From assembly GCA_963829055.1 (NCBI GenBank), contig CAWHHI010000017.1:128001-192000 (forward strand): DNA of 64,000 nt. Direction: 5' to 3'. Source of the stretch: an uncultured Gemmatimonadaceae bacterium (GTDB lineage: Bacteria; Gemmatimonadota; Gemmatimonadetes; Gemmatimonadales; Gemmatimonadaceae). This document shows, piece by piece, positions 1 through 64,000 of this stretch (the stretch's first letter is position 1; each line of letters begins with the position of its first letter). The translations under genes and the position numbers were made by a program. Under the pieces are notes generated by a model. The model did no database searches, had not been told where the DNA came from, and was given only the letters and a program-made list of their open reading frames with translations.

Positions 1-1143
1 GTGATCCTCGGCAAGACGAACCTGAGCGAGTGGGCGAACTTCCGATCGACTCACTCGACGAGTGGCTGGAGCGGACGGGGTGGGCAGACGAAGAACCCCT
101 ACGTCCTCGACCGCAACCCGTGTGGCTCGAGCTCAGGGACGGGCGCGTCGATCTCGGCCAACCTCGCCGCGGTAGGTGTCGGGACGGAGACGGACGGCTC
201 GATCGTGTGTCCGTCGTCGGCGAACGGCCTCGTGGGCATCAAGCCCACGGTAGGCCTCGTGAGCCGGTCCGGCATCATTCCCATCTCGCACAGTCAGGAC
301 ACGGCCGGTCCAATGGCCCGCACGGTCACGGACGCGGCGGCGTTGCTCGCCGTGCTGAGTGGTGTTGACCCACGCGATACCGCGACCGCTGCGTCGCGCG
401 GCAAGTCGACGTCGGACTACGCTCGCGTCCTGAATGCCGGCGCGCTCAAGGGCGCGCGCATCGGCGTCGCCCGCAGCTTCTTCGGCTTCAGCGACGCCGT
501 CGACCGCGTGATGAGTGAGGCCATCGCGGCCATGAAATCCGCCGGCGCCACGATCGTCGACCCCGCGAACATCGCCACCGCCGGCAAGTTCGATGATGCC
601 GAATCGGATGTGCTGCACTTCGAGTTCAAGACGGACCTCAATGCGTATCTCGCCGCGTTAGGCCCGAAGGCGCCTCACAAGGACCTGGCCTCGCTCATCG
701 CGTTCAACGAGCAGAACAAGGACCGCGAGATGCCGTACTTCGGCCAGGAGACGTTCATCAAGGCGCAGGCGAAGGGTCCGCTCACGAGTCCGGCGTACAA
801 GGCAGCCCGCGACAAGTGCATTCGCCTGTCACGCACCGAAGGCATTGACGCCACGCTCGCGAAGTATCGGCTGTCGGCGATCATCGCGCCCACGGGCGGA
901 CCGGCGTGGCCGACCGATCTCCTGAATGGCGATCACTTCACCGGCGGAAGCTCGACACCGTCAGCCGTGTCGGGGTACCCCAGCGTCACGGTGCCGGCGG
1001 GTTGGGTGCACGGCTTACCCGTCGGGCTCTCGTTCATCGGCGCGCAGTGGAGCGATGCCGCGCTCGTTGGTCTCGCGTACGCGTTCGAGCAGGCGACGAA
1101 GGTGCGGAAGCCGCCGCGCTTCCTGCCGAGCGTCAGGCTGTAG
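1..1143 (+). CDS. Amidase (amidase-signature family), 5' end outside window
   Basis: GKTNLSEWAN, CGSSSG, GTETDGSIVCP and GLPVGL motifs. Confidence 0.93.
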   Translation: MILGKTNLSEWANFRSTHSTSGWSGRGGQTKNPYVLDRNPCGSSSGTGASISANLAAVGVGTETDGSIVCPSSANGLVGIKPTVGLVSRSGIIPISHSQDTAGPMARTVTDAAALLAVLSGVDPRDTATAASRGKSTSDYARVLNAGALKGARIGVARSFFGFSDAVDRVMSEAIAAMKSAGATIVDPANIATAGKFDDAESDVLHFEFKTDLNAYLAALGPKAPHKDLASLIAFNEQNKDREMPYFGQETFIKAQAKGPLTSPAYKAARDKCIRLSRTEGIDATLAKYRLSAIIAPTGGPAWPTDLLNGDHFTGGSSTPSAVSGYPSVTVPAGWVHGLPVGLSFIGAQWSDAALVGLAYAFEQATKVRKPPRFLPSVRL

Positions 1144-1203
1144 ACCGCTGGCGCGTTAGGCCGCGGTTCGTTCGCGGACGCTGACGCGCTACTCGCTGAC
1201 GCG

Positions 1204-3373
1204 CTACTTGCGCTTGAGTCGACGCACCGCGTCGCGCAGCTCGGCGGTGCGCGCCGAGGCCATTTCCGCGAAGCATTCGGATTGCGCCTGCGCCCAGAAC
1301 GGCCCGCCGCCCGAGGGGGCCTGACGCGGGCACTCGCTCTCGCGGACGCCGAGCCACACGCGTTGCTCGACACGGATACGCTGCACCGTCGGCGGATCCG
1401 GCGCGCCTAACGGCGTGCCGGCCACGCGTCGCATCTCGTCCACGAGCGACTCGAACGTGCGATTGAGTGGCGCGTCGCCAATCTCGATGTACGCGGCGAG
1501 GCAGGCGCGCTGATCCGCCGTCGCGGCGATGCGACACCGAGGGATCGGGCCAGCGCCATCGCCGGACGACGCTCCTTTTTTCGGCCTCGGTGGTGGAATC
1601 TTGAACGGGTCCTCGATCGGTGCGCTGGCCCTGGCCGTAGAGTCAGGGTCCGGAGGCGTCGCGGCGGTAGCGGGTAGCGCTGCGTTGTTGGAGTCGGCGT
1701 TCGGCGCGGGCGGCTTTGCGGATGCTACCGCGCGATTGCTGTCGCCCCGCGTCTTGCGACGCGCGCGCGACGGCGCCTTCGCGGTCGGGGCCGCGCCTCT
1801 ACGCGTCTCACGCACGACGGGCTGCTTTCCTGGCGCCGGTGTGCTCTTGTCAGTCGCCGGCATCGTCACGGCGACGCTGCTCCCACCCGTGATGCCGCTC
1901 GCGCGTGGCGCGGGATTCTCCGGGGGAGGCGCGGCCATCAAGCCGCCGGACGACGGCGCAGCTGGCGGAGTAGCCGAGTCGCTGCACGATGCTCCCAGCG
2001 CTCGTCGTTACGCGACTCGATCCAGGCGCTCGCCCCGCACCGTCCCGTGCGCTGCCGCTGAGCATGATGAACAGCGACGCCGCAGCCAGGGTGAGCGGAA
2101 CGACGAGTCCGACGGCCTGCAGCATTCGCCTGCGGCGGGTCGTGAACGCGAACGGTGACTCCGCGTTAGGTGCCGCGGCATCGTCGCGCTCGACGACCTT
2201 CGTCATCGCCGGCAGCAGAATCCGGGTCGGCGCCTCGTCAGAGTCACGCGGCGCACTCCCGAGCGCGCTCGATTGAACTGGCGGGACCAGCATCATCGGT
2301 TCCGCGCGGGCTGTGACCGCCGCTGATTCGCGGTGCGTCTCCGGCGGAGGCGTTATCGGCGCCACTGCGCCCACCTCTGCCTCGCGATGCAGGCCGGCGT
2401 GCACGTCGGTGCTGGCTGTCGGAACGTGGCTCGATTGGTCGGGGTCGATCGCGGCCGCGCGGAACTGGACCGTGGGCTGGTCGTCCATCGGCGACGCGCC
2501 CGGCGGGTACGTCTGCGCCAACACCGGCGGCGGATTGTACGTCAGCTGATCGAGAAACGCATCGATCGTCTGCCACCGGCGTGTCTTGTCCTTGATCAGC
2601 GCGCCTTCGATCGCGAACAGGAGGTTGGCCGGCACGCGTGGCCGGAGCGACGTGATGCGCGGCAGATCCTCGTGCTTCTGCTTGTAGATGATGCCGTACA
2701 GACTCTCGCCCGCCCACGGCCGACGTCCGGTGAGCAACTCCCAGCCGAGGACGCCGAGGCTGTAGATGTCGCTCCGGCCGTCGACCACCTCGCCATCGAT
2801 CTGCTCGGGCGACATGTACTGCGGCGTGCCTAACGCTGCGCCGAGGAGCGTGATGCCGCCTTCGCCGTCGATCGACCGCGCGATCCCGAAGTCGGAAAGG
2901 AGGGCGCGGCCCCGCGTGACGTCGAGGAAGATGTTCTCGGGTTTGACGTCGCGATGCACGATGCCGCGTCGGTGCGCGTACGCCAGCGCGCTGGCCACAT
3001 CCCGCAGGATGGCCTCCGCATCCTCGGCGCCTAACGAGCCGTGTTCGCGGAGCCGGTCACGGACGGTGCCGCCCGGCACGTGCTCCATGATGATCGCGAC
3101 GGCGCGGTCGTCGATCTGCTCGATGGCTTCGGTGCGGACGATGTTTGCATGGTCCAGGCCGGCAACCGTTCGCGCCTCGCGCGCGAAGCGACGGATGGCG
3201 TCGGGGTCGTCGAGGTACCGTCCGCGGATGGCCTTGATGGCGACGAGCCGCCCGCTGACGCGCTTGCGGGCGAGGTAGACAGCCGCCACTCCCCCGTGCC
3301 CGAGCTCTCGGATGAGCTCGTACTCGCGTTCGAGGGCGCGGAGGTCGGACGGAAAGTCGGCGTCGGTTGCCAT
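1204..3373 (-). CDS. Ser/Thr protein kinase with TM helix, Pro-rich linker and C-terminal LprI/DUF1311-like domain; frameshift near 1985
   Basis: LGHGG, VAIK, HRDVKPEN, DFG, GTPQYMSPE in ORF 1850..3373; C...QRAC...EQRVWL..R...C...C pattern in ORF 1204..1941. Confidence 0.82.
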
Positions 3374-3420
3374 CGATTCGGGGAAGCTATCCGGGTGTGA
3401 TGCGGGTTGTGTGCCGAAGG

Positions 3421-3467
3421 CGCCGGAGGGCGGAGGGCGGAGGGCGGAGGGCGGGGGCGGGAGCCGG
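3421..3467 (+). repeat. Heptamer tandem array (GGAGGGC)n, left arm of four-helix-bundle element
   Basis: ggagggcggagggcggagggcggagggcgggggc read directly. Confidence 0.85.
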
Positions 3468-3569
3468 TTTGCGGAAAGTTGCTTCGATACGCAATAAAAC
3501 GATGATAGGCGGGGCCGTAAGAGGCGATAGCATCACGCCTTCGATGCGACTCCTCCTCCTAGCCAGCCG

Positions 3570-3947
3570 ATGTCGACTCCCACGAGTTATCGCGATCTCG
3601 AAGTGTGGCAAAAATCCATGAAGCTCGCCGTCGCGATTTACACGATGACGGCCACGTTTCCCAAGCATGAGTTGTACGGCCTGACTTCGCAAATGAGGCG
3701 GGCCGCGGTCTCCGTACCGGCGAACATCGCTGAGGGACGTGGGCGGGGCTACCGAGGCGAGTTCGCGCACCACGCGTCTATAGCCCGTGGATCAGTGACA
3801 GAACTCGACACGTACCTGGAGCTCGCGCTACGACTCGGCTACCTCGATGCACACGTTGTCGAGTCACCGGTGCAGCTAGCGGATGATGTGAGTCGAATGC
3901 TGACTATGCTCATTCGCGCACTACGACGCCCTCAGCTTAAGAGATAA
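3570..3947 (+). CDS. Four-helix-bundle protein (TIGR02436 / 23S rRNA IVP family)
   Basis: YRDLEVWQK, FPKHELYGLTSQMRRAAVSVPANIAEG, IARGS..E motifs. Confidence 0.93.
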   Translation: MSTPTSYRDLEVWQKSMKLAVAIYTMTATFPKHELYGLTSQMRRAAVSVPANIAEGRGRGYRGEFAHHASIARGSVTELDTYLELALRLGYLDAHVVESPVQLADDVSRMLTMLIRALRRPQLKR

Positions 3948-3951
3948 GTTG

Positions 3952-3986
3952 TCCGCCCTCCGCCTTCCGCCCGACGCCTTCCGCTC
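3952..3986 (-). repeat. Heptamer array (CCGCCYT)n, inverted relative to 3421-3467
   Basis: tccgccctccgccttccgcccgacgccttccgct. Confidence 0.75.
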
Positions 3987-6208
3987 TAGGCCAGAGGCAA
4001 CCTCCTCACCCGCCTCCCCGTCGCCGCGAAAATCCCGTTCGCCACCGCCGGAGCGACCGGCGAGACCGGTGGCTCGCCCAACCCAGACGGCGGCTCCGCG
4101 CTGCGGACGAAATGCACCTCGATCACTGGCACCTCGCTCATACGTAACAGACGATAGTTGTTGAAGTTGCCCTGGTTCACGCGACCGCGATCGACCGTGA
4201 TCTCGCCGTACAGCGCCGCACTCAGCCCGTCGATCACGCCGCCCTGCACCTGCGCTTCGGCTCCACTCGCGTTGACCACCGTTCCGCAGTCCACCGCGGC
4301 CACGATCCGGTGCACCCGCGGCTTCCCAGCCGAGTCCACCGAGACCTCCGCCACGTGCGCGACGTAGCTCCCGAACGTGAAGTGCGCGGCGATGCCGCGT
4401 CCTCGACCACGCGGGAGCGGTGTGCCCCATCCGGACCGATCCGCGGCCAGTCGGAGGACGTTCGCGAGCCGACCCGTATCGAATGTGGGCCCGCCGTGGT
4501 CCGCGTACGGGAGGCGCCGGGGCGCGCCGAGCATCGCGAGTCGGAACGCGAGCGGGTCGCGACCGGCGAGATGCGCCAGCTCATCGATCGCGCTTTGCAC
4601 CACGAACGCGTTCGCCGAGTGGAGCGTCGCACGCCAGGCGCCGACCGGAATGACCGATGCCACGCGCGTGTACTCGAGCCGTACGTTAGGCAGCAGGCGC
4701 GCGGGAAAATCGTCCGGGTAGAGCTCCGACTTGTACGGGGTTGGGCCGGCCGGCGAACGCATAACGCGACGTGTTCGCGAGATGGTGCGCCCATGCGATG
4801 GGGGCGCCGGCAGCATCGAGCGCCGCGCGCACCCGGTGCACGCCCGCGGGGCGGTAGTAGTCGTGCTGGAGATCGTCCTCGCGCGTGCGGACCACCTTGA
4901 TCGGCGCGGCCATCGCCTTGGAGAGGTACGCCGCCTCCGCCGCATAGTCCGACATGAGTCGCCGCCCGAACCCTCCTCCGGCTCGTTCCATGTGCACCGT
5001 CACATTCGCTGGCGGAATGCCGACGACGCGCGCCGCGAGCGCCTGTGCATCACCAGGACTCTGCGCCGTTCCCCACAGCTCGACGCGATCACCGCGAACG
5101 TCCGCCGTGAAGTTCACCGGCTCCATGGGGACGTGCGCGATGAACGGAATCTCGTACACGACGTTCAGTGTCCGCGCCGCGACCGCGATGACCGCGTCGA
5201 CATCACCGTCATCGCGAATGCGTTCGCCCGGTCGTTCGAGCGCCGCATGGAAGCTGGCGACGAGCTCGGCCGACGTCGCGCCGACGATTCCAGGGTCGCT
5301 CCATGTCACCACGAGCGCCCGCCGCCCTTCGAACGCAGCCCACGTGTTATCGGCGACAACGGCAACGCCTTCACGCAGCTCGACGGGATTGTCACGCGGC
5401 GTTAGGCGCACGACGCGGCGGACACCCGGTACGGCGAGCGCCCGTGTGTCATCCACACTCACGAGGCGCGCCCCGAACGGCGCGTGCACGATACTGGCAA
5501 TGAGCATTCCCGGTAGCGAGACATCGATGCCGATAGCGCTGCGTCCCGCGTGCGATGGCCCGTGCGTCCACGTTGCGAACACGCGTCCCGACGAGACGGA
5601 AATCCTATCGCGCTTGAGCGGCACGTCGGACGGGACGCGCACGGTCGCGGCGTCAGCGGCGAGTGCGCCGTAGCCGAGTCGTCGGCCGGTCGGGCCATGA
5701 ATGACGGTGCCGTGTTCGGTGCGACACGCGGCCGGCTCGACGCCCCACCGCGCAGCCGCGGCCGCGACGAGCGCATAACGCGCGGCGGCGCCGGCGCGGC
5801 GGAGCGCCGACCAGTTCGAGCTCACGCCGGTGCTGCCACCGGTGAACTGGTCACCGAATCGCGAGTCGAACGCAGCCTGGATGACGCGCACTGTGTCCCA
5901 CGGCGACGTCGAGCTCTTCGGCGACGATCATGGGAAGCGCGGTCTTGGTTCCGGTGCCGATCTCGGGATTCTTGGCGGCAATGATGACGACGCCGTCGGG
6001 CTCGATCTCGATGAACGCACCGATCCGTGCGGCCGAGGCAGACCGGGTCGCCCGGTTTGGTCGGCGGAAGCCACACGGTGACGGCGACCCCGCCGGCGGC
6101 GGTGGCACCAAGGCGGATGAAGCTGCGGCGATCGAGTGACGGTGGCACTGACGCGGGTTCCACGAAGCGTCTCGCGAGAGGATTCGAGACGTTATGCGAT
6201 GCGCTCAC
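3986..6208 (-). CDS. Xanthine dehydrogenase-family molybdopterin subunit (IorB-like), Tat signal; several frameshifts
   Basis: [55 protein letters not shown] across four ORF pieces. Confidence 0.88.
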
Positions 6209-6277
6209 CGCGCAGCAACGCGGTTGGGACGAGGACGGCAGTATTTACACAAATACCACACTGCCCACGGGACTGCC

Positions 6278-6430
6278 GCTGGTTGCTGGGTGGTCGTGCT
6301 TGTTGCTGGGTGACGCTGGGTGCTTTGCGAGCAGCGAGCAGCGCGTGGGTCGCTGGCCAGTAATAGCAGCAGCGGGCAGCGTGCGGCCGCAGCATGCAGC
6401 CGTCGGCAGATGTGTCCAGCAGCGTGCAGC
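6278..6430 (+). repeat. Dispersed repeat family E, longest copy
   Basis: aatagcagcagcgggcagcgtgcggccgcagcatgcagccgtcggca core shared with 21567-21663 and inverted at 25111-25202. Confidence 0.8.
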
Positions 6431-6437
6431 TGCTCTG

Positions 6438-9008
6438 CTACTGCTTCCTGATCCGTCGCGTCGGTGTCGCAGTCATGGGATCGTCCGGCCAGTGATGCTT
6501 GGGGTAGCGTCCTCGCAGCTCCTTCCGAACGTCGAAGTAGGACGTGCGCCAGAACCCAGCCAGGTCACGCGTCACCTGCACCGGCCGCTGTGCCGGCGAC
6601 AGCAGGTGGACCGTCAGCGGCACCGCCCCGCGCGCAATGCGCGGCGTATCCGCCAGGCCGAACATCTCCTGCAGTCGCACCGCGAGCACCGGGGCCGAGG
6701 CGTCACCGTAGTCGATCGCGATCCGACTCCCGCTCGGAACCGTGATGTGGGTCGGCGCGAGATCGTCGAGCAGCGCGCGCCGGTCCCACGGCAGTTGCGA
6801 CAGCAGCGCACCCGCGAGATCGATGCGACCGAGATCATCGAGCGACCGCGCGCCGCGTACGTGCGGCGCCAGCCACTCGCCTAACGTCTCGAGCAGCGCC
6901 GCATCCGACACGTCCGGCCACGTCGCGTCCACGCCATGCATGAACGCCAGGCGCTCACGCAGCGATCGCGCGCCACCACTCCACGGCAGCGCCTCGATCC
7001 CCTCCCGGCGCACACCTTCGAGCAGCGCCGCCGTGGTTGCCTCAGGGTCAGCATCCCGCAATGGACGCTCGACGAGCACGATGGCACCCAGCCGCTCGCG
7101 CTCACGCGCGACCACCGCGCGCTCACGCGCGTCCCACATGGTCTCGCGCTCGCGTGTGACCTGGTCGGCGAAGTGGTGTTCGATGTCCTCGAGCTCGAGC
7201 GCGGCGGCGAGAAAGATCCGGCTCTCCGGTCGTCGCCCGTCGAGCTCGACGGCCACGATGAATGGCGCGTCGGACAGCGACTGCGCGCCCTGCAGCACGG
7301 CCCCGTTTCCGTTGCGCAGCAGAAACCGCCCGGACCTCGGCGCACGGAGTTGGCCGATGCGATCCGGATACGCGAACGCGAGCAGTAGTCCGACCGACGC
7401 ATCGCCGTCGCGCTGGCCAGGTGCACGTGCGACGACGGCGTTGCCTAACGCTGAGCGTAGCCGGTCGGATTCCGTCCGGATGCGCCGAACGGCGTCGCCA
7501 TCGACCGAGTGACCCGGTGACGACACGGCGCGCGATCCGCGAATCAACGGCAGCCTCGTCTCGACGTCGGCGTCCGGCGCCGAACCGGCATCGACGCGCA
7601 GCGGATCGCGCTCGCTGAGCAACGCCGCGAGGTCACAGGCGAGACCGATGCTGCCTGACGCCCGTGCCTGGAGCACCATGTGCGCGAGGCGGGGGTGCAT
7701 CGGCAGCTCCGCCATGCGCTGCCCGTGCGGCGTGATCCGCGGCGCCGCGCTCGATGCACTCGACCCGCGATCAGTCGCCGGCGGCGCGGCGATGGCACCC
7801 AGCTCTTCCAGGAGCTCGCGTGCCTGAGCGTACGACGCCGCGGGTGGTTGATCGAGCCATCGCAACCCCGACGGATCACTGATTCCCGCAGCCGCCAGCT
7901 CGAGCGCAACGGGCGCCAGATCGGCCTCGAGGATCTCGGGCGCGGTGTGCGCGACGAGATGGTGTTGCTCGTGCTCCGCCCAGAGCCGATAGCACACGCC
8001 GGGCGCGACGCGTCCGGCCCGCCCTCGCCTCTGATCTGCCGACGCCTGTGACACGCGCACCGTCTCGAGCCGCGTCATGCCCGTGCGCGGCGAGAACCGC
8101 GGTACGCGGGACACTCCGCTGTCGATCACCACCCGCACGCCCTCGATGGTCAGACTCGTTTCAGCGATGGACGTCGCGAGCACGACCTTGCGCTCCCCAG
8201 GAGCGACTCGGAGCGATCGCGGCGTCCTGCGCTTCGCCCGACAGGCTGCCATGCAGCGGGTAGACGTGCGTGCGCGGCGGCAGCGCTCCGCTCACGAGCA
8301 GGTCGTGAGCGCGTCGAATCTCGCCGGCGCCAGGGAGGAAGACGAGTACGTCACCGTCATCCGCGCCGAGCGCACGCCTAACGACTGAGGCGACAGCGTC
8401 CTCGAGGCGAACGTCGGGCCGGCGCTCGATGTAACGCGTCTCGACCGGGAAGGCGCGACCCTCGCTCGTGATGACCGGCGCGTCACCCAGCAGTCCGCGC
8501 GACGCGAGCGCCATCGAGCGTCGCCGACATGACGAGAACGCGCAGCTCGGGCCGGAGCACATCGCGCGTCTCGAGTGTGAGCGCGAGCGCGAGATCGGCG
8601 TCGAGGCTCCGCTCGTGGAACTCGTCGAAGATGACGAGGCCCACGCCGTCGAGCGACGAGTCGCGCTGGAGCATGCGCGTGAGGATGCCTTCGGTGACGA
8701 CCTCGATGCGCGTGCTTCGTCCGACACGCGACTCTCCGCGCACGCGAAATCCGACGGTGTCCCCTACCCGCTCGCCGCGCACGGACGCCATGCGCCGAGC
8801 GGCCGCCCGCGTCGCGAGCCGCCGCGGCTCGAGCATGAGGATGCGCTGGGAGCCGAGCCAGGGCGCGCCAAGCAGGGCGAGCGGCACGCCGGTGGTCTTC
8901 CCCGCCCCCGGCGGCGCCTGCAGCACCGCACTCGTGCCGTCGCCTAACGCCGCGGCCAGGGCGGGGATGACGGCGTCGATCGGCAGCGTGACGGACGGAG
9001 GACGGGCA
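6438..9008 (-). CDS. hrpB: ATP-dependent helicase HrpB; frameshifts, start approximate
   Basis: LPID, QAPPGAGKTT, EPRRLA, DEFHERS, MSATLD, FLPG, ATSIAETSLTIEG, QRRGRAGR, RGRYPKHHWPDDP. Confidence 0.93.
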
Positions 9009-9036
9009 CGCCGAAGTGTAAACGGCCGCCGATGGC

Positions 9037-9142
9037 GTCATCCCGCAGGAGCAAACGCGACGAGGGACCTCCTGTAGCGTCATCGTAGCCAGTCCAGCCA
9101 CGATGGCGGTCGAGAAGGTCCCTCGCTGACGCTCGGGATGAC
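9037..9142. repeat. Palindromic repeat family B (GTCATYCCG...CGGRATGAC)
   Basis: Terminal inverted repeat plus internal cgagggacct/aggtccctcg stem. Confidence 0.75.
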
Positions 9143-9223
9143 ACGCTTTCTCCGCCATCCGGTCGCCTCCAGCCTCCTTCCTACGGCCTCCTTCCTACGG
9201 TCTCCTTCCTCCTGCCTCGGCCG

Positions 9224-9920
9224 CTATTCCTTCGTCCCTCGAATCACCGGCTTGAACAGCAGCCCGTTCTGGTCGATCGTGCCACCGCGCACGACGAAGC
9301 TCTTGCTCACGTCGAACTTCACCACGAGCGTGCTCGTCGCGCCTTCCGTCACGTCCACCGCGCCACCCGAGAGCTTGATCTTGATGCCCGTCTTCGCCGC
9401 GCTCGGGAACTTGAGCCCCACGATCGACTCACCGCCGATCACCGTGTTCGTCTCGTCGTTCAACGTCACGCTCGACTTCGCGGGATCGATGATCAGTCGA
9501 AAGCCGTTGTAGGAACCCGCCGCCACCTCCGCGTCGCCGAGGAACGTGTTCGTGCCGTCCGCGAGCTTCATGAGATCGAACAGCGCGTTCGGCTCGGCCA
9601 CCGTCACCCAGCCGCCCTGCTCCGATTCCGATTCCTCGGTGGCCGCGGCCGCATCGTCGTCCGTCGGCTCCTGACGCTTCGCATCGATGCGCACGACGAA
9701 GATGTCGACGCTCTTCACCGAACCCGCGGGAAGCGGCGATTCAGTCATCCGGCCCGCCGACGTCGCCGCGACGAGCTGCGACAGCGCCGCGACGGACTCG
9801 TTCGTCAATCGCACACCGACCGTACCCGTACCGGCACCCGTCGAATCACTGCAGGCCGCGGCGCCGAACAGCGCCGTGGTCGAAAGGGCAATGACGTGCA
9901 AGACGGTTCGAACCGATCAT
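9224..9920 (-). CDS. DUF4382-family lipoprotein; probable 5' frameshift
   Basis: Lipobox AAAC, VRLT, FDLMKL, G.Y..RL, LKFPSA..TGIK, FDVSKSFV, FKPVI; GGAGG before ATG at 9920. Confidence 0.75.
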
Positions 9921-10155
9921 GCATTCCTCCTCTATGAACTCACGTTGGCGAACTCGCGCGGTCGCCCGTGGCGTCGCGCAGCGCCCAGACACGATCGCGG
10001 AGCGCGCACCGACCGTGCGGTGACTGCACGAGAGCCAGCTCATGTGATTCGCCTCACGTTTCCCCTCGATCGGGCACTTCGTCCTCGTGATGCCGTCCCT
10101 CTCCTCGCACTCCGCGTCATGAGATCGCACGATCCGATCGCTCGCAGTCCCAACC

Positions 10156-11266
10156 ATGCGCATCGTGCGACGAGCCGCGCAATGCACGCTCGCGCTCTCG
10201 GGCCTCGTCGCTCTCGCATGCACCGGGCGAGGCGACGATGGCGGCGTCATTCGCATCGGCATCGCCGCCGACCTCAAGCGCCCGAACATGCAGACGGTGC
10301 TGCGAGGCGTCGAGCTGGCGATCGAGCGGCTGAATGCCGAGGGCAACGGTCGACGCTTCGAGATCGCGAAGCCTCCGACGACGGCGACCGGCGCCGTCGA
10401 GATCGCGGCCGCCCTGCGCGATGACCCGCGCGTCGTCGCGGTCGTCGGACCGGCCGACAGCCGGAGCAGCCGCGAATCGGCGCCGATCTTCGCCGACGAA
10501 GACGGCGGCGGTCGACGAGCGCTGGCAGCGGTATCGCCGACGTCGACGAGCATGTCGCTCACCGGCCTGAGTCCGTGGCTGTTCCGCGTCTGCCCGAGCG
10601 ACGCCGCCTCGAGCCGAGCCGCTGCGCGCTACGTGCTCGACTCGTTAGGCTTCCGCCGCGCGACGATCATGTACCGCAACGACTCCTACGGTCGCGGCTG
10701 GAGCACCGCGTTCACGCAGGCGTACAGCGCCGGCGGCGGCGAAGTGCTGGAGCGCAATCCGCACCTCGCCGACATGAACGAGTGGCGCGCGTATGCCGGC
10801 ATCGTGAAGCTCACGAAGCCCAACATCGTCCTGTTCCCCGGATCGCCGGCGGACCTCGCGGGCCTCGTCCGCTCGCTCCGCGCCATCGGCGCCGACACGC
10901 CCGTACTCGGCGGCGACGCGGTCTCCGAGCTCGAGGCGCAGGCCACGGAGTTCGCCGGGCGTTCGCTACATCGCGTTCTTCCAGGCGTCGCGCGTGCAGT
11001 CGAGCGAAGCGAAGGCGTTCGTCTCCGCGTTCGCGCGGAAGTACGGCGTCCCGCCGGAGCAGCGCTCGGCGCTCGCGTACGATGCCACCATGCTCATCGG
11101 CCACGCGGTGCTCGAGGGCGGCGCGACTCGGCCCCGTGTGCGTGAGTACCTCGCGTCCGTCGGCAACTCGCGACCGCCGGTATCCGGCGTGACCGGCCCG
11201 ATCTCGTTCGATCAGCAACACGACGTCGTCGACAAGCCGGTCGTGATCGCGACGGTGGGCAAGTGA
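10156..11266 (+). CDS. Branched-chain amino acid (LivJ-type) substrate-binding lipoprotein; frameshift near 10962
   Basis: Lipobox LAC, IRIG, FRVCPSD, NDSYGRG, ALAYDA, GVTGPISFD. Confidence 0.85.
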
Positions 11267-13095
11267 CCGGCCTCGCTGTGTCGCTGCCGAATCGGGTTGG
11301 TGGCGCCGCGGCGCGCCTCATGGAAGGGCTACGCCCGCGAGCCATGCGCACGATCCGCGGGCGCCTCGCGTTCGGCTTCGGCGTCACCGTCGTCCTCGTC
11401 GCGACGATCGCGACCCTCGCCGTCAACGCGCTGCGCCGAGGCAACGCCGGCAACGCGGAGGCGCTCGAATCCGTCGAGCAGGAGTTCGATGGATCGCAGC
11501 GCGTGATCACCGCCGCACTCCGCGAGATCGCGTCCGGCGTGCAGTACCTCGAGAGCGGCACCGCCGACGATCGCGAACGGTGGGAAGCCATGGTGTCGCG
11601 CGCCGGAGTCGGCGCGATCGGACGCGGCGAAGGTATCGACGTTGACCGCCGACCAGCGCGCGCGCCTCGAGGAAGTCGGCAACCTTCAGAGCGCGGTCGA
11701 AGTGCGCATCGCGATGGCGCAGGCGTACCGCCGCATCGGCGAGCCTGGCCAGGCCGCACCGCTGGTAAAGAAGGCGTTCGATGACGTCGAGTCCATCGAC
11801 CGGACGCTCGAACAATTTCGCGCTGGGTCGGCAGCACGACGGCGCGACATTGCGTCCGGGCTCGCGGACAGCCTGCGCCGCGACCAGTTGCTCGTGCTCC
11901 TGCTCGGTGTCGCCGCCGTCGTCGTTGCGATCATCTTCGGCGTCGGGACATCGCGGGCAGTGACGCGTCCGCTCGCGGCGTTCGCCGTGGACATGGAAGC
12001 GATGGGCGAAGGCGATCTGCGTCTCGCCATCGATGACCACCGCGGCGCCGACGAGTTCGCGAAGCTCGCGAACGCGCTTCGCCGTGCCCGGGAGCGGCTG
12101 GGCGCACTCGTCTCGCACGTGCAGGTCGAGTCGGAACAGGTCTCGTCGGCGGCGAATCAGCTCGCCGCGAGCGCGACCAGCGTGTCCGACGCCGCGAGCC
12201 ACATGACGCGCGGGCATCACAGACATCGCAGAGGGTGCGTCGGCGCAGCTCGAGGCGTTGGGCTCCGCCGCGGCTGCTGTTCGGCGACTGAGCGACGCCG
12301 GCACGGCCATCCAGAGCGCCGTGGCAGCGACGGGTAGTGCGGGCGTCGAGATCCGCGCGACGGCGAACGACGCGCGCTCCGAGCTGGCGAACGCGGTCGA
12401 CGACGCTGCGCGAGGCGGCGGAAGTCGCCAACGGTTCGGCCGCCGAGATCCGGGAGCTGCAGGACGCGACCGCCGCGGTCGACAACTTCGCGACGCTCAT
12501 CGGCAGCATCGCGTCGCAGACGAACCTGCTCGCGCTCAACGCGGCAATCGAGGCCGCGCGTGCGGGCGCGTACGGTCGCGGCTTCGCGGTCGTCGCCGAG
12601 GAAGTGCGGCTGCTCGCTGACCAGAGCCACCAGGCGTCGGAGGAAGTCGCCGAGAGCGTGCGTCGCATCCGCGAGCGGATCGATCGCGCGGTCGGATCGG
12701 TCGGCGTGGGCACGGCACGCATGCGCGACGCGCGGAAGGTTGCGGAGAACGCGTCGGCGTCGCTCGACCGGATCGAGCGCGCGATCGCGTCCGTCGAGGA
12801 GGCGACGGCGCAGGTGGAGGAGGTCGTCGCCGCGAGCCGGGAGCTCATCGGCGAGGTCGACAGCGCAATGGAGCGCGTGCGCGCGGCGGCAGAAGGACAC
12901 GCGGCCGCCGCGCAGGAAGTTGCCGCGGCGGCCGAGGAGAGCTCGGGATCGATGCAGGAAGTCTCGGCCACCGCGCAGCAGCTGCAGCTCGCGGCGAACC
13001 GCGTCCAGGGAATGACGCAGGAATTCCGGACGGAGGAATTCCGCGCCGTAGTCATTCCGAGCGAGCTCGCCGGGCGGGGTCAGACTCGAGTCTGA
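11263..13095 (+). CDS. Methyl-accepting chemotaxis protein (2 TM, HAMP, signalling domain); frameshifts
   Basis: [39 protein letters not shown] motif GDL...DEFAKLA; GTGA overlap with upstream gene. Confidence 0.9.
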
Positions 13096-13099
13096 CCCC
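13076..13099. repeat. REP-like perfect palindrome family A, GGGGTCAGACTCGAGTCTGACCCC; provides the MCP stop codon
   Basis: 24-bp perfect palindrome, six copies in window. Confidence 0.9.
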
Positions 13100-13116
13100 A
13101 ATGACGCAACTACGGA

Positions 13117-14400
13117 TTACTTCTTCTTCGCCTTTCCTGCCGGCACCGACGCAGCCGCTGACGTGTCTCCCGCCTTCTTCGCTCTGAACACCATCGTCTG
13201 CCCTTCGTAGCCGAACGTGACGTCGGCTGAATTCTCGACCTGCGCGATGGCGACGCGCAGCGAGTCGAGCGGCGCATCGACACTCGCCGGCCGATCGAGC
13301 GCCTTGAGCTCGGGGACCTTGATGTCGACGCCGTACCACCGATTGAGCTCCGTCACCACGTCGCGCAGTTGACGGGCGATCGTGACCCGCCGCGTCGTCC
13401 AGTTCGTGGCAACGCCGAGTTCCGCTGGCGTCGGCTCGCGCATTGTTCCGTTGCTCTCGATCACCAGGGCCTGCCCATTCGAGAGCGCGCGCTCCTGTTT
13501 GTCCACCTTCACCGTTGCCTGTCCCTCGGGGACGCGCACCGTGACGACCGGATCGTTGGGGTACGCCCGTACGATGATCGTCGTGCCCGTCGCGATGACG
13601 GCCGCGTTTCCAGCACGAATCTCGAACGGCAGCGGGTTCCCCGGCGCGACCGTGAAGCGTCCCGCGCCGTCGACCTTCACCGCGCGCATCTGTTCGTTGA
13701 ACTGCTTGGGGAGCGTGAGCTTCGAGCCCGCGCCGAGCATCACCTTGGTCGAGTCGTCGAGCGTCAGCGTGCCGGTCTGGCCGTTCGCCGCGGAGAGCGT
13801 GCGCGCTTCGCTCGAGGCCAGCGCTCGCGTCACGGCGCGGTCGGCACCGAGCTGTGTGGCGTACCACATGGCGCCGCCGGCGATGGCCGCTCCGACCACG
13901 CCGATGAGCACCGGAATCCGCCAGGACTGCGGCTTCGACAGATCGCCGACGTGTTCCGCAGCCGAGTGGCGAAGCTGCTCGGTGTACGCCTGCGCTTCGG
14001 CGCGGGTGGCTTCGGGATGGATCTGTCGCGTTAGGTGCTGCCACGCCTGATCCACATCCGGCGCCGATGTCGCGTGGTGGGCACCGCCGCTCGATGCCCC
14101 GCCGAGATGATGGGCTGCCGCGCGACGACTGAGCTCGCGGGCGGCGCAGCGGCGCACCATGTCGTGGAGGTACGCCGTCAGGTCGGCTTCCGTGGCGATG
14201 CTCGCGCGATCGTCCCACGCCTGGCGGAATGCCGACTCGACGACCTTTGGCGCGGCGGACGCCGCGCTTTCCCCCAAGTGGCCTCGAGCCTCCTGGCAGA
14301 GACTCGAGAAGTGCGTGCGGAAGAGGTTTTCGAGTGTGGCCTCATCACGCAGCGGTCCGTCGATCGTTCCTGGAGCGTTCGACAGCGACGATCCGGTCAT
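13117..14400 (-). CDS. FecR-family membrane protein with N-terminal sigma-70 region-2-like domain
   Basis: GGAGG then ATG at 14400; sigma2-like N-terminus, TM, FecR motifs L.DSTKVMLGAGSKL, GT...VR, LRDVV.ELNRWYGV.I. Confidence 0.8.
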   Translation of the reverse strand: MTGSSLSNAPGTIDGPLRDEATLENLFRTHFSSLCQEARGHLGESAASAAPKVVESAFRQAWDDRASIATEADLTAYLHDMVRRCAARELSRRAAAHHLGGASSGGAHHATSAPDVDQAWQHLTRQIHPEATRAEAQAYTEQLRHSAAEHVGDLSKPQSWRIPVLIGVVGAAIAGGAMWYATQLGADRAVTRALASSEARTLSAANGQTGTLTLDDSTKVMLGAGSKLTLPKQFNEQMRAVKVDGAGRFTVAPGNPLPFEIRAGNAAVIATGTTIIVRAYPNDPVVTVRVPEGQATVKVDKQERALSNGQALVIESNGTMREPTPAELGVATNWTTRRVTIARQLRDVVTELNRWYGVDIKVPELKALDRPASVDAPLDSLRVAIAQVENSADVTFGYEGQTMVFRAKKAGDTSAAASVPAGKAKKK

Positions 14401-14807
14401 TGCGACCTCCGGGACGCGCAGGGTGGCTCGGGCCGCCCATTGCTTCTTCATCCCGGCATCGTCGCCGGGGTGACTGACGGCCATACGATTCAGCCTGCAG
14501 CCTATGCAGCCTTTACCGCATTTATCTGACCCAATCCTGCCACATGCGGCGGGCATGTCAAGCCGAGCCAGAGACAGCGCGGCGGAGTTTTCAGCGGAAG
14601 GCCATTCGTCCGGGCTCACCAGAAGGGATTGGGATGTCAAACGTCTTCCCATTCTCACGGACGCAGCGTGGCGCTCGTCACCGCGCAGAGCGTGCACGAG
14701 CCCGACATTCAAGTGCACACGGATGACGTCGTTACGCGCACGAGGGCCGCGCGTCCAGAGGGAGCCCAGAGCAGTTGTCCGCGCCGTTTTAGCCTTAAGA
14801 GGACGTA

Positions 14808-15173
14808 ATGCGTGTACCGCACGTGATCGCCGGAGTTCTGGCTTTGGTGCTCGTCGGGTGTGCGCGACTCATTCCACCCGATTCGATCATCGCGCTGGAA
14901 GTAGGGCCGCAACAGGTGAACGTGGTGGTGGGGGCAAGCCAGCCACTGCAGTTGATCGGAACGCGCGGGGACGGTCGCACGGTGAAGCTCTCGGCCAAAG
15001 ACCTCCGATTCTCGTCGCGCGACTCGTCGGTAGCACGCGTGACGCGTGACGGTGCCGTTCAGGGCTTGCGGCTCGGCCGGACTTCGATCTCCGCTACGCT
15101 CATGACGCCTGGTGGGCTAGTGTCGGTGAACGGAATTGCGGTCGCGGTTGGAGCGATGGTCGCGCGAAAGTAG
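14808..15173 (+). CDS. Lipoprotein with Ig-like (Big_2) domain
   Basis: Lipobox LVGC; FSSRDSSVARV..G.V.G...G...I.A. Confidence 0.75.
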   Translation: MRVPHVIAGVLALVLVGCARLIPPDSIIALEVGPQQVNVVVGASQPLQLIGTRGDGRTVKLSAKDLRFSSRDSSVARVTRDGAVQGLRLGRTSISATLMTPGGLVSVNGIAVAVGAMVARK

Positions 15174-15339
15174 AAGCCGAGCTCGACAAAGTCGCGCTAA
15201 GAGCGGTAGCTGAAGCGGCCTCACCGGAATATCTCCGGCGAGGCCGCTCTCTCATCCGTGGCCGATCCGTTTCGTGGAGCATGGCACCTCGCATGCGTTT
15301 TTGAGCGGATCACTCGCTCAGCAAGGAGGAACAGCCACC

Positions 15340-15903
15340 ATGGAGTCACTCAACCCTCAAATACTCATTGGCGTGCTCGTCGCGTTGGCGGTCGTCGTGA
15401 TCGCCTTCGTGCTGATGCAGAAGCGACGCACGGACGAGTTGCGCGGGAAATTCGGACCCGAGTACGAGCGACTGGTTCAGCAGCATGGCGACGCTCGACA
15501 TGCGGAGAGCGAGCTCGCCAGTCGCGTGGATCGGGTGAAGCAACTGCACATCAAGCCGATCACACCCGAGCACCGCGACCGATTTGCCGAAGCGTGGCGC
15601 TCCGACCAGGCGCGGTTCGTAGATGATCCGAAGGGCGCGGTGGTGGAAGCCGACCGACTCGTCGCAGACCTGATGCAGGTCCGTGGCTATCCAGTGGGCG
15701 ACTTCGAGCAGCGCGCCGCGGATGTGTCGGTGGATCACCCGCACGTCGTACAGAACTATCGCGTTGCGCACGACATCGCCGTCCGCGAGCAGCGGGGCGA
15801 AGCATCGACCGAAGATCTCCGCGTCGCGATGGTTCACTATCGCGCGCTGTTCGAGGATCTGCTCGACTCGAACGAGCCTGAGCCAAGGGAGGCACACCGA
15901 TGA
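15340..15903 (+). CDS. Membrane-anchored conserved hypothetical protein
   Basis: AGGAGG RBS; N-terminal TM; FGPEYER, FVDDP..AV.EAD, STEDLR.A..HYR.LF..LL. Confidence 0.8.
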   Translation: MESLNPQILIGVLVALAVVVIAFVLMQKRRTDELRGKFGPEYERLVQQHGDARHAESELASRVDRVKQLHIKPITPEHRDRFAEAWRSDQARFVDDPKGAVVEADRLVADLMQVRGYPVGDFEQRAADVSVDHPHVVQNYRVAHDIAVREQRGEASTEDLRVAMVHYRALFEDLLDSNEPEPREAHR

Positions 15904-16442
15904 CCGATCCTCGACGTTCCAATGATGAGCGCCTGTCCACCGCCGACCTCGCCGCCGCTGGTGAGCGTGCGACCCAGCGCGGAGTCGACCAGACACAGGC
16001 TCAGCGTCCCGCGCAGGCGCAGCCTACGCCGCCCGGACGCCCGCAGACCGACCGCGAGGTCATGCGCGACGCGCAGCGCGCCCAGCGCGCCGATGTCGGT
16101 ACGGAGACCCCGGGGCCATCGGCGACGCCCGCGCCGCGCGCGACGGCCGACCACGCGCACGACCACGACCATCCTACGCCACTGTTCGCCGGCAACGAGA
16201 CCGACGAGTTCCGGCACCGTTGGAACGACATCCAGACGGGTTTCGTGGACGAGCCGCGTCAGGCGGTCGAGCGCGCCGACGCGCTGGTTGCCACCGCGAT
16301 CAAGCGCCTGGCGGAGATCTTCGCGCAGGAGCGCGGCGTCCTCGAACAGCAGTGGGCGCGCGGCGGCGATGTCTCGACGGAGGACCTGCGCGTTGCTTTG
16401 CGCAGATACCGCGGGTTTTTCGACCGCCTGTTGTCCGTCTAG
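15900..16442 (+). CDS. Conserved hypothetical protein, paralogous C-terminal domain to upstream gene
   Basis: ATGA overlap; W..IQ.GFVDEP..AV..AD and STEDLR.A...YR.FF..LL. Confidence 0.8.
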   Translation: MTDPRRSNDERLSTADLAAAGERATQRGVDQTQAQRPAQAQPTPPGRPQTDREVMRDAQRAQRADVGTETPGPSATPAPRATADHAHDHDHPTPLFAGNETDEFRHRWNDIQTGFVDEPRQAVERADALVATAIKRLAEIFAQERGVLEQQWARGGDVSTEDLRVALRRYRGFFDRLLSV

Positions 16443-16453
16443 GACATCGGATC

Positions 16454-16477
16454 GGGGTCAGACTCGAGTCTGACCCC
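16454..16477. repeat. REP-like palindrome family A
   Basis: Exact 24-bp copy. Confidence 0.9.
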
Positions 16478-16499
16478 ATTTGCGATCATCGTTTTGTTG

Positions 16500-16561
16500 C
16501 TACGTCATTGGGGTCAGACTCGAGTCTGACCCCAATGACGCCAATGACGTAGTCTGACCCC
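16500..16561. repeat. REP-like palindrome family A, extended arms with partial duplication
   Basis: ctacgtcattGGGGTCAGACTCGAGTCTGACCCCaatgacg then ccaatgacgtagtctgacccc. Confidence 0.88.
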
Positions 16562-16658
16562 ATTCCAGGCCGGCAGCGCACGTTGCTGACGACTCGCCGG
16601 ACGCGCATCATCTGCGAGCGTTTCAATGCTTGCCGCCCTTCCCATTCCCGATCCGCCG

Positions 16659-18176
16659 ATGCGTCGTTCCGCCCTCCTCGCGGCCGCCCTGCTCCTTCCG
16701 CCAGCCGCCTTCCGCGCCAGTGCGCAGAAGCCTAACGAACCTGCCCGCCAACTCGACGCGTACACCGCGCAGGCGGTGAAGGACTGGGGCGCCGTCGGGC
16801 TCGCGATCGCCGTCGTCAAGGATGGCCAGCTCGTCTTCGCCAAAGGCTACGGCGTGCGCGAGCTCGGGAAGCCCGAACAGGTCGACAGCGCGACGCTGTT
16901 CGCCATTGGATCCACCACGAAGGCCATGACCGCGGCGTCCATCGGCATGCTCGTGGACGAAGGCAAGCTGCGTTGGGACGACCCCGTCACCAACTACCTG
17001 CCGACGTTCCAGCTGCACGACCCGTGGGTCACGCGCGAGATCACCATCCGCGACCTGCTCACGCACCGCGCCGGCCTCCCCAACGCTGATTACCTCTGGT
17101 ACGGCTCCAACAATTCGACGACCGAGATTCTCCGCCGCGTGCGGCTCGTCGAGCCGGCGTACTCGCTGCGATCGAGCTTCATCTATCAGAACGTGATGTA
17201 CGCGGCGGCCGGCCAGGTCATCGCCGCCGTCAGTGGCATGCCGTGGGAAGAATTCGTCCGCACACGCATCTTCACGCCGTTGCACATGGCCCGCACGGTG
17301 CCGCTCCTTTCGCGCGCCGGCGCGATGCCTAACGTCGCCACGCCGCATGGCCTGGTCGACGACACCATGCGCGTCATCCCGAATGCGAGTGTCGATCCGG
17401 TCGCCTCGGCCGGCTCGGTCTGGTCGAGCGTCGCCGACATGTCGAAGTGGATGCGCTTCATCCTCGACAGTGGTCGCGTCGACGGCAAACCGCTGCTCAA
17501 ACCGACGACGTTCGCCGAGCTGCTCAAGCCGCAGACGATGGTGCCGCCGAACGAGTTCTATCCGACGGCCCGCCTCACGCACCCGCACTGGACCACATAC
17601 GCCCTCGGCTGGTTCCAGCAGGACTACAACGGCCGCGCAGTCAGCTTTCACACCGGAAGTATCGACGGGATGGTCGCCATCATCGGGCTCGTTCCCGACG
17701 AGCGGCTCGGCGTCTACGTCCTGGCCAACGCCGACCACGTCGAGCTGAGGCACGCGCTCATGTTGAAGGCGTTCGACCTCTGGGGCCCGCCGAACGCAAA
17801 GCCACGGGACTGGAGCACCGAGCTCCGCACGATGTATGGGAACCAGCGCGCTCAGGCGGTCGCCGCCGCGAAGGCAGCGGAGGCCAAGCGCGTGACCGGC
17901 ACGAAGCCGTCGTTGGCGCTCGCGCGCTACGCGGGCGTCTACGCCGACTCGCTGTACGGCGAGGCGACCGTACGCTCAGCCGGGGACGGCTTGCGACTGC
18001 GGGTTGGAACGACGGAGGGCTCTCTCGAGCACTGGCAGTACGACACCTTCAAGGTCCGATGGGACACGCGCTGGCTCGGCACCGACCTCGTGACTTTTGT
18101 GCTCGGCTCTGACGGTGCGCCAGCGCGGCTGGAGATGGACAGACGGTCGTTCGCGAGAACCGATCGTGGCAAGTAA
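16659..18176 (+). CDS. Serine hydrolase (beta-lactamase/class C-like) with DUF3471-like C-terminus
   Basis: Signal peptide; F.IGSTTK, LLTHRAG, YQN, HTG; YAGVY.DSLYG. Confidence 0.9.
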   Translation: MRRSALLAAALLLPPAAFRASAQKPNEPARQLDAYTAQAVKDWGAVGLAIAVVKDGQLVFAKGYGVRELGKPEQVDSATLFAIGSTTKAMTAASIGMLVDEGKLRWDDPVTNYLPTFQLHDPWVTREITIRDLLTHRAGLPNADYLWYGSNNSTTEILRRVRLVEPAYSLRSSFIYQNVMYAAAGQVIAAVSGMPWEEFVRTRIFTPLHMARTVPLLSRAGAMPNVATPHGLVDDTMRVIPNASVDPVASAGSVWSSVADMSKWMRFILDSGRVDGKPLLKPTTFAELLKPQTMVPPNEFYPTARLTHPHWTTYALGWFQQDYNGRAVSFHTGSIDGMVAIIGLVPDERLGVYVLANADHVELRHALMLKAFDLWGPPNAKPRDWSTELRTMYGNQRAQAVAAAKAAEAKRVTGTKPSLALARYAGVYADSLYGEATVRSAGDGLRLRVGTTEGSLEHWQYDTFKVRWDTRWLGTDLVTFVLGSDGAPARLEMDRRSFARTDRGK

Positions 18177-18327
18177 CCGTGGACAGACCTCGCCAGCGTC
18201 GGTCTGGCACGGTCTGAGCATAGAGAGGGCTTTGCTCATCCAGCGATGGACGTCCACGCCGTTGTGGGGCATCGCTTGAGCCGAGTATCAGCGTCGTCAA
18301 CCCTTCTAACGCGGTGCGAGGCCAACC

Positions 18328-18588
18328 ATGTCGATCCTCTGGACCATCATCATCGGACTCATCGTCGGTGCGCTCGCGAAGTTCGTGATGCCCGGCAAAG
18401 ACCCGGGCGGCATCATCATCACGATTCTTCTCGGCATCGTCGGCGCGTTCGTCGGTACGTTCATCGGGCGCGCGCTCGGATTGTATGCGAATGGCCAGTC
18501 CGCTGGCTGGATCATGTCGGTGATCGGCGCGGTCATCGTGCTGTTCATCTACCGTATGGTCACGGGTCGTCGCGGACCTGTCGTGTAA
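18328..18588 (+). CDS. GlsB/YeaQ/YmgE family stress-response membrane protein
   Basis: IIIGLIVGALAK..PG...LGIVGAFVG...SVIGAVIVL. Confidence 0.92.
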   Translation: MSILWTIIIGLIVGALAKFVMPGKDPGGIIITILLGIVGAFVGTFIGRALGLYANGQSAGWIMSVIGAVIVLFIYRMVTGRRGPVV

Positions 18589-18721
18589 GCAGCCGGGGCC
18601 AGGCTACTGGCTCCCGCAGTGTGCTTGTGGCTACGTGTCGGACGGATGAGCCTGACCGCTTCCATCCAGTTCCGGCACGTAGTCGCGTGCGCACGTAACG
18701 CAGCCGCAATCGTGATCCGAC

Positions 18722-18763
18722 TACGTCATTGGGGTCAGGCTCGAGCCTGACCCCAATGACGTA
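18722..18763. repeat. REP-like palindrome family A variant with compensatory changes (GGCTCGAGCC core)
   Basis: 42-bp perfect palindrome tacgtcattggggtcaggctcgagcctgaccccaatgacgta. Confidence 0.9.
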
Positions 18764-18786
18764 TAGCAAGCAAATCAGCGCAGATC

Positions 18787-19665
18787 CTACCGCGCCATTC
18801 CGACCACCACGCAGCCGACCACAATGAGCGCCACGCCAACGCGCTTCGGCGTCGAGATGTGTTCGCGGAGCAGGATCGCCCCGAGGGCCACGCCCACCGC
18901 GATGCTCAGCTGCCGGAGCGCGATCACGTAGCTGGACGTCCCCGTCCGTAGCGCCACGAGGACCAGCAGGTACGACGTGATATTGAAGAACCCGACCTGC
19001 AGAATCGCGCCCCAATGCTGCCGCCACTGCGCGGCGACCTCCGCGCGCGGATACCGGCGCCAGATGAACGCGCCATAGGCCACGGCCGTGATCGCCGTGT
19101 ACGCGTAGATGTACGCGAACGCCGGCACGCGCTGCACGGCGCGCTTGTCCCAGATCGTGTAGCACGCCGCCGCGAACGCGGCGAGCAACGCGAACGACGT
19201 AGCCGGGCTCCGCAGTCGCTGCCCGAGTGACGCAAGCGAGCGCCACTCGAGCGTCGGTAGCTGGAGCGCGAGGATCCCGGCTACGATGAGGGCGAGCGCG
19301 GCGGCGCCCAGTGGACTCACGCGTTCGCCGACGGTCAGGTACGCGAGCGCCGGCAGAAACAGCAGGATGCTGCCGCGAGCGACCGGATACACGAACGACA
19401 GATCGCCGTGACTGTACGCCCAGGCGAGGCAGACGTAGTTCGTCAGCACGAACCCCGCGCCGACGACCGCGAGCCACAGGAGGCCGTGCTGCTGGGCAAG
19501 TGTCGGGACGACGAGGACCAGAAACAGCGGCGCGAACATCACGACCTCGCCGACCTTGCTGAGTCCCACGAACAACTGCGTACCGCCACTGCGCTTGAGC
19601 AGGAAGTTCCAGTAGGCGTGGGTCGCGGCCGAGAGGACGACGAGCAGGAGCGCGGTCAGCGTCAT
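18787..19665 (-). CDS. DMT/EamA family transporter
   Basis: About 10 TM; HAYWN, AY..GDLS.VYP.ARG, ALRQLSI. Confidence 0.88.
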   Translation of the reverse strand: MTLTALLLVVLSAATHAYWNFLLKRSGGTQLFVGLSKVGEVVMFAPLFLVLVVPTLAQQHGLLWLAVVGAGFVLTNYVCLAWAYSHGDLSFVYPVARGSILLFLPALAYLTVGERVSPLGAAALALIVAGILALQLPTLEWRSLASLGQRLRSPATSFALLAAFAAACYTIWDKRAVQRVPAFAYIYAYTAITAVAYGAFIWRRYPRAEVAAQWRQHWGAILQVGFFNITSYLLVLVALRTGTSSYVIALRQLSIAVGVALGAILLREHISTPKRVGVALIVVGCVVVGMAR

Positions 19666-19793
19666 CCGTCCAACCTATCGGGGCTGCGCGCGCGCGGCCA
19701 ACGGTTCGCCGCCAGCCGCCGTTCTGTATGACGAACGGTTTGCCCCATCACCCGCCTGGACCAGGCGTACCACTCGTGAAGGACTCGCTCCAT

Positions 19794-21503
19794 ATGACCC
19801 GCAGACACGTCTTCGGCCCGCTCCTCGTCATCGTGCCCGCTGCCCTCGCGGCCCAGCAGCCGGCGACGCTTCCCCTCAAGCACACGGCCCAGCCGACCAC
19901 GGCCGCGATCTCGCCGGCGGATCTCATGACCCGCCTCTACATCTTCGCCGACGACTCCATGCAGGGTCGTGAGACCGGCACGGTCGGCCATCTGAAATCG
20001 ACGGCCTACATCGCGGGTGAGCTCAAGCGGCTCGGGATCCAGCCCGGCGGTGACGAGGGCAGCTACTTCCAGGATGTCCCGATGATCCGTCGCGCCTTCG
20101 ACCCGGCGTCGACGATCACGGTGGGCTCGACGACGCTCCGCGGCGGCACCGACTTCATCGCCCAGGCGCGCGGCGCGATCCCGTCGCTGAGCGGCGTAGG
20201 CGTCGTGTTCGGTGGGACCGCGGGCGACACGACGTCGCTGCCAAGCCACGACCAGATCGCCGGCAAGATCGTGATTCTCAAGGCGGCTCCGGGCGGCGCC
20301 GGCTTCGGCGGACGCGGTGGCGGCGGACGCGGCTTCGGCGCCCTCCGCGCGTTCAGCGATGCCGTGGCGATCGCGACGGTGACAGACGCGCTCACGCCGG
20401 CGGCGGTGAATGCGGCAACACATCCGCGCGAAGGCGATGTGATGATGAAGCCAGCGGGCACCAACGCTGCTGCACCCGGCGCGCAGCTCACGCTCACGAT
20501 CACGCGCTCCGCCGCCGAGGCCTTGTTAGGCACCACCGTCGATGCCGCGACGAAGGGGCAGGCGGGTAAGACGATTCAGGCGGACATCAAGTTCCGTGAC
20601 GATCCCGCGCCGGCGCGCAACGTCGTCGCGATCATCCGCGGCTCCGACCCCAAGCTGCGCGGCGAGTGGGTGGCGTTAGGCGCGCACAACGACCATGTGG
20701 GCATCGGCAATCAGGCTGTCGACCACGACTCGCTCCACACCTACAACGCGGCGCGCTTCGCGATTCGCGGCATGGTGTCGCGTGGCCAGCAGGCGACTCC
20801 GGAGCAGGACGCGGCGGTCGCAGCGATTCGCCTGAACCTCGACAGCATCCACGCGGCGCGCCCGGCGCGCCTGGACTCGATCCGCAACGGCGCCGACGAC
20901 GACGGCTCGGGCTCGGTGACGCTGCTCGAGCTGGCCGAAGCGTTCCAGAAGTCTGCGGTCAAGCCGAAGCGCTCGCTGGTGTTCGTCTGGCACGTCGGCG
21001 AGGAGAAGGGCTTGTTAGGCTCACGCTGGTACTCGGATCACCCGAGCGTTCCGCGCGATTCGATCGTGGCGCAGCTCAACATGGACATGATCGGCCGCGG
21101 CGATGCCCAGGACCTGCCGGTCGGGAGCCCGACGTACGTGCAGCTCGTCGGCTCGCGGCGTCTCTCCACGGAGCTCGGCGACATGGTCGAGGCGGTGAAC
21201 AAGACGGAGAAGATGCCGCTCACCTTCGACTACCAGTTCGACGCGAACGGTCACCCGGAGAACATCTACTGCCGCAGCGATCACTACAACTACGCGCGCT
21301 GGGGCATTCCGGTGGTGTTCTTCACGACGGGCCTGCACGGCGACTACCACCAGGTGACGGACGAGCCGCAGTACATCGACTATCCGCACATGGCGCGCAT
21401 CGGCCAGCTGGTGTACGACGTCGCGACGAAGGTCGCGAACCTCGATCACCGTATCGTGGTGGATAAGGAGAAGCCGGATCCGGCGGGGGTCTGCCGCCAG
21501 TAG
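19794..21503 (+). CDS. M28 family metallopeptidase, secreted
   Basis: GAHNDH, NGADDDGSG, GEEKGLLGS, NMDMIG, RSDH, DYH...D. Confidence 0.92.
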   Translation: MTRRHVFGPLLVIVPAALAAQQPATLPLKHTAQPTTAAISPADLMTRLYIFADDSMQGRETGTVGHLKSTAYIAGELKRLGIQPGGDEGSYFQDVPMIRRAFDPASTITVGSTTLRGGTDFIAQARGAIPSLSGVGVVFGGTAGDTTSLPSHDQIAGKIVILKAAPGGAGFGGRGGGGRGFGALRAFSDAVAIATVTDALTPAAVNAATHPREGDVMMKPAGTNAAAPGAQLTLTITRSAAEALLGTTVDAATKGQAGKTIQADIKFRDDPAPARNVVAIIRGSDPKLRGEWVALGAHNDHVGIGNQAVDHDSLHTYNAARFAIRGMVSRGQQATPEQDAAVAAIRLNLDSIHAARPARLDSIRNGADDDGSGSVTLLELAEAFQKSAVKPKRSLVFVWHVGEEKGLLGSRWYSDHPSVPRDSIVAQLNMDMIGRGDAQDLPVGSPTYVQLVGSRRLSTELGDMVEAVNKTEKMPLTFDYQFDANGHPENIYCRSDHYNYARWGIPVVFFTTGLHGDYHQVTDEPQYIDYPHMARIGQLVYDVATKVANLDHRIVVDKEKPDPAGVCRQ

Positions 21504-21566
21504 CGAGGCCTTAGGAAGCCGGAGGAAGGAGGTGGCTGGGGACTGGGGACTGGGTAGTTCAGGCGC

Positions 21567-21663
21567 GCAGCGAGCAGCGCGTGGTGTACAAGCGCGCGAA
21601 TAGCAGCAGCGGGCAACGTGCGGCCGCGGCATGCAGCCGTCGGCACAGGCAGCGTGCAGCGCG
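21567..21663 (+). repeat. Dispersed repeat family E
   Basis: Near-identical core to 6330-6430. Confidence 0.8.
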
Positions 21664-21667
21664 ATTC

Positions 21668-23080
21668 TCAGTCCCCAGTAGCTACCGATACGGCACGCGC
21701 CCGGCGTGCCGCCAGCGTGTAGATCCCAGCGCCTAACAAGTTCGTGCCAACCACGATCCCCCCGACCTTCATCGCGAACAGCTGCCAGCTCGGCACATCG
21801 ATGATCGGGAAGATCGACAGGATCGAATAGAGCACCGTGACGGCGAGGCCCGAGGCTGATGCGAGCTTGAGCCACAGCGGCGGCGTCCAGCCGATGCGTC
21901 CCGCGCCAAACAGCGGGATCGAGAACAGCGCGATGTACGCCATCGCGTACATGATGCCGCCCGCGTTCTCGAGCAGCTGAAACGCTTCCTGCGTCCCCGT
22001 CCCGACGAGGCTCCCCAGCGAGAGCACGAGTGTCACCGCGCCGACGAAGAGAATCGAGTTCACTGGCGTGCGCGACTTCGGATGCAGCCGCGTGAACCAC
22101 TTCGGCAGGAGCCCATCCCATCCCGCGACCATCGGCAGCCGCGTGTTCCCGGCGAACATCATGTTCAGCGCGCCGAGCAGGCGCGTCAGGAGCAACAGGA
22201 TCAGTACCGGCGCGATGTAGCTGGCCACGCCGAGTCCGCGGACGCCGGCCCGGAGCGTCTGCGGGATGGGACTCACGAGATCGATCTGGTCACGCGGCAC
22301 GAACGCCAGCACCGTGGCCGTCCCCATGATGAACATGAGCGCGATGAGCGGCGTCGCGATCACCACCGATTGCGGGATCGTGCGCTCGGGGCGCTTGGCC
22401 TCGCCGGCCATGAGCGCCACGAACTCGAACCCGGACATGGCGCCTAACGCCATCTTGCCGAAGATGTTGAGGCTGAGCAGGGACAGCGCGGGCAGCTCGG
22501 TCTCGAAGGGACGGTAGCGCGGCAGCGTCCCACGACTGAGCGCCAGGATCGGCAGGCCAATGAGCGCGATGTAGGTGAGGATCTGCGCCACGCCGCCGAA
22601 GTTGCTGAACCACTTGCCGAGGCCGAGTCCCTTGATCGCAACGAGGACGAGCAGCACCGCCAGCACGACGCTCACGGTGGGCATGTACCACCCGGCGCTC
22701 GCAATGGAGCTCGGCCCGCCTCCTGTCCCACCAATCAGGTACGCGATGTTCTGCCCGGCCATCACGTAGAACGACGCGAGGATCACGATCGCGAACACCC
22801 ACAGGTTCCACGCGACCAGAAAGCCGACGAACTCGCCGAAGCTGGCCTTGGCCCACTGATAGAGTCCGCCCTCGAGCGGCATGCGGCGATTGAGGTAGAT
22901 CACCACCGCGGCCTGCGGCAGGTAGTAGGTCACGATCGCCAGCATCCAGAACACGAGCTGGGACGGTCCGAGCTTCGCCGCGGTTCCGACCCAGCCGGAC
23001 CCGACGACGAAGACCACCTGCATGAGAACGAGATCGGCGAGCCCGAGCTCGCGGCGGAGTTCCGTGGTCGGAGAATTCAT
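21668..23080 (-). CDS. APC family amino acid permease
   Basis: LRRELG, P.EGGLY.W, GFE...AGE...PER.IP, LP.WF..LHP...TP. Confidence 0.9.
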   Translation of the reverse strand: MNSPTTELRRELGLADLVLMQVVFVVGSGWVGTAAKLGPSQLVFWMLAIVTYYLPQAAVVIYLNRRMPLEGGLYQWAKASFGEFVGFLVAWNLWVFAIVILASFYVMAGQNIAYLIGGTGGGPSSIASAGWYMPTVSVVLAVLLVLVAIKGLGLGKWFSNFGGVAQILTYIALIGLPILALSRGTLPRYRPFETELPALSLLSLNIFGKMALGAMSGFEFVALMAGEAKRPERTIPQSVVIATPLIALMFIMGTATVLAFVPRDQIDLVSPIPQTLRAGVRGLGVASYIAPVLILLLLTRLLGALNMMFAGNTRLPMVAGWDGLLPKWFTRLHPKSRTPVNSILFVGAVTLVLSLGSLVGTGTQEAFQLLENAGGIMYAMAYIALFSIPLFGAGRIGWTPPLWLKLASASGLAVTVLYSILSIFPIIDVPSWQLFAMKVGGIVVGTNLLGAGIYTLAARRARAVSVATGD

Positions 23081-23100
23081 CGGCGACGAACCTACGAGCC

Positions 23101-23250
23101 GGATGGCGGCGGGCGGAAGGCGGACGGCGGGAAACTGTGCGACTGTAGGACGAAGACCGAGAACTGACAACCCCGGGAAACCATTCTCGCGTGAGAGGGC
23201 TTTCCGGGGTCATGCAGTTCCGCCTTCCGGCGGCCGCCCTCCGCGTTCCG
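23101..23250. repeat. Heptamer-armed hairpin element without gene
   Basis: GGCGGAA-type left arm, stem ccccgggaaa...tttccgggg with cattctcgcgtgaga centre, TTCCGCC right arm. Confidence 0.65.
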
Positions 23251-23252
23251 AG

Positions 23253-23897
23253 CTACATGACCACCTGCTGCGTCGTCTGCAGCGTCATCTTCGAGCCGGC
23301 CGGGAGAACCGCATCCACCTCTCCGCCGCCGAGCGAGATCACCGTGCCCGCCGCCGCGCCGATCGCCGCGCCGCCGATGATCTTCGATACGTCACCGCCG
23401 CCGAGGACGGCACCGAGCACCGCGCCAGCCGCCGCGCCGATGCCCGCTTTCTTCAGCGTCTCATTGCGCGTGTCATTGCCGCTCGTCTCGAGGTTCGTCG
23501 CCGTGATGTTTGCCTCGAACGGACGCTCCACGCCATTCACGTTGATGCGCTCGAAGTCGAGACGGATCGCCGCCTTCTGCGTCGCGTTGTCCGAGTCCTG
23601 AAGGCCGGTCACCTTGCCGTAAACCTTGGAGCCCGCGGGCACCACGGTCTGTCCGTTCGACGCCACGATCGCATCGACGACCGTCGCGCTGAACGTGTCG
23701 CCGACCTTGCTGTTCTTCGTGCCGACCTGCTGGTCGAGCGTTACGGTGACGGTCGATCCAGTCGGCAGCGTGCTGGCGTTGACGGGCGTCGACGGCAAGG
23801 CAACGTCTCCGCCCGAAGAAACAGTGGATGGGCGCGTGCACGCACCCACCGTCGCGAGCGTCGCGAGCGCGAAGAGTGCCGGAATCGTCTTTCTCAT
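23253..23897 (-). CDS. Lipoprotein with C-terminal glycine zipper
   Basis: Lipobox VGAC; GDTFSATV...VPAGS.V.G.V; GAAAGAVLGAVLGG..GAAIGAAAG. Confidence 0.8.
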   Translation of the reverse strand: MRKTIPALFALATLATVGACTRPSTVSSGGDVALPSTPVNASTLPTGSTVTVTLDQQVGTKNSKVGDTFSATVVDAIVASNGQTVVPAGSKVYGKVTGLQDSDNATQKAAIRLDFERINVNGVERPFEANITATNLETSGNDTRNETLKKAGIGAAAGAVLGAVLGGGDVSKIIGGAAIGAAAGTVISLGGGEVDAVLPAGSKMTLQTTQQVVM

Positions 23898-24011
23898 AGA
23901 GCCTCCAATGGTCGATTGCTCGTTGCAGCCACTAGTAAAGCAAAGGGCACGCCGCCGCGGCGTGCCCTGACTCGATGCTTCAAGCTGCCTAACTATGTGT
24001 TTGCCTAACGC

Positions 24012-25050
24012 TCAGATGCTCAGGCCGCTATCGGTTTCACCGGGTCCATTTTCCAGAACGAGATGCCACTCGCCTGCTGCCCGACATCGACGGTCGCCAC
24101 CTTCGCGAATGCCGTCAGGTCGAACACCTCCACCTTCCCCGGCTGCGCGCCCTTCCCTTCCACGCTCACGAATGCATAACGAGAGTCCGAGCTCACCGTG
24201 ACGCCATGCGCGAGCGTGATGCTCGTCTTCTCCTGCATCATCGACTTGCCCGTCGCGAGATCGAACACCTGCACACCACTCCCCGCCTTCAGCGTCGCGA
24301 TGAGCAGCTTCCCATCCGGCGTCACCGCGAGATTGTACGGCGCGCGTCCGGTCGCGAATCGTCGCGTCACGGCCCATGTGGCGCCATCGATTTCCAGGAT
24401 CTCGTCGCTCTTGTTGCACGCGACGTAGACCTTCGTGCCCGTGGCTGATGGCTGCGCCCACGTCGGTGAACACGTGGCCGGCGCCATCGTGCTTGCCGGC
24501 GACCCCCGTCGAATCCGCGGGCAGCATCTCCTTCATCATCGCCTCGTACTCACCGGCCGGGATCGCGTGCTCACCGCCCTTCGCCACACCGAAGCGCCGC
24601 GACACCTTGAACGTCCGCGTGTCCACTTCGACGAGCTGATCATCCATCATGCACGTCGAGTACTGGCGCGTTCCGTCCGCGCTCACGCGACTGCCGTGCG
24701 GCATCGTACACGTCGTGGGCCGAGCGACTTCGGTGTTCGTCGGCGTGTAGATCACCGACACGCTCGACGGCACCATCTCGCCGTGCAGGTTGAAATTCAC
24801 GGCGAACGCGTACAAGCCATCGGGCGTCACGTCGATCGACGCCGGAAAGTTGCCGAGGAAGATCGGCGCTCCCACGAGCGTGTCGGGGCCGAGCTCGTAC
24901 TTCCAGTACTTGCCGTCGGGCGAGCCGTGGCCCGTCGTCATGTGCAGATATTTGCCGTCGCGCGAGATCTGTAACCCGTGTGGCCCTTCGGCCTCGGTGG
25001 CCATCTCACCCGCGCCGATCGTTCGCTCCACGACCGCACACCCACTCACG
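24012..25050 (-). CDS. YVTN/YncE-like beta-propeller; frameshift near 24490, 5' end unresolved
   Basis: EGPHG, VNFNLHG.MVPSSVSV, CTMPHGSR, CSPTWAQPS, VGQQASGISFWK. Confidence 0.8.
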
Positions 25051-25110
25051 TATCGTCGCGCGCGCGCGCGCCGGCGTCACGACGGCCAGGCCTTTCCGCA
25101 GACACCTGCT

Positions 25111-25202
25111 GCGCTGCACGCTGGGCACCTCTGCCGACGGCTGCATGCTGCGGCCGCACGCTGCCCGCTGCTGCTATTATCGCCCAGCAACCCACGCGCT
25201 GC
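25111..25202 (-). repeat. Dispersed repeat family E, inverted
   Basis: Reverse complement of the 6338-6430 core. Confidence 0.8.
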
Positions 25203-25234
25203 ACACCGCGCGCAATGGAGGGCGACGGAGGGGT

Positions 25235-25268
25235 GGCATCGCCGATTGACCATCCAACCGGCGATGCC
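25235..25268. terminator. Hairpin downstream of 25284..25727 gene
   Basis: ggcatcgccg...cggcgatgcc stem; no clear U-tract. Confidence 0.45.
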
Positions 25269-25283
25269 GTAACGGCCGCTCGC

Positions 25284-25727
25284 TTACGGTTTCGGCTGCG
25301 GCCTGATCGTATCCGCCGTCGCCTTCTTGACGTTGTGCTTCGTGGTGGTGACGGCCTTCTTCGTGCCCGTTTTCGTCGCCTCCGCCGCGTGAGACGCGTT
25401 GGTCTTGGTCGCGTCGGCGGCATGGCTGGCGTTCGTCTTGGTCGCGTCAGACGCGTGGCTCGCGTTCGTTTTCGTGGCCGACGCCGCGTTCTTGGCGTTG
25501 GTCTTGGTCGCGTCACTGGCGTGGCTGGCGTTCGTCTTTGTCGCCTTGCCGAGCGTCTTGACGTTGTGCGACGTGGTCTTCGCGGCTTTGTCGATTGACG
25601 TTCCGGTCTGGCGACCGATCTTGGCCGCCGTGCTCTCCTTCTTCTTCGTCGTATCCTGCTGTGCCTGGCTGACCGCCGGAACAGCAGCGACAGCCAAGGC
25701 GAGTGCGAATAGTCGAATGCGGTTCAT
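25284..25727 (-). CDS. Secreted protein with 11-residue tandem repeats (LEA-like)
   Basis: Signal peptide ending SQA-QQD; ATKTNASHA(S/A)(D/E) repeats. Confidence 0.75.
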   Translation of the reverse strand: MNRIRLFALALAVAAVPAVSQAQQDTTKKKESTAAKIGRQTGTSIDKAAKTTSHNVKTLGKATKTNASHASDATKTNAKNAASATKTNASHASDATKTNASHAADATKTNASHAAEATKTGTKKAVTTTKHNVKKATADTIRPQPKP

Positions 25728-25873
25728 TGCTCCATCCTCTGTAGGTGGTCGGACTGTCCTTGCCAACATTGCAAATCGCGGACGCACCTAGCCGGCTCCC
25801 CACAAAACACCGAAGGTTGACTGCCGAGCTGGGCTGTCCGGCCCTCAGGATCCCGCTACCCTGCGTCTCATCC

Positions 25874-27133
25874 GTGTCTCATCGATCGTTCTCGCTGTTC
25901 CTGTTCCACGCCGCCGGCGGTGCGCGTGTCGCGTCGCGTAACGCGATCGCCACGATCGGGCTCATCATCATCGTCCTCGGGTCAGCCCCCGACCCGTTCG
26001 TCTGGCTCCGCTTCCTCGCGCTCGGCGTCGCCGGAAAAGGAGTACCGAGTGGACCGCTCATCGGGCTCGTCGCGATCGCGTTCGGGCTCGCGCGGGATGC
26101 CGTCCCGCGCCTAACGCTTGGCCTGGGTGGCTGGACACGATCGTTGCCGGTGAACGGCGAGCAGCATCGCCGTGGGGTAATGTACGCCATGCCGGTCGTG
26201 CAAATTCCACTTGGGGTGTCTGTGCTCCTTGCCGCTGTCCTCACCGCGGCAGCCTATCACGTGCCGCTGTCGTGGCCGAAGCTGCTCGGCGCGCCGCTCG
26301 CGCTCGTGGCAGCCGGTGCAGCGGCGGTACCGGCGCGTCGATGGATCGTGAGCACGCCATGCTTCGCCGCGTCAGGCGTGCTCGCGGCGCTCGGGCGCTG
26401 GCCTGCGTTGGCCGCCTCGATCGCACTGTTCGTCATCGGAGACCTCGTCGCTGGCGCTCTGCGATTCGCGCGCCCGCGTGCCGCCGTTGCGGCGCCCGCG
26501 ACGCCGGGAACGCTGCGCATGTTTCGCTTCACCTGGCGCGCGGTTGGCTGGCGCCTGCTGGCGCCCTTTCCCGCGGCCGCGCTGGCGCTTGCCGCGGCGT
26601 GGTTCTACACGCGCAACAACGCGCTCTCGCCGTCGGACGTGGGATTCGTCGCCCGATTGTGGACCATCATCGCCATCGCGCTCTACATCGGCGTGGTCGG
26701 CGACACCATTGTGTCTCGCCGGCCTGACTGGCCGTGGATCCGATCGCTGCCGTGGTCGAGCGCGCAACGCGCGGTAGATGATGCGATCGCGCTTGGCGCG
26801 CCGGCGCTCGTGATCGCGATCGCGTCGGCCATCGTCGATGTGCGCACGGTCGCGATCGGCGTTGCCACCGTCCCACCGCTCGCGGCGCTCGGCGCCGTGT
26901 TACTCCACGGCGCTCGCGGTCGCCTAACGCGCGTGAGCGGCGCAATGATCGTTGTCGGCGCCGCACTCGGCACCGCGGTCGCGTTCGTCCCGTTGTTGGC
27001 CGCGGGCGCGCTCGCCTGCACGCCGCTGCTGCTCCGCTGGGCGGCGCGGCGAGATCGACGCGAGATCGTGACCGGCTGGAAGGAGTTGCATCACGACGCG
27101 TCCGGCGACTCGCTCGCCTGGAGCTCACGCTGA
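25874..27133 (+). CDS. Polytopic membrane protein, probable ABC exporter permease
   Basis: About 12 hydrophobic segments, internal repeat W.RSLP; directly upstream of ABC ATPase; start approximate. Confidence 0.65.
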   Translation: MSHRSFSLFLFHAAGGARVASRNAIATIGLIIIVLGSAPDPFVWLRFLALGVAGKGVPSGPLIGLVAIAFGLARDAVPRLTLGLGGWTRSLPVNGEQHRRGVMYAMPVVQIPLGVSVLLAAVLTAAAYHVPLSWPKLLGAPLALVAAGAAAVPARRWIVSTPCFAASGVLAALGRWPALAASIALFVIGDLVAGALRFARPRAAVAAPATPGTLRMFRFTWRAVGWRLLAPFPAAALALAAAWFYTRNNALSPSDVGFVARLWTIIAIALYIGVVGDTIVSRRPDWPWIRSLPWSSAQRAVDDAIALGAPALVIAIASAIVDVRTVAIGVATVPPLAALGAVLLHGARGRLTRVSGAMIVVGAALGTAVAFVPLLAAGALACTPLLLRWAARRDRREIVTGWKELHHDASGDSLAWSSR

Positions 27134-27164
27134 TGCGCACACGCTTTCCTCTGTCGAGGGCGCG

Positions 27165-27890
27165 ATGATCCAGCTGCGGGCTGTGCGATTCAGCTACGGC
27201 AAGACGGTGGCCCTCACGTGCGATGCGCTGGACATCGGCACCGGCGTCACACTGCTCCTCGGCCCGAACGGCGCGGGCAAGAGCACGCTCCTCAAGCTCG
27301 TTGCCGGCGTCGAGCACCCCACGGAAGGCACCGTTGCCATCGACAGTCACGATCTCTGGCGCGATGAAGTAGCGGCACGTTCCGGTCTCGCGTACGTACC
27401 GGAGCATCCGGACCTCACCCCCTACGCCACGGTCGCCGAGGTGCTCGGCCTCGTGTGTCGCCTGCGCGGGCGGCCAGTGGCTGACGGCGACGACGCACTG
27501 ACCACGGTGGGCCTCGATGGTCTTGGGCACCGCTCTGTGCGCGAGCTGTCCATGGGACAACGTCGGCGTGCCGTCCTGGCTGCTGCGTTCATCGGAACGC
27601 CGACCACACTGCTGCTGGACGAACCACTCGAGGCAATGGACCGCGCGATGCGCTCCTGGCTTCTCACGTGGATCGGTGACGCGAACGCTCGCGGCGCCAC
27701 GATCGTCGTCGCGACGCACGACATCGAGCCATTCGTCGATGTCGCGGCCCGCGCCGTGGTCGTCGCTGATGGCACTCCGGTTCTCCACGACCAACTTCCG
27801 ACCGACCGCGCCGTGCGCGCGCGATACCTGGACCAGTGGGCACGTGGGTCCGATCAGGCGACCTCGCCGAGCGATAGCGCGCCGCGCTAG
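27165..27890 (+). CDS. ABC transporter ATP-binding protein
   Basis: GPNGAGKST, LSMGQ, LLLDEP, ATH. Confidence 0.93.
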   Translation: MIQLRAVRFSYGKTVALTCDALDIGTGVTLLLGPNGAGKSTLLKLVAGVEHPTEGTVAIDSHDLWRDEVAARSGLAYVPEHPDLTPYATVAEVLGLVCRLRGRPVADGDDALTTVGLDGLGHRSVRELSMGQRRRAVLAAAFIGTPTTLLLDEPLEAMDRAMRSWLLTWIGDANARGATIVVATHDIEPFVDVAARAVVVADGTPVLHDQLPTDRAVRARYLDQWARGSDQATSPSDSAPR

Positions 27891-27898
27891 GTTAGGAC

Positions 27899-29789
27899 AT
27901 GAACCGTTCTCATGTGATTCATCGCGCGGCGATTGTCGCGGCGTTCGTCGCCATCTCGCTCGATGCCGTGTCGTGCTCGCGCGCGACCACCACGACGCCG
28001 AGTCCGGGACCGCGCGTGGCGTCAGTTCCACAACCGGCGCCCGTCAAGCTGCCTGCTCCCCCGACTCGCTACGATTGGCCGCCGTACGATCCGCGCGCAA
28101 AGCTGACCGCAGCGCAGGCGAAGTGGATCGACAGCACGCTCGCGTCGCTCCCGCTTCGCGAGCGCATCGGCCAGATGGTCATGGTCTGGGTGCTCGGCGA
28201 CTACACGAGCTACGACGACTCCACGTTCGCCGAGGTGCGGCGGTGGATCGAGCGCGATCACATCGGCGGCGTCAGCATGTCGTTAGGCACGCCGATCGAG
28301 GTCGCGGCCAAGATCAACAACATGCAGCGGCTGTCGCGCGTGCCGCTCATGACCTCGGCCGATCTCGAGCCGGGACTCGGACGGCTCGAGGGTGGCGTTT
28401 TCTCGCACTACCTGCTGGACGCGGGTGGCGCGACGGTGTTCCCGAGCGCGATGGCGATCGCCGCGACGGGACGCGATGAGGACGCGTACGACGTCGCGAA
28501 GATCATTGCGCAGGAAGCGCGCGCCGTCGGCATTCAGGTCAACTTCTCGCCGGTCGTGGACGTCAACAACAATCCATCGAACCCGGTCATCAACACGCGA
28601 TCGTTCGGAGAGGACCCTCAGCGCGTCGCCCGCTTGTCGGCCGCGTTCGTGCGCGGCACGCAGGACGGCGGCGCGGTGTCGACGGCGAAGCACTTCCCGG
28701 GGCATGGCGACACCGACGTCGACTCGCACGTCGGACTCCCGATCGTCGCCGCGAACTGGACCCGACTGGACACGTTGGAGCTCGTGCCGTTTCGCGCGGC
28801 CATCGCGGCCGGGGCGGGCATGGTGATGACGGCGCACATCGCGCTGCCCGTCGTCGAAGGCGACTCGACGACGCCCGCGACGCTCGCGCCGCGCATCATC
28901 ACGGGCGTGCTGCGCGACTCGCTGAAATTCCGCGGTCTCGCGATCACCGACGCGATGACCATGGAAGGCGTCGGCAAGGGCTACGGCGTCGAGGAAAGTT
29001 CGGTGCTCGCGGTGAAGGCGGGTGCGGACATCATCCTCAAGCCGAGCGATCCGACGAAGGCGATCGACGCGGTGCTCGCGGCGGTGGAGCGCGGCGAGAT
29101 CTCGCGCGCGCGCATCGACTCGGCCGCGCGACGCGTGCTCGAGATGAAGGCGCGGACGGGCATCGCGTTCCGGCCGATCGCCGACCTCGATGCGCTACGC
29201 GAAGTCGTTGGCTCCCGCGAGCATCGTGCGACGGCCGACGACATCGCGCGCCGAGCAGTGACGGTCCTGCGCGACAGAAGTGCGCTGCTGCCGGCCGCGG
29301 GGCGCCGCGTAGCAGTCGTGCAGTACATGCCGGAGACGGAGATTCGCGCCGGGAAAATCTTCGGCGGCGAGATTCGCGCGGCAATTCCCGGCGCGCGTGT
29401 GTTCAAGGTGTCACCGGCGACATCGCTGAGCGATCTCGATTCGTTGACTCGGCAGGTCGCGGGGTCGGATCGCGTGATCGTCGCGGCGTACGTGCGCCGG
29501 ATCGAAGGCGAGGGGCGTCCCGCGGTGCCGCCTCACATCGCACGCTGGATCGATACCCTGGCAAAGAAGGAGAAGGTGGTCGTCGTGGCGTTAGGTAATC
29601 CGTATCTGATCCGCCAGTTCCCGAACGTGTCGACGTATCTGGTGACGTACGGGGTAGGCGATGCGCTCGAGCGCGCGGCGGTCGGCGTGGTCCTCGGCCG
29701 CGCAGCGGCGACGGGAACAACGCCGGTGTCGCTGCCGGGCTTCTTCAAGAGAGGGCGATGGCATCCGGCGCGAGCCTGGTACGCGATAG
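27899..29789 (+). CDS. GH3 beta-N-acetylhexosaminidase-like glycosidase; probable indel near 3' end
   Basis: RSFGEDP, KHFPGHGDT..DSH, MTAHI, ITDAMTM, GNPY; alternative frame ends RGDGIRREPGTR*. Confidence 0.88.
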
Positions 29790-29809
29790 GCGCTGATCCT
29801 GGTCGCATG

Positions 29810-30068
29810 GCGTCATCGCGCCGGGGCCGGTGGGAACTACGATTGCGCGGATGACGCGGAACAGCCGGATACGACGCTTCGGCAGGCGCGCTCCTCGACG
29901 CGACTGAGCGGGATTCGGGAACGGCCGCTCGGGACGCATGCGTCCCGAGCGGCCGTTCCCATTATTCAGAGTCCGGTGATGAGCCAGCGTCGATGCAAAG
30001 CCGTATCCGGCCGTTTTCCGTGTCATCCGTCAAATCGCAGTTCCCACCGACCGCGGCGCGACGATGCC
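29810..30068. mobile_element. MITE-like element family C, about 260 bp
   Basis: About 55-bp imperfect terminal inverted repeats, central perfect 44-bp palindrome 29917-29960; inverted second copy at 38471. Confidence 0.6.
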
Positions 30069-30083
30069 GTGAGTGCAAGCGGC

Positions 30084-30664
30084 CTAACGTGAGGCCCCAA
30101 CTTTACGCCGGGCACGCGAGGGTTTCTTCGTAGCACTCGTGACCACCCGATAGTTCGACAACACACAACCTCCGTCGATTATCCGCGACTCCGTGAGCTG
30201 CAGAGAAATTCTTCTCCCGGGATCGCGGAAGAACGGCACTCCCGACCCGAGCAGGATCGGGTGCACGTTCAGCCCGACCTCGTCGATCACGCCTGCCGCA
30301 AAGAGCGACTGAGCGAGCTCGCCGCCACCCATCACGCAGATCCCCTTCCCCGGCTGCTCCTTCAGCCCGCGCACGAACTCGCCGGCATCGCTCGACACGA
30401 GATGGGCGCCATGACCCACTGACTCGAGCGTCCGGGAAAACACGTACGTCGTGATCCCGCCCGTGCTCGCCGCCGCCACCACCGCCCATCGCGTTCGCGA
30501 CCTCCCACGTCTTCCGGCCCATGAGCATCGTGTCGATGCTCGCCCAGTACGTCGTTCATGACCTCCTGCACATCGCGGCTGAAGTGCAGCCAGTCCATCG
30601 ACCCATCGGGTGGCGCGATGAATCCATCGAGACTGCAGGCGGCGCCGTAGGTGACGGTTCGCAT
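30084..30664 (-). CDS. Dihydrofolate reductase / RibD C-terminal family protein; frameshifts
   Basis: ACSLDGFIA..DG..DWL, LMGRKTW, GGGELA...IDE....HPILLGSG. Confidence 0.88.
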
Positions 30665-30734
30665 CCGTATCCTCCGCGTAGGGGCTCCAACAGGGAGCGA
30701 GGCGTGGTCGTTCGCGACGAACGGTTCGTGGACG

Positions 30735-30790
30735 TTATACTATACCGGCGTTTAGTTTCGAACCTATATCGTCATTTAGAAACGGTCAAG
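30735..30790. promoter_or_regulatory. AT-rich divergent promoter region, possible TetR operator
   Basis: AT-rich island between divergent DHFR-like and TetR genes; no clean palindrome. Confidence 0.3.
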
Positions 30791-30794
30791 ACCC

Positions 30795-31414
30795 GTGAGC
30801 CCGCGTCCACGAAAGGTCAGCGACGACGAGATCTTCGCCGCCACGCACCGCGCCACCATGCGCCTCGCACCGAACGAGCTCACGCTCGCCGAGATCGCGG
30901 CCGAGGCTGGCGTGACGGCGGGCGCGGTGGCGCAACGGTTCGGGTCGAAGCGGGCGCTGTTGCTCGCGCTCGCCAAAGCAGCGGCGCGTCCACCGGCGAC
31001 TTCATCGCGCAGCTACGCGCGGAGCATCGATCGCCGCTCGCGGCGGTACGGGCATACGCCGGATGCATGGCCGGTCTCGCGCAGTCCCCCGCGGCACTCG
31101 CGCGTAACCTGGCCTACCTGCAGATCGACCTCGCCGACCCCGACTTTCGCGAGCAACTCTCCGTGCAGGCGCGCCAGACGCGCGCCGGACTACGCGACCT
31201 GTTCGAGGCGGCGGTGGCCGCGCGCGAGTTGAAGCGCGGCACGGACGTCGACGCGCTTGCCCGCACCGTCGAAGCCATGATCGCCGGATCGCTCATGACG
31301 TGGGCGTTCTACCACGATGGGCCGGCCGAGCGCTGGATCCGCGACGACGTGAACGCCGTGCTCGCGCCCTACCTGCACGACGCGCTCGGCCACGAAGCGA
31401 CGTTGACGCGTTAG
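30795..31414 (+). CDS. TetR family regulator; frameshifts
   Basis: RPRKVSDDEIF, TLAEIAAEAGV....QRFGSKR.L HTH. Confidence 0.85.
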
Positions 31415-31424
31415 GCGCTTCGCC

Positions 31425-32631
31425 TCAGGCGAGAATATCCCTCAACGCGGCCACGGCCGCGTCCACTTCGGCCTCGGTATTGTAGTAGTGCGGCGAGAGT
31501 CGTACCGCCGATTTCACGTGCTTGGCGTCGAAGTCGTAGATGCCGAACTCACGCAGCGATGAGACGGTGTTGATCCGCCGATCCTTGAGCGCCCGAACGA
31601 TCGGCTCGGCGTCACGTCCCTCGAACGCCGCCGTGACAATGGCGCACCGCGTCGCGCCACGATCGAGCACGCGCACACCGCGCATGCGCGCCTAACGCAT
31701 CACGCAGCCGCTGTGCGAGCGCCCACGCGCGGGATTGCGCCACGTCGATACCGACGTCGAGGGAGTAGCGCGCCGCTGCAGCCTGGCCGAGCACGAGCGC
31801 GTACGGGAATTCCCAATCCTCGTAGCGACGCGCGGTCGGAACGACCTCGTACGTGCCGGCCTCCACCCAGCGCGCGCCGCGCATGTCGACGAACAGCGGG
31901 TGATCTCCGCGCGCGAGCGCGCGATCGGACGCGAACATGAAGCCGATGCCGCGCGGCCCGCGCATGAACTTGCGCGCCGTGGCCGAGAGGTAGTCGCACT
32001 TGAGCCGCGCGACGTCGATCGGGATCTGGCCGACTGCCTGACAGGCATCGACGATGTACGGCACACCCGCCGCCTCGCACACGGCGCCAATGGCCTCGAC
32101 GTCCTGCACGAGACCGGAGTTCGTCGGAATCCACGTCACGGCCACGACGCGGGGACGACGACGCGCGACGATCTCGCGGACCGATTGCGGATCCACACCG
32201 CCTTCGGGCAGGTCATCGGCGTACGCGATCTCGACGCCGAGTCGGGCAGAGAGCGCGAGGTACTGGATCTGGTTCGACGTGTAGTCGCAGTGCGTCGTGA
32301 CGATCACGTCGCCGGGCGCGAAGTCGAATGAGCTGAGCGCCTGGATGAACCCCGCGGTCGCGTTCGCAACCACGGCGATGTTCTCCGCCTTCGCCCCGAC
32401 GATCTCCGCCAACGCGTCGTATCCGCCGGCGATCTCGTTGGCGCGGGTGTCGGCCGCCTCGTATCCACCGATCTCGGACTCGAGTGTCACGTGCTCCGTG
32501 ATCGCGTCGATGACCGGCTGCGGCATCAGCGCCGCGCCCGCGTTGTTCAGGTGATTGCGATGCGCGCAGCCGGGCGTATCGGCGCGCCAGGCAGCGAGTT
32601 GGTCGGTGGTCGAGAGAGTCGATACGGACAT
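31425..32631 (-). CDS. Class V PLP aminotransferase (cysteine desulfurase-like); frameshift near 31680
   Basis: HLNNAGA, VDACQAVGQ, SATARKFMRGPRG.G, RLSPHYYNT. Confidence 0.9.
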
Positions 32632-32788
32632 GTGCGAGTACAGGGAGGGTTGATTGCCAATGTAGTCGGCCGCGGACCGACTGTCGGCTGCCAGGGTTGG
32701 GCCGCCGCCATCGCGTTTCATCCCATGTTCGTTGCCGCGAACCGATCAATCCATCACATTGTCGTCACACACACCATGAAGGCCGTTC

Positions 32789-33745
32789 ATGCATTCCGAA
32801 GGCTCCGACGGACGCCCACTGCACCTCGATCTGCGGCATCTCCGACTCGTTGCCGCCATGGCCGACTCGGGAGGCCAGACCCGGGCAGCGAAGCGGCTCA
32901 ACCTCACGCAGTCCGCCCTGAGTCACCAGCTTCGCGAGCTCGAATCGCGCATCGGCACGCCGTTGTTCATCCGGGCCAGCCGCCGCATGGTGCTGACGGC
33001 CGCCGGTGAGCGCGTGCTCGCGTCCGCGCGCCGGGTACTGCACGAGGTCGAGACGCTCGAGCGGGACCTCACGGAGGACGCGACGTCGGGGAGCGCCGGC
33101 GTGGTTCGCCTCGCCACCGAGTGCTACACCTGCTACCACTGGCTGCCCGGCGTCGTTACCGCGTTTCGGAAGGAGTGGCCGCGTGTCGACGTCCGTATCA
33201 TCGCCGAAGCGACGGCGGACCCGGTGCGGGCGCTGCTGGATGGCGCGCTCGACCTGGCGATCGTCGCCGGTGATGTCGACGAACGTCGACTCGGCTGTAC
33301 GTCCCTGTTCGAGGATGAGCAGGTGGTCGTGGTCGCGCCGGACCACCCGTTGGCCACACGACAGTTCGTGGCGCCGGAGGATCTGCGGAACGAGCATCTG
33401 ATCCTGTACACGACCCACAGTTCCGAGAACTCGGTACTTCGTGAGGTGCTGCGGCCGGCTGGCGTGGAGCCGCGCCAACTCACGCGCGTTCAGCTCACGG
33501 AGGCGATCGTCGAACTGGTGAAGGCGGGGCTGGGCGTGAGCGTCCTCGCGCGCTGGGCGATCGCGCCGCAGCTTCGTGACCGCACGCTGGTGGGCGTGCC
33601 GCTCACGGCTCGAGGCTTCCACCGCCGCTGGTGGGCGGTCACGCGCCCCCACGAGACCACGCCCGCGTTTCAGCAGAGCCTCGTCGAGCTGCTGGGCCGG
33701 CACCTTCACGGAGGACCGGCGCCGGAGCTGCAACTCAGGGCCTGA
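32789..33745 (+). CDS. LysR family regulator
   Basis: AAKRLNLTQSALSHQLRELE...G..LF.R, TECYTCYHWLP. Confidence 0.95.
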   Translation: MHSEGSDGRPLHLDLRHLRLVAAMADSGGQTRAAKRLNLTQSALSHQLRELESRIGTPLFIRASRRMVLTAAGERVLASARRVLHEVETLERDLTEDATSGSAGVVRLATECYTCYHWLPGVVTAFRKEWPRVDVRIIAEATADPVRALLDGALDLAIVAGDVDERRLGCTSLFEDEQVVVVAPDHPLATRQFVAPEDLRNEHLILYTTHSSENSVLREVLRPAGVEPRQLTRVQLTEAIVELVKAGLGVSVLARWAIAPQLRDRTLVGVPLTARGFHRRWWAVTRPHETTPAFQQSLVELLGRHLHGGPAPELQLRA

Positions 33746-33849
33746 ACGCAGCCGGCTGCAGCATGCTGCGTCGGAACCACTAGTCCCAGTACTCCGCGTG
33801 TCGTCACGTTCGTCTGTCTGGCCGATGCGTCCCTACTGACATTCACCGG

Positions 33850-34620
33850 ATGCACAGCCGCCTGATCCGGATTCTCGCCCTCGCCAGTCTCCTCGGCTGT
33901 CTCGGCGCCGATGCGCCCACCGAGACGAGTCTCCCGAGCCGCGAAGGGCGGCCCATCCTGTTCGTCGGGAACAGCCTGACGTACGTCAACGACCTGCCGT
34001 TCATCGTCGAGGCGCTCGCGGATTCGGTTCCAGGCCTAACGCCGGCCCAGCGACTCGCGCCCGCGATGACCGCGTACCCTGACTATGCGCTGCAGGATCA
34101 CTGGACCAACGGCGCCGCCGTGCGCGCCATCGACGACGGCAAGTGGGACATCGTGATCCTGCAGCAGGGATCCTCGGCCCTCGATGAGAGCCGCGTGCTC
34201 CTGCGCGAGTGGACGAAGAAGTTCGACGCGAAGATCAAAGCCGCCGGCGCGCGTACGGCCATGTACGCAGTCTGGCCACTCGCGACGCGCCAGTTCGACT
34301 TCGATCGGGTGAACGAGTCGTACACGCTCGCCGCCGCGGACGTGAACGGGATGCTGTTCCCGGTCGGCGAGGCCTGGCGTGCGGCGTGGCGGATCGACCC
34401 GAACCTGGCGCTCTATGCCGCCGACGGCCTGCATCCGAGCGTCCGCGGCTCGTACGTCGCGGGGCTCGTCATCACGTCGATGCTGCTCGACCGTTCGCCC
34501 GTCGGCATGCCCGCAAAATTGACGATCCGCACGGGCGCAACGATCACGATTCCCCCGGCCGAGGCCGCGACCCTCCAACGGGCCGCGGCGGAGGCGATCG
34601 AGAAGTTCGGAAAGCGTTAG
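33850..34620 (+). CDS. SGNH/GDSL-like hydrolase, exported
   Basis: LFVGNSLT, WD.VILQ, DGLHPS..GSY. Confidence 0.85.
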   Translation: MHSRLIRILALASLLGCLGADAPTETSLPSREGRPILFVGNSLTYVNDLPFIVEALADSVPGLTPAQRLAPAMTAYPDYALQDHWTNGAAVRAIDDGKWDIVILQQGSSALDESRVLLREWTKKFDAKIKAAGARTAMYAVWPLATRQFDFDRVNESYTLAAADVNGMLFPVGEAWRAAWRIDPNLALYAADGLHPSVRGSYVAGLVITSMLLDRSPVGMPAKLTIRTGATITIPPAEAATLQRAAAEAIEKFGKR

Positions 34621-34642
34621 GCGCCGAGTCGAGGAATCGTTG

Positions 34643-34782
34643 TGTCATTCCGAGCGGAGGCCGAAGGCCGCGGGTGCCCTCTGGGCGCATCGAGGACTCC
34701 TTGGCGTCGCGGTAGAAGCCCTCTGCCGCTGCAGGCCGAGGATTCTCGACTCCGCGCCTTCGGCGCTCCGCTCGGAATGACA
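34643..34782. repeat. Palindromic repeat family B
   Basis: tgtcattccgagcggag...ctccgctcggaatgaca. Confidence 0.8.
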
Positions 34783-35060
34783 ACAGCTCACGCTCGCACT
34801 AGTAGATGTACACGCGCGTGCCGACGGGCATCATGTAGGAAAGCATTCACCGTGCCGCTGTTTCCGGGAGGAGCGATTGCCAGAATAGCGAGAAAATGGT
34901 TGAGTTTGGGAGCCGCCGGAATCGGTCATGCCGCCTAACGCAGCAGCGTCGCGCGGCCCCAACCCCAATCTGAAACGATGCGACACGGCCTCGACATTTT
35001 CACCAAAATGTCGAGGCCGCCTAACGCGCCGTTCGGTCGGCAGAAATCAGCATCGGAAAG

Positions 35061-36296
35061 TCAATGCGACGTAGCGGCTTCCGTCTTCCAGAAGTCGATG
35101 CCGCCGGCCTGCTGGCCGACGTCGACGGACGCGACCTTCGTAGCGCGCGCAAGATCGATGATGTCGACGGTGCCGGGCTCCGACCCGATGCCTTCGACGG
35201 TGACGAACGCGTATCGATCGTCCGGCGAAATGGCGACGCCGCTCGCGACCTTTCGCGTTGTCGGAAGCACGCGCGACTTCCTTCCCCGTCGCGAGATCGA
35301 CGATCGATACGGACTGACCACGCTTGTTGGTGCCGACGAGCAGCTTGCCGTCGTGCGTCGACGGCGAGGTTGTAGACGCCCGGCGCCCATGGGAATACGC
35401 CGCGTCATGCGTCCAACTCGCCGCGTCGATCTCGACGATGTCACTCGCTCTTGTTGCAGGCGACGAAGATCTTCGAGCCGTCCGCCGACGGCTGCGCCCA
35501 CGTCGGCGAGCAGGAGACGTCGCCGGGCTTCGGCGGCGTCCATGCCGTGTCCGCTCATGTCGTCGCCTCCCGCGCCGCCATGCCCCGCTCCAGCGAGAGC
35601 GCCGCTCTCGCCATGCTCGTTTCCCTTCGTGAGCATGAAGTGCCGTGACACGACCATGAGTGCGCGCGTCGATCTCGACGAGCGCGTCGTTCATCATGCA
35701 GGCCGAGTAGTGCTTGGTGCCCTGCGGATTGAGTCGCGAGCCGTGCGGCATGATGCACGTCGTTATGCGCGCGATCTTCCGACCATGTCGTCGACGTACA
35801 CGACCGACACGGACGACGGCACCATGTCGCCGTGCAGGTTGAAGTTCACGACGTACACGTACGAGCCCATCGGGCGACACCTGCAGCGTCGCCGGAAAGC
35901 TGCCGAGCGTGCACCGGCCTTGCAGCGAATCGCCGACCGTCGAGTACTTCCACAGCTCGCCGTTCGGAAAGCCGTGCGCGGTGGAGACGTAGTAGTACGC
36001 TTGTCCGGCGACACTCCGATGCCGTGCGGTCCGACGAGCTCCGTGGGATTGCGTGCCGATTTCGAGACTCGTGATCGACCGTCGCGCCGGCGGGCCCGAA
36101 CCTAACGAGCGAAATGCGATCGTTGCCCTCGCTGGCGACGAAGACGCAGGTAGTCGACGGCAGGGGCGTGGGTGCTGGGGCGGTCGTGCTGGTGCGGCTG
36201 GCGTGACGCTGGGTGACTGCGGCTGGCTGCTGCGCACCCAGCGTCACCCAGCGACAAGCACAGATCACCCAGCCACCAGCTTGCGTCGTCAGTCAT
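35061..36296 (-). CDS. YVTN/YncE-like beta-propeller, paralogue of 24012 gene; many frameshifts
   Basis: VFVASEGND, VNFNLHGDMVPSSVSV, CIMPHGSR, ACMMND, VGQQAGGIDFWK. Confidence 0.8.
36210..36280 (-). repeat. Partial repeat family E within 5' coding region of YVTN gene
   Basis: Reverse complement matches 6278-6325 (gctgggtg..gtgcttgt.gctgggtgacgctgggtgc). Confidence 0.6.
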
Positions 36297-38324
36297 GGGA
36301 CGACCGGTCCTTCTTGGGATTCACGCGAATGACCCACAGCCCGTTGTTGAAATCGTTGACGTAGGCGAGGCCATCTTTCGGATTCACGACCACGCCCCAC
36401 TTGAACGCCGCGTTCTTCTGTTGCCGTTCATGTCCGCGGTGTTGAGCGATCGCGATCTCACGACCCTGCGACAGGAGATCGCCCTGCAGCTCGCCCGAGA
36501 TGTCGAACACGTGGAAACCGGCGTCGTACGCGCCGATGTAGAGCGTGTCCTGCACCGCCCACACGTTGTGCACGCCGCCCATCTCGGGCGTGTACCACGC
36601 GACCGACCTTCGGATGCTCGATGTCGCTCACGTCGATCGACCTGCAGCGTGCCGTACATCCGGCTCGCCGACGCGTCCTTCGCGCCTTCGACGGTGCCGT
36701 TGCGATAGACCTCGTCGGCGATGAAGACGTAGTTGCCCGCCGCGCTGACGCCACGCCGTGTGCGTGCCGCGCGTGAACCCGGTATTCGACACCGCTTCGA
36801 CTTCGCGATACAGCGAGTCGAGGTCGTACTTGCATCTGCGACACGATCACCGGCTTGTCGGGACGTCCGCCCTCACTTGCCGTTGCCGATGTCGAGGATC
36901 ACGAGGCCGTCGTTCCAGTAGCACGCGTACATCAGACCGTCGACGATGTCGAGGTCGTGAACATACCGCGCGGCATCGGGGCGGTCTCGTCTTGAAGCTC
37001 GTCGTACCTGCTTCGGCTTCGCGGGATCGGTGATGTCGATCGAGTGGATCGTGCCCGTGCCGTCGTTCGTGAGAAACACGAACTTGCCGAATTTCGGATT
37101 CTCGTAGATGTAGATCGAGTGCACGCCGCCGTGACGCCGTCGGTGAAGTCGGCGATCGCTTCGGGTGCAGCGGGTCGCGCGTGTCGGCGATGACGATGCC
37201 GTTCTTGCGGTCGGCCGCGCCCTCGCGCGTGAGCACCATGTAGTTGCCGTCGGCGGTCGTCTGCATGTCGTTCACGAGCCGCGTGTTCGACTGAATGGAG
37301 TCGACGATCATCGGATTCGCCGGGTGCGTGATGTCGATCGCGTAGACGCGATCGCCGCCGCCGTGCGTGCCGAGGTAGGCGACGTTCCCGTTCGGGTGAA
37401 TCCACACCTCCGACGTCGGAAACGCCGTCATCGGCAGCCGACCGACGACGCTGACCGATCGCCGAACGTCGCGCGCGCTCGAGGTGCACGACCGTGCTCG
37501 CCTGCTTGCCGCCGAGGTTGCGCGGTGACGAGGTAGTCGCCCGGCTCGTAGGCGACGAACGCGCCGTCCGGCTCGAGCTGGCCGTCACCGGGTGAGACGA
37601 TCCACGTCGGCGTGAGGCCCGCGATGTCTCGCCCGTTCGCGTCCTTCGCCGAGACGGCGAAGCGAATGACGTCGCCCTGTCGGGCGCGTGGCTTGACCGG
37701 CGAGATCGCGACCGACGTCAGCGTCGCCGGTAGCACCTCGATCGTCTTCATCGCCTTCACGCTCCCGGCCTGCGCGGTGAGCACGGCCTGGCCGGCCCCG
37801 ACTGCCGTCAGCATCCCATCGGCGTCGATGCGCGCGACGTTAGGCGCGGCACTGGCCCAGCGAATGGCCTCGCGCGAACGATCGTTCACCTTCGTGAACG
37901 CGAGGGCGGACATTTGCAGCTGCTGCCCCGCGACCATCTTCCGCACCGGGGTGCGGATCTCCACGCGCGAGGCGGGCCCCGGTACCATGCGAAACTCGAG
38001 CGGCTGCACTTTCGGGCGCGTGCCCGGCACGACCGCGACGACATTGATCGGCATCTTGCCGACCGAGCTCGCGATGAGCGTCCCGGTGGAGTCGATGGAT
38101 CCTTCGCCCTCTCCGCCGCGTGCGACGAAGCGGATGATGGCGTTATCGATCTTCCGGCCTGCCGCATCGAGTGCCTCGGCCGAGAACTTCACGGTGTCGC
38201 CGGCGACGACCTCGAACGTCGCTGGAGTGACGACGATGCGCGCGACGGGAGATTCGGGGATGGGAGGCGCGGGCTGCTGCGCCTGAAAGGACGCAACGAG
38301 CGCGAAGGGGAGGAGAAACGACAT
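36289..38324 (-). CDS. Secreted Ig-like (Big_2) plus LVIVD-repeat protein; many frameshifts
   Basis: W.S..P.VA.ID..G; VYAIDIT.P..P; YWNDGLVILDI; GGVHNVW; DFNNGLW. Confidence 0.8.
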
Positions 38325-38470
38325 GAGGGCCGTGGTGTGAGCGCGAGCGGTGGGAAGCACAGTCCAGCCTGTTGAACGTCCGTTGTTGCCTGGGCGGTGT
38401 CAATGCTCGTTTGCGATACTCTGACGCAGGGACGGACTGCTGGATCACTGCGCATCGATCGATGCGCGTT

Positions 38471-38813
38471 GCGTCATCGCGCCGGGCCGGTGAGAACTAC
38501 GATTTTGCGGATGACACGGAAAACGGCCGGATCCGGCTTTGCATCGACGCTGGCCCTCACCGGACTGCTGAACGAGATCGGGAACGGCCGCTCGGGACGC
38601 GCCGGAGCGTCCCGAGCGGCCGTTCCCAAGAAATCCGGCTCGTCGGCGCGAGGGGCTCGACCTATCGAGCAGTATCCGGCTTCTTCCGTTTCATCCGCGC
38701 CATCGTTGTTCCCACCGGCCCCGGCGCAACGAAGCCGGGAATGCAAAGCCGTGTCCGGCCGTTTCGCAGTACAGATCCGCCCAATCGCAGTCCCCACCGG
38801 CCCCGGCGCGATG
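38471..38813. mobile_element. MITE-like element family C, inverted copy with duplicated right arm
   Basis: Same termini and central stem (38580-38627) as 29810-30068. Confidence 0.6.
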
Positions 38814-38882
38814 GAGCCTACGCCGTTGACGGCTCCGCGCCCATCCCCTACCTCTACGGCAGCCTTCACCGCCGAACCATAC

Positions 38883-39727
38883 ATGACATCACCCATCGGG
38901 CGACGCGACTTTCTCTCCAGCCTTGGCGCCGGCATCGGCGCGATCGCAGTCTCGGGATCGAACCTCGTGAAAGTGTCGCCCCCGCAACCGATCGGCCTCC
39001 AGCTCTACACCGTCCGCGACCTCATGGACCGCGACGTCGAGTACACGCTGCGCCAGGTCGCGGACATCGGGTATCTCGAAGTGGAGTTCGCCGGGCTGTT
39101 CGGCAAGGATCCGCGGAAGGTGAGGAGCTGGCTCAAGAAGTACGGCCTGACATCGCCGTCGAGTCACATCGCGCTCGATCGACTCACGGCGAGCCTGTCG
39201 AGCGTCGTCGACGAAGTGCAGGCGTTAGGCAACGACTACGTGGTCGTCCCGTCGGTCGACGCCGCACTCACCCGCGATGCCGATGGGTGGCGCCGCGTCG
39301 CGGCAACGTTCAATCGCGTCGGCGAGTCGCTGCAGCGCGTCGGGATGCGCTTCGCGTACCACAACCACGACGCTGAATTCAAGCCGCTCCCGGGCGGTGA
39401 GATCCCCTACGATATTCTGCTCGCCGAGCACCGATCCGAGATTCGTGAAGTTCGAGATGGACCTGTACTGGATCACGAAGGGCGGCCACGATCCGCTCGC
39501 GTACTTCGCGAAGTGGCCAGGCCGATTTCCCATTCGTGCACGTGAAGGACATGGCGGGCAACGGCGGCATGACGAATGTCGGCCAGGGCCACATCGACTG
39601 GACGAAGATCTTCGCCAAACGCCGCGAGGCTGGCATCGAGCACTACCTCGTGGAGAACGACGATACGAAGTCGCCGATCGAAGACATCCGCGTGAGCTAC
39701 GCGTACATGTCGAGATTGGGACTATGA
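38883..39727 (+). CDS. Tat-exported sugar phosphate isomerase/epimerase (AP endonuclease 2 TIM barrel); frameshifts
   Basis: RRDFL; GLQLYTVRD, YHNHD.EF, EMDLYW, HVKD, VEND. Confidence 0.88.
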
Positions 39728-40655
39728 CTGATCGGGAATCGGGGAATCGGGGAACGGGGAACCGGGCGCGAGCGCAATCGCGGCGCGAGTTCTCAGCAGC
39801 CGGGCGTCGCCGCCGCTGGGCGCGGTTGCCGTTTCGATTCCCGATTCCCGATTCCCCATTCCCGACGCGTTCCCCGTTCCCGGTTCCCGGTCCGCCGCTT
39901 GCCGACAGGCAGCGGCCCGTTGGTGCTACGAGAAAATCCCGATCCGTGAATTCGCGCAGGCCGCGAAGCGCATCGGACTCGCCGGTATCGACCTGCTGCA
40001 GCCCGCGGAGTGGGATGTCGTTCGCGATCAGGGGCTCGCGTGCTCGATGGGCTACCCGACCGACCGCCGCGACTTCCTCACCGTCGGGTTCAACGACCGC
40101 GCGAACCACGCGATGTTGCTGAAGGAGCTCGAGCGCACCATTCCGCTCGCGGCCGAACACAAGGTGCCTAACGTCATCGCGATGTTCGGCAATCGTGGCG
40201 GACGCACGGACGCGGCCGCGATCGCGGCCTCAGTCGAAGGGCTCTCGAAGATCAAGCCGCTGGCCGAGCAGCACTCGGTCACCGTGTGCGTCGAGCTCCT
40301 GAACAGCAAGGTCGACCACCGCGACTACCAGGGCGACCACACGGCCTTCGGCGTCGAGGTCATGAAGGGCGTCGCATCACCGCGCGTGAAGCTGCTCTAC
40401 GACATCTACCACATGCAGATCATGGAAGGCGACGTGATCCGCACGATCCGCGACAACATCGCCTACATCGGCCACTTCCACACCGGCGGCGTCCCGGGCC
40501 GTCACGAGCTCGATGGTCGCCAGGAGCTCAACTGGCGCGCGATCGCGATCGCCATCGCCGCGACGGACTATGCGGGCTTCGTCGCCCACGAGTTCATGCC
40601 CACCGGCGATCCGCTGACGTCGCTCAAGGCGGCGTATGAGGTGTTCGCGGTTTGA
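39724..40655 (+). CDS. Hydroxypyruvate isomerase-family protein with Tat-like leader; frameshifted 5' part
   Basis: SRREF; ELLNSKVDH.DY, LLYDIYHMQIMEGD, HTGGVPGRHEL, HEF. Confidence 0.85.
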
Positions 40656-40781
40656 AGGCCGGAGGGCGGACGCAGGAAGGCGGATGGCGGAGAACGAAGA
40701 ACCTCGGGAGGCATTCTCGCGTCGAGAAGCGTCCCGAGGTTCCTTCGTCCGCCATCCGCCTTCCGCTTTCCGCCTTCCGGC
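40655..40781. repeat. Heptamer-armed hairpin element without gene, between convergent genes
   Basis: GGCGGAN left arm, stem gaacctcggga...tcccgaggttc with cattctcgcgtcgagaa centre, (TCCGCCN)n right arm. Confidence 0.75.
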
Positions 40782-41760
40782 TATTTGACGCCGAGGTTCT
40801 TCTTCAGGAACGCGACCGTCTTCGGCCACGCGTCCTTCGCCGCCGCGAGGTTCGCCGCTTCCTCCGCCTCGTCGCGCGGCGCCGTTCGTCTTCGGATCGT
40901 TCTGCGCGCGCAGGAAGCCGTGCACCGCACCCTCGTAGTTCGTGCCGCTGTAGTTCTTCTTGAGGGCCTTCATCGCCGAGTCGAGCGCCGGCATCGCCGC
41001 CGCGATGCGCGCGTCCTTCGAGCCGTTGAGCAGCATCACCGGCTTGGTGATCTTCGCCAGAGAATCGCGATCGACGGCGCCGTGGTCATGTACGGCAATC
41101 CGTAGAACGCGACGCCGCCGGAGAAGCCGTTGATGCCGCCGTTGACCGCGTGCAGCGAACGACGGTCGAGCCTCCCCAGCAATAGCCGATCACCGCATAA
41201 CGCGGCGCCGCCGACGGCTGCGACATCGCCTAGCGCGCGACCGCCGCGATGCCCTTGTTGCGTTCGGCGGCGTTCACGCCCTCGATGATCTTCCGCGCCG
41301 AGTCACCCGACAGCTCCTCGGTGGTCGGACCGCCACGCACGCGCGACACGAGATCCGGCGCGATCGCGATGAACCCATCGGCCGCCACCTGGTCGGCGAC
41401 ACCGCGCACCCAGGTCGACAGCCCGAAGATCTCGTGCACGACCACGACCACCGGCGTCTTCGCATTCGACGTCGTCGGATACACCACCCACGCCATCAGC
41501 GAATCGCTCGAGCCGGGCTCCCACGCCACCTTCACCCACTCGGCGTGACGCGGGGTGGCCGCGAGGCGTGCGGCCGCGTTGCTGTTACTCGCCGGAAGAC
41601 CGGGCGCGCCCTGCTTACCGCTCGCCGCGCCTGCGCCCGGCGCGGCCATGTCGCTCGACGACATGTGCGCCGTGTGGTCATCGAGGGCTGGTCCCTTGTG
41701 GCAGCCGGCGACCAGACCGGCGATCGCGCAGCTTCCGAACACAACACGAAGGACGTTCAT
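40781..41760 (-). CDS. Dienelactone hydrolase-family lipoprotein; frameshifts
   Basis: Lipobox VAGC; VVHEIFGL, AIAPDL, GYCWGG, GAVHGF. Confidence 0.85.
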
Positions 41761-41856
41761 GACACACTCCGATCGATAAAGGTGGCGCTCCAGATTCGCC
41801 GGGAAGTCTTCCGCCTGCAAGGTAGCCGTTGAACCCATACCGCTCACAGTCGCATG

Positions 41857-43230
41857 TCAGAGCCGCATCGCTGCCGGCCCTGCGCCCGTCGTGAAGAACG
41901 TGGCACGCTGCGAGGGCTCTGGGAAGCGCCCCCGGTACCCCTCCTGCCAGCTTTCCGTGAACCGCTGCGCGTCGGCCTGCCCGACGAGCGCCCACACGCT
42001 GCCGCCGAACCCGGCACCGAACGCCGACGCCGCCACCGCGCCTAACGAGCGCGCCGACCGCGCGAGGTAGAACGTCTCCGGCACCTGGTTGCCGAGCAGC
42101 ACTTCCGCGCCCCGTTGCGAACGGTCGACCAGCTCGCCGAGTGCGGTCAGGTCGCCGCGCTCCAGTGCGTCGCCCGCCGCGGGAATGATCTCCCGACTCT
42201 CGGCGTCGAACTGATCGAGCCGGGTGATGAGATCCGTCACGTCGAATCCGTCGCCGGCGCCTTCGTTTCCGTTGACGTGCACGGCCGGGTCACGCACGAT
42301 GCGACGCAGCCGCGCGAGCGCATCGTCGGACGATGCGAGCACCGCCGCGAGCGTCGCTTCCTTGCCCCCGGTCGCCGCGCGCCAGCGATCGATCAGTGCG
42401 TGGACGCGTCGCGCCTGACGATTGTAGAGCGCCAGCGCCGCACCCGTCTTCTCCGCCAGCACGCCGCTCGCGCCAATGACGAACACATGGCTGGACGGCA
42501 GCGGCACGCTCCGCTCGAACCGAACCGGCGCGAACGAGTACTGCACGAGCGCATCGGCGCGCGAGCACAGAATCGCCGTGTGATCCTGACTGCCGCTGAA
42601 TGTGCCGACACCTCGATCGCCGTCCAGCGACCCGAACGGCGCGCCATTCTCCACCGCTCCGAGGTACCCGGCGAGGTGGTCGGCGTCGGGGATCTCGCGC
42701 CGATACTCCTCGTGCGCGCCTAACGCGTTGAGGTCGGAGATGGCGAGGAACGTCGCGATGACGAGCGCGCTCGAGCTGCTGAGCCCCGCGGCCGGCGGCA
42801 GGTCGCTCGCGAACGCGATGTCCGCGCCGCGCAGCGGTCCGGGAAAGTTGCGCGCGATACGACGCACGACCGTGATGGGGTAGTTCGTCCAGCTTCCCTC
42901 GGCGGGCGCGAGCGTCGCGCTCAGTTCCATCTCCACGTGGTCGCCGGTGACGGCGTCGGTCATCCGAACCATGCGATCGTCGCGGGCGGTCGCGACGACG
43001 GCAATCCCGCGCTCCACGGCGCAGATGAGGCTCCGTCCGCCGGCGTAGTCGGTATGCTTGCCGAGAAACTCGATGCGCCCCGGAACCCAGAGTCGCAGCG
43101 TCTGTCGCTTACCGAGGGCGGCTGCCGCTCGCGCGAACAATCGATTCTTTCGCCCGATCTCCGGCTCCGACATGCCGGCGAGCGCCAGGCGTTCGTCGAG
43201 AGCGTGTGCTGCTACGTCGCGCACATCCAT
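41857..43230 (-). CDS. GHMP sugar kinase, galactokinase-like with altered sugar-binding motif
   Basis: PGRIEFLGKHTDYAGG, PPAAGLSSSSA, GAGFGGS. Confidence 0.88.
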   Translation of the reverse strand: MDVRDVAAHALDERLALAGMSEPEIGRKNRLFARAAAALGKRQTLRLWVPGRIEFLGKHTDYAGGRSLICAVERGIAVVATARDDRMVRMTDAVTGDHVEMELSATLAPAEGSWTNYPITVVRRIARNFPGPLRGADIAFASDLPPAAGLSSSSALVIATFLAISDLNALGAHEEYRREIPDADHLAGYLGAVENGAPFGSLDGDRGVGTFSGSQDHTAILCSRADALVQYSFAPVRFERSVPLPSSHVFVIGASGVLAEKTGAALALYNRQARRVHALIDRWRAATGGKEATLAAVLASSDDALARLRRIVRDPAVHVNGNEGAGDGFDVTDLITRLDQFDAESREIIPAAGDALERGDLTALGELVDRSQRGAEVLLGNQVPETFYLARSARSLGAVAASAFGAGFGGSVWALVGQADAQRFTESWQEGYRGRFPEPSQRATFFTTGAGPAAMRL

Positions 43231-43239
43231 ACCCCCCAC

Positions 43240-44046
43240 TCAGAGTCTGACGTCGATACTCGCGAGCCCCTCGGCCACGCCGGCAATATCGGCGCGGCTC
43301 GAAAGATCGAGTACGGGAGCGTGCATCGGTATCGCGCGAAACCGCCGGCCGTACGCGTCGATCGCATGTTGGACCGCGACCGGTAGTTCGAGCTCGCCGC
43401 GCGATGACGGGGACACCGTCCGACACGGCTCGAAGATGCCCGCGTCGAAGCACCAGAGGTTCATGCTCACGAGCGCACTGGCTCCCATCGCGCGCGCGGT
43501 GTTCTCGTCGGGCTTCTCGACGATGCGCCGGAGATAGCCGTCAGACCCGATATCCAGTAGCGCGAACTTCATGATGCGCTCTGGATCGATCCGCCCATCG
43601 GCGAGCAGCGCGTCGCGCGCGAACGCTGCGAGCCCAGGCTCGCCGGCTTCGCGCAACGCCGCGTACGCGGCGACGGGATAGTAGTTGTCGGCATTCATTA
43701 CGAGGAACCGATCCTCTCCCGCGAACGACTCCGCCGCAAGGACCGCGTTGGCCGTCCCGACGGGGCGTTCCTGAATCGCGAAGCTCACGCGCACGCGCGA
43801 GAGCAGCCCGGCTCGCTCGTAATACTCGCGCACGGCGGTATGCTCGGGCCCGATGACGAGGCAGACGTCGCGACAGTCGGCGTCGGCAAGCGCGCTCAAC
43901 ACGTAGTCGAGGAACGGCCGCCCGATGGGGATCATGGCCTTGACGCCTTGGTCCGCCACCGCGGCCTGCTGTGGATCCAGCGCGGCGTGATCGTCGGCCT
44001 GACGCATCCGCTTACCGAGGCCGCGGGCAAGGATCACTGCTTTCAT
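43240..44046 (-). CDS. Sugar-phosphate nucleotidyltransferase
   Basis: AVILARGLGKRMR, KAMIPIG, Q..P.GTA.AV, EKP, S.RGELEL. Confidence 0.9.
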   Translation of the reverse strand: MKAVILARGLGKRMRQADDHAALDPQQAAVADQGVKAMIPIGRPFLDYVLSALADADCRDVCLVIGPEHTAVREYYERAGLLSRVRVSFAIQERPVGTANAVLAAESFAGEDRFLVMNADNYYPVAAYAALREAGEPGLAAFARDALLADGRIDPERIMKFALLDIGSDGYLRRIVEKPDENTARAMGASALVSMNLWCFDAGIFEPCRTVSPSSRGELELPVAVQHAIDAYGRRFRAIPMHAPVLDLSSRADIAGVAEGLASIDVRL

Positions 44047-44140
44047 GATTTCAGCGTTGCGAGGTCAGCAGGGAGGATCACACGGAACCTGTGTCCATAC
44101 TTCGCAAGTATGGGACAACAAGGAATCCGGGGTCGAATCC

Positions 44141-44164
44141 GGGGTCAGACTCGAGTCTGACCCC
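44141..44164. repeat. REP-like palindrome family A
   Basis: Exact 24-bp copy. Confidence 0.9.
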
Positions 44165-44250
44165 ATTTGTATCCTTCGAACGCGTCGGGCCCAGCATCCT
44201 GCTGGCTGGTGAACTGCTTTCCACCGCAGAGTATGCCAGCGGCTGTTCGA

Positions 44251-44489
44251 CAACCATCCAGACGAACCGCTTCGACACGCCATCCAGAGCGAAGGTGTTT
44301 TGAGAAGAAGCCGGAAACAACTGAAACGACCCGATCCGATCGCGACCCGGCCAGACCGCGGCGCGGGGCCCGTTGAAGAGGGGAACGGCCTCGTTTCCCT
44401 TTCATCATTGGCCCCATCCGCCCGATCCGATGTTTCCGGCCGTTTCCGTTCACACCCTCGGTTCTGGATGGTTGCTGAAGCAGTTCCCT
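44251..44489 (+). repeat. Structured repeat family D, about 240 bp
   Basis: Long shared blocks with 55321-55613; ends catccaga.../...tctggatg inverted. Confidence 0.75.
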
Positions 44490-44537
44490 GCGTCCTCCGC
44501 GGTGAATGGCAGTTCAGTCCATACGTCGCCAGCATGC

Positions 44538-46313
44538 TCAGCTGCCGGAGAGATCTGCCCGCCACATCGCCCGGATCATTCTGATCAGCCCCGCAGCCGC
44601 GATGACGAACACGACGGTCCACATGATCCCCTGAGACGTGCGTCCATACAGGTAGCTCCCCGCCCCGAACAACGCGGCGTAGACCATGAAGCAGCCGAGC
44701 ACCCAGCCGAGTAGCGATTGCGTCAGGCTGTCCGGCGACGGGCCCACGCCCGCCTCCGATCGTACCGGCCCCCATCCGCCACCCGCCGGCCTAACGAGTC
44801 GATAGAAGTGCACGAGCGTCGTTCGGTCTGTCGGCGCCGTCGCGAACGTCACGGCTACCCACACGACTGTCGTCACCCCGACCGTGATGAGCAGTGATGT
44901 CTGCGCGGGAATCGCCGCGCCCATCTTCCCGGCAATGAAGAACGTGACAGCCACGGCGAACGAGCTCACCATCGCGGCGATCTCACTCCACGCGTTGATG
45001 CGCCACCAGTACCATCGCAGCAGGTAGATGAGACCCGTGCCTGCCCCGACCGAGAGCAGCAGGTTGAAGCTCGCCTGCGCGGTGTCGAGCACGAACGTCA
45101 ATCCGGCGGCGAGTACCATGAGCACCGCGGTCACCAACCGCCCGACGAGGATGTAGTGCCGCTCATCCGCGCCGGGCCGCATGAAGCGCCGGTAGAAGTC
45201 ATGGACGAGGTACGATGTGCCCCAGTTGAGATGCGTCGAGATGGTCGATACGTACGCGGCGAGCAGTCCGGCGACCATGAGACCGAGCAGCCCCGCGGGC
45301 AGGAAGGTCAGCATTGCCGGATATGCCATGTCGTGCCCGATCAGCGACGGATCCACGTACGGAAACGCGCGACGAATGTCGTCCAGCGTCGGGAACACGA
45401 GGATCGACGAGAGCGCCACGACGACCCATGGCCACGGCCGCAGGGCGTAGTGCGCGAAGTTGAAGAACAGCGTGCCGCCGAGTGCGTCCTTCTCGCTCTT
45501 GGCGGCGAGCATCCGCTGCGCGATGTAGCTCCCGCCGCCCGGCTCCGCGCCCGGATACCAGACCGACCACCACTGCACCGTGAGCGGGATGACGAACACC
45601 GCGAGCGCTGTCGTCCAGTCGCCGAAATCGGGAAGCATGGCGAGCGTCTTCGGTGCCGTGCGCACGAACAGCTCCGATAACCCGCCTACCTGCGGCTGCC
45701 TAACGGCATAGACCGCCGCGGCGACCGAGCCGGTCATCGCGATGCCGAACTGGATGAAGTCCGTCACCAGCACGCCCCAGAGCCCCGACGTCGCGGCGAA
45801 CGCGACGTTCAGCACGGCGCACACGAGCAGCGTCTGCGACATGGGCCAGCCGAGCAGCACGTTCGCGATCTTCGCGGCGGCGAGGTTGACGGTCGCCATG
45901 ATCGCGCAGTTGAAGAACAAGCCGAGATACAGCGCGCGAAAGCCGCGCACGAACGTCGCGGGTCGACCCGAATAACGGATCTCGTAGAACTCGAGATCTG
46001 TGAGCACGCCGGAGCGTCGCCAGACGCGCGCGTAGAAGAACACCGTGGCCATGCCGGTGAGCAGGAACGCCCACCAGAGCCAGTTGCCGGCGACACCGCT
46101 CGTACGGACGATGTTCGTGACGAGGTTCGGCGTGTCGGTGCTGAACGTGGTCGCGACCATGGACACGCCAATGAGCCACCACGGCGCCGCCCGCCCTGAC
46201 GTAAAGAACTCGGCCGTACTCGACCCGGCCCGCCGCGCCAGCACGATGGCGGGGATGAACGAGATGACGATCGAGACGGCGACGATGATCCAGTCGAGCG
46301 ACGTTAGGCGCAC
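44538..46313 (-). CDS. Sodium:solute symporter (SSS) family transporter
   Basis: GTG start LTSLDW; FF.SGR..PWW, SMVATTFSTDTP, GGGSYIAQRMLAAKSEK. Confidence 0.92.
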   Translation of the reverse strand: MRLTSLDWIIVAVSIVISFIPAIVLARRAGSSTAEFFTSGRAAPWWLIGVSMVATTFSTDTPNLVTNIVRTSGVAGNWLWWAFLLTGMATVFFYARVWRRSGVLTDLEFYEIRYSGRPATFVRGFRALYLGLFFNCAIMATVNLAAAKIANVLLGWPMSQTLLVCAVLNVAFAATSGLWGVLVTDFIQFGIAMTGSVAAAVYAVRQPQVGGLSELFVRTAPKTLAMLPDFGDWTTALAVFVIPLTVQWWSVWYPGAEPGGGSYIAQRMLAAKSEKDALGGTLFFNFAHYALRPWPWVVVALSSILVFPTLDDIRRAFPYVDPSLIGHDMAYPAMLTFLPAGLLGLMVAGLLAAYVSTISTHLNWGTSYLVHDFYRRFMRPGADERHYILVGRLVTAVLMVLAAGLTFVLDTAQASFNLLLSVGAGTGLIYLLRWYWWRINAWSEIAAMVSSFAVAVTFFIAGKMGAAIPAQTSLLITVGVTTVVWVAVTFATAPTDRTTLVHFYRLVRPAGGGWGPVRSEAGVGPSPDSLTQSLLGWVLGCFMVYAALFGAGSYLYGRTSQGIMWTVVFVIAAAGLIRMIRAMWRADLSGS

Positions 46314-46319
46314 TGTGTC

Positions 46320-46488
46320 GGGAATCGGGAATGGGGAATCGGGAATAGGGGGCATCCCGAGCGTCAGCGAGGGATCTTCTGTCGGGATCTCGTAGCTGGC
46401 TTCGCATGAACTTCTCACAGTCGTGCGCGCACCTCGCGAGCCAACCGTGTTGCGTGCAGCGCTTGCCCACGACAACAGTCGGGATGAC
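46320..46488. repeat. (GGGAATC)n heptamers followed by palindromic repeat family B
   Basis: gggaatcgggaatggggaatcgggaat; gcatcccgagcgtcagcgagggat...gtcgggatgac. Confidence 0.7.
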
Positions 46489-46492
46489 CGCG

Positions 46493-48598
46493 TTAGGGAG
46501 TCAGCTCCAGCGTCAGGACTTCGAACGGCTGCAGATCGATCCGCTGCGGCTGCGTAGCCACGAACCGCGTCGGGATCGTGCGGCCGCGGCCAACCTGAAA
46601 TGGATTGCGCGCCTTGTACACGCGGGCGGCACCGTCGGGGAGCTCGAACGCCTCCTGCGCATCCACCAGCATCCCCTGCACGCGATCGCTCGGGTTTCGC
46701 AGCGTGAGTATCCCACCACGTGGTGTCCATGACGCCCACCCATACGGCTGCAGCGCCGCCGGGTCGCCGCCAATCCAGTGCGTGTCCACCAGCGTCGCCG
46801 CGTTCCGTCGCGACCACTTCGCCGATTCCGCCAACGTGTCCCAGTTCTCCTTCGTCAGGAGACGCGGCGTCACGTACATCTCCTGCAACTGCGTCCCTGT
46901 ACCGAAGTACGAGCGGATCTCCGACGCGAAGTCATGCTGCGGATCGATCTCCAGGTTCTTCGCGGACTTCGCGTAGATCAGCCCGTGCAGCATGAGCGAA
47001 TTGATCGGGAACAGCGGACCGCGGCGCACCACGTTCGCGAACGTGTCCGCGTCACGATACGTGATCCACTGCTGCCGCTTCGAGCCCGTGCCCGCGAACT
47101 CGTGGTCTTCACCGCCGCGCCAGATCGAGTCCGCCCAGCGGAGCCAGAACGGTGACGGGTACGTTCCCGTCGTAAGGTTCACGTACAGATCCGGCTTCTC
47201 GCCCCGCAACGTCTCGATCAGCGAGATCGCCGCCTCGAAATCACTGCCGAACGCGCTGCCTGGAATCGCACGGTCGGCGTTGCCGGTGCCGTCGAACTTG
47301 AACTGGTTCACGCCATACCGCCGCACCATCGTCAGGCACGTCTCGAGAAAACGGCGATAGTACACCGGCCCCGATAACGCGAATCCGCCGGCGTTCGTCT
47401 CGAAGCCCTTGGTCTTCCCGTTCGTCAGGCGATCCTGCTTCGGCTTCCCATAGCCACCCCACGGCGACATCCACACGCCTGGCGCGGCGCCATAGCGCGC
47501 GGTTGCATCGCGCACGCCAGAAAATCCTCGCGGGAACCCGCTGTGAAATCCCCACAGCGTCTTCGGATCGTCCCACCCATCATCGAACAGGAACGAGTCC
47601 AGCTCGACGCCGCGCTTCCGCTGCAACTCCTCGCCGAACGTCGCGATCACCGCGAGCGCCTCGGGCTCGTTGAACTTCGAGAAATACCCGAGATCGTACC
47701 ACGAGTTGTAGTGCAGGAACGGTCGATACGGATGCGCGCGCTCATGCTCGACGTACGCGAGGAAATCCCGCCGCAGCTGACCAGGACGGGTGGTGCCGAT
47801 CACCGACGAGACGTCGAGCGTCGTCCCCATGCGCAGCGGCAACTGCCGCGGGAGCGACGATCGCGCGCGCGCGCCATCCAGCGCCGTCAGCGCGAGTGGA
47901 TGCTCTACCGCCGCGAACCAGCGGTCGATGATGAGTGGACTTCCCTTCACCGTCCCGTTCACGGTCGCGTTGAGCGCAGGGATGTCGACGAGCACCGCCT
48001 CGCGCAGCGGGATGTCTTTCGCGGTCGGCCGCACGGTGATCTCCTGCCGCACATAACGCGACCCGTCACGTAGCTCGGCGCGCCAGTCGACACGCAGCCG
48101 CCTGGCGTAGTCCTCGAACTGCGCCACGACCTGGCGTCCAGGAAGACGGTCCGCGAGCCGCGCCGAACTGGCACGCGTGGTGATGGGCCCGACACTCGGC
48201 GCCCCAACCAGCCGCATTTCACTCGATCGCACAGGCTCGCCATCGAGCAGAAGCACGAACGCGTCCGGCGAGACGTCCAGCACTGCGCCATTCGGCTCCC
48301 GCACCCGCACGACGCGCATCCGCCCGGCATACACGCCCCACTGGGCGAGGATGGCGGCGTTCGACAGCGTCAGCGTCTGCGCTTGTTGCGTACCGCGCGC
48401 CTGGAGCGCTGGGTCGGCGTCGCCTAACGTGTCATCACCGCTGGACGCGTCGGCAGCCGGCAACCAGAGCCCACTCGCCAACAGCGACGCCGCACCGATA
48501 CCGAGTCCGTAGCGCGTACCGTGCTCGAGAAAGTCGCGGCGGCTCACCGGATCCGCCGACTCCGTGGACAGCTGAGGTTTGCGCGGTCCGTCGGTCAT
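46493..48598 (-). CDS. Tat-exported putative glycoside hydrolase (GH36/clan D-like barrel; family often labelled enterotoxin)
   Basis: SRRDFL; YNSWYD, FLFDDGWD, FP.GF, GVWMSPWGG, FKFDG, IWRGG.D. Confidence 0.7.
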   Translation of the reverse strand: MTDGPRKPQLSTESADPVSRRDFLEHGTRYGLGIGAASLLASGLWLPAADASSGDDTLGDADPALQARGTQQAQTLTLSNAAILAQWGVYAGRMRVVRVREPNGAVLDVSPDAFVLLLDGEPVRSSEMRLVGAPSVGPITTRASSARLADRLPGRQVVAQFEDYARRLRVDWRAELRDGSRYVRQEITVRPTAKDIPLREAVLVDIPALNATVNGTVKGSPLIIDRWFAAVEHPLALTALDGARARSSLPRQLPLRMGTTLDVSSVIGTTRPGQLRRDFLAYVEHERAHPYRPFLHYNSWYDLGYFSKFNEPEALAVIATFGEELQRKRGVELDSFLFDDGWDDPKTLWGFHSGFPRGFSGVRDATARYGAAPGVWMSPWGGYGKPKQDRLTNGKTKGFETNAGGFALSGPVYYRRFLETCLTMVRRYGVNQFKFDGTGNADRAIPGSAFGSDFEAAISLIETLRGEKPDLYVNLTTGTYPSPFWLRWADSIWRGGEDHEFAGTGSKRQQWITYRDADTFANVVRRGPLFPINSLMLHGLIYAKSAKNLEIDPQHDFASEIRSYFGTGTQLQEMYVTPRLLTKENWDTLAESAKWSRRNAATLVDTHWIGGDPAALQPYGWASWTPRGGILTLRNPSDRVQGMLVDAQEAFELPDGAARVYKARNPFQVGRGRTIPTRFVATQPQRIDLQPFEVLTLELTP

Positions 48599-48755
48599 CC
48601 GGGTATCTCCTCGTCCGTCGGTATCATGGGCGAGCACGAAGGAACTGTGGCAGTGTTCGCGGCGGAAACTTGACCACCGGACGCGAGCCGATCAATGTCG
48701 GTGCGCAGTAGCACTCCAATTGTGTGCGAACCGCCGCTCCTCGAACGAACCAACA

Positions 48756-49535
48756 ATGCCCCGACGCTCCACTGGTGTCACCGTCGCCGGACTCGCCTGC
48801 GCACTACTCGCCGCCTTCCCCATGCACGACGTCAACGCTCAACCGTCCACGCGGTGGCCGATCCACTCCACCGACCGGCCGCAGCCTCGCGTCATCAAGC
48901 CACCGTCCACGAGTTGGACGGTCGCGCCGCCATCCGATGCGACGGTGCTCTTCGCCGGAACTGACCTCTCGCGCTGGGAGAAGGACGGCGGCGGCGCGGC
49001 GGCGTGGAAGGTCGCGGACGGATACATGGAAGTCGTGCCGAACGCGGGCGGGATCGTGTCCCGCGATCGCTTTGGCGACGCGCAGGTGCACGTCGAGTGG
49101 ATGGCGCCGTTGCCCGCGGTTGGCGAGAGTCAGGAGCGCGGCAACAGCGGCGTGTTCCTCATGGGACGCTACGAGGTGCAGGTGCTCGACTCGTACGGGA
49201 ACGTCACGTACGCGGACGGACAGGCGGCGTCGATCTTCGGTCAGTACCCGCCGCTCGTGAACGCGAGTCGTCCGCCCGGCGAATGGCAGACGTACGACAT
49301 CGTGTTCCATCGACCGCGATTCGACGCGGCTGGCAAGGTCACGAGTCCGGCGCGCATGACCGTCCTGCATAACGGGGTACTCGTGCAGGACAACGTGGTG
49401 CTCTCCGGCCCCACCGCGTACCAGCGCCGGCCACCGTACGAGAGGCACGACGACCGACTGCCGCTCTCGCTCCAGGACCACGGCACGCGCGTCCGCTTTC
49501 GGAACATCTGGGTGCGCGATCTGGAGCGTCAGTGA
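48756..49535 (+). CDS. DUF1080 (3-keto-disaccharide hydrolase-like) protein, secreted
   Basis: PPSDA.VLF.G, GNSGVF, YEVQVLDS, GEWQTYDI, LQDHG..V.FRNIW. Confidence 0.92.
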   Translation: MPRRSTGVTVAGLACALLAAFPMHDVNAQPSTRWPIHSTDRPQPRVIKPPSTSWTVAPPSDATVLFAGTDLSRWEKDGGGAAAWKVADGYMEVVPNAGGIVSRDRFGDAQVHVEWMAPLPAVGESQERGNSGVFLMGRYEVQVLDSYGNVTYADGQAASIFGQYPPLVNASRPPGEWQTYDIVFHRPRFDAAGKVTSPARMTVLHNGVLVQDNVVLSGPTAYQRRPPYERHDDRLPLSLQDHGTRVRFRNIWVRDLERQ

Positions 49536-49537
49536 GA

Positions 49538-49671
49538 TGTCATTCCGAGCGGGTTGTCATTCCGAGCGGAGCCGCGAAGCGGCGGAGTCGAGGAATCCTT
49601 GCTCTCCGGGTAGAGCCCTCTACCGAGCAGAATCGCGATTCCTCGACTCACTGTCGTTCGCTCGGAATGAC
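49538..49671. repeat. Palindromic repeat family B with duplicated left end
   Basis: tgtcattccgagcg twice; gagtcgaggaatc/gattcctcgactc; cgctcggaatgac. Confidence 0.8.
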
Positions 49672-49676
49672 TGCGC

Positions 49677-51552
49677 CTAACGACTCACCGGATCGTCGAA
49701 CCGCCACTGCGCCTTGTAGTCCCGCTTCAACGGCAGATTCTCGAGCCGCGCGCGCACCATCTCCACCGGCATGCGCCCACCCTGCAGAATCGCGTCGTGA
49801 AACTGACGATTCGTCATGCGACCCGACTCGACCAACTCCTTGTGCAGCGCGCGGAACTGCAGCCCGCCGATCATGTACGCCACCTGATACAGCGGCGGGT
49901 ACGATCCATTGAACGACCGGCGCACCTCCGCCTCCGCGTTCGCGCGCTCGTGACCCACACGTTCCACGAGAAAATCGACCGCCTCCTGCGGCGTCATCGT
50001 GCCGAGGTGGAAGCGGAGCGAGAAGATGATCCGCGCCGTGCGATGCATGCGCCAGAACAACATGCCCACGCGATCCTCGGGCGTACGCGCGAAGCCCTGG
50101 TCCCAGAGCAGCATCTCCCAGTAGAGCGACCAGCCCTCCATCCAGAACGGCGTGCTGAAGACCTGCCGGTGCGTCATGTAGCGAGCGTTCATGAAGCCCT
50201 GCAGGTGATGCCCCGGAATCAGCTCGTGATGCACCGTCGCGCGTGAGAAGTGCGGGTTGTTCCCGCGCATGCTCATCATCTTCTCCTCGTGCGTCATCCC
50301 GTCGGTCGGATACGACACGAGAATCGTCTCACCGCCGAGGAAGAACGGCGCAACGCGTTGACGCTCCGGCGTCATCATCTCCATCCGCCAGATCTCGCTC
50401 GCGAGCGGCGGCACCGTGACGAGATCGCGCCTGGTGACGAACTCCTCCGCCTCGCGCGCGAGGTCACGGATGAGATCCGGCTGCTTCCCCGGCTCGACGT
50501 ACGTGTTCTTCACCTTCTCGACCGCCTTCCGCCAATCGTCGCCGAACCCCATCTCGCGCGACGCCTTCTTCATCTCGACCTCGCACCACGCGTACTCGCG
50601 CTCCGCGATCGCGATGAGGCGCTCCGGTGTGTACGGCATCATCTCGTGCGCGAGGTCAGCCTCGAGTCCCGCTGCGCCAATCGGATCACCGATGATTGGA
50701 TCGGTATCGCCCTGCTTGATGCCCACAACCTTCTCGCGGAGCATGGCTGAGTAGCCCTTGAGGGCCTCGTCCGACTTCTTGAACGGATCCTCGGCCCACC
50801 AGCTGAAGAGTGGATCGTACCCCGAGTAGTAGCGGTACCACTGGCCCAGTGTCGTGCGCAGCTCGTCCACGAAGCCGGCCGTGCGGAAGCCGACGAACCG
50901 CACGGTCCGAAGCGAATCGCGCACGTTCGGCGTTGGTGGTATCGACCTTCGTTGCCGCGACCTTCTCGACAGCCTTGCGCACGCTATCGACCTGTTTCGC
51001 GAGCAGGGCAAGCGTTCGCCCGGCGTCCTGCTGGTTGACGGGCTTGAGCTCACGACGCGCCTCCATGAGATCGAAGATCGTCCCCGCGAACGGCGTGTAC
51101 GACTGCATCTCGGCCAGCTGCTGTCGGCTGCGCTTCAGCTGATACTGCTGATATTCCAGCTCGTGGCGCAGGAGCACGTAGTCGACCCGTCCCTCCTGGG
51201 AGAGCTTGTCGAAGGCGACCTCACCGAGCCGCGCGGTCCATTGCGTCGTGAACGCTTCGAGTCGCTTCGCGCGTGCCGGCGAATAGTCGACGCCGTATCG
51301 CCTGCCTAACGCCTCCTGGTCCGCGTCATACCGCGCGACGACTTGGGCGAGCTCGCTCCGCGGCGTCGCCGCGTACGGAGCCAGCGCGGGAACGGCGGAC
51401 GTTTCGACGGACGGTCGAGGCGCTGCCGCCTTTTTTCCGCTCTGGCCCGATAGCGCGATGGGCGTAACGAACAGGATCGCGAGCACGACAAGCGCGCGGG
51501 CGCAGACGAACGTGCCTGACCGACCCCGAAGCGCCGCTGGCAAGGACACCAT
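49677..51552 (-). CDS. DUF885 family metallopeptidase-like protein; frameshift near 50920
   Basis: HHELIPGHHLQ, EGWSLYWE, AYMIG..Q. Confidence 0.88.
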
Positions 51553-51685
51553 GAGCTGTTCCACTCGTGAGAATGTGTCGAGCCGGCACCGCATGCTCAC
51601 CTGGCGACGGGACGGCCTGGAGAAGGCCGCAAATTACGCCTGTTGGGCTCGCGGCGCGAAGGGCATCGCGCCGCGAGCGGGTATC

Positions 51686-52186
51686 CTAACGTTTCTTCTG
51701 CTTCGCCGGTCCGTTCGCACCCTGATACGTGCCGATGACCTGCGCCTGCTCGAGGATGTGGCCGCGCATCGCTGCCTCGACGTCGGCCTTCGTCCCCGCT
51801 CCGAGATCGCCGAGCATCGTGTCCAGTGCGTAGAGCTTGAAGAAGTAGCGATGGCGCCCGATCGGCGGGCACGGACCTCCGTAACCCGTGTTGCCGAAGT
51901 CGTTCTTCCCCTCGCGCGCGCCTTTCGGTAACTGCGCTTTCGTCATGCCTTCGGGGAGACCCGGCGTCGACGGCGGAATGTCGTACAGCACCCAGTGCAC
52001 GTACACCATCTTCGGCGCGGCAGGGTCTGGCGCGTCCGGGTCATCGACGATGAGCGCGAGACTCTTCGTGCGCTCGGGCACGCCCGACCACTCGAGCGCG
52101 GGCGACACATCATCGTCCTCACACGTGTACTTGATGGACATCGGGCCGTTCGGCGCGAACGCTGTGGATTGGATCGTGAGAGCCAT
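51686..52186 (-). CDS. YbhB/YbcL (PEBP) family protein
   Basis: DDPDAP, HWVLY, GPCPP.G.HRY.FKLYALD. Confidence 0.93.
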   Translation of the reverse strand: MALTIQSTAFAPNGPMSIKYTCEDDDVSPALEWSGVPERTKSLALIVDDPDAPDPAAPKMVYVHWVLYDIPPSTPGLPEGMTKAQLPKGAREGKNDFGNTGYGGPCPPIGRHRYFFKLYALDTMLGDLGAGTKADVEAAMRGHILEQAQVIGTYQGANGPAKQKKR

Positions 52187-52391
52187 CGCTCGACCTCGTT
52201 GGTTGACATTGGTTGGCGTCGCAAGAGCGACGCTCAGGTGTGGCCCGGACGAACATGGGCAGACGTGCACTCGATACCGACTCACGCATTCGGCACAGGC
52301 GTTGCTCGATTGCGTTCCAGCGTTGGAACCGAGGCGCGGCGTCCGCCTACAATGATGCGACCGCTGTGCCCACACGCGAGGAGGAACCCAG

Positions 52392-52685
52392 ATGCCGAGA
52401 GGAGACAAGAGCGCCTACACCGACAAACAGAAACGCCAGGCCGAGCACATCGAGGAAGGCTACGAGGAACGCGGCGTGCCCGATGGTGAGGCGGAGCGCC
52501 GTGCCTGGGCGACGGTGAACGCCATGACGCACGGCGGGAAGAAGTCGGGCTCCGGTCGCGGACGGGCGGAGAACCACGAGCCCGCTCGGAAAGGCGGCCG
52601 CAAGGGCGGTCGGAGCGTCAGTGGCGACGAGCGCAGCCGCGCCGCGAAGAAAGGTTGGGAAACCAGACGTCGAAACGAGCGATGA
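52392..52685 (+). CDS. Small basic conserved protein, probable general-stress protein
   Basis: GAGGAGG RBS; MPRGDKSAYTDKQKRQAEHIEE.YE.RG...EAERRAWATVN. Confidence 0.85.
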   Translation: MPRGDKSAYTDKQKRQAEHIEEGYEERGVPDGEAERRAWATVNAMTHGGKKSGSGRGRAENHEPARKGGRKGGRSVSGDERSRAAKKGWETRRRNER

Positions 52686-52701
52686 TGCTCGAGATGACAC
52701 A

Positions 52702-53124
52702 ATGAGGCACCCGAGGCAGAGAAACGTCCACCGTTCGCCGACCGGCCGCTCCGCCCTCGTCGCGTTCGCGACGGCCATCGCCGCCGTCACCGTCGCAGCG
52801 TGTGGCACGTTCCATCGTGGCAGCGGCGAGCCACCGGCGTTGCTGTATTTCACGAACGAGTCGCTCGACCAGGCGGACGTCTATGCGGTGTCGTCCGGCG
52901 GTGCGTCGACCCGAATCGGCACGGTCTCCGGTGGTCGCACGGACACGCTCACGGTGCCGCGCGACGTCGTGGCCCGCAACGACAACGTGAATCTCGTGGC
53001 GCGTCTGCTGGCGCGATCGGCCATGCCCTCGAGTGGGCCGATCCCGATCCGTCCCGGCGACCATCTGGCGGTTCGGCTTCCGATCGATCAGAAGATGCTC
53101 GTGGTGCTGCCGGGCGACCCCTGA
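52702..53124 (+). CDS. Hypothetical lipoprotein
   Basis: Basic N-terminus, hydrophobic stretch, lipobox VAAC. Confidence 0.65.
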   Translation: MRHPRQRNVHRSPTGRSALVAFATAIAAVTVAACGTFHRGSGEPPALLYFTNESLDQADVYAVSSGGASTRIGTVSGGRTDTLTVPRDVVARNDNVNLVARLLARSAMPSSGPIPIRPGDHLAVRLPIDQKMLVVLPGDP

Positions 53125-53146
53125 TGGTCTGTCGTTAGGCCGACGC

Positions 53147-54167
53147 TCAGCGCGCCTTGAGCGCGAAGGTGATTGGCAGTCGGTCCCGCACGACCGTCAC
53201 GCTCATCGTCTCCGTCTGATTGACGCGGAGGAAGCGCAACGCACCGTCCTCCGAGAGGATGGACTTGCCGTCGATGTGCGAGATGGTGTCGCCGACGCGA
53301 ATGCCTGCGCGCTCGGCCGGACCTCCAGGCGTGAGCGCGACGATGGGAGGGTAGCCGTCGAACTTGTAGTACTCCGTACCGTCGGGCGTACGCGCGCGTG
53401 TGCACGCTGGCTGACAGCCGACCGCGAAACCGAAGCGTCGCCCGCCCGCGGACAGGTTCACCTCGACTCTCGGGCGCGCTGAATTGTGGCACGCCATCGA
53501 TGATGAACAGCGGCTCGTTCTTCGGTGCGGCTTGGGGCACCGTCTTTGGCCGGATCGTGCTGGCGCGCTTCGTCGTGATCAGGATGACTCCGTTGACGGC
53601 TCGCTCACCGTAGAGCGACCTGGCGGCAGGTCCCTTGAGCACCTCGATGGATTCGATCGAGGCGGAGTCGACCTGATTCAGATCGCTCACGACCCCGCCA
53701 TCCACGATCACGACCGGCGAGTTCGTAGGTGCCGACGACTGCTGCGGAACGGTCGAGGCGTCGCACCCGGGAGTCGTTGCGTCCACCTGCACGCGCGAGT
53801 TCCCGCGGCGTACCGTCACCGTCGCCTTCCCCGCCCGCGGGTACGTGAACTGATCGGCACCAGCCGCAGTCATGATCGGTTCGCCATTCACCGCCTCGAT
53901 CACATCGCCCGGCTGGAACGCGCTGGACTTCGCCGCATCGAGCACGATGGGCTCGGCCTGGAAGATCGTATGGAGCCGTGCTCTGTCACCACGCCTGACG
54001 GAGCAGCTCGCGCACTGGTACGACGTGATACCGAACGCGGCCCCCGGACCCGAGCACGATGCGGCTTCCTGAGCGGCGAGTGGAGGGACGCTGGCGATCA
54101 ACGCGACGAGCATCGCCGAGTAGTGCGTGCGACGTTCGCGAGATGTGCGACGATGTGCGTTAGGCAT
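53147..54167 (-). CDS. Secreted PDZ - TonB-plug-like - PDZ protein; frameshift near 53470
   Basis: GDVIEAVNG; IESIEVLKG....LYG....GVILITTK; PAERAGIRVGD.I..IDG. Confidence 0.72.
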
Positions 54168-54169
54168 GG

Positions 54170-54694
54170 TCAGAACCAGAGGACGCGTTGTGGTGGAGTC
54201 GACGTGGCGGGCACCCCACTCGTCCGCAGCGCCGCGGCAAGACCAGGCGTTAGGCCGCCATCGAGATTGTTGCGTGCGACCGCCTGCGCGGCACCGAGCA
54301 GGACGCGACTCGCGACCTCGATCGCTGTGGAGTCCGTTTTCGCGACCGCCCCAGCGTACCCGTTGGCCGCTCGCACGTAGGCAGACCCGGCTCGTTGCAT
54401 CAGCAGGATGCGATCGGACGTCGAGAGGTCGGTGCGCTCGAGACGCGCCTCGAGCGAGTTGCGTGTCGCCAGGTGCGCGCCGATTGCTCCACCGGCCACG
54501 AATAGCACGACGGCGGCGGCAAGCTGCAGCATCCACGATCGCCCTCGTCGCCGCGCCGCGAAGAAGCCTTCGCTTTCGAGCGAGGACACGAGCCGGTCCA
54601 GCTCACGCGGGGCGGGCAGACTCTCGCGAGGCAGCTCGGCGAACAGCTGGTCGAGCCGATCATCACGGCGCGGGAGATCGAGATCATCGGACAT
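54170..54694 (-). CDS. Probable single-TM anti-sigma factor
   Basis: Overlaps ECF sigma 3' end; LAAAVVLFVAGG TM after basic stretch. Confidence 0.65.
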   Translation of the reverse strand: MSDDLDLPRRDDRLDQLFAELPRESLPAPRELDRLVSSLESEGFFAARRRGRSWMLQLAAAVVLFVAGGAIGAHLATRNSLEARLERTDLSTSDRILLMQRAGSAYVRAANGYAGAVAKTDSTAIEVASRVLLGAAQAVARNNLDGGLTPGLAAALRTSGVPATSTPPQRVLWF

Positions 54695-55238
54695 GAGACA
54701 CTCCGTCGATCAATAGTCGGCGCAGCGCGGAGCGCGCGCGTGAGAGCGTTGCCTTCGCGGTACCACTGGCGATCCCGAGTTGCACCGCGATCTCCTGATG
54801 TGTGAAGCCCTCGACGTCGTGCAGTACGACGACGACGCGTTGACGGTCGGTCAATCGGCTGAGCGCCCGCTCGAGATCGATCGCCGACGCCGGCCCCGAG
54901 TGGCTCGGCGCCGCGAGGTCGTCGAACAGATCGGTCTCGACATCCGCGGACCCACCGAACCGCGCGTAGGCAGTGCGGATGCCGATCGTCGTGAGCCACG
55001 TCGAGAACTTCGCCTCGCCGGAGTACCGATGAAGGCCGCGACACGCGGCGAGCCACGTCTCCTGCATCACGTCGTCGACCGCGTCCTGCCGCGCCGCACC
55101 GAGTAGCCGCGCGACGAGCATGCGAAGCCGCGGCGTGTGCCGCTGGTACAGCGCGCGAAACGCGTCCTCGCTGCCCCTGAGGAACCGACTGATCAGCGCC
55201 GCATCAGGTAGGTCAGCGAGAGAGCCGCGTATCGTCAC
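54684..55238 (-). CDS. ECF RNA polymerase sigma factor
   Basis: AF..LY.RH, DDVMQETW, FSTWL; region 4 EIA..LGI..GT.K..L.RAR. Confidence 0.93.
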   Translation of the reverse strand: MTIRGSLADLPDAALISRFLRGSEDAFRALYQRHTPRLRMLVARLLGAARQDAVDDVMQETWLAACRGLHRYSGEAKFSTWLTTIGIRTAYARFGGSADVETDLFDDLAAPSHSGPASAIDLERALSRLTDRQRVVVVLHDVEGFTHQEIAVQLGIASGTAKATLSRARSALRRLLIDGVSHVR

Positions 55239-55320
55239 GCTATCTATGTGGGCGCGCGTGCAGAAAAGGTTGCAGCGCGGATGGACGAGAGTTGCAATTC
55301 ACAACGAGGACTGCTCGCGG

Positions 55321-55613
55321 CGACCATCCGCACGGACCACTTCGGCACGGCATCCAGAACGCGGAGTGTGAACTGATTGGACGGAAACAACGGAAACGGC
55401 CCGATCCGATCGCGACCCGGACAGACCGTGGAATGGGCCCGTCGAAGGAGAGGAACGGCCTCGCGACGCATTGGCCTCACGACGCCGTTCCCATTTCCGT
55501 CAGCGCTCGTTGCGCAGCGGCGCTCCCGACGTCAGACCGATCCGCCCGATCCGATGTTTCCGGCCGCTTCCGTTCACACCCTCGGTTCTGGATGGCTGGT
55601 GAAGCCGTTCCCT
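55321..55613 (+). repeat. Structured repeat family D, second copy
   Basis: Shares cccgatccgatcgcgacccgg and gatgtttccggccg.ttccgttcacaccctcggttctggatgg with 44251-44489. Confidence 0.75.
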
Positions 55614-56568
55614 AGGGCCAGTCGCTGAACACCACCTCGCCCGGTCCCGCGAACGCCGCATAGAGATCATCATCGAACGTCCGGTACCGCGTCCCGAACG
55701 TCTGCTCGAAGTGCGTTCCCCAATCCGGACGCGATCCATCGACGTCCGTGAACCCATACTCGTGCGCCAGAGTCCACGACGCGAAGACCTTCCCCGATTT
55801 CGATTTCACATCAGGGTCGGCGGCAAGTGCCGCCACCCCGCGTCCCACATAGAGCGGTGACTCCGACGCGATGAAGTTCGAATCCTTCTTCGCGCCCTCG
55901 CGCCACGTCTCCGCCGTCACGCCGAAGTGCTCGAGCATGAACTCCGAGCGCAGAAAACCTGGCGTGACCGCGACCGCCGCGACGTCGTGCTTGCGGAGCT
56001 CACGCGCTTGAATGAACGCGAGCCTGATGACCGTCGACTTCACGAGGTCGTAGAAGATGTTGCCGCGATACCCGTAGAAATCGCCATCCGTGATCTCCAC
56101 GATCAGGCCCGGTCCGCGAGCGTCGCGCTCGAACATGAGCGGCGCCGCGTGGTGGCTCGTCAGAATGTGAGACCAGATGGCCTGGTCGATCATCTTGCGG
56201 CCGTTCTCGATATTCACCTGCCAGAACGTCTTGCCGAATTCCGTCAGGGCGTCGCCGCCCCACACGTCGTTGACGAGCACGTCGAGCCGACCCTGCTCGT
56301 GCCTAACGCGCTCGACGAGGGCGCGCACCTCGGCATCGACTGTGTGGTCGCACCGCACCGCCACACCCGTGCCGCCCGCGGCTGTCACCAGCTCGGCGGT
56401 CTCGTCAATGGTCTCGGGCCGACCAGCACCGCTCGCGAGATTCCCGCGCACCGAGCGCCCGGTGCAGTACACCGTCGCTCCCTGTTCGCCGAGCGCGACG
56501 GCGATGCCGCGTCCAGCCCCACGCGTCGCACCGGCGACGAGCGCCACTCGGCCGTCCAGTGAACCCAC
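55612..56568 (-). CDS. SDR family oxidoreductase
   Basis: GATRGAGRGIA, LVNDVWGG, YDLVK, PGFLRSE. Confidence 0.9.
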   Translation of the reverse strand: MGSLDGRVALVAGATRGAGRGIAVALGEQGATVYCTGRSVRGNLASGAGRPETIDETAELVTAAGGTGVAVRCDHTVDAEVRALVERVRHEQGRLDVLVNDVWGGDALTEFGKTFWQVNIENGRKMIDQAIWSHILTSHHAAPLMFERDARGPGLIVEITDGDFYGYRGNIFYDLVKSTVIRLAFIQARELRKHDVAAVAVTPGFLRSEFMLEHFGVTAETWREGAKKDSNFIASESPLYVGRGVAALAADPDVKSKSGKVFASWTLAHEYGFTDVDGSRPDWGTHFEQTFGTRYRTFDDDLYAAFAGPGEVVFSDWP

Positions 56569-56757
56569 GTTGCCTCCTCAGAGAGAGACGACAGCATAAG
56601 TGAATCGCCGTTTACAATCAATCCTGCTACGAGAAGATGGGACCCCATCAACACGTCCCGCGTGTCGCGTCAAGAACACGTCTTGCACCCCTGGCCTCTT
56701 GCCGATGCAGGCATCGCAGAATCTGGAGCAAGTGCAAAATTGCAATCGGGAGGAATT

Positions 56758-57432
56758 GTGAACACTCGAGTGGCGGGTCGAACAGTGGCGGCGTTGACGG
56801 CTGTGCTCGTGGTAGGCGCGTGCAACACACGAGACCGGAACGCCACCGACACATTGGGCGCGCGAGCTGACACCGCGACCACACGTACTGCAGCAGCGAC
56901 GGACACCGCCGCACGGCGAGTCGATACGGCGGCCGGAACGGTCGCCAAGCGCGGCGGATGGACCGACGCTTCCATTCTCGCGTTCGCGGGTGCGGCGAAC
57001 ACGGGAGAGATTCGCGAAGGTGAGCTCGCCGCGAAGAAGGCGACGAACCCAGCCGTGAAGGCATTCGCTCGGCAAATGGCTGCGGATCATCGCACGCTCA
57101 TGAACGAAGGGAAGTCGCTCGCATTGAAGATGAGCGTGACACCGGATACGACCGACGATGACGTCCGGGACCTGATGAAGGAGTCGGCGGATGATCTCAA
57201 GGACCTCACCGAGAAGACTGCCGGCGCGGACTGGGACAAGGACTTCATCGATCACGAGATCAAGGGACACAAGGACGTGCTCGACAAGCTGCAGGACGCG
57301 GCAAAGAACACGACCAACCCGCAGCTCCGCACGGCGCTCGAGAAGGCGACGGGCAAGGTGCAGGAGCACCTGACGAAGGCGCAGGACATCAAGGACAACG
57401 CGCTGAACAAGGACAGCACCCGCAAGGGCTGA
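56758..57432 (+). CDS. DUF4142 family lipoprotein
   Basis: GGAGGA RBS, lipobox VGAC; EI..G.LA..KA.NP.VK.FA.QM..DH; HL..A. Confidence 0.88.
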   Translation: MNTRVAGRTVAALTAVLVVGACNTRDRNATDTLGARADTATTRTAAATDTAARRVDTAAGTVAKRGGWTDASILAFAGAANTGEIREGELAAKKATNPAVKAFARQMAADHRTLMNEGKSLALKMSVTPDTTDDDVRDLMKESADDLKDLTEKTAGADWDKDFIDHEIKGHKDVLDKLQDAAKNTTNPQLRTALEKATGKVQEHLTKAQDIKDNALNKDSTRKG

Positions 57433-57446
57433 CCACCGAGCGACTG

Positions 57447-57479
57447 GAGGCGCCCGCGGCCTAACGCCGCGGGCGCCTC
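57447..57479. terminator. 14-bp GC hairpin with CTAAC loop
   Basis: gaggcgcccgcggc-ctaac-gccgcgggcgcctc; no U-tract. Confidence 0.5.
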
Positions 57480-57627
57480 GTCGCATTGCTTCGGGACCCC
57501 GCCGCCAGGCCACCGGCCCTGTGTCATTGATCTCGGCCTCCGCTACCCGTTCGATTCGCGCCGGAATGCGAGCGGGGATAGCTTTTCGCACCACAACGCA
57601 TCGGCCGCGCGACAAGGAGATCGGTGA

Positions 57628-59322
57628 ATGCAGAGTCAGTCTCGTTCGACCACGTATGACGTGTGCATTGTCGGTTCGGGCGCCGGCGGGGGCATGGCGG
57701 CCCACGCCCTCACGAAGGCCGGCGCTCGGGTCGCGCTCCTCGAGGCCGGGCAGATGTGGGATCCGATCAAGGACGGCGCCATGCTCAAGTGGCCGTACGA
57801 CTCGCCACGTCGCGGTGCGTCCACGCGGGAAAAGCCGTTCGGCGAATACGACGGCTGCATCGGTGGCTGGCAGATCGACGGCGAGCCGTACACCACCGCG
57901 CCAGGCTCGAAGTTCGACTGGTGGCGCGCTCGCATGCTCGGCGGCCGTACGAACCACTGGGGCCGAATCTCCCTGCGATTCGGACCCTACGACTTTGCCC
58001 GCAAGAGCCGCGACGGACTCGGTGATGACTGGCCGATCACGTACGACGACGTGAAGCCGTGGTACGACGAGGTCGACAAGCTCATCGGGATCTTCGGCAG
58101 CGTCGAGGGACTGCCTAACGAACCGGATGGCATCTTCCATCCGCCGCCGGTGCCTCGCTGCTACGAGCGCCTCGCGAGCAACGCCGCGAAGAAGCTCGGC
58201 CTGACCGTCGTGCCGTCGCGGCTGTCGATCATCACGAAGCCGCACAATGGCCGCGCGCCGTGTCATTACTGCGGACAGTGCAACCGCGGGTGCATGACGA
58301 ACTCCAACTTCTCATCGACCGGCGTGCTCATTCCGCCCGCGCAGAAGACGGGGCGTCTGACGCTGATCACCAACGCCATGGCGCGCGAAGTCACGGTCGG
58401 CAAGGACGGCCTCGCGAACGGCGTCAGCTACATCGACAAGAAGACTGGACGAGATGCACACGTCTCGGCGCGCATCGTCGTACTCGCCGCGAGTGCGTGC
58501 GAGACGGCGCGTCTGCTGCTCAACTCGAAGTCGTCGACGTTTCCAAACGGCCTCGCGAACTCGAGCGGCACGGTGGGCAAGTATCTCACCGACACCACAG
58601 GATCCGACGTCTCGGGATTCATTCCGAAAATGATGGAGATGCCGCCGCATAACGAGGACGGCGTGGGCGGTATGCACATCTACATGCCGTGGTGGCTCGA
58701 CAATTCAAAGCTCGACTTCCCGCGCGGCTACCACATCGAGACATGGGGCGGCCGCGGCATGCCGGGCTCCGGCTTCATGGGCGGCATCCACCGCTACCCG
58801 AATGGCGGCGGCTACGGCGCATCGCTCAAGGATGACTACCGCCGCTATTACGGCTCGACGATCGGCTTCAGCGGCCGTGGCGAGATGATCCCTAACGATG
58901 ATTCATACTGCGAGATCGACCCGAACGTCGTCGACCAGTACGGCATCCCCGTGTTGCGCTTCCACTGGAAGTGGACGGACGCCGAATACAATCAGGTCAA
59001 GCACATGCAGGAGACGTTCAGGGCGATCATCGCCGAGATGGGCGGTGAGGTGTTCTCACCGATGCCGACGAAGGAGCAGGGCTACGGCATCGCGAACGGT
59101 GGCGCGATCATCCACGAGCTCGGCGGCGCGCGTATGGGCAAGGATCCGGCGACGTCGGTGGTGAATGCGAACTGTCAGGCGCACGACGTGAAGAATCTGT
59201 TCGTGACGGATGGCTCACCGTTCGTGAGTCAGGCAGACAAGAATCCGACGTGGACGATTCTCGCGTTGTCGATGCGCACGAGTGATTTCATCGCCTCCCA
59301 ACGAAAGGCTGGTGCCCTGTGA
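57628..59322 (+). CDS. GMC family flavoprotein oxidoreductase (glycoside 3-dehydrogenase-like)
   Basis: GSGAGG, LGGRTNHWGR, C.YCGQC.RGC, HELGGARMG, NPTWT. Confidence 0.92.
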   Translation: MQSQSRSTTYDVCIVGSGAGGGMAAHALTKAGARVALLEAGQMWDPIKDGAMLKWPYDSPRRGASTREKPFGEYDGCIGGWQIDGEPYTTAPGSKFDWWRARMLGGRTNHWGRISLRFGPYDFARKSRDGLGDDWPITYDDVKPWYDEVDKLIGIFGSVEGLPNEPDGIFHPPPVPRCYERLASNAAKKLGLTVVPSRLSIITKPHNGRAPCHYCGQCNRGCMTNSNFSSTGVLIPPAQKTGRLTLITNAMAREVTVGKDGLANGVSYIDKKTGRDAHVSARIVVLAASACETARLLLNSKSSTFPNGLANSSGTVGKYLTDTTGSDVSGFIPKMMEMPPHNEDGVGGMHIYMPWWLDNSKLDFPRGYHIETWGGRGMPGSGFMGGIHRYPNGGGYGASLKDDYRRYYGSTIGFSGRGEMIPNDDSYCEIDPNVVDQYGIPVLRFHWKWTDAEYNQVKHMQETFRAIIAEMGGEVFSPMPTKEQGYGIANGGAIIHELGGARMGKDPATSVVNANCQAHDVKNLFVTDGSPFVSQADKNPTWTILALSMRTSDFIASQRKAGAL

Positions 59323-59981
59323 CGGAAATGGATCGGCGCGGGGCGCTCAAGGCGCTGGCGGCGGCCGCCGCGGTTCCCGTGTTAGGCACGTTCGAGATCG
59401 GCGAAGAAAAAATGCTGCGCGCGCGAGAAGCCGCGGAGTCGGCGGTGCTCGCGGAGATGCAGGGCACGCAGTACGCGCCGAAGTTCTTCACCCGTCACGA
59501 ATACCAGACCGTTCGCGTGCTCGTGGACTACATCATCCCACGTGATGCACGCTCCGGGTCGGCGACGGACGCCGGCGTCCCACAGTACATGGACTTCGTG
59601 CTCTCGGACCAGACGCCTCCGCCTGGCCCGCCGAACCCGACCCCGCGTTTCTACGTCGCGCCGACATCGTCGCAGATCAACGTCCGCGGTGGACTCGCGT
59701 GGCTGGACAACGAGTGCGCGCGCCGCTTCGGCGCCGGAACGACGTTCCTGTCCGCGACCGATGCTCAGCGCCGCCAGGTGCTCGACGACATTGCCTGGCC
59801 GGCGAAGGCGAAGCCCGAGATGAGCCACGGCGTGGCGTTCTTCACACGCGTGCGGGACATGACCGCATCGGGATTCTTCTCGAGCAAGATGGGCATTCAG
59901 GACGTCCGCTACATCGGCAACGTGCCTATGGCGAAGTGGGACGGGTGCCCGCCGGAGGTCATCGCGAAGCTCGGCGTTTGA
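59319..59981 (+). CDS. Gluconate 2-dehydrogenase subunit 3-family Tat partner protein
   Basis: MDRRGAL; IIP.D..SG.A.DAGV, FF...R..T..GFFSS..G...Y.GN. Confidence 0.9.
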   Translation: MTEMDRRGALKALAAAAAVPVLGTFEIGEEKMLRAREAAESAVLAEMQGTQYAPKFFTRHEYQTVRVLVDYIIPRDARSGSATDAGVPQYMDFVLSDQTPPPGPPNPTPRFYVAPTSSQINVRGGLAWLDNECARRFGAGTTFLSATDAQRRQVLDDIAWPAKAKPEMSHGVAFFTRVRDMTASGFFSSKMGIQDVRYIGNVPMAKWDGCPPEVIAKLGV

Positions 59982-60225
59982 ACCTCGGGTCGTCCCGGGT
60001 CGTCCCACTCACCGCCCGATCACAGTCCTTCGCCGCCTGTGCTTCGGCCCTCGCCGCGTGCGAATTGCCAATCCCGCCTCGCCTCCCCACTCATCGGGCG
60101 TCGCTCAGTAGCCGAATACCGTCGTCGCGGTCGCGAGTCGACTGCTGATTGGCGGTACCGGCCGCTGCGAGCGAGTCACCCAGGCGCGCGTCAAGCGCGA
60201 TCACCAGGCACTCGGAGTGGGCGCG

Positions 60226-60636
60226 ATGCGGATGAGTTATGTTCTACTGGCAGTCGTGGCGATCGGATGTGGTGGCGGTGGTGGCGGCGACGGATACACC
60301 ACGGGGCCAGGGACGGGAAACGGGCCGGGGACTGGCGCCGGTGCGGCGGCGGGGACGGCATCTATCTCCATGCAACAATCCGATGACGGATACGGAACCG
60401 CAGTCTTCTCGTTCTCGCCTGGGTCCGTGACTATCGCCAAGGGCGGTACGGTGACCTGGACGAACGAGGCCGGAAAGGTCGCGCATAACGTGACGTTCGC
60501 GGCGACGACTGGCGCACCAGCGAATATCCCCAACATGACGAGCGGCTCCAACTCGCGATCATTCGCGGCCTCGGGATCGTACTCATATCAGTGCACGAAC
60601 CACCCAGGCATGAACGGGACAGTTTCCGTGCAGTGA
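60226..60636 (+). CDS. Plastocyanin/azurin-like copper lipoprotein
   Basis: Lipobox IGC; HNV and C..HPGM type-1 copper ligands. Confidence 0.88.
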   Translation: MRMSYVLLAVVAIGCGGGGGGDGYTTGPGTGNGPGTGAGAAAGTASISMQQSDDGYGTAVFSFSPGSVTIAKGGTVTWTNEAGKVAHNVTFAATTGAPANIPNMTSGSNSRSFAASGSYSYQCTNHPGMNGTVSVQ

Positions 60637-60670
60637 ACCACACCAGGACTGCAGTGCGAAGGGTGGGACC

Positions 60671-60708
60671 ACGGCTCCTCGGCTAACCCCGGGGAGTCGT
60701 TTTTCTTT
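60671..60708 (+). terminator. Intrinsic terminator
   Basis: acggctcctcgg...cggggagtcgt followed by ttttcttt. Confidence 0.7.
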
Positions 60709-60744
60709 GGGGGTTGGCCGCGTAATTCCGGTACCTACGTCATT

Positions 60745-60768
60745 GGGGTCAGACTCGAGTCTGACCCC
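60745..60768. repeat. REP-like palindrome family A
   Basis: Exact 24-bp copy preceded by ctacgtcatt. Confidence 0.9.
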
Positions 60769-60875
60769 AATTGGCACCGCGTCGGCCGGCATCCTCCAGC
60801 GGCGCAACCAGCTCCCACTAGATTTTCGGGGTTTATTCGGCCATCCTCAAGCCTCAAGATCTGCGAGGAACCGGC

Positions 60876-62156
60876 ATGGCGCGAGAGCTGGAGCTGACCG
60901 AGAAGCTGAACATCCTCATGTCTCTCGCCGCCGAGGATCGCGAGGGGCCCCCGCAGGCAGCGCCGACGTTGCTGCCCCCGCGGCTCCGTCATGCAAGCGA
61001 CGCCGGCGCACTGCGGCCGCTCAACATCCGTGTGCTGCGTGGCGCCGGCGGGCCAGTGAAGCTGCTGCGCATCCTGATGACCAACGCCTGCGCGCTCAAC
61101 TGCCACTACTGCCCCATGCGCCGCGACCGCGCCATGCGCCGCACGCTTCTCAAGCCCGAGGAGCTCGTGCGGATCTTCCTCGGCGCGCTCCGCCGCGGTT
61201 GGTGCGAGGGGTTGTTCATCACCACCGGCATCCCCGCGCGCCCGGAGAAAGTCACCGACGATCTGATCGCCGTCCTCGAGCTGCTGCGCGTTAGGCACCG
61301 CTTCGCCGGCTACATCCACGTGAAGCTCGTCCCCGGCGCTCAGGAGGCGCAGATCCAGCGGATCACGGCGCTCGCGACGCGCGTATCCGTGAACCTCGAA
61401 GCCGCGTGCGGCGACACGCTGGAGCGCATTGCGCCCGAGAAGCAGCTCGCGAGGACGCTCGTGACGCTCGAACGCGCGCGCCGCGTGGTCGTCGACAACA
61501 CACAGGAGGAACGCGCCGGTCGCCCGCGCGACGCACGACGGCCCGGCGGCATCGCGGGTATGACCATGCAGTTCGTGGTCGGTGCCACGCCGGACTCAGA
61601 CAGAGCGATCATGGATCGTGTGACGAGCCTCTATGCCGGCGGCGGGATCCATCACGCGCACTTCAGCGCATTCCGGCCCATCCGCGATACGCCGATGGAA
61701 GGCGCGCCGGCGACCCCGGCGCTGCGCGAACATCGCCTGTATCAGGCGGATTGGCTCGTGCGCGACTACGGCTTCGCGCCTAACGAGGTCGTGTACGAGG
61801 ACACCGGCAACCTGCCGCTCGCGGTGGACCCCAAGGCGGCATGGGCGCTGGCGCACCCGGAACACTTTCCGGTGGACGTGAGCACCGGCACCTACGAGCA
61901 GCTGGTGCGCGTCCCGGGCATCGGCCCACGATCGGCACGTCGTCTCGTGAACGAGCGGCGCACCGCGGTCATCAACGGGCTGGCGGACCTTCGTCGCTTT
62001 GGCATGGTGACCACCCGCGCGGCGGGATTCCTGACGCTGCGCGGCCGGCGATTGCAAACGGTGCGCTGGACGCAGCAGCTCGGCCTCTGGCGCCCGGAAG
62101 ACGAGGTGGGCGCGCGACACGACGTCTACGAGTTCAGCCCCGGCACCTTTCGTTAG
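60876..62156 (+). CDS. Putative DNA modification/repair radical SAM protein with HhH domain (TIGR03916-like)
   Basis: LMTNACALNCHYC, GYIH.K, REHRLYQADWL.R.YGF, DPK.AWAL, RVPGIG. Confidence 0.9.
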   Translation: MARELELTEKLNILMSLAAEDREGPPQAAPTLLPPRLRHASDAGALRPLNIRVLRGAGGPVKLLRILMTNACALNCHYCPMRRDRAMRRTLLKPEELVRIFLGALRRGWCEGLFITTGIPARPEKVTDDLIAVLELLRVRHRFAGYIHVKLVPGAQEAQIQRITALATRVSVNLEAACGDTLERIAPEKQLARTLVTLERARRVVVDNTQEERAGRPRDARRPGGIAGMTMQFVVGATPDSDRAIMDRVTSLYAGGGIHHAHFSAFRPIRDTPMEGAPATPALREHRLYQADWLVRDYGFAPNEVVYEDTGNLPLAVDPKAAWALAHPEHFPVDVSTGTYEQLVRVPGIGPRSARRLVNERRTAVINGLADLRRFGMVTTRAAGFLTLRGRRLQTVRWTQQLGLWRPEDEVGARHDVYEFSPGTFR

Positions 62157-62227
62157 GCAGGACTACGGAACGCTGAACGCTCTGAACGCTCAGAACACGC
62201 AGAAGGCAGGAGCGGCGGTGAAATAGC

Positions 62228-62350
62228 GCTGTCATCCCGAGCGCCAGCGAGGGACCTCGTGTGATGTCACTCGTGGCCAGGCCGGCCACGAGGACTTCAC
62301 ACAAGTTCCCTCGTCCCCGCTGCCGGTTCCCGACTCCTCGGGATGACAGC
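62228..62350. repeat. Palindromic repeat family B between convergent genes
   Basis: gctgtcatcccgag...ctcgggatgacagc. Confidence 0.8.
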
Positions 62351-62356
62351 ACACGA

Positions 62357-63562
62357 CTATTCAGTTGCCACCTGCGCCGCCGGCAGCGTCGCAAAGAAGT
62401 CCTCGCGAAAGCGCGGCATGTAGGCCGCCAGAAGGTCGTCGACGCGCGCTGCCGCCGACGACGCCACGATCAGCCCGGCGTGGTGGCGCTTGGACAGGCG
62501 CCAGACGATTTCCGGATCACCGAACGCCGAGAGGTCAGGCCATTCCTGGCGCGCCAGCGATATCAGCAGCCCCGCGTGGTCCGAGCGGCCCACGGGAAGT
62601 GCGTATTCGTCACCGTGCACGTCCGCGACCTCGACCCGCGCCCACTCGCGCCACAGGTTGAGCCCCGTCGCCGCCTCCACCAGCGCGACGATGTTCGCGC
62701 CGCCGACCCGCGCCGCGGTCTCGAGAAAGTAGTAGCGACCATCCTCCCTGCCCCGGATGAACTCCGTGTGCAGCGCGCCGCGCGTCATGCCTAACGCCGT
62801 CACGACCTGCTCGTTCCCGGTCACGAGCGCCGCCGATTCCTCCGACGCACGATCGAGCGTGCGCGTGCAGAACACGCCGCCGCCGTGATACACGTCGAAC
62901 GGCGGCTGGAAGTACCCGTGCGCCTCGGCGAATACCACCTTCCCACCCCACGCGATCGCGTCGACGTGAAAGACATCGCCGGGCACGTATCGCTCGAGCA
63001 GGTGAAACGACTGGCGATCGCCGAGAACGTCGAGCAGCGGCCAGAGCTCCTCGGCGCGCTCGATCTTCTTGATGCCGATGGCCGACGCCGAGAGACGCGG
63101 CTTGAGCAGCCACGGCGGCGGCACGCGCTCCATGAACGCGCGTATCCGATCGTGGTTGAAGATCGGCACGAACTCGGGCACGAGCACGCCGCGCGCCTCC
63201 GCCTGCATGCGCATCGCCAGCTTGTCACGAAAGAAGCGGACGGTGCTCTCGCCCATCCCTGGCACACGCATGTGCTCGCGAAGCGTCGACGCCATCTCCA
63301 GATCGAACTCGTCCAGCGGGACGATCCGGTCGATCGACTCCGTGCGCGCCAGCCAGCTGACGCCGTTGATCATGTGATCCCGATCCGTGAGATCCGGAAT
63401 CAGGAGGAGCTCGTCAATGCTGTCGCGGGGCCACTCCAGGTCGCGAAGTGCCTCGCGCGTGACGAGCAGCACGCGCGCACCCAGCCGGTGGCACTCACGG
63501 ATGAAGTCGTGGCCCTTGAAGTAGCTGGCCAGGCAGAGGATCGTGACGGGGCGTCGAGGCAT
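62357..63562 (-). CDS. ATP-grasp domain protein
   Basis: FRDKLAMR, LKPR..ASAIGIKK, HTEFI, FLETAARVGG. Confidence 0.88.
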   Translation of the reverse strand: MPRRPVTILCLASYFKGHDFIRECHRLGARVLLVTREALRDLEWPRDSIDELLLIPDLTDRDHMINGVSWLARTESIDRIVPLDEFDLEMASTLREHMRVPGMGESTVRFFRDKLAMRMQAEARGVLVPEFVPIFNHDRIRAFMERVPPPWLLKPRLSASAIGIKKIERAEELWPLLDVLGDRQSFHLLERYVPGDVFHVDAIAWGGKVVFAEAHGYFQPPFDVYHGGGVFCTRTLDRASEESAALVTGNEQVVTALGMTRGALHTEFIRGREDGRYYFLETAARVGGANIVALVEAATGLNLWREWARVEVADVHGDEYALPVGRSDHAGLLISLARQEWPDLSAFGDPEIVWRLSKRHHAGLIVASSAAARVDDLLAAYMPRFREDFFATLPAAQVATE

Positions 63563-63735
63563 GTCCGATGCGTGAAGTCAGCCGGTCCGCGGTAGTCCGC
63601 GGGAATCTGCGATGGTTCGACGATTGTAACGATGCCCGTCCGCTGGTCGCGCTGTCACCCCTGGCGGCGGAGATTACCGACCCCGCGCCGTTACATTCAC
63701 CGCTGCACGTTCGCTCCTGGTCTCGCTCCTCGCCC

Positions 63736-64000
63736 ATGGCCCCGCGCGTCGACAACCTTCGTGAACCGGTGCATCGGACGGTGCGACTCGTGGCCCTCGG
63801 TCACCTGGCCGACGCGTCCGCGGCGCGCAACCGACTGGCCGACGCCAAGGACGGCGAGGCGCTGCACGACTTCCGGGTCGCGCTCCGTCGACTCCGGAGC
63901 TGGGAGCGCGCCTTTCGCCCGTACCTCCGAGCCGACCTCCCGAAGAAGCTTCGTCGACGACTGGGCGATGTCGCTGGCGACACGGGCGCGAGCCGCGACC
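63736..64000 (+). CDS. CHAD domain protein, runs off window end
   Basis: Own translation MAPRVDNLREP...EALHDFRVALRRLRSW; not in ORF track because no stop in window. Confidence 0.8.
   Translation, partial: MAPRVDNLREPVHRTVRLVALGHLADASAARNRLADAKDGEALHDFRVALRRLRSWERAFRPYLRADLPKKLRRRLGDVAGDTGASRD

What the first reader, a model, noticed from the sequence alone, without database searches (positions are those of the whole stretch)
656..62796. Highly iterated octamer CGTTAGGC / GCCTAACG, about 1 copy per kb on both strands
Seen: by hand I count about 61 GTTAGG/CCTAAC cores, about 48 as the exact octamer (e.g. 656, 1154, 4684, 8942, 22442, 42040, 56301, 62789). They are spread evenly, mostly inside genes, with about 25 on + and 36 on -. 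A base-composition estimate at about 69% GC gives only 2-3 octamers, so enrichment is roughly 20-fold. Established: dispersed motifs at this density include Neisseria and Pasteurellaceae DNA uptake sequences and cyanobacterial HIP1, whereas Chi and KOPS are strand-polar. Inference: the weak polarity and non-palindromic form fit an uptake signal, a nucleoid-protein site or a methyltransferase-maintained motif. I do not know of such a motif described for this lineage.
Basis: partly seen in the sequence, partly recalled or inferred. Interest (0 to 1): 0.88.

Follow-up and report, generated by a model that had tools for sequence, protein, structure and literature searches.

The report
Genome-wide self word CGTTAGGC, Gemmatimonadaceae
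A soil bacterium has written one eight-letter DNA word about 5,000 times through its own genes, against its codon habits, much like the uptake tags by which Neisseria and Haemophilus recognise their own DNA, and the word is spelled like the crossover site of its integron gene cassettes; what reads it is unknown.

Summary
The genome, an uncultured Gemmatimonadaceae of 7.78 Mb, holds 5,004 copies.

The enrichment survives codon-preserving shuffles: 3,090 copies in coding sequence against about 139. The word is a stand-alone octamer with no conserved flanks. It lies on both strands without replication polarity (52%) and occurs in every non-stop reading frame and at stop codons. It is spaced more evenly than chance, doubled near gene ends, and conserved in place among congeners (21 of 25 site comparisons in four same-genus loci against 17% for any octamer; 1 of 4 in a fifth). 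It is absent from 128 kb of foreign-looking DNA.

It is clade-restricted in the family, present in phage fragments, and present in cultured Gemmatirosa kalamazoonensis.

It equals the R box of this family's integron attC sites. Its abundance does not track IntI, ComEC, an AddB-like protein or a family-wide Type IIG-like methyltransferase.

Best reading, at about 0.45: an uptake-sequence-like self tag with an unknown reader. Chi, KOPS, HIP1-like, repeat-element and artefact readings are rejected or weakened.

This scan had already reported the same word in at least eight other windows. My searches found no paper on it.

The parts
656..663 (+). word, gene reads xCG-TTA-GGC (rare Leu codon TTA)
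1154..1161 (+). word, outside my gene calls
1405..1412 (-). word, outside my gene calls
2828..2835 (-). word, gene reads xCG-TTA-GGC
3029..3036 (-). word, gene reads xCG-TTA-GGC
4684..4691 (+). word holding the TAA stop (GCC-TAA-CG) of the minus-strand gene 4686-5891
5400..5407 (+). word, gene reads GC-CTA-ACG (rare Leu codon CTA)
6879..6886 (-). word, gene reads xCG-TTA-GGC
7443..7450 (-). word, gene reads xCG-TTA-GGC
8376..8383 (-). word, gene reads C-GTT-AGG-C (rare Arg codon AGG)
8942..8949 (-). word, outside my gene calls
10643..10650 (+). word, gene reads xCG-TTA-GGC
16730..16737 (-). word, gene reads G-CCT-AAC-G (Pro-Asn)
17327..17334 (-). word, gene reads G-CCT-AAC-G
20674..20681 (+). 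word, gene reads xCG-TTA-GGC
22442..22449 (-). word, gene reads xCG-TTA-GGC; kept in L065, one-off (ACCTAACG) in L002
24003..24010 (-). word, outside my gene calls
26109..26116 (-). word, gene reads GC-CTA-ACG; kept in L001, L002, L065
26922..26929 (-). word, gene reads GC-CTA-ACG; kept in L001, L002, L003, L065
28281..28288 (+). word, gene (GH3) reads xCG-TTA-GGC; kept in all 5 same-genus loci; CTS-Leu in another word-rich clade; present in contigs of runs X1 and X4
30082..30089 (-). word holding a TAG stop codon
31409..31416 (+). word holding the TAG stop of gene 31067-31414
31690..31697 (-). word, gene reads xCG-TTA-GGC; outer letter varies (G>A at 31690) in contigs of 4 public runs
34034..34041 (-). 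word, gene reads GC-CTA-ACG
34615..34622 (+). word holding the TAG stop of gene 33850-34620; kept in L001-L003
34933..34940 (-). word, outside my gene calls
35019..35026 (-). word, outside my gene calls
37838..37845 (+). word, gene reads G-CCT-AAC-G
39223..39230 (+). word, gene reads xCG-TTA-GGC
40166..40173 (-). word, gene reads G-CCT-AAC-G
42040..42047 (-). word, gene reads xCG-TTA-GGC
42718..42725 (-). word, gene reads xCG-TTA-GGC
44789..44796 (-). word, gene reads C-GTT-AGG-C
45698..45705 (-). word, gene reads C-GTT-AGG-C
46302..46309 (+). word, gene reads GC-CTA-ACG
48422..48429 (-). word, gene reads xCG-TTA-GGC
49675..49682 (-). word holding the TAG stop of gene 49677-50903
51304..51311 (-). 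word, outside my gene calls
53133..53140 (+). word, outside my gene calls
54158..54165 (+). word, outside my gene calls
54248..54255 (+). word, gene reads GC-CTA-ACG
56301..56308 (-). word, gene reads C-GTT-AGG-C
57459..57466 (-). word, outside my gene calls
58113..58120 (-). word, gene reads G-CCT-AAC-G
61289..61296 (+). word, gene reads C-GTT-AGG-C
61778..61785 (-). word, gene reads G-CCT-AAC-G
62151..62158 (+). word holding the TAG stop of gene 60876-62156
62789..62796 (-). word, gene reads xCG-TTA-GGC

Best explanation
CGTTAGGC is a lineage-specific 'self word', kept in the chromosome at about one copy per 1.5 kb because some cellular machinery reads it on double-stranded DNA regardless of orientation. 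The most likely reader is a DNA-uptake (natural transformation) apparatus that prefers DNA carrying the word, as with DUS in Neisseriaceae and USS in Pasteurellaceae. Biased uptake followed by homologous replacement would then slowly fix word-creating substitutions wherever the protein tolerates them, and would keep existing words.

Shown here: the DNA-level nature of the force, the distribution, the conservation in place, the absence from foreign DNA, the presence in phages, and the clade restriction.

No uptake, binding or competence was observed.
For: (1) The force acts on DNA, not on protein.
- The word sits in all four non-stop frames and at stop codons: 1,255, 854, 568, 406, 198 and 169 sites, plus 1,554 outside my gene calls.
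- It holds 47.5% of all TTA codons, 16% of CTA and 11% of CCT.
- It holds 25% of TAA stops (210 of 832).
- It occupies 22.6% of [SPTA]LG, 56.8% of xPN[VADEG], 19.9% of [SCRG]LT and 11.0% of xVR[LPHQR] contexts.
- Shuffled coding sequence gives about 139 copies against 3,090 observed.

(2) It stands alone: 5,001 distinct contexts among 5,004 copies, and a flat flank logo.

(3) Both orientations are equal, 2,547 to 2,457, with 52.1% on the G-rich strand.

(4) Spacing is more even than chance. Gaps under 200 nt number 215 against 611 expected, and gaps of 500-2,000 nt are in excess.

(5) Density doubles within 100 nt either side of stop codons, in both orientations. The abstract of PMC2346458 reports a gene-terminus bias for Pasteurellaceae uptake sequences.

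(6) Sites are kept in place among congeners: 6 of 7, 6 of 8, 5 of 6 and 4 of 4, at 77-78% nucleotide identity, where 17% of all octamers are identical. Another word-rich clade has its own shared sites and 0 of 1 of the window's.

(7) It is missing from foreign DNA.
- Three word-free stretches of 49.6, 46.8 and 31.5 kb were found, where 0.01 gaps over 20 kb are expected.
- Two of the three stretches (the 49.6-kb and 46.8-kb ones) carry second copies of FtsK, AroC, DAHP synthase, PepA and FolD that are only 46-59% identical to the resident copies.
- Density falls in windows of atypical GC.

(8) It is clade-restricted.
- Density is 643 per Mb here against 4.0 per Mb in 37 word-poor related loci.
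- In 201 family genomes, counts run from fewer than 40 to 7,821.
- On a GH3 tree of 63 species, the rich ones fall in two clades.

(9) Phage fragments of host-like GC carry it. L182 has 12 words in 7.8 kb, L165 has 18 in 20 kb and L153 has 7 in 13.6 kb. Temperate Pasteurellaceae phages likewise accumulate USS (PMC6776037, passages read).

(10) Core uptake genes are present in G000: ComEC, DprA, a weak ComEA-like match and secretins.
Against: - No experiment or read-out of uptake exists. Competence is not known to me for this phylum (recalled, not searched).
- ComEC and DprA are nearly universal and do not discriminate: ComEC is in 184 of 201 family genomes, word-rich and word-poor alike.
- No dialects were seen. 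All rich clades use the identical octamer, and word-poor relatives show no alternative hyper-abundant word. DUS and USS families do show dialects.
- The word is 8 bp, shorter than DUS (10-12) or USS (9 plus flanks).
- No candidate receptor was identified.
- The repulsion between neighbouring copies acts at about 200 bp. That is shorter than I would expect if one tag per imported fragment sufficed.
- The exact identity with the integron attC R box is not predicted by a plain uptake model.
- Words in the phage fragments are biased to the coding strand (16:2, 8:4, 4:3), more than in the host (54%). The uptake model does not explain this.
- My gene calls are crude: 70% of the genome is called coding, in an assembly with many apparent frameshifts.
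Confidence: 0.45

Rival explanations
1. The word is an orientation-independent binding or recognition site for an intracellular protein. This could be a nucleoid-organising protein or a 'self' mark that spares DNA from a host nuclease or defence system. Each copy would then be individually useful to whatever DNA lives in the cell, phages included.
For: - Spacing is even, with repulsion below about 200 bp.
- Sites are strongly conserved in place.
- Phage fragments carry the word at host-like or higher density.
- It is absent from foreign DNA.
- A family-wide Type IIG-like methyltransferase lies next to an SNF2 helicase, a gene pair of unknown role.
Against: No binding protein was identified. 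The only candidate gene pair is present in 187 of 201 genomes whether rich or poor, and shows no rich/poor divergence. Known nucleoid or segregation sites are far fewer, or degenerate (recalled). Nothing tested here separates this reading from the uptake model.
Confidence: 0.2
2. The word is read by the integron system. It is the R box (core site GTTAGGC, inverse core GCCTAAC) of this family's attC sites. Genome-wide copies could serve the integron integrase or a relative as secondary recombination or decoy sites. Alternatively, the uptake specificity and the cassette core may have co-evolved.
For: - The word contains the canonical GTTRRRY core (consensus recalled).
- G000 has an IntI at C20:208041-208958 (265.7 bits, cut-off 265).
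- Beside it are five attC-like sites that all end in the octamer.
- Two 90-nt hairpins at C20:119251-119513 carry the word at both ends.
- In word-poor G064, 6 of the 17 genome copies lie within 20 kb of IntI. Poor G008 has a GCCTAACG...CGTTAGGC pair 17 kb from IntI.
- My rough estimate that a random octamer would contain a GTTRRRY heptamer on either strand is about 0.4%.
Against: - IntI occurs in 127 of 201 genomes, in rich and poor alike. My hand tally, not scripted, gives roughly 40 of 56 rich and 87 of 145 poor.
- Rich G061 and G119 (97% and 95% complete) gave no IntI match.
- Genome-wide copies are single. Inverted pairs at attC distance are not in excess: 25 against 21 in the opposite order and 58 in the same orientation.
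- Integrase insertion into genomes needs only GWT (preprint 10.1101/2022.09.11.507474, passages read).
- No comparable enrichment is known in other integron-rich bacteria (recalled).
Confidence: 0.12
3. The word is the product of a mutational or repair bias, for instance one tied to a sequence-specific methyltransferase, with no function of its own, as proposed for HIP1-type words.
For: Any DNA resident in these cells, phage fragments included, carries the word. One asymmetric-site-type (Eco57I/Type IIG-like) adenine methyltransferase with an intact NPPW motif is conserved in the family.
Against: - G000 has no match to the C5, N4/N6-beta or N6-gamma methyltransferase families, so a Vsr-type route has no partner.
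- The Type IIG-like enzyme is equally present in word-poor genomes, with no specificity-region divergence.
- Creating a word often needs two or more substitutions. CTS-Leu to TTA at window 28281 is one example.
- Even spacing and 84% conservation in place across four same-genus loci indicate selection or drive per site rather than a diffuse bias.
- An enrichment of about 160-fold is far beyond the known effects of repair bias (recalled).
Confidence: 0.1
4. The word is a polar chromosome signal of the Chi (RecBCD/AddAB) or KOPS (FtsK) kind.
For: It is of octamer length, and its density per orientation (about 1 per 3 kb) is of the order of Chi (recalled). G000 has an AddAB-like gene pair on C15. 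There is a weak correlation between strand excess and GC skew (r = 0.34).
Against: - 52.1% of copies lie on the G-rich strand (2,275 of 4,368).
- Across the skew switch on contig C16 the + share changes only from 60% to 47%.
- Fetched stretches of four other rich genomes gave 31/31, 18/10, 48/75 and 18/30.
- No RecC was found.
- The AddB-like protein was found in 9 of 201 genomes, including word-poor genera.
Confidence: 0.03

Closest known systems
DNA uptake sequences: USS of Pasteurellaceae and DUS of Neisseriaceae
   Same: It is a short exact word at about 0.5-1 copy per kb. Both orientations occur, inside genes in several frames. Spacing is even and there is a bias to gene ends. Sites are conserved among close relatives. 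It is scarce in acquired DNA and accumulates in phages of the host. It is restricted to a lineage.
   Different: It occurs in another phylum, Gemmatimonadota. It is 8 bp with no flanking preference. No dialects were seen. Distribution within one family is all-or-none by clade. No receptor is known and no competence has been shown. The word is also the integron attC core.
Integron attC / attI core site (GTTRRRY, inverse core RYYYAAC)
   Same: The spelling is identical: GTTAGGC and GCCTAAC, plus one further base. In this family's integrons the octamer forms both arms of the R box.
   Different: Genome-wide copies are single, unpaired, inside ordinary genes, far from any integrase, and not associated with the presence of IntI.
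HIP1 (GCGATCGC) of cyanobacteria
   Same: It is a hyper-abundant octamer that overrides codon usage and is lineage-specific.
   Different: HIP1 is a palindrome and has been linked to methyltransferases (recalled). This word is asymmetric, and G000 lacks the common methyltransferase families.
Chi and KOPS/AIMS octamers
   Same: The length matches, and density is on a kb scale.
   Different: Those are strand-polar with respect to replication and are read by RecBCD/AddAB or FtsK. Here there is no polarity and no conserved RecBCD/AddAB.

Membership tests
DNA uptake sequence (DUS/USS) | Short specific word, hundreds to thousands of copies, about 1 per kb, both orientations | tested here: met
   5,004 copies, 0.64 per kb, 2,547 + and 2,457 -
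DNA uptake sequence (DUS/USS) | Competent cells take up word-bearing DNA preferentially | not testable with these tools
   Needs uptake or transformation competition assays
DNA uptake sequence (DUS/USS) | A receptor that binds the word (ComP in Neisseria) | not tested
   No pilin or receptor search was made. ComEC, DprA, a ComEA-like match (35 bits) and secretins are present but generic.
DNA uptake sequence (DUS/USS) | Scarce in recently acquired DNA, accumulated in long-resident (temperate) phages | tested here: met
   0 copies in 128 kb of foreign-looking DNA. Phage fragments carry 0.5-1.5 per kb, but whether those phages are temperate was not determined.
DNA uptake sequence (DUS/USS) | Related lineages carry related dialects | tested here: not met
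   The octamer is identical in all rich clades. No variant word appeared in poor relatives, though only 10-100 kb was sampled per species.
Integron attC site | Core GTTRRRY paired with inverse core RYYYAAC 50-150 nt away, able to fold | tested here: not met
   Met only at the array beside IntI and at C20:119251-119513. Genome-wide there is no excess of such pairs: 25 against 21 and 58.
Integron attC site | Dependence on an integron integrase | tested here: not met
   IntI is in 127 of 201 genomes, rich and poor alike. Rich G061 and G119 gave no match.
Chi | Read by RecBCD or AddAB; co-oriented with replication | tested here: not met
   No RecC. AddB-like in 9 of 201 genomes. 52.1% on the G-rich strand.
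KOPS / architecture-imparting sequences | Strong strand skew that flips at origin and terminus | tested here: not met
   The + share is 60% against 47% across the skew switch on C16, and 52.1% overall.
HIP1-like palindromes | Palindromic word with a cognate methyltransferase | tested here: not met
   The word is asymmetric. There is no match to PF00145, PF01555 or PF02384.
Dispersed repeat element (REP/MITE) | Copies share flanking sequence | tested here: not met
   5,001 distinct 58-nt contexts. Flank information is at most 0.13 bit.

The most novel reading that the evidence does not exclude
The self tag of these bacteria and the crossover core of their integron cassettes are the same word because one system feeds the other. 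Either a receptor that imports DNA by this word preferentially brings in gene cassettes, each of which carries the word twice, for capture by the integron. Or an integrase-derived reader acts on the whole chromosome. In both cases natural DNA import and integron cassette traffic would be coupled by a shared eight-letter code.
Probability: 0.15. Interest if true: 0.95.

Novelty: new variant of a known kind. Interest (0 to 1): 0.8.

Why it matters
Uptake-sequence-like words are established in only two families of Proteobacteria. A third case would be notable on three counts: it lies in a distant and poorly studied soil phylum, it switches on and off by clade within one family, and it is spelled like the integron recombination core.

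That would open a testable route to how bacteria mark self DNA. It might also show how gene cassettes move between cells.

The word is a practical host marker as well. It names hosts of phage contigs and exposes chimeric or foreign stretches in metagenome-assembled genomes, as it did here at three contig ends.

A cultured carrier, Gemmatirosa kalamazoonensis KBS708, makes the question experimentally accessible.

Tried and rejected
(1) Apparent perfect strand polarity in other genera. The place listings show runs of '+' only. This is a listing artefact. Fetched sequence gave 31/31, 18/10, 48/75 and 18/30.

(2) A second hyper-abundant word, AGGGCCCT, in word-poor G163. It is confined to a cassette array beside IntI and is not genome-wide.

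(3) Rfam holds no attC model that matched: 0 hits on the integron region.

(4) Phylogenetic profiling of candidate readers gave no association with word richness.
- IntI, 127 of 201 genomes.
- ComEC, 184 of 201. The only genera consistently lacking it (g23, g49, g68) are word-poor, which is too weak to count.
- Eco57I/Type IIG-like methyltransferase, 187 of 201.
- AddB-like, 9 of 201.

(5) Alignment of 20 methyltransferase orthologues, 13 rich and 7 poor. Divergence is uniform, and only 1 of 1,379 columns separates the groups.

(6) One-off 'dialects' in 63 related loci: none.

(7) Mid-sized word-free gaps of 10-16 kb. They are mixed. One has a plasmid-type replication initiator. Others hold ordinary housekeeping genes and fit chance.

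(8) Public runs. All 24 are held as contigs, so nothing could be learned about modification or read ends at the word. Coverage was patchy and the table of differences was truncated.

(9) Literature.
- The octamer string gave 478 papers; the 20 listed are primers or unrelated work.
- 'Gemmatimonadetes + integron + attC' gave 2 unrelated papers.
- 'DNA uptake sequence / over-represented / Gemmatimonad' gave nothing on this phylum.

(10) The accession CP007129 without its prefix was not found. NZ_CP007129 was.

(11) One search failed on two references with internal stops. It was repeated without them.

Full report
**Observation**

The window holds 48 exact CGTTAGGC, 17 on + and 31 on -. Dinucleotide-preserving shuffles give a mean of 1.13 and a largest value of 5. 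It also holds 61 GTTAGG cores, 25 on + and 36 on -, against a shuffle mean of 5.81.

The window is G000:C17:128001-192000, in a genome of 7,784,024 bases in 20 contigs with 66-67% GC. Genome-wide there are 5,004 copies, 2,547 on + and 2,457 on -, or 0.64 per kb. It is the most over-represented 8-mer relative to base composition, at 16.9-fold.

Record titles of the nearest relatives name uncultured Gemmatimonadaceae from soil metagenomes.

**Anatomy**

The 5,004 copies have 5,001 distinct 58-nt contexts. The flanks carry at most 0.13 bit per position, so this is a bare octamer and not part of a repeat element.

With a gene caller of my own (6,623 calls, 70% of the genome, crude), the copies fall as follows:
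- 1,255 as xCG-TTA-GGC.
- 854 as G-CCT-AAC-G.
- 568 as GC-CTA-ACG.
- 406 as C-GTT-AGG-C.
- 198 on a TAA stop (GCC-TAA-CG).
- 169 on a TAG stop.
- 1,554 outside gene calls.

The word holds 47.5% of all TTA codons, 16% of CTA, 11% of CCT and 7% of AGG. It holds 210 of 832 TAA stops and 178 of 1,731 TAG stops.

Of the peptide contexts that can carry the word silently, these shares are written as the word:
- 22.6% of [SPTA]LG.
- 56.8% of xPN[VADEG].
- 19.9% of [SCRG]LT.
- 11.0% of xVR[LPHQR].

Shuffling synonymous codons within each gene gives 47.7 + 91.5 copies against 1,666 + 1,424 observed (20 shuffles; largest values 59 and 108). That control is conservative, because the codon pool already contains the word's rare codons. 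The force therefore acts on DNA, not on protein or codon choice.

**Which letters matter**

One-off variants are common only at a few positions:
- The outer positions: TGTTAGGC 435, CGTTAGGT 827 and CGTTAGGG 428.
- CGTTATGC, 583.
- CGTCAGGC, 1,763, about 3.2-fold over word-poor relatives.

G-to-A changes at positions 2, 6 and 7 number only 13-24. The core GTTAGG is strict and the ends are looser.

**Distribution along the chromosome**

*Orientation.* It is random with respect to neighbouring copies: 2,589 pairs in the same orientation, 1,197 in one opposite order and 1,198 in the other. It is nearly random with respect to replication. 52.1% of copies lie on the G-rich strand in 68 windows of 100 kb. 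Across the skew and gene-strand switch on contig C16, the + share is 60% against 47%. The sense strand of genes is slightly preferred, at 54%.

*Spacing.* Copies repel each other at short range. Gaps under 200 nt number 215 against 611 expected from an exponential, and gaps of 500-2,000 nt are in excess.

*Gene ends.* Density doubles within 100 nt on either side of stop codons, in both orientations.

**Conservation**

At 77-78% nucleotide identity, 17% of all octamers are identical between the window and same-genus loci. The window's words are kept in 6 of 7, 6 of 8, 5 of 6 and 4 of 4 cases in L001, L002, L003 and L065, and in 1 of 4 in the more distant L004.

A second word-rich clade (L023, L038, L043, L049, L057) shares none of the window's sites (0 of 1 alignable). 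It shares sites of its own. At window site 28281 it has ordinary CTS-Leu codons. Words were therefore built independently in different clades, by several substitutions each.

**Foreign DNA lacks the word**

Three stretches have no copy:
- C6:5440-55037.
- C11:0-46789.
- C6:591808-623330.

About 0.01 gaps over 20 kb are expected by chance.

All three lie at contig ends. The first two encode second copies of normally single-copy genes (FtsK, AroC, DAHP synthase, PepA, FolD) that are only 46-59% identical to the copies elsewhere in the genome. They are either chimeric joins of a metagenome assembly or large foreign insertions. Either way, they are an internal control showing that the word marks this lineage's own DNA.

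Windows of atypical GC are also poor in the word. Mid-sized gaps are a mixture of one probable mobile element and ordinary genes.

**Not an artefact**

The word is as dense in six other genomes of the genus and in many other assemblies, some with short-read assembler names. Contigs of independent public runs hold it: X1 record 1 with 0 differences, and X4 record 26 with 1 difference, outside the word, across site 28281.

It is also in the finished genome of the cultured Gemmatirosa kalamazoonensis KBS708. Three 50-kb samples of its two megaplasmids hold 30, 29 and 20 copies, against 0 for the reversed control word.

**Phylogenetic distribution**

In 201 genomes of the family, counts run from a handful to thousands. 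Word-poor genomes often fall about ten-fold below the reversed control word. The highest counts are G201 with 7,821 in 6.1 Mb and G022 with 6,360 in 5.1 Mb. These tallies include four unpublished genomes (G021, G047, G048, G146); no named example rests on them.

Density is 643 per Mb here against 4.0 per Mb in 37 word-poor related loci.

On a quick maximum-likelihood tree of a GH3 protein from 63 species (a single gene; the careful search did not finish), the word-rich species fall in one clade of 6 of 6 and in one 13-row clade with 9 rich, 3 intermediate and 1 without. Clades of 21 and 20 rows have none.

All rich clades use the identical octamer. Word-poor relatives showed no alternative word and no one-off dialect.

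**The integron link**

This lead came from earlier notes of the scan, and I tested it here.

The word contains the canonical attC core GTTRRRY and its inverse RYYYAAC (consensus recalled).

In G000:
- An IntI lies at C20:208041-208958 (265.7 bits, cut-off 265).
- Beside it, 10 of 11 octamers within 10 kb share one orientation.
- Five of these have attC-like ends...CGTTAGGC, and two of them fold as hairpins.
- Two 90-nt hairpins with the word at both ends lie at C20:119251-119513.

In word-poor genomes:
- In G064, 6 of the 17 copies in the genome lie within 20 kb of IntI, including a GCCTAACG...CGTTAGGC pair.
- G008 has such a pair as well.

So the word is this family's attC R box.

Several results argue against a direct integron mechanism:
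- IntI is found in 127 of 201 genomes, rich and poor alike. Rich G061 and G119 gave no match.
- Genome-wide copies are unpaired.
- Integrase insertion into genomes needs only GWT (preprint 10.1101/2022.09.11.507474, passages read).

**Other candidate readers**

| Candidate | Result |
|---|---|
| ComEC | 184 of 201 genomes |
| DprA, ComEA-like (35 bits), secretins | present in G000 |
| RecC | not found in G000 |
| AddAB-like pair | on C15 in G000; AddB part in only 9 of 201 genomes, including word-poor genera |
| PF00145, PF01555, PF02384 methyltransferases | no match in G000 (86% complete) |
| Eco57I/Type IIG-like protein, about 1,080 aa, next to an SNF2 helicase | the one methyltransferase-like gene in G000; in 187 of 201 genomes |

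Twenty orthologues of the Type IIG-like protein (13 rich, 7 poor) all keep the NPPW motif. They diverge evenly along their length, and only 1 of 1,379 alignment columns separates rich from poor.

None of these genes explains which clades are rich.

**Phages**

I scanned viral contigs for two words 200-230 nt apart. The scan returned at least 120 stretches, of which 80 were fetched. Ascertainment is biased, because every hit holds two words by construction.

Of the 80 fetched, 51 hold only the two seeded words. Three of host-like GC are real phage fragments with many more:
- L182: 12 words in 7.8 kb against a shuffle mean of 0.27. It encodes virion proteins and an endolysin.
- L165: 18 words in 20 kb, 16 on the coding strand. 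It encodes tail-fibre-like proteins and an endolysin.
- L153: 7 words in 13.6 kb. It encodes a terminase and a major head protein.

Whether these phages are temperate is unknown.

Temperate Pasteurellaceae phages accumulate USS, while large, probably lytic ones do not (PMC6776037, passages read). Words in phages therefore fit the uptake model. They also fit any model in which the word benefits DNA inside the cell.

**Conclusion**

Every sequence-level property matches the two known uptake-sequence systems. The exceptions are the lack of dialects, the short length, and the identity with the integron core.

The main rivals are an intracellular binding or self-mark site (0.2), an integron-linked reader (0.12) and a repair or methylation bias (0.1).

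Chi, KOPS, HIP1-like palindrome, repeat-element and artefact readings fail tests run here.

My three literature searches found nothing on this word in this phylum. The scan itself has reported the same word in at least eight other windows.

Noticed in passing
G000 contigs C6:5440-55037, C11:0-46789, C6:591808-623330 (outside the window): Three word-free stretches at contig ends. The first two hold second, 46-59% identical copies of single-copy housekeeping genes. They are probably chimeric joins or foreign DNA in this assembly. C19:1-11556 (GC 0.565; SerS and PurA fragments) may be another.
   Followed up: partly
G000 genome-wide: A second abundant repeat. 10-mers of GCTCGGAATGACA-like sequence occur about 700 times (for example TCGGAATGAC, 719 copies), probably a REP-like element.
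   Followed up: no
G000 C6:21580-22798, C8:360651-361147, C8:73494-76758, C15:9162-16049: Several genes (AroC in the foreign stretch, a secretin, the Type IIG-like methyltransferase, the AddAB-like pair) are split over two or three reading frames. The assembly seems to carry many indel errors, or these are pseudogenes.
   Followed up: no
G000 C20:200710-208958: An integron in which the attC-like sites lie on the 3' side of intI, in the same orientation as the integrase gene. The IntI scores only 265.7 bits, while most family members score about 400 or more.
   Followed up: partly
G000 C20:119251-119513: Two homologous 90-nt attC-like hairpins 82 nt apart in an intergenic region far from any integrase, that is, a small attC cluster without an integrase.
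   Followed up: partly
G163:C1:1250182-1313779: A word-poor relative has a cassette array of more than 60 kb beside IntI. Its attC sites share the palindrome AGGGCCCT (75 sites in the genome, against 13-18 in four other relatives).
   Followed up: partly
G000 C8:73494-78414 and 187 of 201 family genomes: A family-wide conserved gene for a Type IIG/DrmMI-like adenine methyltransferase of about 1,080 aa. In G000 it is followed by an SNF2 helicase. Its presence in nearly every genome is unusual for a defence-type gene.
   Followed up: partly
G015:C95:188-23656, G015:C80, G015:C43, G013:C3: In word-poor genomes of the same order, a few short stretches carry the word every 500-650 nt, almost all on one strand (31 + and 1 - on G015:C95). 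This could be a repetitive gene, an island, or contamination from a word-rich organism.
   Followed up: no
window 34933-35026 and 54158-54255: Two pairs of same-orientation words 86 and 90 nt apart, although short gaps are depleted genome-wide. The first pair lies outside my gene calls.
   Followed up: no
L157, L199 (viral contigs of GC 0.42 and 0.30): Low-GC contigs labelled viral carry 14 and 9 words, almost all on one strand. These are probably cassette arrays or tandem repeats of unrelated organisms.
   Followed up: no
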